From Zygnema circumcarinatum SAG 698-1b (lineage: Eukaryota > Plantae > Zygnematophyceae): 64,000 nucleotides of DNA. Below, piece by piece: positions 1-64,000 of the stretch; the stretch's first letter is position 1, and each line of letters starts with the position of its first letter. The stretch lies in the NCBI GenBank assembly GCA_037447605.1, contig CM074822.1:1-64000 (forward strand). Direction: 5' to 3'. The position numbers and the translations under genes are program-made. Under the pieces are notes generated by a model. That model made no database searches, was not told where the DNA came from, and saw nothing but the letters and a program-made list of their open reading frames with translations.

Positions 1-1010
1 GTGTTAGTGTATGATAGTTAGACATTGTTATAGCACACTAACTGTTGTAATTACTAGGTTGTAGAACTTATGAGATACGCTAAGTAGTCTTTCTTAGATT
101 TAGTAATGTCGGTGCTCGACTTTGGTGAGTCGCGCCCTTGAAGTCTTGTAGTCTGAGCAATGACGGAGATGGTCGCGGTGGTGACACAAGTAAGTGGAGT
201 CTGAATCGCCTTTGATGGTCGAAGCTGGCGTGTACGGCGTTATGAAATCTGAGGCGATCTTGACTCTGATTAGTCATGGCCAATGACTGTGAAAGCAGTC
301 TGAAGTTGACTGAAGCGACATGGAAGATGTTGGCGGCCGAACCGGAATGCATGCGTGGACCACTTCGCGATGTGGGTCCACATGATTCAGTGTCTGTGCG
401 AGATATGCGGCAGGCGAGCTGCGAAGAGGCTGGCTGGCTGGCCCGAAGCGATGCGGACGGATGCGATCCGACAAGAACACTAGGTCGGCGCGTAGTAAGG
501 TTTCACGAGGCAGCTAACTAGTATTATTTAAGTCGCATGCGGATTCCGGTGCATGGGTTTCCGCAATGGCGGGCCGGGGCGTGACATATTGTGTCACGTC
601 ACCCGGACGCCATATTCTCGAATCGCGTAGTTTTATTATGAAAAAATACCACTACGCTTTCTCGTCATAGTCTGGGTCTTACTCGGAACACCTTTCGTCT
701 TTGCTAGAAATTTTGCCTACACTGTGTCGTGAGGTAGTGAGTAAGAGGGACCTTGAAGTGGTGGGAGAACTTCATTAAGGGAAGACAGTTTTATTATAAG
801 GAGTTTTAGAGCCGTGAGCTTTATCTTGACACTCACTCATTGTGATTTCGGCCCCGTGCTTGTCTTTTTAGCTTCGTGCATTTGTTATGATGAGTGAAGT
901 AAGATAGAGCTTTGAGTGTTTGAATGTCTTCATCCGTGGGAACTCAAGTTCCAATGGAGGGCGACACCCGAGGTGGCGCCGGAAGTGGGGAGCAGACCCC
1001 TGCTTCAACA
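1..1010 (+). mobile_element. Ty1/copia LTR (3' LTR of an upstream element or a solo LTR), same family as 13251-26701; first few bases lie outside the window
   Basis: Starts GTGTTAGTGTATGATAGTTAGACATT and ends GGGGAGCAGACCCCTGCTTCAACA, matching the reverse complement of the LTR at 25682-26701. It is followed directly by satellite with no PBS. The central part is diverged or noisy. Confidence 0.92.
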
Positions 1011-4000
1011 AATTTGGCGTTCTCCCTATTCATATATGGACGTTTTTGTGACACGTGCAATAAGTTGCGTTCCTATACACGTCCACTCCGTTATACATAA
1101 CTTTTTTGTCTTTTACTTTTGTGCATCGAAATTTCTCACCGTCACTCTACAGTGAATCCGCCGTTTGCACAAAAAGTTTGAGTCAATTTGGCGTTCTCCT
1201 TGTTCAGATATGGACGTTTTTGTGACACGTGCAATTGGTTGCCTTCCTATACACGTCCACTCCGTTATATATAACTTTTTTGTCTTTTACTTTTGTGCAC
1301 CGAAATTTCTCACCGTTTGAGTCAATTTGGCGTTCTCCCTATTCAGATATGGACGTTTTTGTGACACGTGCAATTGGTTGCGTTCCTATACACGTCCACT
1401 CCGTTATATATAACTTTTTTGTCTTTTACTTTTTTGCACCGAAATTTCTCAGCGTCACTCTACAGTGAGTCCGCCGTATGCACAAAAAGTTTGAGTCAAT
1501 TAAGCGTTCTCCCTATTCAGATATGGACGTTTTTGTGACACGTGCAATAGGTTGCGTTCCTATACACGTCCACTCCGTTATACATTACTTTTTTGTCTTT
1601 TATTTTTTTGCACCGAAATTTCTCAGCGTCACTCTACAGTGAGTCCGCCGTATGCACAAAAAGTTTGAGTCAATTTAGCGTTCTCCCTATTCAGATATGG
1701 ACGTTTTTGTGACACGTGCAATAGGTTGCGTTCCTATACACGTCCACTCCGTTATATATAAATTTTTTGTCTTTTACTTTTTTGCACCGAAATTTCTCAG
1801 CGTCACTCTACAGTGAGTCCGCCGTATGCACAAAAAGTTTGAGTCAATTAAGCGTTCTCCCTATTCAGATATGGACGTTTTTGTGACACGTGCAATTGGT
1901 TGCGTTCCTATACACGTCCACTCCGTTATTTATAACTTTTTTGTCTTTTTATTTTTGTGCACCGAAATTTCTCACCATCACTCTACAGTGAATCCACCGT
2001 ATGCACAAAAAGTTTGAGTCAATTTGGCGTTCTCCCTATTCAAATATGGACGTTTTTGTGACACGTGCAATAGGTTGCGTTCCTATACACGTCCACTCCG
2101 TTATATATAACTTTTTTTTCTTTTACTTTTGTGCACCGAAATTTCTCACCGTCACTCTACAGTGAATCCGCCGTATGCACAAAAAGTTTGAGTCAATTTG
2201 GCGTTCTCCCTATTCAGATATGGACGTTTTTGTGACACGTGCAATAGGTTGCGTTCCTATACACGTCCACTCCGTTATATATAACTTTTTTGTCTTTTAC
2301 TTTTTTGCACCGAAATTTCTCACCGTCACTCTACAGTGAATCCGCCGTTTGCACAAAAAGTTTGAGTCAATTTGGCGTTCTCCTTGTTCAGATATGGACG
2401 TTTTTGTGACACGTGCAATTGGTTGCCTTCTTATACACGTCACTCCGTTATATATAACTTTTTTGTCTTTTACTTTTGTGCACCTAAATTTCTCACCGTC
2501 ACTCTACAGTGAATCCGCCGTATGCACAAAAAGTTTGAGTCGATTTGGCGTTCTCCTCGTTCAGATATGGACGTTTTTGTTACACGAGCAATTGGTTGCG
2601 TTCCTATACAAGTCCACTCCGTTATATATAACTTTTTTGTCTTTTACTTTTTTGCACCGAAATTTCTCACCGTCACCCTATAGTGAATCCGCCGTATGCA
2701 CAAAAAGTTTGAGTCAATTTAGCGTTCTCCCTATTCAGATATGGACGTTTTTGTGACACGTGCAATAGGTTGCGTTCCTATACACATCCTCTCCGTTATA
2801 TATAACTTTTTTGTCTTTTTCTTTTGTGCATCGAAATTTCTCACCGTCACTCTACACTGAATCCGCCGTATGCACAAAAAGTTTGAGTCAATTTGGCGTT
2901 CTCCCTATTCAGATATGGACGTTTTTGTGACACGTGCAATTGGTTGCGTTCCTATACACGTCCACTCCGTTATATATTACTTTTTTGTCTTTTTCTTTTG
3001 TGCATCGAAATTTCTCACCATCACTCTACAGTGAATCCACCGTATGCACAAAAAGTTTGAGTCAATTTGGCGTTCTCCTTGTTCAGATATGGACGTTTTT
3101 GTGACACGTGCAATTGGTTGCCTTCCTATACACGTCCACTCCGTTATATATAACTTTTTTGTCTTTTATTTTTGTGCCCCGAAATTTCTCACCGTCACTC
3201 TACAGTGAATCCGCCGTTTGCACAAAAAGTTTGTGTCAATTTGGCGTTCTCCTCGTTCAGATATGGACGTTTTTGTTACACGAGCAATTGGTTGCCTTCC
3301 TATACACGTCCACTCCGTTATATATAACTTTTTTGTCTTTTACTTTTGTGCACCGAAATTTCTCACAGTCACTCTACAGTGAATCCGCCGTATGCACAAA
3401 AAGTTTGAGTCAATTTGGCGTTCTCCCTATTCAGATATGGACGTTTTTGTGACACGTGCAATTGGTTGCGTTCCTATACACGTCCTCTCCGTTATATATA
3501 ACTTTTTTGTCTTTTTCTTTTGTGCATCGAAATTTCTCACCGTCACTCTACACTGAATCCGCCGTATGCACAAAAAGTTTGAGTCAATTTGGCGTTCTCC
3601 CTATTCAGATATGGACGTTTTTGTGACACGTGCAATTGGTTGCGTTCCTATACACGTCCACTCCGTTATATATAACTTTTATGTCTTTTTCTTTTGTGCA
3701 CCGAAATTTCTCACCGTCACTCTACAGTGAATCCGCCGTATGCACAAAAAGTTTGAGTCAATTTGGCGTTCTCCCTATTCAGATACGGGCCGTTTTGTGA
3801 CACGTGCAATAGGTTGCATTCCTATACACGTCCACTCCGTTATATATTACTTTTTTGTCTTTTATTTTTGTGCACCGAAATTTTTCACCGTCACTCTACA
3901 GTAAATCCGCCGTATGCACAAAAAGTTTGAGTCAATTTGGCGTTCTCCCTATTCAGATATGGACGTTTTTGTGACACGTGCAATTGGTTGCGTTCCTATA

Positions 4001-7000
4001 CACGTCCACTCCGTTATATATAAATTTTTTGTCTTTTACTTTTGTGCACCGAAATTTCTCACCGTCACTCTACAGTGAATCCGCCGTATGCACAAAAAGT
4101 TTGAGTCAATTTGGCGTTCTCCCTATTCAGATATGGACGTTTTTGTGACACGTGCAATTGGTTGCGTTCCTATACACGTCCACTCCGTTATATATAACTT
4201 TTTTGTCTTTTACTTTTGTGCACCGAAATTTCTCACCGTCACTCTACAGTGAATCCGCCGTATGCACAAAAAGTTTGAGTCAATTTGGCGTTCTCCCTAT
4301 TCAGATATGGACGTTTTTGTGACACGTGCAATAGGTTGCGTTCCTATACACGTCCACTCCGTTATATATAACTTTTTTGTCTTTTACTTTTGTGCACCGA
4401 AATTTCTCACCGTCACTCTACAGTGTAACCGCCGTATGCACAAAAAGTTTGAGTCAATTTGGCGTTCTCCCTATTCAGATATGGACGTTTTTGTGACACG
4501 TGCAATAGGTTGCGTTCCTATACACATCCTCTCCGTTATATATAACTTTTTTGTCTTTTACTTTTGTGCATCGAAATTTCTCACCGTCACTCTACAGTGA
4601 ATCCGCCGTTTGCACAAAAAGTTTGAGTCAATTTGGCGTTCTCCTCGTTCAGATATGGACGTTTTTGTGACACGTGCAATTGGTTGCCTTCTTATACACG
4701 TCCACTCCGTTATATATAACTTTTTTGTCTTTTACTTTTGTGCACCTAAATTTCTCACCGTCACTCTACAGTGAATCCGCCGTTTGCACAAAAAGTTTGT
4801 GTCAATTTGGCGTTCTCCTCGTTCAGATATGGACGTTTTTGTTACACGAGCAATTGGTTGCCTTCCTATACACGTCCACTCCGTTATATATAACTTTTTT
4901 GTCTTTTACTTTTGTGCACCGAAATTTCTCACAGTCACTCTACAGTGAATCCGCCGTATGCACAAGAAGTTTGAGTCAATTTGGCGTTCTCCCCATTCAA
5001 ATATGGACGTTTTAGTGACACGTGCAATTGGTTGCGTTCCTATACACATCCTCTCCGTTATATATAACTTTTTTGTCTTTTTCTTTTGTGCATCGAAATT
5101 TCTCACCGTCACTCTACACTGAATCCGCCGTATGCACAAAAAGTTTGAGTCAATTTGGCGTTCTCCCTATTCAGATATGGACGTTTTTGTGACACGTGCA
5201 ATTGGTTGCGTTCCTATACACGTCCACTCCGTTATATATTACTTTTTTGTCTTTTTCTTTTGTGCATCGAAATTTCTCACCATCACTCTACAGTGAATCC
5301 ACCGTATGCACAAAACGTTTGAGTCAATTTGGCGTTCTCCTTGTTCAGATATGGACGTTTTTGTGACACGTGCAATTGGTTGCCTTCCTATACACGTCCA
5401 CTCCGTTATATATAACTTTTTTGTCTTTTATTTTTGTGCCCCGAAATTTCTCACCGTCACTCTACAGTGAATCCGCCGTTTGCACAAAAAGTTTGTGTCA
5501 ATTTGGCGTTCTCCTCGTTCAGATATGGACGTTTTTGTTACACGAGCAATTGGTTGCCTTCCTATACACGTCCACTCCGTTATATATAACTTTTTTGTCT
5601 TTTACTTTTGTGCACCGAAATTTCTCACAGTCACTCTACAGTGAATCCGCCGTATGCACAAGAAGTTTGAGTCAATTTGGCGTTCTCCCCATTCAAATAT
5701 GGACGTTTTAGTGACACGTGCAATTGGTTGCGTTCCTATACACGTCCACTCCGTTATATATAACTTTTTTGTCTTTTACTTTTGTGCATCGAAATTTCTC
5801 ACCGTCACTCTACAGTGAATCCGCCGTATGCACAAAAAGTTTGAGTCAATTTGGCGTTCTCCCTATTCAGATATGGACGTTTTTGTGACACGTGCAATTG
5901 GTTGCGTTCCTATACACGTCCACTCCGTTATATATAACTTTTTTGTCTTTTACTTTTTTGCACCGAAATTTCTCACCGTCACCCTATAGTGAATCCGCCG
6001 TATGCACAAAAAGTTTGAGTCAATTTGGCGTTCTCCCTATTCAGATATGGACGTTTTTGTGACACGTGCAATAGGTTGCATTCCTATACACGTCCACTCC
6101 GTTATATATTACTTTTTTGTCTTTTATTTTTGTGCACCGAAATTTTTCACCGTCACTCTACAATAAATCCGCCGTATGCACAAAAAGTTTGAGTCAATTT
6201 GGCGTTCTCCCTATTCAGATATGGACGTTTTTGTGACACGTGCAATTGGTTGCGTTCCTATACACGTCCACTCCGTTATATATAAATTTTTTGTCTTTTA
6301 CTTTTGTGCACCGAAATTTCTCACAGTCACTCTACAGTGAATCCGCCGTATGGACAAAAAGTTTGAGTTAATTTGGCGTTCTCCCCATTCAGATATGGAC
6401 GTTTTAGTGACACGAGCAATTGGTTGCGTTCCTATACACGTCCACTTCGTTATATATAACTTTTTTTTCTCTTACTTTTGTGCACCGAAATTTCTCACCG
6501 TTACTCTACAGTGAATCCGCCGTATGCACAAAAAGTTTGAGTCAATTTGGCGTTCTCCCTATTGAGATATGGACGTTTTTGTGACACGTGCAATTGGTTG
6601 CGTTCCTATACACGTCCACTCCGTTATATATAACTTTTTTTTCTTTTACTTTTGTGCACCGAAATTTCTCACCGTCACTCTACAGTGTAACCGCCGTATG
6701 CACAAAAAGTTTGAGTCAATTTGGCGTTCTCCCTATTCAGAAATGGACGTTTTTGTGACACGTGCAATAGGTTGCGTTCCTATACACATCCTCTCCGTTA
6801 TATATAACTTTTTTGTCTTTTACTTTTGTGCATCGAAATTTCTCACCGTCACTCTACAGTGAATCCGCCGTATGCACAAAAAGTTTAAGTCAATTTGGCG
6901 TTCTCCCTATTCAGATATGGACGTTTTTGTGACACGTGCAATTGGTTGCCTTCCTATACACGTCCACTCCGTTATATATAACTTTTTTGTCTTTTACTTT

Positions 7001-10000
7001 TGTGCACCTAAATTTCTCACCGTCACTCTACAGTGAATCCGCCGTTTGCACAAAAAGTTTGTGTCAATTTGGCGTTCTCCTCGTTCAGATATGGACGTTT
7101 TTGTTACACGAGCAATTGGTTGCCTTCCTATACACGTCCACTTCGTTATATATAACTTTTTTTTCTCTTACTTTTGTGCACCGAAATTTCTCACCGTTAC
7201 TCTACAGTGAATCCGCCGTATGCACAAAAAGTTTGAGTCAATTTGGCGTTCTCCCTATTCAGATATGGACGTTTTTGTGACACGTGCAATTGGTTGCGTT
7301 CCTATACACGTCCACTCCGTTATATATAACTTTTTTTTCTTTTACTTTTGTGCACCGAAATTTCTCACAGTCACTCTACAGTGAATCCGCCGTATGCACA
7401 AAAAGTTTGAGTCAATTTGGCGTTCTCCCTATTCAGATACGGACCGTTTTGTGACACGTGCAATAGGTTGCATTCCTATACACGTCCACTCCGTTATATA
7501 TTACTTTTTTGTCTTTTACTTTTGTGCACCGAAATTTCTCACCGTCACTCTACAGTGAATCCGCCGTATGCACAAAAAGTTTGAGTCAATTTGGCGTTCT
7601 CCTTGTTCAGATATGGACGTTTTTGTGACACGTGCAATTGGTTGCCTTCCTATACACGTCCACTCCGTTATATATAACTTTTTTGTCTTTTATTTTTGTG
7701 CCCCGAAATTTCTCACCGTCACTCTACAGTGAATCCGCCGTTTGCACAAAAAGTTTGAGTCAATTTCGCGTTCTCCTTGTTCAGATATGGACGTTTTTGT
7801 GACACGTGCAATTGGTTGCCTTCCTATACACGTCCACTCCGTTATATATAACTTTTTTGTCTTTTACTTTTGTGCACCGAAATTTCTCACCGTTTGAGTC
7901 AATTTGGCGTTCTCCCTATTCAGATATGGACGTTTTTGTGACACGTGCAATAGGTTGCGTTCCTATACACGTCCACTCCGTTATATATAACTTTTTTGTC
8001 TTTTAGTTTTGTGCACCGAAATTTCTCAGCGTTACTCTACAGTGAGTCCGCCGTATGCACAAAAAGTTTGAGTCAATTAAGCGTTCTCCCTATTCAGATA
8101 TGGACGTTTTTGTGACACGTGCAATAGGTTGCGTTCCTATACACGTCCACTCCGTTATATATAACTTTTTTGTCTTTTACTTTTTTGCACCTAAATTTCT
8201 CACCGTCACTCTACACTGAATCCGCCGTATGCACAAAAAGTTTGAGTCAATTAAGCGTTCTCCCTATTCAGATATGGACGTTTTTGTGACACGTGCAATA
8301 GGTTGCGTTCCTATACACGTCCACTCCGTTATATATAACTTTTTTGTCTTTTATTTTTGTGCACCGAAATTTCTCACCGTCACTCTACAGTGAATCCGCC
8401 GTATGCACAAAAAGTTTGAGTCAATTTGGCGTTCTCCTTATTCAGATATGGACGTTTTTGTGACACGTGCAATTGGTTGCGTTCCTATACACGTCCACTC
8501 CGTTATATATAACTTTTTTGTCTTTTATTTTTGTGCACCGAAATTTCTCACCGTCACTCTACAGTAAATCCGCCGTATGCACAAAAAGTTTGAGTCAATT
8601 TGGCGTTCTCCCTATTCAGATATGGACGTTTTTGTGACACGTGCAATTGGTTGCCTTCCTATACACGTCCACTCCGTTACATATAACTTTTTTGTCTTTT
8701 ATTTTTGTGCATCGAAATTTCTCTCCGTCACTCTACAGTGAATCCGCCGTATGCACAAAAAGTTTGAGTCAATTTGGCGTTCTCCCTATTCTGATATGGA
8801 CGTTTTAGTGACACGTGCAATTGGTTGCGTTCCTATACACATCCTCTCCGTTATATATAACTTTTTTGTCGTTTACTTTTGTGCATCGAAATTTCTCACC
8901 GTCACTCTACAGTGAATCCGCCGTATGCACAAAAAGTTTGAGTCAATTTGGCGTTCTCCCTATTCAGATATGGACGTTTTTGTGCCACGTGCAATTGGTT
9001 GCCTTACTATACACGTCCACTCCGTTACATGTAACTTTTTTGTCTTTTATTTTTGTGCATCGAAATTTCTCACCGTCACTCTACAGTGAATCCGCCGTAT
9101 GCACAAAAAGTTTGAGTCAATTTGGCGTTCTCTCTATTCTGATATGGACGTTTTTGTGTCACGTGCAATTGGTTGCGTTCCTATACACGTCCACTTCGTT
9201 ATATATAACTTTTTTGTCTTTTACTTTTGTTCACCGAAATTTCTCACCGTCACTCTACAGTGAATCCGCCGTATGCACAAAAAGTTTGAGTCAATTTGGC
9301 GTTCTCCCTATTCAGATATGGACGTTTTTGTGACACGTGCAATTGGTTGCGTTCCTATACACGTCCACTCCGTTATATAAAACTTTTTTGTCTTTTACTT
9401 TTGTGCACCGAAATTTTTCACCGTCACTCTACAGTGTAACCGCCGTATGCACAAAAAGTTTGAGTCTATTTGGCGTTCTCCCTATTCAGATATGGACGTT
9501 TTTGTGACACGTGCAATAGGTTGCGTTCCTATACACATCCTCTCCGTTATATATAAATTTTTTGTCGTTTACTTTTGTGCATCGAAATTTCTCACCGTCA
9601 CTCTACAGTGAATCCGCCGTTTGCACAAAAAGTTTGAGTCAATTTGGCGTTCTCCTCGTTCAGATATGGACGTTTTTGTGACACGTGCAATTGGTTGCCT
9701 TCCTATACACGTCCACTCCGTTATATATAACTTTTTTGTCTTTTACTTTTGTGCCCCGAAATTTCTCACCGTCACTCTAGAGTGAATCCGCCAAATGCAC
9801 AAAACGTTTGAGTCAATTTGGCGTTCTCCCTATTCAGATATGGACGTTTTTGTGACACGTGCAATTGGTTCCCTTACTATACACGTCCACTCCGTTACAT
9901 ATAACTTTTTTGTCTTTTGTTTTTGTGCATCGAAATTTCTCACCGTCACTCTACAGTGAATCCGCCGTATGCACAAAAAGTTTGAGTCAATTTGGCGTTC

Positions 10001-13000
10001 TCCCTATTCTGATATGGACGTTTTTGGGGCCCCTTCAATTGGTTGCGTTCCTATACACGTCCACTTCGTTATATATAACTTTTTTGTCTTTTACTTTTGT
10101 GCACCGAAATTTCTCACCGTCACTCTACAGTGAATCCGCCGTATGCACAAAAAGTTTGAGTCAATTTGGCGTTCTCCCTACTCAGATATGGACGTTTTTG
10201 TGACACGTGCAATTGGTTGCGTTCCTATACACGTCCACTCCGTTATATATAACTTTTTTGTCTTTTACTTTTGTGCACCGAAATTTTTCACCGTCATTAT
10301 ACAGTGTAACCGCCGTATGCACAAAAAGTTTGAGTCAATTTGGCGTTCTCCCTATTCAGATATGGACGTTTTTGTGACACGTGCAATAGGTTGCGTTCCT
10401 ATACACATCCTCTCCGTTATATATAACTTTTTTGTCTTTTACTTTTGTGCATCGAAATTTCTCACCGTCACTCTACAGTGAATCCGCCGTTTGCACAAAA
10501 AGTTTGAGTCAATTTGGCGTTCTCCCCATTCAGATATGGACGTTTTAGTGACACGTGCAATTGGTTGCGTTCCTATTCACGTCCACTCCGTTATATATAA
10601 CTTTTTTGTCTTTTACTTTTGTGCACCGAAATTTCTCACAGTCACTCTACAGTGAATCCGCCGTATGCACAAGAAGTTTGAGTCAATTTGGCGTTCTCCC
10701 CATTCAAATATGGACGTTTTAGTGACACGTGCAATTGGTTGCGTTCCTATACACGTCCTCTCCGTTATATATAACTTTTTTGTCTTTTACTTTTGTGCAC
10801 CGAAATTTCTCACAGTCACTCTACAGTGAATCCGCCGTTTGCACAAAAAGTTTGAGTCAATTTGGCGTTCTCCTCGTTCAGATATGGACGTTTTTGTGAC
10901 ACGTGCAATAGGTTGCTTTCCTATACACGTCCACTCCGTTATACATAAGTTTTTTGTCTTTTACTTTTGTGCACCGAAATTTCTCACAGTCACTCTACAG
11001 TGAATCCGCCGTATGCACAAGAAGTTTGAGTCAATTTGCCGTTCTCCCCATTCAAATATAGACGTTTAGTAACCGCGTCACCGGTGGTTGCGCGTTCACA
11101 TACACGTCACTCCGTTACTCTCTATTAACTTTTTTGTCTTTTCTTTTTGTGCGCGAAATTTCTCACCGTCACTCTGATGAATCCAGCATGCACAAAAGGA
11201 TTTGAGTCAATTACCCAATTGTTCTCCTGACCAGAGATCTACGGACCGTTTGTAACCGCGTGCAATAGGTTGCACTCCTACACACGTCCACTCCGATATA
11301 CATATCTTTTTTGTCTTTTATTTTTGTGCACCGAAATTTTTCACCGTCACTCTACAGTTAATCCGCCGTATGCACAAAAAGTTTGAGTCAATTTGGCGTT
11401 CTCCCTATTCAGATATGAACGTTTTTGTGACACGTGCAATAGGTTGCGTTCATATACACGTCCACTCCGTTATACATAACTTTTTTGTCTTTTATTTTTG
11501 TGCATCGAAATTTCTCACCGTCACTCTACAGTGAATCCGCCGTATGCACAAAACGTTTGAGTCAATTTGGCGTTCTCCTTGTTCAGATATGGACGTTTTT
11601 GTGACACGTGCAATTGGTTGCCTTCCTATACACGTCCACTCCGTTATATATAACTTTTTTGTCTTTTACTTTTGTGCACTTAAATTTCTCACCGTCACTC
11701 TACAGTAAATCCGCCGTATGCACAAAAAGTTTAAGTCAATTTGGCGTTCTCCCTATTCAGATATGGACGTTTTTGTGACACGTGCAATAGGTTGCTTTCC
11801 TATACACATCCACTCCGTTATATATAACTTTTTGTCTTTTACTTTTGTGCACCAGAATTTCTCACCGTTTGGCAGGTCAATTTTGGCGTTCTCCTATTCA
11901 GATATGGACGTTTTTGTGACCGCGTTGCAATAGGTTGGATTCATATACACGTCCCTCCGTTCTCCACATAACTTTTTGTCTTTTACTTTTGTGCATCGAA
12001 ATTTCTCACCGTCACTCTACAGTGAATCCGCCGTATGCACAAAACGTTTGAGTCAATTTGGCGTTCTCCTTGTTCAGATATGGACGTTTTTGTGACACGT
12101 GCAATTGGTTGCCTTCCTATACACGTCCACTCCGTTATATATAACTTTTTTGTCTTTTATTTTTGTGCCCCGAAATTTCTCACCGTCACTCTACAGTGAA
12201 TCCGCCGTTTGCACAAAAAGTTTGAGTCAATTTGGCGTTCTCCTTGTTCAGATATGGACGTTTTTGTGACACGTGCAATTGGTTGCCTTCCTATACACGT
12301 CCACTCCGTTATATATAACTTTTTTGTCTTTTACTTTTGTGCACCGAAATTACTCACCGTCACTCTACAGTGAATCCGCCGTATGCACAAAAGGTTTGAG
12401 TCAATTTGGCGTTCTCCCTACTCAGATATGGACGTTTTTGTGACACGTGCAATAGGTTGCGTTCCTATACACGTCCTCACCGTTATATATAACTTTTTTG
12501 TCTTTTATTTTTTTGCACCGAAATTTCTCAGCGTCACGCTACAATGTGTCCGCCGTATGCACAAAAAGTTTGAGTCAATTTAGCGTTCTCCGTATTCAGA
12601 TATGGACGTTTTTGTGACACGTGCAATCGGTTGCGTTCCTATACACGTCCACTCCGTTAAATATAACTTTTTTGTCTTTTACTTTTTTGCACCGAAATTT
12701 CTTAGCGTCACGCGATTGTGTGTCTGCCGTATCCAAAAAACGTTTGAGTCAATTTCGCGTTCTCCTTATTCAGTTATGGACCATTTTGTGACTCGTGTAA
12801 CAGATTTGCGTTCCTATACACGTCCACTCCGTTATATCTATCTTTTTTGTCTTTTTTTTTTTTGCACCGAAATTTTTGAGCGTCACGCGATAGTGTCTCT
12901 GCAGTATCAAAAAAAAGTTTGAGACAATTTGGCGTTCTGCTTATTCAGTTATGGACCGTTTTGTGACTCGTGTAACAGGTTTGCGTTCCTATACTCGTCC

Positions 13001-13250
13001 ACTCCGTTATATATAACTTTTTTGTCCTTTTTTTTTTTGCACTGAAATTTTTTCATGTTTCGCAAAGGTGTGTCTGCTGTATCCTAAAAAAGTTTGAGTC
13101 AATTTGACGTTTTATCTATTCAGTTATAGACCGTTTTGTGACACGTGCAACAGGTTTGCGTTCCTATACACGTTCACTCCGTTATATATAACTGTTTTGT
13201 CTTTTTCTTTTTTGCACTAAAATTTCTTAGCGTCATGCGACAGTGTCTTT
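1011..13250. repeat. 174-bp tandem satellite array (~70 monomers), candidate centromeric/heterochromatic satellite
   Basis: The unit ...TTTGAGTCAATTTGGCGTTCTCCCTATTCAGATATGGACGTTTTTGTGACACGTGCAATTGGTTGCG... recurs at 174-bp spacing; equivalent ORF starts at 3108, 4674, 5370, 6936 and 7806 are separated by multiples of 174. A few monomers are 139 bp. Confidence 0.98.
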
Positions 13251-13923
13251 TGTTGAAGCAGGGGTCTGCTCCCCACTTCCGGCGCCACCTCGGGTGTCGC
13301 CCTCCATTGGAACTTGAGTTCCCACGGATGAAGACATTTAAACACTCAAAGCTCTATCTTACTTCACTCATCGCCCATAACAACAGAATGAAGCTACAAG
13401 ACAAGCACAGCGGAAATCACAATGAGAGAGTGTTAGGAGAAAGCTCACGGCTCTAAAACTCCTTATAATAAAACTGTCTTCCCACAATGAAGTTCTCCCA
13501 CCACTTCAAGGTCCCTCTTACTCACTACCTCACGACACAAGTGTAGGCAGCCTAGCAGCACGAGCAGGTTCTGAGTAAGACCCGAGACTATGACAGAGTA
13601 GTGTAGGTGGGTTTTTTCCCATAATAAAACTACGCACTATATAATATGGCGTCCGTGACGTGACACGCATTTCACGTCNNNNNNNNNNCCTCGACCAATC
13701 AAAGTTGCGCGTTCGTACTCCACTTACTTGTGTCAGCGCCGCAACCAATCAGCGCCGCTCGTTCGTACTCCGCGCACTCGCGACGCACTCACCAAAGTTA
13801 GAGCACCGACATTACTAAATCTAAGAGCACTACGCCTAGCAGATCTCATGTTCTACAAACTGAGTACCACAACAAGTTAGTGTGTGCCATATAATGTCTA
13901 ACTATCATACACTCACACTAACA
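13251..13923 (-). repeat. 3' LTR of outer copia (shortened by N gap at 13679-13688)
   Basis: Near-identical to 25682-26701 on both sides of the gap and preceded on the minus strand by the PPT. Confidence 0.93.
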
Positions 13924-13934
13924 ATCCCCCTCTT
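13924..13934 (-). other. Polypurine tract (PPT) of outer copia
   Basis: Minus-strand AAGAGGGGGAT lies immediately before the TGTT start of the 3' LTR, just after the pol stop at 13940. Confidence 0.85.
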
Positions 13935-13939
13935 GGGAC

Positions 13940-15514
13940 TCAGTTCCTCATGGGCCCTAGCCCAATCAACCTACTGTTCACTAGTAGTGTCTCCCCGATG
14001 ACCCCCTTAGTCAACATGTCTGCAGCCTGCTCTTTTGTTCCTACAAACTTCACCACTATCATCCCTTCCTCTACTAACTCTCGCACATAATGATATTGCA
14101 CCCTAATGTGCTTGGTTCTTTTATGGAACACAGGGTTTTCCATAAGAGCTATAGATGACTGGTTGTCCGTAAAAAGAGTCAATGGTGTTTGTGGTCGCTT
14201 ACATTCATCAAAGAAATGTTGGAACCACATCCCCTCCTTTGCTGCGTGGCACGCTCCCATGTACTCTCCTTCGGTGCTCGACAGCGCCACCGAATCTTGT
14301 AACTTCGAGCTCCATGAGATCGCGCCTCCTCCGTTCAGGAGCACAAATCCTGACGTCGATCGTGACGTGTCCACGTCACCTCCCCAATCTGAGTCGGTGT
14401 ATCCGATCACTCTAGTCGGCCCCCTCTCAATCCTGAGGCCGTAATCCTTGGACCCTTTCACGAATCTGAAGATCCGCTTCACGGCCTCCCATTGTTCAGG
14501 ACCGGGATTCTCCATGAACCGACTTGCTGAGCTCACGGCTTTTGCCAAGTCAGGACGAGTACCTATCATCAGATACATTAAACTCCCGATTGCCGATCTG
14601 TACGGCACTCCGTACATTCTCTGTACCTCCGCATCTGTCGCAGGCATCATATCTTTCGACAATCGCGTTCCGATCTCCATCGGACTCGAGCAAGGACGGC
14701 ACTCCTCCATTTTGAACCTGGCAAGTACATCTGCGGCGTGCTTCTTCGACGAAGAAATAAAGTTGCCCGTCACGCCCCCTCTTCCAACTTCATTCCTAGG
14801 AGATCTGGCATTGCCTCCCCTAGATCCATTTTATTTTGAAGTTAACTTCAAAAGGCATTTCAAATCATTGATTCTCTCCAATGAGAGGCTCACCATTATG
14901 AGGTCGTCCACGTAGATCCCAACGTACATGAGATCCGCCTCTTCCCCTTGTCGGTAGACGGAATGATCCGTCTCGAATCGCGCAAATCCGTTACTCCTCA
15001 AGAGGTCATCAATTTTCTCGTACCAAATCCTGGGCGCCTGTTTCAGTCCGTACAGACTTTTCACAAGACGACAAACGAGATGCTCCTGCCCCGGGACAAC
15101 TTTCCCTTCGGGCTGTACCATGTAGATCTCCTCAGCGAGATCTCCGTACAGAAATGCGGTCTTGATATCGAGTTGATGTACGTGCATCCCCTCGGCCGCT
15201 GCAATCGATATTAGGGCACGGAGGGAGTTGAACTTCACCACGGGGGCGAAGGTCTCCGTGTAGTCGATTCCGTACGCCTGGCTGAAGCCCTTCGCCACCA
15301 GCCGCGCCTTGTATCGGTCGACACTCCCGTCCGCCTTTCGCTTCACCTTGAACACCCACTTGCATCCAATGGCCCTCCTTCCCCTCGGCAGCTCCTCAAG
15401 TCGCCATGTGCCGTTCTCCAGCAAACTGTCCCATTCGCTGTCGATTGCTGCTCGCCACTTCTCTCCATCGACCCCGTCGTGCGCTTCCTCAAAGGTTTGC
15501 GGTTCGGTGATCAT
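13940..15514 (-). pseudogene. Copia reverse transcriptase + RNase H (frame broken near 14770-14830)
   Basis: EPQTFEEA, IGCKWVFKVK, YKARLVAKGFSQ, HQLDIKTAFL, LYGLKQAPR, YVDDL, YRSAIGSLMY, GYTDSDWGGD, STEGEY and TKHIRVQYHYVRE motifs. Confidence 0.95.
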
Positions 15515-17120
15515 AAAACAGTGGGCAGCTCCTTCGAGGTCGGCCCGAGTCGTAGAGGCACTCTTTCGTACTAGATTGATGCAGCGAAGGCTGTAGTGAT
15601 CAGGCCTCCCTCACCTACCAGGTGCTCCTCCGAGGTCGCCTGGCTCTCCGGCTCCTGCGTGTTGAAAATCCCGGGACAAACCGGAGGCATGCTTTCGGCA
15701 ACCGCCAGCCTCTTTCTCGGCCGTCTCCAAATCCTCAGACTCCTGCCCATGCAAAGGTACAGTTTCGGCCGAGTTCTCCTCGTCGGACAGGTGAGTGTGT
15801 AGTGGTGCCGTCTCCGTCGAAGGTTGCGGCTCCCCCGCTTGCGGCTCCTCGGGTTCAACTCCCACGGCCGCTTCCACGTTCGGCGTTGCTTCAAGCTCAG
15901 CTCCCGCGCTCTCAGGCGTGCTGATCTCCTCTGAAGCTGTGACCTGAGAGGCGTCCATGCCCTCTTCGCTGGTCTCCACATCCTCGCATACAATTTCCAA
16001 CCTGTCTTTGGGGTGCGGTCTCACTCTAGCCGAAGTCACCTTCTCGCCCACTGTGAACGCTCTCGAAGCCGCGACTTCGCTTGCTCGAGGATTCCAGCTA
16101 ATCTCGTGAGGTGCTTACTGTCTATGTTGTAGCCGAAGGTACCTTCCACTGCCCGGGTCGAACTTTCTGCTCCTTCTTCTCGCATCGCTTTAATCAGCAA
16201 ATGTAAGGCTTCCAAAGGTCTTGTGGACAATCGGGTTTCTCCCACTCACACCTCTTCGTGAACCCTCGGGACCTAAGCACGTAAGATAAGCATCTATTTC
16301 TATGTAAGTTGCGTCATCACCGCCTCCCCAAAAAGATGCCTGAAGGGGAATCTATCAAAGATGGTTCGTGCTATGTCCCCAAATTGGCCCTATTGACCCT
16401 CTCAAGAGCTCCATTACTTTGAGGAGAGTAAGGAGATAAAATTCATGCCTTATTCATGAAAGCCTTCAAGTACCCGGCCAACTCCTTCACTTGAATTCCT
16501 CCGTTGTCTGAGCCAGCTGCCTTCAGTTTTCTAATCGCCTCTCGCCCATCCGAAGTTCCGCTAATCTCCTCAAAAGGTTCAAAGCTTCTCGTGACTTGTA
16601 CTTGGAGAATTTTCACCCAAATATTCCTCGAAAAATCATCGAGGAAGGTGATGAAGTAGCGAGCTCCTCCGCTCGTTGCCGGTGTCACGGGGCCACACAA
16701 ATCGGTATGTACCAATTCCAGTTTCTCCTGCGCGTGAAATGATTCCTCTCCACTCCTCGAAAAGGGTCTCCGATGCGCCTTCCCCTCTACACACTCTTTG
16801 CAAAAGCCTAGCTCCTTCTCAACTATGTCAATGTCTAACCCGCGTACCAGCCCCCTTGTAGCAAGCTGTTGCAGTCCCCTATGGTTTAGATGACCAAGTC
16901 TACGATGCCAGAGATTTACTGCACCCTCAGTTACGGCCATCACACCCTCATCTTCTTCTCTCCTATAATGAAGGTAATATAGGCCTCCCTTCTCGTACCC
17001 CTCAAACAGCCGCTTCCCCGACTCCAAGTGAGTGGCTACGCAAGACTTCTCCTTAAAGGTGACTTCGTACCCCCTCTTACATACTTGACTAACAGACATG
17101 AAGTTCTGTTTCAGGTCAGG
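15515..17120 (-). pseudogene. Copia GAG-pre-integrase, integrase core and acidic C-terminal linker (many indels at 16050-16620)
   Basis: LWHRRLGHLN...CKECVEGK (HHCC zinc finger), LELVHTDLCGP, FITFLDDFSR and SDNGG; colinear with the copy at 21000-22400. Confidence 0.9.
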
Positions 17121-19864
17121 TGTAGCGAACTGAACGCTACAGACACCACGGTGCCGCCGGCATCCTGAGGATCTCCGTACGGTTCGGCCGTACAAGCCGT
17201 CCGTACAGTTGTACGGTGTAGCCGTACGGATTCGTACCACTCGTACGGACGGTACGGACTGACGGCGATTCTGCGGCGTCGCGCGTCGCGTTCGAGATCG
17301 GAACGCGACCACGACCGCCGGTCGCTATACGGAGTGACGTGTCACGGTCACACATTGGGAATGCTGGTGACCGTGACCGGCCTCTCATACAACTGGCATT
17401 GGACCAGCCGATTGGCCACGTGGCATAGCGCCATTGGCTAGCCCTGCTCCCGGTCCCTTACGCTGGTAAAGGGTTCGACGGGGGGAGCGTATAAGGGGCG
17501 TGGGATGAATGCAAGAGGGGGTCCTGGGAAGGGGGCACTTGCAATTGTTCCAGAAACCAGCATTACGTTTAAGTGACTTAGTCTCTAGCAGGCTTTGGGT
17601 GTTGTGCTCAAGGCTTGTTACATTTTGGTATCAGAGCTTGTGTTTCTCTTGCTAGGATTGTTTGTGCAATGAAGGCATTTCCAGAATTTCCGCCTTTTCC
17701 GCCTTCCAGCCCTGAGGACCAAGAGGACCACCCGATGGAGGAGAATCCAGAGGGGGATGAGACGACAAATCCACGGGGTCCTTCTCTCATCGACTACAGC
17801 CCGTCTCCTTGCAGCAGCCCGGAGCAAGCGCCTCCTGCACCCATTCAGAATGATCCTCCACCGCCACCTGCGGCTGAGACGAACATCACTGCCGGAGCAG
17901 CCTTGAACCTTCAGAAAGACGTGCGAGGGGTTCAGGCCAAGATTGGTCAGTACGAGACTCTCCTTGTGACCCAAAGACAGGAGATGGCGCAGATGGAGCG
18001 CAACGTTCAAAAGAAGATGGACAAGCTTCGTGCGGACCTACGAGGGGATTTGGCCCTCGCCATGAAGAACTTGACGGCAGCAAAAGGTACGTCCAACATT
18101 CCCCAGGCCGACGCCGTTGAGGTAGAGAAAGATCTACCTGGGGTAGCTGATGGGGTAGCACCATCAAATGCCACGAGAACTGCGACCCAACCTGTTGCCT
18201 CAAACAGCAGACGGTCGTCTGGACCCCCTGCCTCTTCTACAGGGGGGAGTCATCCCAACGGGGGTGGCGCACCTTCCAGTGGTGGTGGATCCCCTTCGGG
18301 ATCGCCCTCTGGTGATGGGGGACTTCCTGGAACAGGATCCGGCCCCTTGGTCCCTCCTCAAGATTGGTCTTTGAGGAACAGGGCCAAGGTAACCCCCATT
18401 TCTCCTTGGGGAGAACACCCTGCAACCGACTGTTCTATTGAACAGTGGTTGGGCCAAGTGAAGGGTTACCTTCACGCCACGAATTGCCCACAGAAGGAGT
18501 GGGTGAATTTTTCCTATCCATCACTTCGCGGCGATGCCTATCGTGTATACGAGAGCTTAGCCACTAAGATTGGGAGTGATTGGGAGAAATTCCGCAAGGA
18601 ACTTGAGCGTCATTTTGGGGTTTTGGATCCTGGAATGGAAGCGCGTCAAAGGTACCACAGTATGGTACAAACTGGTAGTGCCAAGAAGTTCTTGCGAGAT
18701 CTGCGTATGACGGTGTCACTCATTAAGACACATCGTCCTACTGATGAAGCAGTGTTTTATCACTTCTGGATGGGCCTGAAGCCGCATTTGACGAAGGAAT
18801 TGCGATTAAATCCACGTACATCTCAACCGTGGGAGCCCGTGGATGCAGAATTCTTCTATGCGGCGGCTTTGCAAGCTGATTCCTTTCCTGGCGGCAGCGC
18901 CGGGCCTTCACGTCCACCACCTCCAGAGGCAGACCGGAAGCTCTTCCCTTTATTTCCAAAGCTTAAGGGGGCGAATCCGCAAAAGAGGAAGCCGAGTGCA
19001 ACCTCTGCCCCACAGCCTTCTGCGAAGGTGCAGAAGCTTACTCCAGAGGAAATGGAGAAGATGAAGAAGGACGGACGTTGTTTCCGATGCCGACAGTCTG
19101 GCCATATGGCGAAAGATTGTCCGCAGAGTCTCAAGGGACAAAGAAGGGAAAAGGGCCGGAAAACGGCACACCACCAGCAGTGTAGGAGTCGCTGCGGGTG
19201 GAGAAGATGGATTAAGGATTGCAGCTGCTGCCATCAGTTCTAGAGGCTTGCTTGTACCACAACCTCTTGATATTCTGAATGTGATGGGCAGACAGCCGGA
19301 TGACCATGATGTATTTGTGACTTTGTGTCCTGAGCATCTAAATGTGATTCCATTCTCGATTTCCTTAATCGTGACTCCTGACTCTTTCATGAATGTTGTG
19401 ATGAATGGAGAACAATTTTGACCTGCTTGGATTTTGAACCGTCCGTACAGTCGTACGGTGTAGCCGTACGGATTCGTACCACCCGTACGGACGGTACGGA
19501 CTGACGGCGATTCTGCGGCGTCGCGCGTCGCGTTCGAGATCGGAACGCGACCACGACCGCCGGTCGCTATACGGAGTGACGTGTCACGGTCACACATTGG
19601 GAATGCTGGTGACCGTGACCGGCCTCTCATACAACTGGCATTGGACCAGCCGATTGGCCACGTGGCATAGCGCCATTGGCTAGCCCTGCTCCCGGTCCCT
19701 TACGCTGGTAAAGGGTTCGACGGGGGGAGCGTATAAGGGGCGTGGGATGAATGCAAGAGGGGGTCCTGGGAAGGGGGCACTTGCAATTGTTCCAGAAACC
19801 AGCATTACGTTTAAGTGACTTAGTCTCTAGCAGGCTTTGGGTGTTGTGCTCAAGGCTTGTTACA
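17121..19864 (+). mobile_element. Nested Ty3/gypsy-type LTR retroelement, gag only (pol, PPT and start of 3' LTR deleted)
   Basis: TGTAGC...GTTACA termini; TSD TCAGG at 17116-17120 and 19865-19869; 5' LTR 17121-17622; PBS TGGTATCAGAGC at 17626-17637; the 3' LTR (19439-19864) equals the last 426 bp of the 5' LTR. Confidence 0.93.
17669..19243 (+). CDS. Ty3/gypsy-type Gag (retrotransposon gag domain + CCHC zinc knuckle)
   Basis: First ATG after the PBS. IEQWLGQVKGYL...LRGDAYRVY...WEKFRKELERHF...YHSMVQTGS is a retrotransposon-gag-like core, followed by the knuckle CFRCRQSGHMAKDC. Confidence 0.85.
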   Translation: MKAFPEFPPFPPSSPEDQEDHPMEENPEGDETTNPRGPSLIDYSPSPCSSPEQAPPAPIQNDPPPPPAAETNITAGAALNLQKDVRGVQAKIGQYETLLVTQRQEMAQMERNVQKKMDKLRADLRGDLALAMKNLTAAKGTSNIPQADAVEVEKDLPGVADGVAPSNATRTATQPVASNSRRSSGPPASSTGGSHPNGGGAPSSGGGSPSGSPSGDGGLPGTGSGPLVPPQDWSLRNRAKVTPISPWGEHPATDCSIEQWLGQVKGYLHATNCPQKEWVNFSYPSLRGDAYRVYESLATKIGSDWEKFRKELERHFGVLDPGMEARQRYHSMVQTGSAKKFLRDLRMTVSLIKTHRPTDEAVFYHFWMGLKPHLTKELRLNPRTSQPWEPVDAEFFYAAALQADSFPGGSAGPSRPPPPEADRKLFPLFPKLKGANPQKRKPSATSAPQPSAKVQKLTPEEMEKMKKDGRCFRCRQSGHMAKDCPQSLKGQRREKGRKTAHHQQCRSRCGWRRWIKDCSCCHQF

Positions 19865-19980
19865 TCAGGGGTGTGAAGTACGTCACCGATGCACAACCGC
19901 TCTTCTCTTTCTTCTTCGTAGATGACAGAGCCGTCTCCGAGGATCATCTTTACTACTCCTCCTTTTGTAACTGTCACTCC

Positions 19981-22900
19981 TGTTGAAGCAGGGGTCTGCT
20001 CCCCACTTCCGGCGCCACCTCGGGTGTCGCCCTCCATTGGAACTTGAGTTCTCACGGATGAAGACATTCAAACACTCAAAGCTCTATCTTACTTCACTCA
20101 TCGCCCATAACAACAGAATGAAGCTAAAAGACAAGCACAGCGGAAATCACAATGAGAGAGTGTTAGGAGAAAGCTCACAGCTCTAAAACTCCTTATAATA
20201 AAACTGTCTTCCCACAATGAAGTTCTCCCACCACTTCAAGGTCCCTCTTACTCACTACCTCACGACACAAGTGTAGGCAGCCTAGCAGCACGAGCAGGTT
20301 CTGAGTAAGACCCAAGACTATGACAGAGTAGTGTAGGTGGTGTTTTTTCCATAATAAAACTACGCACTATATAATATGGCGTCCGTGACGTGACACACAT
20401 GTCACGTCCCNNNNNNNNNNGCGGTCTTGATATCAAGTTGATGTACGTGCATCCCCTCGGCCGCTGCAATCGATATTAGGGCACGGAGGGAGTTGAACTT
20501 CACCACGGGGGCGAAGGTCTCCGTGTAGTCGATTCCGTACGCCTGGCTGAAGCCCTTTGCCACCAGACGCGCCTTGTAACGGTCGACGCTCCCGTCCGCC
20601 TTTCGCTTCACCTTGAACACCCACTTGCATCCAATGGCCCTCCTTCCCCTCGGCAGCTCCTCAAGTCGCCACGTGCCGTTCTCTAGCAAACTGTCCCACT
20701 CGCTGTCAATCGCTGCTCGCCACTTCTCTCCATCGACCCCGTCGTGCGCCTCCTCAAAGGTTTGCGGTTCGGTGATCATGAAACAGTGGGCAGCTCCCGC
20801 GAGGTCCGCTGAGTCTGTAGGCACTCTTTCCTGTACTAGATTAGTCTGTGAAGGCCTGTAGTGATCAGGCCTCCTCACCACACGGGTGCTCCTCCGAGGT
20901 CCTTGCGCTCTCCGGCTCCTCGTGTTGAAGAAAATCCCCGGGACAAACCCGGGAGGCATGCTCGACAACATAGCCTCTTTTCTCGGCCGTCTCAATCCTC
21001 CGGACTCACACGCCCATGCAAAGGAGATGCGGTTTAGGCCGAGTTCTCCTGCGTCGGACGGTGAGTGTGTAGTGGTGCGTCTCGCGTTGAAGGTTGCGGC
21101 TCCCGGCTCGCGACTCCCAGCTGCGGCTCCTGGGGATTGACTCCCCGCGGCCGCTTCCGCGTTAGAAGCGTTGCTTCAAGCTTCGACTCGGCGCTCTGGT
21201 CGATCTCTCCCTCACATTTGTGACACGAGGCGTCCATGCCCTCTTAAGCTGGTCTCCACATCCTCGTACACGATTTCCAAACTGCCTTTGGGGTCTTGGT
21301 CTCACCTAATAGGAGTCACGCCCCTTCTAGTCCATGCGTCTCTCGGAAACTCACGCACTTCGTTTGCTCCGAGGATTCGCTACCATTGAGTGCAGCCCAT
21401 CCATGTTGTAGCAGAAGGTACCCTTCCACGGCTCGGGGGTCGAACTTTCTCTTCTGCCTCGCTTTCGGCACTGTCGACCAGTAGCGCGCTCCAAAGGTCT
21501 TCAGGTGGGACACCGTGGGTTTCCTCCCACTCCACACCTCTTCAGGAACCTGATCTTTAAGCACAGAAGATGGGCATCTATTTCTAAGGTAAGTTGCGGT
21601 CATCACCGCCTCTCCCCAAAAGGATGCCGGGAAGGCGGAATCTATCAGCATGGTACATGCCATGTCCCCCGGCGTCCTATTGACCTCTCGGCAGCTCCAT
21701 TACTTTGAGGGGTAGAGCGGAAAATTCATGCCTTATTCCGCGAGCCTTTAAGTACCCGCCGAACTCCTTCGACTTGAATTCCCCTCCGTTGTCTGAGCGC
21801 AGCGTCTTCAGTTTCTGACCGCTCTCTCGCTCCATCTGAGTCTGCCAATCTCTGAAAGCTCCGAAAGCTTCAGACTTGTACTTGAGAATTTTCACCCAAT
21901 TTTCCTCGAAAAATCATCAAGGAAGGTGATGAAGTAGCGAGCTCCTCCACTCGTTGCCGGTGTCACGGGGCCACACAAATCGGTATGTACCAATTCCAGT
22001 TTCTCCTGCGCGTGAAATGACTCCTCTCCACTCCTCGAAAAGGGTCTCCGATGCGCCTTCCCCTCTACACACTCTTTGCAAAAGCCTAGCTCCTTCTCAA
22101 CTATGTCAATGTCTAACCCGCGTACCAGCCCCCTTGTAGCAAGCTGTTGCAGTCCCCTATGGTTTAGATGACCAAGTCTACGATGCCAGAGATTTACTGC
22201 ACCCTCAGTTACGGCCATCACACCCTCATCTTCTTCTCTCCTATAATGAAGGTAATATAGGCCTCCCTTCTCGTACCCCTCAAACAGCCGCTTCCCCGAC
22301 TCCAAGTGAGTGGCTACGCAAGACTTCTCCTTAAAGGTGACTTCGTACCCCCTCTTACATACTTGACTAACAGACATGAAGTTCTGTTTCAGGTCAGGGG
22401 TGTGAAGTACGTCACCGATGCACAACCGCTCTTCTCTTTCTTCTTAGTAGATGATGGCCGAGCCGTCTCAGGGATCATCTTTCTTACTCCTCCTTTAAAT
22501 GCTTGTCACTCCTCTCCGGTTGCCGAGTGAGCGGTCGGGTCCTCCAAGGTGTCCGGCGTAGAGAACATTAAGCTTGTCGCCACACGTAATGCGTGGGCGC
22601 GGAGGAGTCGATCGTACATGGCGGCGGATCATAACCTGGATCTTCCCAACAAAATCAGAATGTTCAGTCAGCATGAGATTCGTCTCCACCGCCACTCTGC
22701 AATCTGTGCTCTTGTGGCCTCGCTTCTTGCATTTGAAGCAGATTCCCTTGAATCCCTTCTTGACGGATGACGATGCTCCTCCACCCCGATCTTGGGTGTT
22801 CTTGTTCTTGTAACAGTCGGCCGAGAAGTGGCCCGTCTTGCCGCACGTGTAACACGCTCCCGCAGGGGCGTTCCCCACGGTCTGCTCTCGGCGCACTTCC

Positions 22901-24596
22901 TCTTCGAACTTGTCGTGAGTGCAACGCCAACACCTTCTCCACGGTGCCTCCAACGTCTTGGACAGTGTTCTCCTCCTTGATCCTTCGTTCCCTTGCTCAA
23001 GGGTCATCGGTGTTTGTTAGAGCAGTCTAAGAGGCTGCAAGCTACGCGCTACATCAGGTCGGCGGGGCAGTCCCCTAAGCCCGGCTGATTTTATGGTCTC
23101 CCTCTAACGGTTTTTGCAGCGCTATGAATCTCTCCATTAGAGTATCAAATCTGACCATATATTCACTCAGCTTCTCTTCCGAGGACATCTTCATTTTCCC
23201 AAGCTGCGTGTAAAGGCTGACTATCGTTACGTTATCCTTTACGTCATACATCTCCTCTAAGCATCTCCACATAGCATGTGAAGTCTTAAGGTCATACAGC
23301 ATGGAAGAGGGACTTCCCCTCACGCTCATGACGATCTGGGTGAGGGCCTTGTTGTCCTTGGTCCTCCATCTGGCGAGCGCTGTGACGAACTCCGACTGCC
23401 GCTCCGCCATGGCTCCCTCCGGCTGCACCGGTGCCTTGATCGTGCCGTCAACGTACCCCAACAGCCCCTTGCCCACAAGCAAAGGAACCAGCCGCCATCT
23501 CCACCCCTTGTAGTCCGAACCATCGAACGCTGGGATGCTGAACTTCACGTGGTCCTCCTCGCCACCTTGGGCTCTGATACCACTTGTTGAAGCAGGGGTC
23601 TGCTCCCCACTTCCGGCGCCACCTCGGGTGTCGCCCTCCATTGGAACTTGAGTTCCCACGGATGAAGACATTCAAACACTCAAAGCTCTATCTTACTTCA
23701 CTCATCGCCCATAACAACAGAATGAAGCTAAAAGACAAGCACAGCGGAAATCACAATGAGAGAGTGTTAGGAGAAAGCTCACAGCTCTAAAACTCCTTAT
23801 AATAAAACTGTCTTCCCACAATGAAGTTCTCCCACCACTTCAAGGTCCCTCTTACTCACTACCTCACGACACAAGTGTAGGCAGCCTAGCAGCACGAGCA
23901 GGTTCTGAGTAAGACCCGAGACTATGACAGAGTAGTGTAGGTGGTGTTTTTTCCATAATAAAACTACGCACTATATAATATGGCGTCCGTGACGTGACAC
24001 ACATGTCACGTCCCGTCCGCCATTGCAAACCCATGCACCGAGTCTGAGTGGGCGCACTCAGAAATAGCGACTAGCTAGCTGCCTCGTAAACCTACGGCGG
24101 CGCCGACCTAGTTCTTGTCGGATCATTGCATCGCGTCCCAGGTACTGACTAGCCGTTCGCCCGGCCTCCTTAGCGCTGATCTTAAGCCCGTAGACATCTG
24201 TTGCGTACCTCGAACTTCGCGGACCCACATGGCGAGTGGTCCACGATTGGCGCATTCGGTTAGCCACCAAAAATCTTCCATGTGGATTTCGTAGCAACTT
24301 CTTTCAGCGTTTCGCTTGTCGCGTATCAGTCGTAGCGGCGTCACGACGCCGTAGTCGGCGGCCGGCCTCGACGATCAAAGTTCGCATTAGGTACTCCCTT
24401 ACTTGTGTCACCACGCTGACCCAATCGGCGCTTTCGTTCGTTACTCAGCGCTTTTCATGGCGCACTCCTAAGTCGAACACCGACATTACTAAATCTAAGA
24501 GCACTACGCCTAGCAGATCTCATGTTCTACAAACTGAGTACCACAACAAGTTAGTGTGTGCCATACAATGTCTAACTATCATACACTAACACTAAA
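19981..24596 (-). mobile_element. Inner Ty1/copia element of the same family nested in the protease region of the outer copy (N gap 20411-20420 hides most of RT/RH)
   Basis: 5' LTR ~23585-24596, PBS 23571-23582, gag 23075-23671, zinc knuckles, integrase, RT start at 20421-20780, 3' LTR remnant 19981-20410. Flanks ACTCC (19976-19980) and ACTCT/CC (~24596-24603, noisy) correspond to the single ACTCC at 22508-22512 in uninterrupted sequence. Confidence 0.88.
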
Positions 24597-24703
24597 CTCT
24601 CCCACTATAGGTTGCGAGAGTGAGCAGTCTGATTATATACTCCCGAGGTGTCCGGTAAGAGAACATTAAGCTTGTCGCCACACGTAATGAGTAAGGCGCC
24701 CGG

Positions 24704-25768
24704 TCACGATCCAGCCATGGCAGCGGATCCATAGCGTGGATCTTCCCAACAAATAGAATATTTGGTCGGCATGAGATTCGTCTCCACCGCCACTCTGCAA
24801 TCCGTGCTCTTGTGGCCTCGCTTCTTGCATTTGAAGCAGATTCCCTTGAATCCCTTCTTGACGGATGACGATGCTCCTCCACCCCGATCTTGGGTGTTCT
24901 TGTTCTTGTAACAGTCGGCCGAGAAGTGGCCCGTCTTGCCGCACGTGTAACACGCTCCCGCAGGGCGTTCCCCACGGTCTGCTCTCGGCGCACCTCCTCT
25001 TCGAACTTGTCGTGAGTGCAGCGCCAACACCTTCTCCTCGGTGCCTCCAACGTCTTGGACAGTGTTCTCCTCCTTGATCCTTCGTTTCACTTGCTCAAGG
25101 GTCATCACGGTGTTTGTTAGAACAGTCCTAAGAGCTGCAACTGCTACATCGAATCGGCCAGGCAGTCCCCCTAGAAACTGGCTGATTTTATGGTCTCCCT
25201 CTAACGGTTTTTGCAGCGCTATGAATCTCTCCATTAGAGTATCAAATCTGACCATATATTCACTCAGCTTCTCTTTCGAGGACATCTTCATTTTCCCAAG
25301 CTGCGTGTAAAGGCTGACTATCGTTACGTTATCCTTTACATCATACATCTCCTCTAAGCATCTCCACATAGCATGTGAAGTCTTAAGGTCATACAGCATG
25401 GATGAGGGACTTCCCCTCACGCTCATGATGATCTGGGTGAGGGCCTTGTTGTCCTTGGTCCTCCATCTGGCGAGCGCTGTGTCGAACTCCGACTGCTGCT
25501 CCGCCGTGGCTCCCTCCGGCTGCACCGGTGCCTTGATGGTGCCGTCAACGTACCCCAACAGCCCCTTGCCCACAAGCAAAGGAACCAGCCGCCATCTCCA
25601 CCCCTTGTAGTCCGAACCATCGAACGCTGGGATGCTGAACTTCACGTGGTCCTCCTCGCCACCTTGGGCTCTGATACCACTTGTTGAAGCAGGGGTCTGC
25701 TCCCCACTTCCGGCGCCACCTCGGGTGTCGCCCTCCATTGGAACTTGAGTTCCCACGGATGAAGACAT
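24704..25768 (-). CDS. Copia Gag of the outer element (two CCHC knuckles); ORF opens inside the LTR
   Basis: FDGSDYKGWRWRL, TSHAMWRCLEEMY, FLGGLPGRFD, CYTCGKTGHFSADC and CFKCKKRGHKSTDC. The 3' end is frameshifted in a noisy patch. Confidence 0.9.
   Translation of the reverse strand: MSSSVGTQVPMEGDTRGGAGSGEQTPASTSGIRAQGGEEDHVKFSIPAFDGSDYKGWRWRLVPLLVGKGLLGYVDGTIKAPVQPEGATAEQQSEFDTALARWRTKDNKALTQIIMSVRGSPSSMLYDLKTSHAMWRCLEEMYDVKDNVTIVSLYTQLGKMKMSSKEKLSEYMVRFDTLMERFIALQKPLEGDHKISQFLGGLPGRFDVAVAALRTVLTNTVMTLEQVKRRIKEENTVQDVGGTEEKVLALHSRQVRRGGAPRADRGERPAGACYTCGKTGHFSADCYKNKNTQDRGGGASSSVKKGFKGICFKCKKRGHKSTDCRVAVETNLMPTKYSICWEDPRYGSAAMAGS
25668..25679 (-). other. Primer-binding site complementary to the tRNA-iMet 3' end
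   Basis: TGGTATCAGAGC, 2 nt after the LTR terminal CA. Confidence 0.92.
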
Positions 25769-26701
25769 TCAAACACTCAAAGCTCTATCTTACTTCACTC
25801 ATCGCCCATAACAACAGAATGAAGCTACAAGACAAGCACAGCGGAAATCACAATGAGAGAGTGTTAGGAGAAAGCTCACGGCTCTAAAACTCCTTATAAT
25901 AAAACTGTCTTCCCACAATGAAGTTCTCCCACCACTTCAAGGTCCCTCTTACTCACTACCTCACGACACAAGTGTAGGCAGCCTAGCAGCACGAGCAGGT
26001 TCTGAGTAAGACCCGAGACTATGACAGAGTAGTGTAGGTGGGTTGCTTCCCATAATAAAACTACGCACTATATAATATGGCGTCCGTGACGTGACACACA
26101 TGTCACGTCCCGTCCGCCATTGCAAACCCATGCACCGAGTCTGAGTGGGCGCACTCAGAAATAGCGACTAGCTAGCTGCCTCGTAAACCTACGGCGGCGC
26201 CGACCTAGTTCTTGTCGGATCGTACATCCGTCCGTACAGTTTCGCCGTTTCGCCAGCGCTCCTTCGCAGTCTTCGCCCGCCGACATCTCGGCCGTACACT
26301 CGAACTCGCGGACCCACATCGCGAGTGGTCCACGTGGCGCATTCCGGTTCGCCGCCAAATATCTTCCATGTCGTTTCCGCGCCGCAACTTTGCGCTCCGC
26401 GTTTTGCGCCCGCGTCGCGACCAATCAGAGTCGCTCGCGTCCGTACTTCGCGAATCCGCGGCCGCGCCTCGACCAATCAAAGTTGCGCGTTCGTACTCCA
26501 CTTACTTGTGTCACCGCCGCGACCAATCAGCGCCGCTCGTTCGTACTCCGCGCACTCGCGGCGCACTCACCAAAGTCAGAGCACCGACATTACTAAATCT
26601 ACGAGCACTACGCCTAGCAGATCTCATGTTCTACAAACTGAGTACCACAACAAGTTAGTGTGTGCCATATAATGTCTAACTATCATACACTAACACTAAC
26701 A
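25682..26701 (-). repeat. Complete 5' LTR (1020 bp) of outer copia
   Basis: TGTTAG...TTCAACA on the minus strand, followed by the PBS. Confidence 0.95.
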
Positions 26702-27697
26702 TCTTTGTCGTATCCGAAAAAAAATTTGAGTCAATTTGGCGTTTTCCTTATTCAATTATGGACCGTTTTGTGACACGAGCAACAGGTTTGCGTTCCTATA
26801 CACGTCCACTCCGTTACATCTAACTTTTTTGTCTTTTTCTTTTTTTTTACTGAAATTTCTCAGCGTCATGCGACAATGCCTCTGCCGTATCCAAAAAAAG
26901 TTTGAGTCAATTTGGCGTTCTCCCTATTCAGTTATGGACCGTTTTGTGACTCGTGTTATAGGTTTGCGTTCCTATACACGTCTACTCCTTTATATATAAC
27001 TTTTTTGTCTTTTACTTTTTTGCACCGAAATTTCTCAACGTTACGCGACTGTGTGTGTGCCGTATCCAAAAAACGTTTGAGTCAATTTGGCGTTCTCCCT
27101 ATTCAGTTATGGACCGTTTCGTGACTCGTGTAAGAGGTTTTTTTTCCTCCGTTACATATAACTTTTTTGTCTTTTACTTTTTTGCACCGGAATTTCTGAG
27201 CGTCACGCGATAGTATGTCTGCCGTATCCAAAAAAAGTTTGAGTCAATTTGTCATTCTGTCTTTTCAGTTATGGACCGTTTTGTGACACGTGCAATTGGT
27301 TGCGTTCCTATACACGTCCACTCCGTTATATATTACTTTTTTGTCTTTTACTTTTTTGCACTGAAATTTCTCAACGTCATGCGACAGTGTGTCTGCCGTA
27401 TCCAAAAGATGTTTGAGTCAATTTGGCGTTCTCCTTATTCAATTATGGACCATTTTGTTGACACGAGCAATAGGTTTGCGTTCCTATACACGTCCACTCC
27501 GTTATATATAACTTTTTTGTCTTTTACTTTTTTGCACTGAAATTTCTCAGCGTCACGCGACAGTGTCTGCCGTATCCGAAAAAAGTTTGAATCAATTTGG
27601 CGTTCTCCCTATCTAGTTATGGACCGTTTGTGACACGTGCAACAAATTTGCGTTCCTATATGTCCACTTTGTTATAAATAACTTTTTTGTCTTTTCT
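26702..27697. repeat. Terminal, diverged monomers of the 174-bp satellite (~6 units)
   Basis: Same monomer with edge-type variants (CAGTTATGGACCGT, GCGACAGTGTGTCTGCCGTATCC), ending at a T-rich tract. Confidence 0.95.
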
Positions 27698-28255
27698 TAG
27701 TTTTTTTTTTTTTTTTCACTTTTTTCCCTCTTTTTTCTTTCTGAGGGTCGTTTTTGGGTTGAGGGTTTAGTGTTCAACCCGTTCAATAGCAACCTGTTCA
27801 ACACCGACCTGTTCAACAGCAACAGTTTATTTTTTATGGTTTTTTTGAAGGGTTTTTTCTGGATTTAAATTGAAGAGTTCAACCCTTTCAACAGCAACAG
27901 TTACAACAGCAACCCTAAAAACCCTTAAAGCTGCTCGACCTCAGTGGCTTGGCGTTCAGCCACTCGACCCCAGTGGCTTGGCTTGGCTAAATTTCCTAAA
28001 AACTCGTTTTGACGCGTGCTGCTGGTCTAAAAACCCTTGTGGATATAAGGACTGCGCTTTTTTTTTTATTATTTTGTGTCTCGCTCCCCCCTCTCTCCTC
28101 TCTCGCCCCTGTGGCAGTGTCGTCGCTCAACTAACTTTAGGCAGACACGTTGTTTCCGCTGTAGAAAAAAATGCAGGCATCGTCTAAAAGACAACAGAGC
28201 GCACAAAAGAGAACAAGAAGGCCTACTTGAATGTTACAAGGATCTCCGGTCATAT

Positions 28256-31200
28256 TCAAGGACCGCCAAGGCTCCCTAGATGTTTCTTTAAAGCTCGATC
28301 TTTCCGTCTATGGTTGGCGACAGATGCTTTTTGTTGCTCCTTCCGAGCAAATGACCTTGATTCTCCCGCCTGCGCCATTGCAGGTCCCCTTCCACCTCCA
28401 ACGCCACCCCTGCCACGGCCGCCCCTCCATCCCGCTTCTGCAACTCCTGCCTCCCCTGGGCCTCCCTCGTCGTCATCGTCCTCATCACTGCTCTCCACGT
28501 TTGCCAGCAAGTGTGCTCGGTTGCCGCCTCTTCCTAAGCCAAATATAGTTTCTGCTTCCACCTTCTTCAGAGCCTCTGCTTCCTCTGCCGAACCAACAGC
28601 GACAGATCCCGCTACTCGGTAACTATAGTTCTTTCCATCTTTCAGATAGAACTGTGGGCCTGCAGACTTATCTAAGCTTTGCCCCTGTCTTGGCCCTCCC
28701 CGACCAGTCACAACCGGGTACTTTATGCCAGCAGCACCGGCTTGCCCTCCTCTCCCCTCCGCCCTCTCTGTATTGAGACCTTTTCCCAACGACCGTGTCT
28801 CTGCACCTCCTCTCCCACCACGTCCTTCAGTTGGACCCACCGTTCCACTTGCCCGTCTGACAAAGGACCCACCTCCACTTTGCGCTGCAGGGGTTGCCCT
28901 GAGACTCTCAGAAACATTCCTCTCGCCCTCCAATGCACCGCTCGTGCCACGTCTCATCTGTGCGTCCAGCACATTCTCCAACTCCTCTTCTCCGCCACCA
29001 GCACCAAATGTGTCAAGATCATCGAACGAGTCATCGTACTCATCCTCGTATTCTATTTCCGCATCTTTCGCATATCTGCGAATCTTCGCAGCATCTTCAC
29101 TTGCTCGCCAGTCCACCAACTTCTCGTCCCCCTTGTGTTTCCTTACGAATCTTCCTTCCGGCAATCCTAAGCCCGCCGCTTCCGCAGTAACAGAGCTGCT
29201 ACCTCCTGCTGCAGATCTTGCCTCGTCTAGGCGCACACCACCACCGTCTGTGACTTGCCGTCTGCCAACGCTCCTTTCGGAGGCCATACTTTCCATCACT
29301 TTGGCTTTCCCTTTGTCAGTCGCAGCAACTGTCTGCTTCTTGGGCAACTCAGCGGAGTGGACATCCAACGAAGCCAAATCCTCATGTAGGGTGCCTTCCA
29401 AGATGTGCTCGATCACTGCCTCTGCACTGCCGTCATACACTTCAAGGCAGGCAGCAAGAAAGCCATCACCAAAGTCTGGCAAGAGGTCCTTGATCTGACT
29501 GATCTTCGACTGTTGGATGGCCATCAAGCTCGCGTCCTCGCAAGCTGCCGGGCTCACACTTCGACCGGAAGAGATCGGGACTCTGCGAGAGGGAGAGGGA
29601 GAGGGAGAGAGAGGGGGAGAGGGAGAGGGCCCTGCGAGGGAGCGGACGTGCTCGAACTGAGCGCCGTCCAACGAAATTGCGCCTGCAAGGGAGGCCCCTC
29701 CCTACCATGGCAGTGAGTGCGATAGAACATGGCCAGCAGAGAGGGAGAAAGCAGCGGAACTGCACGTCAAACAGACACGGATCTGCGACCTGACATGCTT
29801 ATCAAGAGAGACCTGCACGGTTTACGAAGGACATAAGCCCATTGAAAAATTGAGAATTAATTAACTGACTTAACTAAGAAGGTCTAAAAAGTTGGCCAAA
29901 GAAAGCACCTAATCTCTCACATTTTCAGGCATGAAAACGAACCCCTAAGGTTACAGTTAGGATGTCCAAAGAGTTCCGCAATAGAAATCCAGAACACAAC
30001 GTATCGCTTGCAAGCGAATGCAACTTTCGGACCGGAAGGAAGGCATGGCACTGGAGAAACATGCATGCAGCGATGTTATTGGCAGCATAGCATAGCCATC
30101 TTCCCAACCCCATTAACTGCATTTAAATAGCTTGCCTGTGGTCCTCAAGAATAAACCAGAATGTGCATAATGTAAAGAACTGCGACTGTTGCTCATTTAA
30201 TCCTCCACTGTCAATACGTCAAACAGGTGCGTAGGTGAGTCAAAGGCTATAACGTTTTCAAAGTTGCTTTCTCGCCCATCCACTAGCATTTAGAGCCACG
30301 TGCAAAGCTTGCTGCAGACACTGCATCAAGTCGTCTGTCTCGTTCAGTAGGTCTACTTCGGGCATCGCCCCAAATCCTACTGCAGCCTTTTGTGATTGAC
30401 TATAAACTGGCTTCCATATTCAAAGAGAATTAGATAAAATTTCTAATATTTGAGAACTTAGATATTCAATCATCCAACCCTCCTGAAAGTCAGAAAACTG
30501 CCCATCAGAATCAGACAGCACACCTCATTGCAACTCACCTTTCTCCATGGCAGTCCGGACCGACGTGACGAGTGCGTATCTGCGTTCGACTGCCCTCAAA
30601 AGACTCCCTCTTCTTTCAAATCCCCCGCCTCCCTCCCCACTCTCCTCTGACCCCACGGAGAGGGTCACGAGTGCGTGCAGCAACGCCTCCCCCCTCTCCG
30701 CCGACCTCTCCGCCACCCTCCCCTCCCCCTCCCCCTCCCTCTCCTCCTCGCCGGCTTGTAGGCAGCCATGGCGGAGAAGCAGCCACAGCAGCTCTGTCAG
30801 AGCTCGGCGTACAGGGACCAAGGGCCACAGCGCCGCCATGGATGGAGGGGTCTCCTCGGAGGGGGAGTCAGCGGTAAGGGTCTGCCGAAGAGTTGGCAGA
30901 AGGGAGTCATAAACCTTCGCTAGGGTAGGGAGAAAAGAAGCCCCGGTGGTGTCTGCCTCGCTGAAACCAAAGTTTCATCCCCCCCCCAATAAACCCACCA
31001 GTCGCTGAGGAATACTCAAGATCAAAGAACATGGGTCTTACTCGGTGGGGTTCTGGTTTGTCAAGTTTCGTGTTAGACGCTCGTCGCGGACAAAATGTGT
31101 AACATCATGTACGAAATGGTCATTGAGTTTTACAATTATGCAAGCTTCTCCGTATTCTGCAAGCACATTCTACCCTCCTCAACTTAACATACATCTACAA

Positions 31201-34200
31201 AGTCGTGTTTGACCTGAAATATTGTGTCTATACAGATGGATCACTAGCACATGCCATCAGCGGACAGACACGGCATAAGCGAAAGAGGCTGTCAAGTTTG
31301 GGAAATAGACTGTAGTGGGTCGTCAAGTGGTCGCCAACCTTACGACCACAGACAGACGCATGCGGCGAGTGCGTGTTCATGGACTCACTCCCTCCCTCCC
31401 TCCCTCCTTCCCTCCTTCCCTCCCTCCCTCCCTCCCTTCCTCCTGACCCCAGACAGACACGTGCGGCGAGTGCGTGTTCATGGGACTCACTCCCTCCCTC
31501 CCTCCCTCCCTCCCTTCCTCCTGACCCCAGACAGACACATGCGGCGAGTAAATGTGTTCATGGGACTCACTCATCAGAGAGGAAGCACTCGGCGGCCGGG
31601 GGATGCGCTGACACAAATGCCGTTAGCGTGCTGGCAACGTCGAGCATGTATCGCAGCACCTGCAGCATTAAAATGGCGAGCCAAGGATGACTGAAACCCT
31701 TGTCAAAAAGGGCCCCTTGAGGAACTCACATTCTCATGTCGCGGAACCACAAACGTCGCAATTAGAGTGCGAAGAGCATGTAACTCGCATGGTAACAATG
31801 AGGAGTTCACTCCACCTTTTCCCCAACCTAACGCTAGATCAGTTGATTCAAAAGCGTACTCATTGCTAAACAACACAAATTCAGGCTATGGCTATCGGCA
31901 TTCCGCAAAAAATCTATAAGATTTTAACAATTATCGGCTGAGATTGAGAAGCAAGAATGAGCCATATTCTTGAGAATGAGACTGAGAAGCCAATATCCAG
32001 ATACAAGGGGCCGCAGTAGTCAGGTGATCAGCCCTGCCTCCCTGCACCTGTCCTCACAGGCAGAGCCCGAGTAGTGAGCACTGACGTCAAGCAGCTCCTT
32101 TCGAACTTCTGTCGAAGATGAACCCCCCCGCTCCCGCTCTGCGCTCATCCCCTGAAGGGGCAACAACAGTATCAAGCAATTATGTGCAACACAAGAATGT
32201 ACTTGCAGCCGCAATAACAGTAAACAAGTGGCTGAAAACAAAGCAAGCACTTTTAACTTACAAACTGCAAGATCTTCAAAGCTAAACATTCGAGCTCAGT
32301 CTCCCTACCTTCGCTGCTGCAATCGAGCGGCAGCACATGGTGTCCAGAGTTCGCGTTACATGCGATAGCACCGTTTTGATATCTTCGTAAAACTTGGGTT
32401 GTCGCTTGAACACATTCCCCACCTGTACAACCTCAGCATGTAAACGAATTGAGGCACAAACATCGAGCTAAAGCTCAGCGTTTCCGATCTGTTCTCAACA
32501 CGGTCCCAGAAAGGAAGCTGAACAAATATCCTACTAGCAGCCACGTTAAACAACGCAGCTCATATGCGAATAGCACTTTAAAGATTCATCATCTGCAAAC
32601 ATATGTCATACCAGCATCCGTGTAAGGTCAGGATTGTCGCGCCCATAAATAGCGCAAACATCGAACAGCTTTGGCACGTCCAGCAGGCAACTCTCATATA
32701 GCAGCGCTGCATGCAGGGTGAGGGCAGCCATTGAAGGACATTGTCAGATCTCGAGTGCAATGAAGACCCTCCGGCCAGATTCATCCCCATCAACAGAAAA
32801 CGATCTCAATGTCGTCACCTTAAACACCCTATGTACCTGCCTGAAATACAGTTGCCAGAAGTGCAATCGAAGTCATATCTTGTCATCATAATTGAACACC
32901 GCTGCACCCAAAAAGATTCTGACTCATGCCACAAACGGAGCAAACGATGCAGGTCCGGATAGGCAGCAGGTCACTCAAGCACCTGCATGCTCTCCTGCGT
33001 GGAGATTCTCGTTGACATGAACTCCTCGCTCTTGATTGGAAGACCTGCATGGCGGACTTAGACGTGGTTTAACCCCGGGCGGCAATGTGCTCGTGCACAT
33101 GCAATCTCAGTGTAGTGCAAGAGTGTGCAATGTCTACCAAACAAAGGAACATCATCATCTCCCAACTGGTGCTACAGAACTGGTCCAGGTTGAGAGGGGG
33201 AAAAGTAACGCCAAGAGCTACCTTCCCAAGCTAACTGTCCCATGATCACGTATCCCATGAAGCCCTTCTGCCTTCCACGAAGAAGAATTTTAGCATCCAA
33301 AACTAGAATGAAGAGAATATTCATCCTGATCCGGAGGCGTTAAGTTTTCTTCAGAACAGACGAAACTACCGTTCTCCTCATGTGGTGGAACTACTTGTGT
33401 TATTCCTAAAGACGTTCCCTTCCTTGAAAAGGGGGGTGGCAGCTCACATGCGGAGCAGCACCATGAACACGCGACGCGCAAGCTCTGCGTCCCCCGCCAC
33501 AACACCCGCTGAGGGAGGCCCGTCCGTTCCCATGCTCTCCATATCAAAGGAACGCCTCTTGTAACGGAGATATGTGTCAAGGAAAAAAAGTAGGGAGTTG
33601 TCTTGCACCACTGCATCCCCCAGCAAAAGTGGTACAGATATTTTGTCAGACCATAAGTGGATTTAATGGAAGACTGGTCAGCCTTGTGCTCCTCGGAATA
33701 GTAAAATCTCCACGAAGATGAGATCTGAAGTGTGGACAGAAAGTATAGCTTGAAATAATTAGCTATCAAGGCTAGAAACAATAGAGAAAAGAGAAACGAT
33801 AGAGAAAGGTTACATTGCTAAACACTTAGCTGCTAAAATGCTTTTTTTCATAATTGTTCACAGTCAGTACATGTTAAAAATGAAAAAAAACAAGGTTCAA
33901 GTTGTACTATATACATTATTTAGATTTTGCTTTGCTATTTTAACTTGCACTGACATCGAATTATAGTTGAAACATTGAAAACATAGTTTGAAGCCCTTCA
34001 CAAATAGATTCTTTGGGTGGGCTTCCCTTCATGCAGCTGAGGATAAGGTACCAGCGACCTTCCATTCATTATTCGCGCGAAGAACATTCTGGGAGCGCGA
34101 GAATGAATGACCAAACTCGTTTCCTAGCAGAAAGATGTTGCGTACTTTATCACGTGACTAGTCGCCTGGTTATTGTGTACAGCTTTCATGGTTGTCGGCC

Positions 34201-34862
34201 AGCAAGCGTAAGGCTTCACGTACTGTGTGCTACGGACCTTGCTTCCAAAATTCACGCGGCTGCAAGGAGAGGAGTGCGGCCAACTGGCGGTTCGTGTGAT
34301 CCACGAACTCCTGCGCAGCCGCAGGGTCGCCTTCAGCCGCGCCCCATGCCAGCGCCTCATCCTGCGGAAGGTACGGCAAGAAGGGCCCCAGAGAGAGAGG
34401 CGCCCTCTGCTGCTTTGAAGGATTGCTGCGAACTCGTCCGTCGCCTATCGTTGATGAGCGGAGTTCCGGCTTTTCTTTTCCCGTCAGTGCGCCACCAAGA
34501 CCGGCATCAAGAGGCTCGGCTCGCACGAAGCCCTCCTGCCCCGCGCGTGCGGGGCCGAAGCCAGGAGGAGGGCCCCGCGGTGCTCCCTCCCGAGCTGGAG
34601 CTGCAGCCTGAGGCCGGGTCCCGGCAGAGGCACGGGGCTGGCCGGACCCTGCGTCGCGCGTCTCTCTTCGGAAGTCTCGGAATCCGGGAGGAGCTTGCAG
34701 CTCTGCGCCCAGAGGGAGAGGGAGAGGGAGAAGGCCCCGCCCGCTCGCTCTCCCGCGCCCTCCAAATTCGCCGTGCCGCTGCGGGCCTCGACCGCGGCCC
34801 GGAGCCTGCGGAGGTGCGCGGTGAGGAGCAGCGACAGGCGGCTGCTGCTCTCGCGCGGCCAT
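28256..34862 (-). CDS. ASCC2: Activating signal cointegrator 1 complex subunit 2 (CUE-domain ubiquitin-binding protein), multi-exon
   Basis: Exons read FLPYLPQDEA...LLSLQPREFWKQ | VVQDNSLLFFLDTYLRY...LARRVFMVLLRM | SSNQERG | LLDVPKLFDVCAIYG | ... | the CUE domain ISQIKDLLPDFGDGFLAACLEVY, then EYEDEYDDSFDDL, FYLKDGKNYSY and ANHRRKDRALKK. GT-AG junctions where checked; internal boundaries approximate. Confidence 0.93.
31350..31571. repeat. Intronic ~77-100 bp tandem repeat (about 3 partial copies) with (CCCT)n
   Basis: CAGACAGAC..TGCGGCGAGT..TGTTCATGG(G)ACTCACTC recurs at ~31350, 31450 and 31528. Confidence 0.85.
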
Positions 34863-35047
34863 GGCCGCGGAAGCAGGCACTAGGCAGGTGCCGGTGCGCG
34901 AGGACGACGTGAGGAGGCCGAGCGCGGGCGCGAGGGCGCGAGGACGCGACGAGGGAGGGAGCGAGGGAGGAACGGAGGGGCGGAGGGAGAGAGGAGAGGG
35001 CGGAGGTTGCGTCGCGCGTGCGGCATGGCACGGCACGGCACGTCGCT

Positions 35048-35097
35048 TCACGTCACGTCACGTCACGTCACGTCACGTCACGTCACGTCACGTCACG
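35048..35097. repeat. (CACGT)n pentanucleotide array upstream of ASCC2
   Basis: About 10 perfect TCACG/CACGT units. Confidence 0.9.
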
Positions 35098-35153
35098 CGG
35101 CATTGGGCCTTGAGCCCCGTTCTCTGAGAAAAAGGAACAAGGCCAGAGCTGGC

Positions 35154-35516
35154 TGGGGAGGGGTGGGGGTGTGGGGGTATCGGGGAGGGGTGGGGGTGTG
35201 GGGGTGGGGGTGTGGGGCATCGGGGAGGGGTGGGGGTGTGGGGGTATCGGGGAGGGGTGGGGGTGTGGGGGTTTCGGGGAGGGGTGGGGGGTGTGGGGCA
35301 TCGGGGAGGGGTGGGGGGTGTGGGGCATCGGGGAGGGGTGGGGGTGTGGGGGTTTCGGGGAGGGGTGGGGGTGTGGGGGTTTCGGGGAGGGGTGGGGGTG
35401 TGGGGGTATCGGGGAGGGGTGGGGGTGTGGGGGTATCGGGGAGGGGTGGGGGTGTGGGGGTTCGGGGAGGGGTGGGGGTGTGGGGGTATCGGGGTGGGGG
35501 TATGGGGGTATCGGGG
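35154..35516 (+). repeat. 27-bp G-rich minisatellite with G-quadruplex potential (~13 units)
   Basis: The unit GGGGAGGGGTGGGGGTGTGGGGGTATC has four runs of at least 4 G. Confidence 0.92.
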
Positions 35517-35878
35517 ACGGCGGTCGGAGCACCACCTGCGACGAGGCAGGGGCGAGGAGGGGACTGGCGAAGCAGCGGCAGACAGGCCCAAGCCCAGCCC
35601 CCGCCCCGGCATGTGCACAAGCCATTGGGGGCATCGCTGCGCGGCACATGAGGGCCCCCACGGGCGCGGCCGCACGGACTGTCTCGTGCAATGTGCACAT
35701 CGTCATGGCCGAACAAAATTGATCAATTTCATTCACTCAGCTCAAGAGCGCTATTCAAAAAATACATAAAGCCGGTGTCAGGCAGGCCTCACCGCATAAC
35801 CTCCCTCACCCCCCAGTTCCCAAGATGCCCGCTCAGGGCTGAGCCGCAATTCTGATCCTATGCTTCGCTCCAACATGC

Positions 35879-38800
35879 CTAGGGAGCCGGTACACAAAAC
35901 CCGACTTGTATGCCTCTTTTAGTGACTCTGTCGTACTCCTGGCTTCGCAGTGCAAAACAGTAATTCACCTGCACATACCAAGCGAACAAGGTGCCGGAAA
36001 TGAATCAGCCAAACATGCAACGGGACAGAACCCCAATACTGTCAGTGTGAAACATCCAGCAAAAGGTCTTGGGAGATGGTGGCAGTTGCTGCAATAGAAA
36101 CACTCGTTTCCATGCCATAGTTCACAATTTGGACAAGGGTGACTCAACCCACCTCCAGTCGCCCCAACATGGTCGGAAACACAATCCCGAGCCCCGCGGA
36201 GTATCTCATACTGTTTGAAACCTCCTTGGCAAACTCCCGCGGGGCTTGCCGAATTCCTGCAGCGCTTGAAAGCGGCAGCAGGTTTGCGGCACAGGCGAAC
36301 ACGTGGCCATGAATCCCAAACCTCCTGAGCAGCTCGCTGGGCAAGTCAAACGACAGCCCCGCCGTAGCGGCCAGCAGGATGTCCCCCCCCAGCTGGTCGC
36401 GTCCGCTCCCTTCTGCCCGCTCGTCTGTTGGCCCAATCCCGCGTCTCCGAAAGCCGCGCAGCACGTCCGGGCCGCCAATAAAGAAGCGGTCATTGATGAG
36501 GGAGGGGCGGCCCTGGGCGGACCATGGAAGCAGCAGGCCTCCGTGGACAGTTCCGGTAAGCGCAGCGTTGAACAGACCAAGAGGCACTGCCACGTGCGCT
36601 TGTACGTCCTGCACAACTCTCCAGTGACCCACACAGGCTATAGGCGTCACATGACGGCGGCGTGCTGCTATAGTTATGGAGCCTTCAGCTTTAGGGGTTG
36701 CCACTCTGTTTCAGTTAAAGAATTTGATTTGTTCAAAATCTAAGACGGGATATGCAGGGCTTGTTTAATCACTTGGTGGGTACGACACTCAACTCTTGAG
36801 GTTAATAATTGGAAAGTGCCGGCAAGTGTTTCTCCATCCTCCCTTCCATTGATTTTGTTACCTCACCAATACCATCTTTTTCTCGGTAGCTAAGCACTTA
36901 TTCCCAGCCCAAATTCTGCAATAGTGAAGCTGCCTGCAACTAACCGAATGCGTAACCCCAAGTTCAAGTGACAGAAACGCTGTCAAACACACAAGCAAGT
37001 CATCGCTCACCTGCTTCACAAATTGCACAAACTTGGAGCCCGGACCAAGTCCTGCAATCTCCGACGTGGCTGAAAATGCATAGCCCCGCGTGGGTCGCAT
37101 GGTCGAGTCCCTTCGTTCCACGCTGTATGTGTAGTGCACCGATGACAGCAACGAGTGGCCCAACATGCGCCGAATGGCCGGGGATGCTTTCTCAGAGTCC
37201 TTGTTGTTCCTCCAGGAAAGTCTATTGCCCATGTTATGCGAACCAATATGATATCCAATGGATAAACCTCTCACGCCCTGTGTGTGGGAGGAATGGCGCT
37301 TCCAACATCGCCAGAAATATTCCAGTCGCTTGGAGAAGTGCCCACGGCTACCTCCAATGCGCGGAAAATGAAAGCCAAGAGAAAAGTTGCCGCTGCCTTC
37401 CTGTCCATATGCCAGCTGTGCGTCCACTGTTTCGCCATGACCCAGCTTATTCTTCAGGGTTCCTTGTGCCTCCACTGTGTGCTCTTCTCCCTGTGAAGCA
37501 CATAGCACCCTGCTCTATCAGCCATGGATTCCAACTTTCTAGAAGAAAACGCGTCTGCAAGACAATATGACGTAGATGAAAACCCAGCCGGCCTGTGAGC
37601 GATCAAACGAAAGAAATCATATGCAATGCCGAAACTGCTTAAGTTTGGCGGCATTTATCCCACGAACGTGACTTTCCTCCAACTCTCTGTTGTTCGACAA
37701 GGCAGAACATAGCCTAAATTTCATGTGAGGTCCAACATATGACAGAGTGTTAAGGACCCAAACAAAGTAATGGAGAGCAGCATGGAGGAGCAGAGATGGA
37801 GTTGAAAAGATGGAAATGATCAAAGCATTTATTGCAATGTACAGTGTCAGCAAGCAGCTCCAGGCCCTCTTCTGACGAAAAGTGATCAGATCATTCGCTT
37901 TCTATTGGGGAAGTACTATGCAAGAGGCCGCTACCTGAGGTTTTCAATACCTAGTTCCTGGCTTGCATGCTCTGTCAGAGTGTCGCGAGACTGGAAAGCC
38001 TCACGAGTTGTGCACAGATATTGGAAGGTAGCCCAGCTGTAGCGTTAAGTGCCACGTGCATTGCCAAGCTAATGGCGAGGTAATGACTTGAAGCTACTTT
38101 CTACGTTTAGGGTTGGTTTGTTGCGTGCACTTTGGTGCTCTTCTGGCGCACATCCGCTGTACAAGTTCCCAGGGCGTCCATGGAACGGCATGTGCATGTC
38201 ATCCCGGTGGCTACCTGCGGTCTCTCCACGCAGGTAGCCACAAAGAGCACCTCTGGCCTTGACGCAGGTATTTAATATACAAATCATGCCTTTGCGGATC
38301 TCTCTCTGAATGTACTCCTCTCTTTCAGCCCAACTTAAACACTTTGCTTATGAAAATCTATGAATCCTGAGCATTCGCATATAATCACCCTTTTCAAAAC
38401 TTCTTATGCAAAGCAGAGTGCATCTCGGTTCAAACTTCAAAAAAAAAATAAGTTAGGTCCCTTGAGAACTTGTCTTTTGCATAGACTAAAAAAAAAAAAA
38501 TACAAAATGCAGCAGAATCCAGCCACGTTTCAAAAAAATCGAAAGGAATTTTTTTTTGGCTTGTCTAGTTACCTGTATAAACGTTCCAACACTTGCAGAA
38601 TGTCCCGCATTCTCCTTGACAGTCACATACACATCCGCTGTTCCGAAATCCGGCCCTTCGTCTGCCTCAATAGTCACACTTTCAAAGATGCCCAAGGCCA
38701 GCAGGCCGTTTCTAGCCTCTTCCAAACCTTCATTGAGCTCTTGAAAGGTGGTGGCCACGTTGGCAGCCTCCAGCTCGTGCTTAATAACGTGCTCTCTGGT

Positions 38801-39013
38801 TCTCTCGTTCCCCCTGATGATAATTTCATGTATGCGGCAGGGCTTGTCCTTGATTTCTTCTAGCAGCCGGGCCGAGTCCAGCGAGGCTCCATCTTCCGCG
38901 TCTTCCTCGTCCCACTCCTCTTCTTCGTCTCCTCCATTCTGATCGTGCGGCAGCTCATTCACATGCGCAGGTTCTGTGTGACGCGGCTCCGCAGGCTGCT
39001 GCTCGGCAGCCAT
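35879..39013 (-). CDS. SAM50: Mitochondrial outer-membrane Omp85-family protein SAM50/TOB55, 4 exons
   Basis: POTRA domain (RIHEIIIRGNERTREHVI...LGIFESVTI), GHSLLSSVHYTY...RRDSTMRPTRGY, DRFFIGG..LRGFRRRGIGP, RYSAGLGIVFPTMLGRLE | VNYCFALR...GIQVGF; stop at 35879-35881. Confidence 0.93.
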
Positions 39014-40772
39014 GGCCGGGCCCGCCGCAGTGAGAGGGCGAGGGCAGTGCTGAGCGGAGTGGAGGTGAGCGCTTCCTTCCAAGGTCCGAGGGAGAGAGGG
39101 AGGGAGGGGGGGAGCGCCCTCGCGGCGAGGGCATCGTCAAATAAGGGAATTTTTGAAAAAACAAATCCCTTAAATCCCTTGAGCAAGACTCAGATTTTTG
39201 CTTCATAGAAAGCCGCCTGTATATGGAAAAAACTAGAAAAAAAAAACTTAACGAGGCGTGTACGACGTACGGATGAAACGAAATACCCGCCCGCCCGCCC
39301 GCCCGCCCGCCCGCCTGCCTCGCTGTTGGCTTGTCTCTTTTGAAGCCCGACATGCCGCCAATGACGGAGAGCAAGACGAAGGCTGTGATGTTCCAACAAG
39401 GGCACGACAACACGAGTGGTCGCAAGGTCGCTGCTCGACTCACCAACAACAACAGGCCTTGGGTACGGGTCTCAGTTGAAGGGCTTGTGCGTAACTTTCA
39501 GTTGTTGGCATTGCCACGGGTTGGTTGACCGGCGTGTTGATGCTTGAAGCGTCGGTGAAGTTCATGGATTCTTCATGCAGCCACTCCCTATGGCGAGAAA
39601 CATTAGACCCGAGCGCAGCGGGTGCTAAAGAAGAGTGGGAAAAAGGCCAGAAAAGGGTGTGTCCACTTGTGGAGGCAGTGATGATGTGATGACATTCGAA
39701 TGCTAATATGAGACCAAAACTTCTTCCAAAGTATAAAGAAAGTACAAAATAGTACGAGCAAGTACAAAAAAGGTACAAATCCTTTAATTCCCTTGAACGA
39801 AACTCAAAAGTATCCCTTAATGGAGTTAAAAACGACAAACGACCTTCGCGGCTGCTTCTAGGGCTCCGTTGTTGTGCCTAGGCGTAGTTTTCCGCTCCTA
39901 GCTTCGTTTTATCGTGTTTCGGTCCTTTGCGACCAGTCCCTCGTGGTTCCACATTTTGCTTTTGTCCATGTACATTTGATGGCCTCGCCATCGCGAGTTC
40001 AATGAAAGTTTCCCACAAAAACGAGTTTTATGCGAATTCCATTGTTTGACAGGGCAGCCGTACGGCGCCGTACAGTTCCGCGTACAGTACTGTACTGTTG
40101 CGTAAAGTACAGTACGGGTTCGTACGGTCCATGCGCGGCCTCCCGCGAGTTTGTCGTCGAGCAGCGCTGTCCGGCTTATGTCCGAGGGCTTCCGTCCGCG
40201 GGAGGGAGGGAGGGAGGGAGGAAGGAGGGGGGGCATGCGTGGGAGGAAAGGAAGTGGAGTCAGCGCTGGACGGGAGAGGAGGAGGTCCTGCAAGGCTGTC
40301 CGCTCAGCTCATGCCATGAACGACTGCTTCCGTCGCCGGCAATTCTGCCCAATTACTTCGACATTTCAGCAGCTCCACTTCATCGTTGTGAGACATTCAG
40401 TGGGGTTGGCGAGGTTCCGGCTCGTTTGGCCCTGTAAAAGAAATCGGAATTCTTTGCAGCCGTAATGACCAGACAACTTTCGACCCAGAAACCGACACCA
40501 TTTAAAAAGAGGGACCACTTGCAGCTTGCGCCTGACTGTCGTGGCTACACGCTACTACTTTACAGCGCGCGGTCATCTACTGCGGCTGTCCATCCATCGC
40601 ACTATACAGCGCCTCCGGCGAGGGCACATGCCGTCCCACACTACCAACTTCACGAACCGCGGTCGAGAGCGGATGTGCAGAATGATGCTGAAGGTGAGCG
40701 GCTGTACACTGTCCTTCCCCGTCTCCAAGTGCGGACCTGCTAATGTTTAATTTATTCTCCCCACGCAGTCCG

Positions 40773-43700
40773 TCACCGTCTCTTTCGTCGCCCCACAGGA
40801 GGAACGGGTTTGGGAGAGACGGGCTGGCGAGTCACGAGCCACTGCATGCCAGTCCCCAGGATTAGGGCAGACGTCAGCTCTGGCAACCGCCAAGATGGGC
40901 ACTGCAAGTCACTACATGTAAACGCTGCGCTGCATCTCCGCACCTTCACAAGGCGCTGCGCTACAATGCAGAGGACCACAAAAGCGAGAAGAGTGAGCCA
41001 AAGCCCAAGGCTGAGCCGCCATTGTTGTCGAAGCTGAAGTTTCAGCTGCCGAAGATGCCTGTGCTCCCACACCCGCAAAACAGACAGAATGTGATCACCT
41101 CCACTAGCAGCATTTCATCTCCGAGCCCCTAAACCCTCACTTCAAGTGGCAAGTTCACAATCAGGACGCTTCTGTAAGCAATATTACAAGCGCATCTGAC
41201 TTCAAAGAGTGGCATTCACATTCATAGAGCATGCAGCTGACACAAGGGTGCATGGCCGCCTGCACACTCACACATCAGCAGCCATGAAGTCCGGTTGCAG
41301 CCGCAACGCTTCTTCGAACCCCAAAACAGCCTCTTCCTGTGAGCCGCTCCCACCATACTGCCGCCAATGTCAGCAATTGGCGAGACTGGCAAGACTTCAA
41401 GCAATGCAGCGCTCACTTGACGACAACTGGGAAGAAGGGAAGGGAGCAGCAGCGACCTTTCTGCCAAGGGTTACGAGCACATTGGCAAGGCTGAAATGCA
41501 GCAGAACATGCTGCGCATCCTGCAGCAGGCCCTGCCGGAATGCCTCCGCCTGCATACCTCCGCCAAACCTTCTACAGATTGGAGCTGCACCGTATCTGCA
41601 AACTTTAAATCGTCCATGTGAATATAAAATCCACTACCACACAAATGAAAAAACTTAAACATGCGATTATCACAGTGATAAAATCAAAGAGAAAAAGCAT
41701 GGGGGTTTTCTCACAGTCAGCAAAAAGGGACCAGAATCAAAGTCAGCTGGAAATTGGGTTGTCGCACTCCAAAATCTGAGATCCTTACAGCCTTTTGCAC
41801 GTTGCCGAGGATGTAGTGGATGCTTCCCAAATTCAGGTACAGATCAGGATGCGTCTGCTCCACCCAGAAGAGCATAAAGTAAGGCCCTTCGCACCTCCCT
41901 GTGCACACTACTTCTGCATTGTTCAGAGCAGCCAAAGATGCTACCTTTAGGCGAATGGCCTGTTCCATGCAGTCCAGCGCGCGGTGGTAGCTCCCTTTGG
42001 CGCGATGCGCGTTGCCCAAGTCATTCCAAACCCGCGCGTCCTGCAACCCTAAAAACCCTAAGAACCCTAAAACCCTAAAAACCCTTAAAACCCTAAAACC
42101 CTACAAACTCTAAAAACCCTAAAAACCCTACAAAACCTAAAAACCCTAAAAACCGCCCGCATGCATGCTGCGGCTCTTAGCCCACTGCTCACTGCTCAGT
42201 GCTCGGCCACTCGCCAGCTGTCGCCATCCCATTGGCAAGGGCCGTATCCCACCGACCTGAGGCTCAAGTTTCGCCGTTCTTTCCAGAATCTCCAGCGCCG
42301 CGTCCACCCCGCCGTACCTTCACGTGGGCCCCACCACCCTCTCGCGGCGGCTCAGCTGCAGCCATAGAATGTCATCTTCCCATAGAAGGCCGGCAATAGG
42401 GGCAGGCACCTTCGTACCTAGTGAACAGGGAGGCCATTGCCAGTTCTTGCCGATGAGATATCAGCGAAGCACCTGTTAAAGGCGGCTCACTGCCCCCACC
42501 GACCGGCGAGTGTCCATTTACAGCAGGTCCATTGACGGGGTCGCAAGTGGGTCCCTTCATTTGGCAGCGAGAAGATGCAGCAGTTGCCGAGGAGGAAGAT
42601 GCTGACCCTGGGTCACCAGGCACGCTGCACACATGGCGGCTTCCCCAGCCCATGTTGCCATTTATACCAAAAGAAGCGAATCGGGATTGCACCTTCTTCA
42701 AAGCCGTGTTGTGGCGGAACATGAGCACAGTCGCCTGCTGACTCGTGCTATACACCGTCCGCTTCTCTGCTACCTTCCCGTTCTCTTGCCAGAAAGCATG
42801 CGAACGAGGGTACATTGCACTTGCCGCAAACTGCTGCCCTGCGTTCATCTCCGCCATCTCAAACTCGGTGGCTTTCATTGCCAAATATTCCTCTGCTCGC
42901 CGCATGGCTGCCTGTACTGCTTCAGCAACAGCTTCTGCTAAAGGAGAGTTCACATTGTACTGTGATGCATGGTTTAAAGCGCAATTCATCGCCATTTTTG
43001 GTCCATGTGGGACTGCTCCAACTGGCCCGTATGCAGCACATTCCGGTTTGTCCACAGGAGACGTCCAGTGGGGAGCAGAAGGAGCTCCATGGCCAACGGA
43101 ATGTGCTGAAATCATGGGAATGCGGATCACTTCCTCCATATTTCCCCCGCACGAGCACACCTGAACATCCGCCTCTGCCTTCTCTTTCTCTTTCACGCAC
43201 TGAGCCTCTCTCTGTTGCGAGCATCTGGCCGCGCAGTTGCACCGTGCTGCTCCGCAATTCGCAGAGACTTCGCTACGCCTGAATTCAGGACAAGAAGCAC
43301 TGCCCCCCACAGGATACCCAGTTCAACAACGAAAGCTCTGTTGCAACAGGATCACACCTATATGAGTCATGATGTGTTTTACATTCGACACGGCAAGGAC
43401 GGACACAGAGTGAAGAACGAGATATAAAAATAATAGGGTCTGGCGAATGACGAGAGATTGCGGCGGAACACAAGGAGACTTCGTCTTATTGACTAGCCCG
43501 TCAGGTAGGCCTGTGTGGCACGCCGCTAAGCTGGGAGACATCTGCAAATAGAACTGAATGCTGGGAAGAGGCGAGGAAGGATGCAATAGACAGGAGAGGA
43601 AGGCAGACGTTGCTGTAAGATGGCAGCCATTGCCACTTCCTATCGTGGATGCCACATCCGTCGCTTAAATTCCACGAAGTGCTGAGTTTCCGGGCAAAGC

Positions 43701-44692
43701 GGCGGCGTGGAGAAGAGTGCGAGGGAAAGTAGGGACAAGAAACTCAAGGAGTTCAAGTCAAAATGAAAGGGCGGTAAGGGAAGAAATGCAAGCTTTGGCG
43801 CGTACAGAGAAAGGCAAGTGGTCATATTTGATGCAGAGGGGCACAGGTAGGCAGAAGAAATGGAGGAAGCAACGTGGAAGGAGGAAAACGGAAAGGACGA
43901 GAGAGGATTCGTAATTTGAAAAAAGGAACGAAGATGAAAAGTGGAAAAAATGGGAACACGAGAAGGTGATGAAGCAGGAAAGGGAGGTGGAGCGGGCAAA
44001 AATAGACAAAGTGAGAGGACAGGAGAAAATTAAGGAAGGAGCGGGGAGCGTTCCACGGAAAAAAGGGCTATTTACGACGAGACGAATTAGCCAGGAAAGG
44101 TAACGAGAGGCAGGAAGGGAGTAGAATAGAACACGACGGAGAACGTGGTGGGGGAATGGACGAGAGAGACATGAGACGAGAAAAAGGAATGGCAGAAGTA
44201 GAAAGAAGATGGAAAGTGAATGACGGGACAAATGCACTGTTTTGATGCCGCTGTTCCCCCCCTGAAGTGTTTATCGTCTGTCTGCAGAATGAGTGCTCGT
44301 CCTCAAAATTTCCTCATCTCGAGCTGAAGCGTGAGCATGCTGAGTGGCGAAATCTGCAATAGTTGTGACGGGTGCAGAGGGAGGTGCGGATAGGAGCACC
44401 GGCGCCAGCTGAGCCCCCGGCACTCGGCGGAGCGGCCCGGAAGGGGGAGGGGAGGGGGGGAGAAGCGAGGGAGAGGAAGAGGGACTTACTCGGGCGACGT
44501 GTGCGCGTGCGCGTGCAGCGCAGCGCGCGCGGCGGCGAGGGACGCGGCGAAGGGCAGACGCGCGTCGGCGGCGAGCAGGTCCAGAAGGCCCTTCTCCTCG
44601 CTCAGCAGCCATGGCGAGGCGCACCCGCCGGGCAGCACCAGCAGCACCGCGCCCAGCAGCGCACCCACCGCGCGCTGCGCTCTCTCCGCCAT
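40773..44692 (-). CDS. Signal-peptide + TPR-repeat + C-terminal transmembrane protein (TTC17-like), multi-exon; model tentative
   Basis: MAERAQRAVGALLGAVLLVLPGGCA signal peptide; large exon ~43160-42419; TPR exons DARVWNDLGNAHRAKGSYHRALDCMEQAIRL, PDLYLNLGSIHYILG, LLHFSLANVLVTLG, EEAVLGFEEALRLQPDF; TM segment LSLGLWLTLLAFVVLCIVA; tail PVGRRKRR*. Confidence 0.7.
42045..42154. repeat. Degenerate telomere-like (TTTTAGGG/TTTTTAGGG) interstitial array in an intron
   Basis: About 12 units of A(3-5)CCCT on the + strand. Confidence 0.8.
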
Positions 44693-45362
44693 GGCCTCCC
44701 ACTTCCCCTCCCCCCTGCGCGTAAGCGTGCGGGTGGACGAGTGGCGCCCCGCCGCGGCCCGTCCGTACAGCGCGGGGAGGGCCGTACGGGGAGGGCTCCA
44801 ATGGGCGGGCGGGCAGGCATCCCTCGGCCCTGCGCCCCGCGCCCTCTGCCCTCGACCGCACCACACCGCGACAGAAACGAGTATTCGGGGGAGGGAGGTA
44901 CCCGCCTGCCCGCCCACCGGGACTGTACTCGTTTTGACTCACTACTCACTGCGGCCGTGCTCGCCCGCGAGGAACCGAACCCGCGGCAGGCCGTACAGGC
45001 CCAGCCCGGCCCGGGCCGCCCTGCGGCCGTACGGAGAGAGCGAGCGAGCGAGCGAGCACCGCACGGCGTACGGCAGCCGGGCGGGGCCGTACGGTGATCC
45101 GTACGGCGGGCGGGCGCGAGCCCCGCTTTGGCGCGTGCGGGGGAAGGACCCCTCCCCTGCCGTACGGCCTCGCCCGGCACGCGGGCCGCCAGCACTCGCG
45201 CGCGTGTCCGTCTCTCTCTGGGCGAGCGAGCGGGCGGGCGGACGCGCGGAGGGAGGGGAGGGGAAGGACTACTCGCGACTCCACTGCTACCACTACCTCT
45301 ACCGCTACCTCTACCGCAGAGGGGAGGCGAGGCGAGGCGAAGGGAGGCGAAGGCGAGGCGGT
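44693..45362. promoter_or_regulatory. Putative bidirectional promoter between the TPR gene and the SOUL gene, with a CCGTAC(GG) cluster
   Basis: Head-to-head ATGs 670 bp apart; GC-rich; (C)CGTAC at 44763, 44782, 44991, 45027, 45067, 45087, 45099 and 45160. Confidence 0.6.
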
Positions 45363-46777
45363 ATGGGGCTGGTGCTGGGCAAGACGGACGGCTTGGAGCA
45401 GCCGCGCTACGAGGTGCTGGACAGGGCCGGGGCCTGTGAGGTCCGCAAGTACTCGCCCTACCTCATCGCGGAGGTGGGTCACTCACGCCACTGGCGCTGC
45501 AGCACTTGGTTGTGCAGTTCTCTTGCTCCTTTTTCAGGTGTGGCTGAGATGCCTCTTGCTATATTTGAGTGTTTGAAAAATTCACTCCATGGTAAGTTCT
45601 TTAACCTGCTCCATGGTGTTCCTGTTAGGCATCCTCTACTATAGCATCCGCTTCGTTTCAATCTTCCCCCGTAGATTCCAGCCATGCATCACCTGTCCGT
45701 GTCTTTAAGTCTCCTTTCTTTCTCGTCCTCAATATCAAGCTAGCTGAATTTCTGCACCTGTTTTCTTTCGGCAGGTCATTTACACCGGCACACACTTCCA
45801 GGTTGCGCACACAGCTCCCGCCCTGTGCTGCTCTTGCGCAGCAGAGAAGGGAAAGCTGCATCCGTTGCTGCTGCTGTGATGAGGGCAGCGTTCTGGGCAC
45901 GCGAATTTTTTTGTGATGCATGAAGGTTTCCCGAAGCCACTGGAAGCTCTCGATCATGAGTCTGATCCTGCCTGCTGGCTGACCGGACGCACCTCGGGCC
46001 CTGGCATGCGGGGGTGGGATTTGGAGTGCAGAGTGGAGCCGATGGGGGCTTTATGACTTTGGCGAACTACCTAGGTGTTGGGGGCAAACCTAAGAACGTG
46101 AAAGCTGGCGGAACGGAGTCAGAGAAAATTGCAATGACGGCTCCTGTGATCACGCAGGAGGCACAAGTTGGAGAAAAAATAGCCATGACAGCCCCTGTCA
46201 TCACATGTGAGTTTCGCAGACCGTTCTCGTTCCGATGTGTCTTGGAGATGAAGACCTCGTCATGCATGTGGACACACCTCGGGCTGCAGAAATATGGGCC
46301 ACGGCTGTGGTGTTTTGAAGTGCTGTTTTTGTCGCTGTGCTGTCACTGCGTCGGCGAACAACGCAGGAGACTGAACATGGTCATTTCTCCATGACATTCT
46401 GCAAGGGAAGATATTTCACGTTTGAAAACTGTTTTTGGGCTTGTACAGCTGAGAGCAAAGAAGAGTCGGCTGGCGGCAAACGAACGAGCATGCAGTTTGT
46501 GCTGCCCTCCAAGTACACTATGGAGACCATTCCGCAGCCCACCGACCCCAAGGTGAGCATCAAGGAGGTGCCCGAGCAGACCATGGGCGTCATCACCTTC
46601 AGCGGAATGACTAACTACTCTGACATTGAAAACGAATCCACCAAGTTACGAGGTGCGCTTGACGCTCTTGGTTGGAATGTAGTGGGCGACTATGTACTCG
46701 CCAGGTACAATCCTCCGTTCACAATTCCATTTTTGAGAAAAAACGAAATACTGTATCATGTAGAAAAGAAGAACTAG
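45363..46777 (+). CDS. SOUL-family heme-binding protein (plant MG-start type), 4 exons including a 27-nt micro-exon near 45776-45801
   Basis: MGLVLGK...EQPRYEV...EVRKYSPYLIAE | VIYTGTHFQ | GFMTLANYLG...EKIAMTAPVIT (x2) | MQFVLPSKY...P.PTDPKV...LARYNPPFTIPFLRKNEI. Confidence 0.93.
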
Positions 46778-47250
46778 TAAATTTCTGATGGAAACGACAT
46801 TCTGTCAACTTGGACGGTTTATTCAACACCTGTGAAGACTTCAGCCTGAAAGTTCCAAGTGACTGTTATGGGATAAGCTGGGCTCTAAAAAAAAAAAAAA
46901 CCTTATATTGCTGTAATGCCAATCTAACTCAGGATGCATATGCAGCTTGTCTATGTCATGTTGCCCACACGTTGGTTTCATATCCTACCTGCGTCCGCAG
47001 CAAGAATTACAGACTTGAAAAATCTTGTCGACAATCTGTTATCAATTGCCATGAGTCGACAAGATTGCCAGATGGGCTTTAAACAATCGTATGAACTGTC
47101 CTACCTAAATGTTGCATCAACATGTACGAGAAAGTCCTCTAAGCTCAAACATATACAATGGACAGCTATGGCGACGAAGATTTGTACACTGTACATTCGC
47201 TCGTAGTGTTTGCAATGACGGGGGAGGAAGCGAGAGCCCCTGGCGGCCAT

Positions 47251-50200
47251 TCAGCCGTCCTGCGCCTGAAACAGCGTCACGGTGGCGATATGGCCGTTGC
47301 GAAGCACCTGATGCAGCAGCGTTTGAATGAATGAATGTTTAAATGGGAGTGAGTGAATGAATGAACATCAGAGTGCTCGTGCGAGGGTAGGGAGAGGAGG
47401 GGCAGCGTACCTCAAAAGCGATGTTGCGATAGCCATACACATACGTAGGTCCGAATGGATTATCACTCGAACCCCGCGTCTGAATTGCTGCCCGTCCCCC
47501 TGAACCAAGAATCCCCTGAAACCAACATACAATGGCCCCCCCTCAGCGCTTTCCACTGGATTTTGCCCTTGACCCGCACCAGCAACTACTAGGAGATAGG
47601 CATTCAGATCCTTCAACTGACCTGCACATGTTCCCACTTGCTATCTGCAGTAATGCGACGAACGACACCCGCGGTTGTGCCCGCATCACGTATGTCTTCA
47701 TCCATAGCTGCATTGCAACGAAGTCGGAGCCCTCAAAGACAAAGTCAGCCCGCCGTTAGGCATTGCACATTGACGTCGATCGCTTGAGGTGCCTTATCAC
47801 GGGGACAACTTTCTACATAACCGCGGCTTGGCGACGCACACATGAAAGCGTGGATGGATACAGTACCTCGAGGACGAATTATTGTGAAGTTGCATTTCAC
47901 GTGCACGTTGAAGTCTGCGTGGCCCGGGAAGTTGGTGTGCAGCACAAACTTCTTCAGACGGTGGCTCTGTTCCACAGCACTCAGACCGTAGCCCTAGTAA
48001 ACAAGACCGTAGCCCTAGTAAACTTCTTCACCACCAGCTTGCAAAGAAATATGCAGGCAAGCTGGATGGGAGAGGCAGACCTGGCCATCAAAGAGGATAT
48101 CAAGGCCCCTTGCGAAGTAGGAGTAGAGATAATCTCCACACAATGCTGTACGCGGGCGAGGGTCTGAAGCAGAGTGAATAAGCATGGTGTCCACCTGCAC
48201 AGGCAGCCACCGACACAGCATTCGACTCTAGCACAGTCAGCAGCACACAAAGGATGAAGGCATTCTGTAGCACCCACTTAATCTGACACTTAATCTCAAT
48301 CCACACCCTCGCAAAGTCAAAGTCGCCTTTGACGAAATCAGTACTAAAGGAGAGGAAGTAAGAGGTCGGCCTGCTGTAATCGATGCATTTCATGAAGCGC
48401 CCGAAGAAAATGATTCACTGGCAAATAGGCTTACGTGAGTAAGGCATTATCTCAGGACAGAGTCATAGCCAGAGGCTGCAGGTTTAGCAGCCCACCTGCT
48501 TGGGACAGATCGAGCATGGCCTCCCAAGTTCTGTCCACACATCCTGCTCGGAATCATGCCAAACGATTACTTTTTCAATTAAGGCTAGCAACACAGCGGA
48601 ATCCATTCGCCATAGACAATTTTGACAGCTCTGCAGCGTACATGTCAGCCGCAGCCCCTGCTCTGTTCCATTACCTGTGGTGAACTGCCAAACAGCAGCG
48701 ATTGCCCGCCTACAGTAAAGTGCAATCCTTCTGCAAGCTGCTCCCCAGCCAAAGCCCTCATGGCCTGCTGTCAGCTCTTCAGCACTTCTTTTGTGCCCAC
48801 AATTCTGTGAGCTCTAAGATTACAAGCATACCTGGGCGTAGTGAGCATTAGTTTACAAGGGCAGGAACATCCTGGCATTTACAGATACAACAACCTACAG
48901 TCAAGTCTTTGAGTATACACCAGGCTTAATCTCTTGGAAGACTGAAAACTAAGAAAAGCAGGGCTGATTCCGCCTATTACATGTTATTTACAGACCACAT
49001 AAGCAGAGTCCCACATGGCACCTCACTGATAATCACCTTGGCCTGCACCTCCTCCATGTAGATGCTGCCAGGTGGCAGCTGTGGCGGCAGCGATTGGCTG
49101 AGAGCGGGCCCAGTTCCCACTCCTGCCGCCCCTGCATGCAGGCGGATGCGTGACGTGACAGGAGTGGTCCCATCCGGAAATTCCAGAGGGAGCTCAGCTG
49201 CAATCCGTAGACACAACCACTACCTATGTCAGTTAAGAAGAAGGATATCCTATAGCGAGAGACAATGGCGCGAAGGCTTCCCTATTAGTGTGGCTTCACC
49301 ACACTTCTCGATCTTCACTTTCCCAGTCTCCCAGTCTCTTCAGTTCCTACCCAAGTTGAATCTCACGCGTCCATGAGATTGGCGAGTTATACGCAATGGG
49401 GAAAGGCCGGAACTCTGTGTAATAGAGGATATGCTTCAACTGCTTACCTTGCCCGTGGAGGCAGCAGTCAGCATACTGTGGAGGAATTGGGAAAACCAGA
49501 GCAAGTCCCTGCAGCCATAGCCAGTGCCACATGTCAAGCATGAGAGAATGTACCACAACCCATATGACGCCCAAACCTCAGGTCAGCAGTCATATCAAGG
49601 AACAGCAGATTGTTCACAATTGCAGTTAGTCACCCGCAAACCTTTGCTGGGTTCCCTCAGCAGAAGGCACATGCTTCTTTAGCATGAATAACAAAAAAAT
49701 GGGCAACGCACCTACCGGATAAAACAGAGTGTACACGCGACGGTCCACGTTGTAGGTCCCGGGAAATGTGGGGCCGAGCACCGCATACACACGCACAAAG
49801 GTGGCGGGAATACCGGGGCCGCTGCCGCCCCCCCGGCAGCTCCGCATCAGCAATGAGCCGCCATCTTAAGAGGCCATTCTTCTTTTGCCTTCCGTCTGCA
49901 TGGGACTGGCCATTTGCAACGGCTTATTTCAAGCAGGAGCTAAGGGTTTCAATCACGAGTAGCTTGGTTTCTTCTAAGCACACGTTCAGATAAGCAACAC
50001 AAGGATTAAAATTAAGTTCTGCATACCCAATTGTGGAGGTGGCATAGCGCATTTGCAGCCGTGTAAGGTCGTAGACTTCTATGAGACGCAGGCGCTGAGA
50101 AAAAACCATCACTCTCCGGAATCCGTCAGGACATCCTCTACGAAACCTATGGGGCTCTTGTTGTAAAAGAGCACTTTCTTCAAATTCAGTTTCAGTGCAA

Positions 50201-50781
50201 GGTGACAGAAAGTGATATGCGTGCGTCGGTGCAGCCTCAAAAGGAGTGGTAATTCGACTGCTGAGGGTCCTCCTGAGGGTCCTCCTGAGGGTACGCACGC
50301 GTGCAAGAAGAGCAGGCACAGCGAGGCAACGCACGAGAACAACAAAACAAACCTGCGAGCGAGGGTCAAAGCGGAGATGGAAACCGAGGTGGGGAAAGGC
50401 CACCACAATATCCCAAAGCAGCGGTTCCTGCATACCAGCACGATACCGGCAAGAAGGATCAGGCCGCACCTTCAGCTAGCTTCTGTAAATTTACGGCCCT
50501 GTCCACTGCAAACTTTCCGACATGCGTGGGAGAGTACCTGCTCACTGTACTTGATGTGCGTGCTCGCAAAAAGAGATCGCTGCTGGTCCGCCTGTGCGAG
50601 GGCCTCGCAGAGCGGCATGCCTGCACGCGCCCGTCCGGAAACCAAGCCGCACACGCGTGAGCAGGGCAGGGCAGGGAAGGGCAGGGCAATGGCACGCAGG
50701 CGGGGCAGTACAGGGGGCAGCACCGAGCGTGAAAGGCCCGAGACCCAGGCCCGGCCGCAGCTCCAGCGTCGCCAGCCCCAT
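47251..50781 (-). CDS. PHAF1: PHAF1 / UPF0183 family protein (C16orf70-like), many short exons
   Basis: [13 protein letters not shown] | MPLCEALAQ | [10 protein letters not shown] | [10 protein letters not shown] | [14 protein letters not shown] | [12 protein letters not shown] | [16 protein letters not shown] | [16 protein letters not shown] | [11 protein letters not shown] | [13 protein letters not shown]. Confidence 0.92.
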
Positions 50782-51267
50782 AGCGCCTCCTCCTCTTCTC
50801 CCTCCCTCCCTCCCTCCCCTTCAGGGCGGGCGGCATCTCTTACGGGCGAGGCCCTCCGGAGAGAGGGAGGGCCGTACGGCACCGTCTGGTACTGTACGGA
50901 AAATTCGTACGGTTGGTCGGTCTGTCGGCATCTGAAAGTGACATGACATGACGTGACGTGGAGTGACGTGTCATAAAAAAACAGCGAGGCGGGGCCTGCC
51001 CGCCGCTCGCTGCTGCGATGGGGCACGACACGGAACGGAACGGACAGAACGGAACAGAACGGGGCGGAACGGGGCGGAACGGAACGGGAGACACCAGTTT
51101 GCCCTCGACCTCGCAGAAGCGCGCCCGACCACGACTCCCAACCCCGCCACTCATCTGCTCTCCTGCTGAGCCTAAAAAATTATACAGATTTGGAAAAAAT
51201 ATGCTACAACGCAATTTTCTATACATGGGCAGATAGATATCCGCGAAGGATAACGCATCTCAAAACA

Positions 51268-54200
51268 TCAATGTCTGCTATGTCTCAACAATGTGATCTC
51301 CTCCCCGTCCCCGTCCCCGTCCCCGTCCCCGTCCCCGTCCCCGTCCCCGTCCCCGTCCCCGTCCTCCCCTCCGTCGGCTCCGAGCCCTCCCCCGCGGCTG
51401 CCGCCGTCACGGGGCGGCTGCCGCCTCCAGAGGGCGGCCGTGGGGGAGCCGGGGACCGACCCGACCTCGCTCCCGGTCCCCGTCCCGGTCCCGGTCCCCG
51501 TCCTGGTCCCCGTCCCGGTCCCCGGCGGCCAGGGCCAGGGACCGGCCTCCTCCGCGATGGAGCTGGCGGCGGGCGAAGAGGAGGAGGAGGGGTCCTCCGC
51601 CAGCTCCATGGCTTTGCTCGAGTCGTCCACCCAGTTCTGTATTCTTGCGCGTTCCCTATCGGCGGGGTATGTCCAGTACATGCCGGTTATCAAAGTCACG
51701 CAGACTAGAAAGGGGACGGCTATTGTCAAGTACAGTCCCTTTGCAAGGGAGTACGCATCGTCCAAATCTTTAGGGCTTGGCTGCCCTGCTGCATCACTCC
51801 CTTCAGCGTCTGCAGACTGCGAGAATCCGTAGAGCTTTACTGCCAGGAAGCCCACAAGAGGGGAGCCTACTGCTGCCACCGACTTCTCCAGCGCCATGTC
51901 GAAGGCATAAATGGCGGTCCGAAGGCGGGCCGGCACTATCTGTCCCACCCAGCATGCACACAAAGGGGCAAAGTAGGTCCTCGGCACTGAGAAATTCCAT
52001 CGACAGAACGAAGAAATGAAAGCACACGAGGAACAGAAAGCTGCTGCGCTCAGCCACTCCGAAAGAAACAACTACCCACCAGATTCAGCTACACCACTAT
52101 CACAGTCACTCCAACTAAAAACTCATTCACGACTTCGTTCATTGCAGGAATGCCCTTGGTCTCACCTCAGCAAAGATGGGCCAATTGCAGGCTGGCGAAT
52201 TCCAGGAAATGAGAAAGCCCATAACGAAGAAAACGGCCGCGAAAGCGGCAGGCCAACGGCCGCCATAGGGCAGCCCGAGGAGCAGCACCGCCGAGAGGGG
52301 AATGGCCGAACCCGCGCTCACTTGCGCGCAGAGAATGCGACCCACATTGGGATGGCGGAGAGCCGCCCAGTCGCCCAGCCACCCCCCGAACACGGACCCG
52401 CACATGTTGCCCACAGCAAGCAGGGCAACCTGTCACCCACCCTCTGCCAGCTATCAGCAGGCAGCAAGGCCCTCCCTCCCTCCATCCCTCACAGGACCTT
52501 CCTTTCCCTCCATCTCTCACAGCCCTCACAGGGACCTTCCTCTCCCTCCATCCCTCACAGCCCTCACAGGGACCTTCCTCTCCCTCCATCCCTCACAGCC
52601 CTCACAGGGACCTTCCTCTCCCTCCATCCCTCACCTTCCTCTCCCTCCATCCCTCACAGCCCTCACAGGGACCTTCCTCTCCCTCCATCCCTCACAGCCC
52701 TCACAGGGACCTTCCTCTCCCTCCATCCCTCACAGCCCTCACAGGGACCTTCCTCTCCCTCCATCCCTCCACAGGGACCTTCCTCTCCCTCCATCCCTCA
52801 CAGCCCTCACAGGGACCTTCCTCTCCCTCCATCCCTCACAGCCCTCACAGGGACCTTCCTCTCCCTCCATCCCTCACAGGGACCTTCCTCTCCCTCCATC
52901 CCTCACAGCCCTCACAGGGACCTTCCTCTCCCTCCATCCCTCACAGCCCTCACAGGGACCTCTCCCTCCATCCCTCACAGCCCTCACAGGGACCTTCCTC
53001 TCCCTCCATCCCTCACAGCCCTCACAGGGACCTTCCTCTCCCTCCATCCCTCACAGCCCTCACAGGGACCTTCCTCTCCCTCCATCCCTCACAGCCCTCA
53101 CAGGGACCTTCCTCTCCCTCCATCCCTCACAGCCCTCACAGGGACCTTCCTCTCCCTCCATCCCTCACAGCCCTCACAGGGACCTTCCTCTCCCTCCATC
53201 CCTCACAGCCCTCACAGGGACCTTCCTCTCCCTCCATCACTCACAGCCCTCACAGGGACCTTCCTCTCCCTCCATCCCTCACAGCCCTTACAGGGACCTT
53301 CCTCTCCCTCCATCCCTGACAGCCCTCACAGGGACCTTCCTCTCACACTGGTAAATCGTCGTCCGCAACACATGACCTCCGACGCAACGACAAGAGCAAA
53401 AAACACCACCAACAATGTGCTGTTTGCTTCCCTTAAGGCCACACAGACCTTACACGCCTAAAAAACTCCTGCGTTTGCTAATGGGGGGAGATTCCAGATA
53501 CATTCCCTCCGAGCCAAAGAGTGTCACCACCCTCATCTCCGGCAGTGACTTCTGCTGAAGCGGCGCAGATAAACATACCAGCAGGGCCGCCATTGCGTGG
53601 GAGAAGCCCGTGAGCTCGAGCCATAGCGTGAAGAAGAGCATGGCGTTCCATGGCAGCTGCCCCGCCACGCCCTGTGCGACCACCACCTGGAATGTGCGCA
53701 CACCCAGCACGTGTCTGGCGTCTTCCAGGAGCTCTCTCAGCTCCCGAACAATGGAGGAGCCCTCATCCTTGCTTCTGAGCAGGACAGGATAGATAACATG
53801 AAACACGGTTAATACAAGGCTCAATGTCAGTCTAGCCGTATTCTCAATTTGGGGGTTTTGTCATCACGTTTGTATTCGTTACGAGATGACGATATCTCTC
53901 CTGACTTCCTGATCCCCTAAATACTGTTCAAAAACGAGTTTGAAAGGCAGGTTCAATGCCGTATGTTCTTTCATTCATGCCAAACCCGGCAAACTCCTTG
54001 CGAAGCTGATTCGCTCTGTAGGCGAGTTCCAAACGTCATGCCTGCTAATGCTAAATGACCTCACGTCCACTCTTCTGATAATCAGCCTCAAACAAGAATG
54101 ATACCCCACTCCACTTTCTGAAGCTAAGGACCACAACGCAGAAGTTTATTATGTTCATCAATCCGATCCCTTCAACGTCCCAGAGCTGCCCTGGAGAGCA

Positions 54201-55330
54201 ATTGAAACAAACCAACTGCTGACTGCATGTGTCCATCTGCCTGCGTGGGCGCACCTCACCTCCTTTGCTGCAGTGTGGGCGGGCAGGGGTCGCGCGCAAA
54301 GTGGCAGAGCGCCGCCGCCAAGACCGCGCTGGCGAGGCCCACCGCGAGGAAGGCCGCCTGCCAGCCCGCGAGGCCGAGCAGCCGCCGCGGGGCGAGCACG
54401 GTCGCCAGGGCGCCGCCGGCAATGGACCCGACCTGCCCCGCCGCGTGCAGCCACCCAAAGGCGGCGCCCCTCTGCTCCTCCGAGTGGAAATCCGCCACCA
54501 ACGACTGAATCGCGGGACCAACTACGGCGAGGCCCACGCCGTTGGCTGCTCGAGCAACTGCCACCTGAACCAGCAATGCCAAATCTCGATGGCTGTGTTA
54601 GCAATGGTCTACGCAAAGGGGCGGTGCTGGAATGTGCCGGAATCGAGCACAGACTGTCAATCACTTGTGGACGCGATGGAAATTTGTCAAGAGGTGAGCG
54701 CAGATGTTCCATATTAACGCAAGGTTCTATCATTCCTGGTTTATTTCTGGAAAAATGTACCGATGAGCGCGTGAGCTAACTCAGGGCATGCAACATGGCA
54801 CAATTAAAGGTAGCACGGTGAAGAAATTTGGAGAAAGCCTCCACATTTCAGGATTGGGTGTCAATGAGCTGAAACGAGGTCCTCAGACACTTGACGTTGC
54901 AATTCACCCAGAGAACAACAAGAGCAGTCTGCATTCGGAAGCAGAGCGCTTCAAGTTGGAGGAGTCACTCTGCATGCCGCGAGTGCAATGATCCTCCCTG
55001 GTGGAGGATGCAGGTCGTGGGAAAGCAGCAATGTGGGGCGTTGCTCACTAGCCAGTAGGAGTGAGCGAACGCAGTGGCAACCGTGGCAGCGGCCCAGGCG
55101 GCTGCGCCGGCGGCGACGAGGTGCGGGCGGCTGTAGCGCGCGGCGAGCAGCGCGGCGAGGGGCGAGGCGGCGGCCTGCACGGCCGCGCGCGCGAAGGAGA
55201 GCGCGCCCAGGCCCATCGGCGTGGCGCCCAGCTCCCGCCCGAGCTCCGCGTACACCGCCGGCACCAGCGCCTCGTCCGCGCGCTCCAGCGCCGCCGCCGC
55301 GCTCACCAACGCCACCGTCACCGCCGCCAT
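51268..55330 (-). CDS. Major facilitator superfamily transporter (plant UNE2/spinster-like), 5 exons
   Basis: ERADEALVPAVY.ELG, RAANGVGLAVVGPAIQSLVAD...RGAAFGW, TFQVVVAQGVAGQLPW, SWNSPACNWPIFAE, IVPARLRTAIYAFD and YWTYPADR; low-complexity GT/GD tail. Confidence 0.92.
52468..53345. repeat. 38-bp intronic minisatellite (~23 units, with partial units)
   Basis: The unit CCCTCACAGCCCTCACAGGGACCTTCCTCTCCCTCCAT lies in the intron between MFS exons ending ~53578 and starting ~52429. Confidence 0.95.
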
Positions 55331-55603
55331 GGCCGCCTCCTCCACCTCCTCCTCCCCCTCCCCCTCTCTGCCTCGCCCCGCGGAAGCCTGCCCCCGCCCC
55401 CGCCCGGTCGTGGGCGCCTTCTTCGTTCCCTCCCTCGGACTCGGAGAGGTCCCTCCCCGACCCGTACGGCCACGTCTGTACGGAACATAGTGTGTACGGC
55501 TGCCGTACCGTGGCCGTGTCGCCTGCCTGCCTGCCTGTCTGCGCCCTCGGCCGCCTCTTCCTGCTGCTGCTGCTGCTGCTGCTACTGCTTCTGCCGCGCC
55601 GCC
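55331..55603. promoter_or_regulatory. Very short putative bidirectional promoter between MFS and WDR43
   Basis: Head-to-head ATGs (55330 minus, 55604 plus) separated by 273 bp; four GTAC-core sites at 55462-55509; (CTG)n tract. Confidence 0.6.
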
Positions 55604-60849
<5,246 letters not shown>

Positions 60850-61203
60850 GTCTTGCAATATGTCCGTGTTCAAAATGCTGAGAACTACACAATTCTGATG
60901 AGGAAAGTCATAAAATTTACTCAGCCACTGGTACCGATGTTGGGGGATGCTTCACTGCCGCACTTGCCGAGTGTGCAACTGCGAAGGAGACAGTCACGTG
61001 CTGTCAGGAATGCGTAATTTTTACTGCACTCGAAAACGGTTGAGCACGATGAGCATGGTTCGTTTCTGGTGCGGTGACCTCTGCGGAGCCCTCTCCAGCA
61101 TCGACAACGAATTCTACTGGTCAAGACAAAAAAAAAATTACAACTAGTCACACCGTTCACCTAGATTTCGCTGAGGACGAGCAGCGGACGGCGACAAAAT
61201 GGT

Positions 61204-61595
61204 GCCCGCCCGCCCGCCCGCCCGCCCGCCCGCCGGCCACCGGCCACCGGTCGGTCGTTCCAGTCAGCAGTCACGACAGAGCCACGTGGCGGCCAGCCCG
61301 CCCGCCCGCCCGCCGCCCGCCGCCCGCCCGCCCGCCGGCCACCGGTCGGTCGTTCCAGTCAGCAGTCACGCGAGTGCCACGTGGCGGCCAGCGCCCGCGC
61401 GCGGCCAAATTTCGAGCGGTGCAGTAGTCGTACCCAGCGTACTTCTCCGCCGTCGGATGCGCCACGTAGACCCTCACACCCGTTCCCGCCGTCAGATGCG
61501 ACACGAGGCCGCTCAACTGCCCGCCCTCGCCCGCTCAATGGGCGAGGCGCTCCACCTTTCCCGGCGCGTCCGCCAGTGGGAGGGCGCCACGTGTT
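61204..61595. promoter_or_regulatory. Duplicated ~90-bp upstream module and G-box/ABRE cluster before the GDSL-like gene
   Basis: (CCCG)n-GGCCACCGGTCGGTCGTTCCAGTCAGCAGTCACG-..-GCCACGTGGCGGCCAGC occurs twice (GCCACGTGGC at ~61280 and ~61376); further GCCACGT at ~61461 and ~61586. Confidence 0.6.
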
Positions 61596-61717
61596 CATGA
61601 TGGCGAGTGGCAACGGGCCGATGCGGACGCGCGCTCGGCCGCTCCGCCGCGGCGCGCGTACAAAGTGGGAGAGAAAGGGCTACCGGCGGTGACTGACTGA
61701 CTGCCCGACTGCCCGCC

Positions 61718-64000
61718 ATGGCGACATCCCTCCCCCTGCTGCTGCTCGGCGCGGCCATGGCGCTCCTGCTCCGCACCCTCCCTGCGGCCGCCGTCCTTCG
61801 GGGCTCAAGTAGGATGCTTGCACAAGTGCATGCGACGTGCCCGCAAACCGCGCTCAGTCTGTGCAGCTTCTACTTCGAAGGGTACGAGGCGGCGCCCCCC
61901 GTGATCGGGCTGGACGGTGCGCCGGACCGCGCTGTGAGTCCCGCCCTGTTGGCAAAAGACGCGAGCACGGGGAAGAGCGTGCCGGTAGTGGTGGGCAGCA
62001 CAGGCGAAGCGACGTCCCTGTGCGGCTCCAACATCACCTTCTCGGGGCAGTTCTACATAACGGGACAGCCGTCACGCCTTCACGTCCGCACCTTCAACAA
62101 GGTAACTGCTGCTCACGGCCCTCTCCGCATAGAAGCCTTTCCCATGCCTGTTTGCGGAAGCCGCTGAGCTTGAATGGACCTTCGGCGGCTTGCAGGGTCC
62201 GCGGGCGGCCTTTGCGAACTTGTGCGTTGTGCTGCCACTCCGAACAGTGCGCGCGGGCGCGCTCGAGCTCCGCCCCGGAGACGCGCATCAAAAAGAGTAC
62301 CCTGAGATGCGCCGCTGCGTCCTCTTCTCTACCGGCCCCTCCTCCGCCTGCACACTCCCCTCGTCCTCTCCCTCTCCCCCTCCCTCTCCCTCTCCCCCTC
62401 CCCCTCCCCCCAGGTTCAGCCTCCCCGATCGCCTGCCCTTCTCCCCCCTTGTGTTCAAGCCGTACGGCGCGTTCTTTATATTTGGTGACGGTGCGGTTGA
62501 CATTGGAAACAACAACGCTATAAGCGGAAGCCCGTTCAAGGCGAATTACCTGCCATACGGCATCGACTACATGCCTGCCAACGGCCGCTTCTCGAACGGA
62601 AAGATCTCCTTCGACTACAGCGGTGCGCGAAATAATGATTGTTGATGCTCTACTGCTATCGAGATTCATTGTTAGATTTTTTAATATTGGTGTTTTTCTG
62701 CCACCGCTTCCGCACCCTTGCCTGCCTCTGCGGTTGGCCCCGTTTCACTTTTGTAGTTGCTGAGGACTAACCGTTTCTTCTTGCTCCGTGGCTTCTTGTA
62801 ACAGTGGAATTCTTAGGACTCGCTCCCGTGCCCAAGTACGCAGATTTCAATGCGGCTACTTCATCGGACTTCTTTTCAGCAGGGGTCAATTTTACCTCGT
62901 TTGGGTTAGGGTTCGTGAAGGCAGGAATCAATTTTGCCTCAGCGGGGTCAGGGATACTCTCAGAGACAAACTGCATGGCGGTAAGATCGCACACCCCTTT
63001 TTGTTCCGGTCTACTTTCAGACATGTGATAGTAAAGAGTAGAGCCCCTGACGTTTGCTTATGTTTGAATAATCGCATTTTAACGTGCAGAACACACTTTG
63101 CCATTCACTCAGCTTCCAAGTTAGCCAGTTCCTGGCTGCGAGTTCGAACTACACTGCGGAGGTGAGTATCGATTGCATTCTCGTTTCAAAGCATGGTCAA
63201 TACTTACTCTTATTTTAGAAAGTGCGTTGACATGCTCTTCGTGACTCGTTCCCGGCATGGTTTCTTTGTAAATCGAGATGTGTGGTGTCGCACGGCATAC
63301 GGAAGTCAGTGTCAGCTGAAAACTGCTGTCACCGAATGCACCGCCATGGGACGCATGGAGTGGGGGGGTGTAGGAGAGAGCGACGAGTCTGTTCGTCATC
63401 TCGTCGGGAGGAATGGACTATTCCGTATATTTGGCGAACCCGTCAGGAGTCAATGCTACGGAACTCATTGGTAGGGTGATCGGTGGACTCGCTGAGATAT
63501 TGCAGGTGAGAGTAAGCATAGTCTGGCACAGGATTCAGGAAATGGCCAGTCAGATCATCAGTCTGTCAGATATTCGGGGTATTCATCGGATGGAGGAGTG
63601 AATTTTGCTGCTCGTCACTTAGCGCACATGCCCGATCATGCTTCTATCATACTAAGGGCTGTTTTTATCTTCCAATCTGAAGATCGCAAATCTTAATAAG
63701 CCATCTCACCAACAGTGCGAACGAGCTAAGTGAGCAGATCATGTAAAAGTAATTTAGAACTTGTGTTTCAGCCATGGAATCAAGAATCAATCACATGCTC
63801 TCTTACGTTCTGTCTTATTCCCAGAATGTTGGCACCTCACTACCAGCCGGGTAGAGCCTCCTCGCCTCCGTGTTTAAGTTGAAAATCTTGAACACTAAAT
63901 CGCTGCTCTGTGATTAATCGGTTGAAATTTTGTTCCCCTTCGTTTGACAGACTCTGTACACCGCCGGCGCCCGCAAGTTCCTTCTCAGTGAGCTCGCTGA
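61718..64000 (+). CDS. Secreted GDSL/SGNH lipase-like protein with extra N-terminal domain and Ser/Pro linker; probably catalytically inactive; 3' end beyond window
   Basis: Signal peptide; FIFGDGAVDIGNNN, ANYLPYGIDY, GRFSNGK, GINFASAGSGIL, SLSFQVSQF, SLFVISSGGMDY and TLYTAGARKF on GT-AG exons. Confidence 0.88.

Follow-up and report, generated by a model that had tools for sequence, protein, structure and literature searches.

A 174-bp satellite array of Zygnema circumcarinatum as a likely place where LTR retrotransposons repeatedly land or are retained

The window, by which we mean the whole analysed stretch of 64,000 nucleotides from Zygnema circumcarinatum SAG 698-1b (contig CM074822.1, positions 1 to 64,000), has near its beginning an array of 174-bp satellite monomers that probably lies at the start of the scaffold. 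TRF calls this array at 1315-13235 and again at 26709-27695, and between the two parts the satellite is interrupted by an outer Ty1/copia element on the minus strand (13251-26701), which carries a second copia copy (19981-24597, minus strand) within its gag-protease region. Four LTR copies of the same orientation were found by blastn (13251-13923, 19981-20410, 23585-24597 and 25682-26701), together with a fifth on the opposite strand at 2-1010. A minus-strand ORF with a CUE domain (28256-29671) starts 560 bp beyond the satellite edge. The features of the repeat part are as follows.

2-1010, plus strand: LTR0, LTR of a diverged relative, with TG...CA ends; its 3' end adjoins the satellite at GAGTC^AATTT
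1011-13250, plus strand: main satellite block of ~70 monomers; core homogenised, last ~3 monomers 81-90% identical
13246-13250, no strand: left copy of the outer copia target site duplication (TSD) TCTTT, a perfect match to the right copy
13251-13923, minus strand: LTR1, 3' LTR of the outer copia, split by the assembly gap 13679-13688
13924-13934, minus strand: polypurine tract (PPT) AAGAGGGGGAT of the outer copia, adjoining LTR1
13935-17120, minus strand: outer copia pol, with RNase H region, RVT_2, integrase block and protease/GAG-pre-integrase; several frame breaks
14831-15514, minus strand: RVT_2 within this pol
15607-16620, minus strand: integrase block within this pol, decayed and divergent
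16446-17120, minus strand: protease/GAG-pre-integrase within this pol
17121-19864, plus strand: gag-only Ty3-type LTR element of a different family, TSD TCAGG, nested in the outer copia protease region
17615-19243, plus strand: ORF of the gag-only element, Retrotrans_gag (PF03732) and zf-CCHC
17626-17637, plus strand: primer binding site (PBS) TGGTATCAGAGC of the gag-only element, near its left LTR
19981-20410, minus strand: LTR2, R-U5 part of the inner copia 3' LTR, cut by the gap 20411-20420
20421-23584, minus strand: inner copia internal region, with gag, zf-CCHC, protease/pre-integrase, rve, SH3_retrovirus and the start of RVT_2
20870-21895, minus strand: integrase variant within this internal region
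23571-23582, minus strand: PBS of the inner copia, within its internal region
23585-24597, minus strand: LTR3, inner copia 5' LTR with an altered terminal TG
24598-25681, minus strand: outer copia leader and gag; ORF 24704-25768 intact, Retrotran_gag_2 and two zinc knuckles
25668-25679, minus strand: PBS TGGTATCAGAGC of the outer copia, adjoining LTR4
25682-26701, minus strand: LTR4, complete 5' LTR of the outer copia, 1020 bp
26702-26706, no strand: right copy of the TSD TCTTT, a perfect match to the left copy
26707-27695, plus strand: degenerate right satellite edge, 5.7 monomers, 84-90% identical to the consensus

The satellite consensus comprises 174 bp and is AT-rich (41% GC), and a spacing of 174 bp is kept by 61 of the 74 anchors counted. 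Core monomers are 94-100% identical to the consensus, with a mean pairwise monomer identity of ~94%, and monomers at the edges (12746-13250 and 26728-27695) are 81-90% identical to it. The array also contains 139-bp deletion variants of the monomer at 1176-1455 and 7753-8033, and a local duplication of 13 monomers. No higher-order repeat was detected, as no lag within the array gives a peak of monomer identity; such repeats are common in centromeric satellites, albeit not universal. The visible array is small (at least 13 kb, with 78 monomers seen in the window). This DNA occurs in five public studies. Word depths, which are not copy numbers, were summed in three DNA runs; the satellite reached ~5-12 times the value of the LTR and 20-100 times that of the internal region, and this ratio indicates that many more monomers exist than the 78 in the window. 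An origin of the satellite from the elements was considered and rejected, since the two share only chance matches of 11-14 bp.

The outer and the inner element are Ty1/copia LTR retrotransposons (Pseudoviridae). In the copia copies, Pfam places the integrase upstream of the reverse transcriptase (RT), with a minus-strand order of gag (~25.7 kb), pre-integrase (~17.0 kb), rve and SH3 (inner copy, 21.9-21.3 kb) and RVT_2, and a copia-type RT (PF07727, E=4e-64) and a copia-type gag (PF14223, E=2e-24) are recognised. The hallmarks of such elements can be read directly, namely TG..CA ends (TGTTAG...TTCAACA in case of the outer LTRs), a 5-bp TSD, and a PBS and PPT adjoining the LTRs; the PBS TGGTATCAGAGC matches the 3' end of the initiator-Met tRNA. 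Beyond rve and SH3_retrovirus, after which a low-complexity linker follows, Pfam detected no integrase targeting module in the copies of the window. The chromodomain is the targeting module of CRM elements, and neither copia nor ATHILA elements need it. The gag query matched nothing in protein collections at E<=1e-5, protein records contain no exact match to the gag or RT ORF, and the RT query retrieved 7624 copia RTs from the protein collection, none of them above 61% identity, which implies that the element copies of this genome are not contained in that collection. Scans of metagenomes with the conserved U5 end and with the satellite core word gave no match.

How reliable is the nested arrangement, given that the assembly contains two N gaps in this region (13679-13688 and 20411-20420), both of which fall inside LTRs? 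By comparison with LTR4, the first stands in place of ~357 bp of U3, and the missing length is put at about 310-360 bp. At the second, RT codons abut the R region of LTR2, so that ~1.8 kb must be missing, comprising the remaining RT/RNase H and the U3 of the inner copia, and its two sides are not contiguous and do not share a frame. It could be argued that wrong scaffolding at these gaps has collapsed dispersed copies into all or part of the nest, as both gaps begin at one and the same point of the LTR (the U3/R boundary) and are nominal 10-N placeholders that conceal 0.3 kb and 1.8 kb, respectively. Such an artefact is nevertheless very improbable: the TSD halves and the monomer phase agree across contigs A and C, the flanks of the inner copia, which lie on two scaffold contigs (B and C), rejoin to outer copia sequence, the pairing of LTRs by diagnostic differences agrees with the nesting, and in a public contig 308 letters span the gap 13679-13688 within the LTR. 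The order and orientation of the nested elements are supported, and no reading frame can be drawn across the gap 20411-20420.

When the outer insert is deleted together with one TSD copy, a 176-bp in-phase monomer results (anchors 13096 and 26728), and the first-pass annotation, which had described copia insertions in a 174-bp array, a perfect TCTTT duplication and a nested second copy, was right in these respects. The TSD of the inner copia is imperfect (AGAGT/GGAGT, 4/5). Its LTR pair has a K2P distance of 0.0047, compared with 0.012-0.026 (about 0.017) for the outer pair and ~0.02 for cross pairs, which supports the nesting order with the inner copy as the younger one. The annotation had counted three independent insertions; they are indeed independent and occur in both orientations, but a fourth one, the gag-only element of another family at 17121-19864, had been overlooked. 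The LTRs of this element (17121-17622 and 19439-19864) are 99.5% identical. The assignment of 1-1010 to the same LTR family could be retained only in part: LTR0 does abut the satellite at GAGTC^AATTT, but it is ~80% identical to LTR4 overall and 55-92% per 100 bp to the other copies, which by sequence comparison suggests a related subfamily at best. As only one base lies upstream of LTR0 in the window, a solo LTR and a 3' LTR are indistinguishable, and the body of the element, if any, would be located further left.

These observations show the following history. A Ty1/copia element with 1.0-kb LTRs, an initiator-Met tRNA primer site and a 5-bp TSD entered a monomer close to the edge of the array, in a clean insertion, and was then itself invaded in the gag-protease region by a second, younger member of its family. 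The protease region of the outer copia also received a non-autonomous gag-only element of the other family, and the LTR of a diverged relative, LTR0, adjoins the array core. All element copies are defective and were therefore mobilised in trans.

Two satellite junctions in the window lie at monomer phases ~5/6 and ~150, and in one Logan public contig the U3 end of the LTR joins the satellite at phase ~87; another public contig joins LTR to LTR. The insertions thus occupy different monomer positions, as the first-pass annotation had stated, and its statement that the adjacent 36 kb are free of recognisable LTR elements agrees with the lack of copia coding sequence and of long direct repeat pairs in 27696-64000. 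Under a model of uniform insertion, the chance that four insertions all fall into the 27.7-kb repeat part of the 64-kb window is p ~0.035, and selection against genic insertions would fit this value as well. On balance, we regard the array as probably a place where LTR retrotransposons have repeatedly landed or been retained. The pairing recurs in a public contig, and we therefore consider it fairly probable that the association of the copia family with the 174-bp satellite is real genome-wide.

What could cause such an association? Integrase-directed targeting of satellite chromatin and survival of insertions in the sole part of a compact genome that is free of genes fit the data equally well. 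It is conceivable, if not the reading we would favour, that copia integration is near-random and that, in a gene-dense genome, only insertions into satellite or older transposons escape purifying selection, so that nests accumulate without any targeting. The company of a second, unrelated LTR family (the gag-only element with PF03732) in the same nest would be expected from such a process, and so would the fact that two of the four insertions hit transposon DNA and not satellite, the lack of a special integrase module, and the beginning of genes at only 560 bp from the array. Moreover, the outer copia, which is the dated satellite insertion (K2P ~0.017), resides in the degenerate array edge with its 81-90% monomers and not in the core, and LTR0, which does adjoin the core, is undatable. 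Passive accumulation is less easily reconciled with the young age of the inner copia and the gag-only element (LTR K2P 0.0047), with the recurrence of the satellite-family pairing in a public contig, and with the three phases at which the three known satellite junctions of this LTR group occur, which fit a sequence-independent preference. Active targeting of copia integration is in our view rather unlikely. The reading of the family as a satellite-seeker, as first put forward, thus keeps its basis in independent Ty1/copia insertions at differing phases, whereas exclusive seeking is at odds with the presence of a Ty3-type gag-only element in this nest, with the position of the dated insertion in the decayed edge, and with the ordinary integrase.

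With respect to the nature of the array, the monomer is of nucleosome length, the array is homogenised and arranged head-to-tail, and its edges are decayed, which are centromere-like traits. That the 174-bp satellite marks centromeres is a tentative assignment, to which we give somewhat less than even weight. Alternatively, it could be a subtelomeric or dispersed heterochromatic repeat, possibly organised in many small arrays, in which the copia family merely lives. The array appears at the very start of the scaffold, with LTR0 beginning at base 2, and only ~13 kb of it are visible next to genes, all of which would suit a non-centromeric repeat; assemblies, however, often break inside centromeric repeats too. 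A dispersed 128-bp repeat of Spirogyra provides a precedent (PMC13519894). On the other hand, no telomere repeat adjoins the array within the window, and centromeric satellites typically show such a monomer length, AT-richness and a homogenised core flanked by decayed edges (PMC10984392), and we consider a non-centromeric satellite doubtful.

The colonisation of centromeric satellite by copia elements is of a kind already known, and copia centrophiles are known in plants, mosses and chlorophyte algae; the algal pair of copia and satellite is a candidate member of this kind. A close likeness is to Tal1 and the ALE lineage of Arabidopsis lyrata and Brassica, which are also chromodomain-less Ty1/copia elements that occur in satellite arrays of ~170-180 bp in both orientations and with nesting (PMC10984392). 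For Tal1, de novo integration targeted to centromeres was demonstrated experimentally and the satellites are CENH3-bound (PMC10984392), whereas both traits are putative in the alga. Bryco of Physcomitrium and Polytrichastrum is likewise a self-nesting copia lineage at candidate centromeres of a non-seed streptophyte (PMC10984392, bioRxiv 10.64898/2026.09.17.752431), but the moss centromeres are transposon clusters without satellite, while the algal nest has a satellite matrix. In Chromochloris zofingiensis and Chlorella sorokiniana, copia elements are concentrated at one region per chromosome of similarly compact green-lineage genomes, and the copia-rich centromeres of Chlorella were verified by CENH3 ChIP (PMC11005252, PMC8226300); these are, however, chlorophytes and not streptophytes, and their centromeres lack tandem satellites. 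ATHILA in CEN178 of Arabidopsis thaliana is also a non-chromovirus LTR element that interrupts a homogenised satellite, but it is of Ty3 type, and its youngest copies are found in the array core (PMC10984392), unlike the dated algal copy in the array edge.

In the literature searched, we found nothing specific on a 174-bp algal satellite or on a copia centromere of streptophyte algae, and no description of the centromere of a flagellate streptophyte alga, so that the system indeed appears to be undescribed in this lineage, as had been supposed. The green-algal centromeres described are transposon clusters, formed by ZeppL LINEs in Chlamydomonas and Coccomyxa and by copia elements in Chromochloris and Chlorella, and a recent atlas reportedly called the centromeres of all four sampled algae 'cryptic'. 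If the reading as centromere satellite were true, no satellite-type centromere would have been described in any green alga before this one. With a CENH3-bound satellite, the plant-type design of 'satellite plus centrophilic LTR element' would reach the base of the streptophytes, and a small, tractable genome would be at hand for asking how a chromodomain-less copia integrase finds centromeres; with a satellite that is not CENH3-bound, the locus would be an ordinary transposon nest in a heterochromatic repeat. The most far-reaching version, in which an early-diverging streptophyte alga would have the 174-bp repeat as its regional centromere satellite and the copia family as a dedicated centrophile, with an integrase or in-trans factor that recognises centromeric chromatin independently of sequence and an architecture that predates land plants, must be regarded as improbable.

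As to other features, no Rfam families were detected in the window, and an Omp85 exon has its best named relatives in Spirogloea and Chara, at ~45%.

The 174-bp tandem repeat at the start of the window is most likely a genuine satellite array and a sink for LTR retrotransposons. A conserved 14-mer used as anchor gave 74 monomer starts, 61 of them spaced exactly 174 bp, and the array lies on both sides of a nest of elements.

Satellite array and LTR features (LTR1 to LTR4 by self-blastn and direct reading)
2-1010, plus strand: LTR0, with its 3' end against core satellite at GAGTC^AATTT
~1011-13250 and 26707-27695: satellite in 174-bp units (TRF)
13251-13923, minus strand: LTR1, of the outer copia element (13251-26701)
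17121-19864, plus strand: gag-only LTR element, 2744 bp, with TG..CA ends and a perfect TCAGG TSD
19981-20410, minus strand: LTR2, of the inner copia element (19981-24597)
23585-24597, minus strand: LTR3, of the inner element
25682-26701, minus strand: LTR4, of the outer element

The 174-bp consensus has a GC content of 41%, and the genes alongside have 50-65%. Identity to this consensus is 94-100% for the monomers from 1319 to ~12400 and just 81-90% for the final monomers ahead of 13250 and every monomer past 26707, so the core of the array is homogenised and its right edge decayed. The window's array has no higher-order period, its sole feature being a local 13-monomer duplication; deletion variants of 139 bp occur twice. 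A comparison within the window detected no sequence common to the satellite and the interrupting elements. Public runs with this DNA come, as contigs, from one organism and five studies, and in four runs compared over 12900-18890 the summed word depth falls from the satellite through the LTR and the internal region to the gag-only element, so that the satellite must be far more abundant than the window's 78 monomers, depth being no copy number. Monomer length, AT-richness and array architecture are the features that make the satellite a plausible candidate centromere repeat. A subtelomeric repeat fits equally well, for which the probable scaffold-end position of the array speaks: the window probably begins at the scaffold start, where the assembly probably broke in this repeat.

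The four LTR copies LTR1 to LTR4 share one orientation. Directly after both LTR4 and LTR3 comes TGGTATCAGAGC, the classical initiator-Met tRNA primer site, and both are therefore 5' LTRs. The polypurine tract AAGAGGGGGAT precedes LTR1, and LTR2 is followed by sequence that carries on the outer element. Pfam matches comprise a copia-type gag, zinc knuckles, GAG-pre-integrase, rve, an SH3-like integrase domain and RVT_2, with integrase before RT, and the outer and inner elements are Ty1/copia. The outer insertion described in the first-pass annotation is borne out by its flanks, as a perfect TCTTT stands on both sides and excision of the element with one TSD copy restores a 176-bp in-phase monomer. 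The inner element sits in the gag-protease linker of the outer one, and its flanks rejoin as outer-element sequence, with an imperfect TSD (4/5) and an altered terminal TG. K2P divergences (0.012-0.026 for LTR1/LTR4, 0.0047 for LTR2/LTR3, ~0.02 for cross pairs) agree with this nesting order.

That the nest consists of one copia family's insertions holds for the inner copy, but the gag-only element at 17121-19864 had been missed. It lies in the protease region of the outer copia, is young (426-bp LTRs, 99.5% identical, with an extra 76 bp beginning the 5' LTR that is absent from the 3' LTR), has an iMet primer site, and contains one ORF, which encodes a Ty3-type gag domain (PF03732) plus a zinc knuckle and no pol. 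It is a different, non-autonomous family, and the nest is thus not exclusive to one copia family. Run X11 has almost zero satellite depth, yet its contigs cover the copia and gag-only elements (window 17429-17495) and depart from the window close to the TATA box of the gag-only LTR (17490-17494); should X11 be an RNA library, this would mean transcription of the elements with next to none from the satellite.

The same family had also been proposed for all three places. This stands for the outer and inner copies, which are 95-100% identical in LTR ends, R-U5, leader, gag, protease and RT, but LTR0 shares only 55-74% identity with LTR4 along most of its length. Its final 200 bp reach 88-92% (800-1010 against 25682-25890, the conserved U5 end), and we treat LTR0 as a probable related subfamily, not strictly the same family. 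The single base upstream of it, G, mismatches an AATTT duplication, which tips the balance slightly from a solo LTR towards a 3' LTR of an element beyond the window.

Between the outer and inner copies, identity is only 51-80% in the middle of U3 (LTR positions 100-500) and over the whole integrase block past the N-terminal zinc domain (outer 15607-16620, inner 20870-21895). The inner block retains rve and SH3-like Pfam matches; the outer block is without a Pfam match, contains stop codons and is far rarer than its flanks among public contigs. Decay after insertion would not be so patchy, so the mosaic would be older than the insertion or converted from a distant copy, and the two blocks suggest recombinant subfamilies or such a conversion. 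Each copia copy carries several frame breaks, with the outer gag ORF (354 aa) unbroken, and whichever mosaic origin holds, both moved using proteins supplied in trans. The open gag frame (24704-25768, minus strand) starts with an ATG at 25768 within the 5' LTR and runs through U5 and the primer-binding site.

Both assembly gaps begin at one LTR position, the U3/R boundary. The sides of gap 1 (N run 13679-13688) align with LTR4 (25682-26109 and 26467-26701), which leaves ~357 bp of U3 absent, and as this region is non-coding, the reading frame is unaffected. In a public contig (run X6), 308 letters separate the same two sides; this contig is another family copy and thus shows LTR continuity there, but not the scaffold join here. 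Gap 2 (N run 20411-20420) connects the first third of the inner-element RT to the R region of LTR2, with ~1.2 kb of pol and 0.6 kb of U3 missing relative to the outer element; its sides are not contiguous and not in frame, and nothing can be read across. The scaffold order is supported, since TSD halves and satellite phase agree between the first and third contigs, and the flanks of the inner element, one on the second contig and the other on the third, rebuild one sequence.

Is the copia family drawn to the satellite, or merely kept there? One public contig runs from the LTR U3 end (13923) over three letters into satellite at 13007, monomer phase ~87; this further LTR-satellite junction adds a third phase to the differing monomer positions reported at first pass. 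An LTR end joined to position 13363 of an LTR in one contig is self-nesting elsewhere in the genome. The family is probably associated with the satellite genome-wide. Active targeting by the family's integration would account for the recurrence of this association at other loci, the self-nesting, the young nested copies and the junctions at several monomer phases, and we nevertheless regard it as rather unlikely. Passive retention, by which insertions are kept in satellite or TE DNA without targeting, is a possible reading that we hold tentatively: the nest also contains a foreign family, two insertions out of four went into TE DNA and not into satellite, the dated insertion lies at the decayed array edge, a gene begins 560 bp off, and Pfam recovered no integrase targeting module (rve and SH3-like only). 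The proposal of a centrophilic copia family directed by chromatin state is plausible and partly supported, its underlying observation being confirmed with the above corrections.

Copia elements inside centromeric satellites are known from land plants, with Tal1 in A. lyrata and ALE in Brassica (PMC10984392), and likewise Angela and SIRE in other angiosperms, and Bryco clusters mark moss centromeres (PMC10984392; bioRxiv 10.64898/2026.09.17.752431). The chlorophytes Chromochloris and Chlorella have copia-rich centromeres without satellites (PMC11005252, PMC8226300), and the dispersed 128-bp arrays of Spirogyra indicate that non-regional satellites are possible in streptophyte algae (PMC13519894). 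For flagellate streptophyte algae, the literature searched yielded no account of a centromere, of a satellite with 174-bp units or of a centrophilic copia. If the centromere reading is true, the lineage bears on the dating of the satellite-plus-copia architecture, such systems being already known elsewhere.

An Omp85 exon in the window has its best matches in Spirogloea and Chara (~45%). Among the genes lies an interstitial array (42045-42154) of ~12 copies of the 9-bp telomere-like unit AACCCTAAA. Three other tandem repeats occur in the gene region (52470-53344, 35155-35517 and 59512-60189): one of 38 bp in 24 copies, of which the 3'-most are the youngest; one G-rich, with units of 27/54/81 bp; and a tract of (GA)340.
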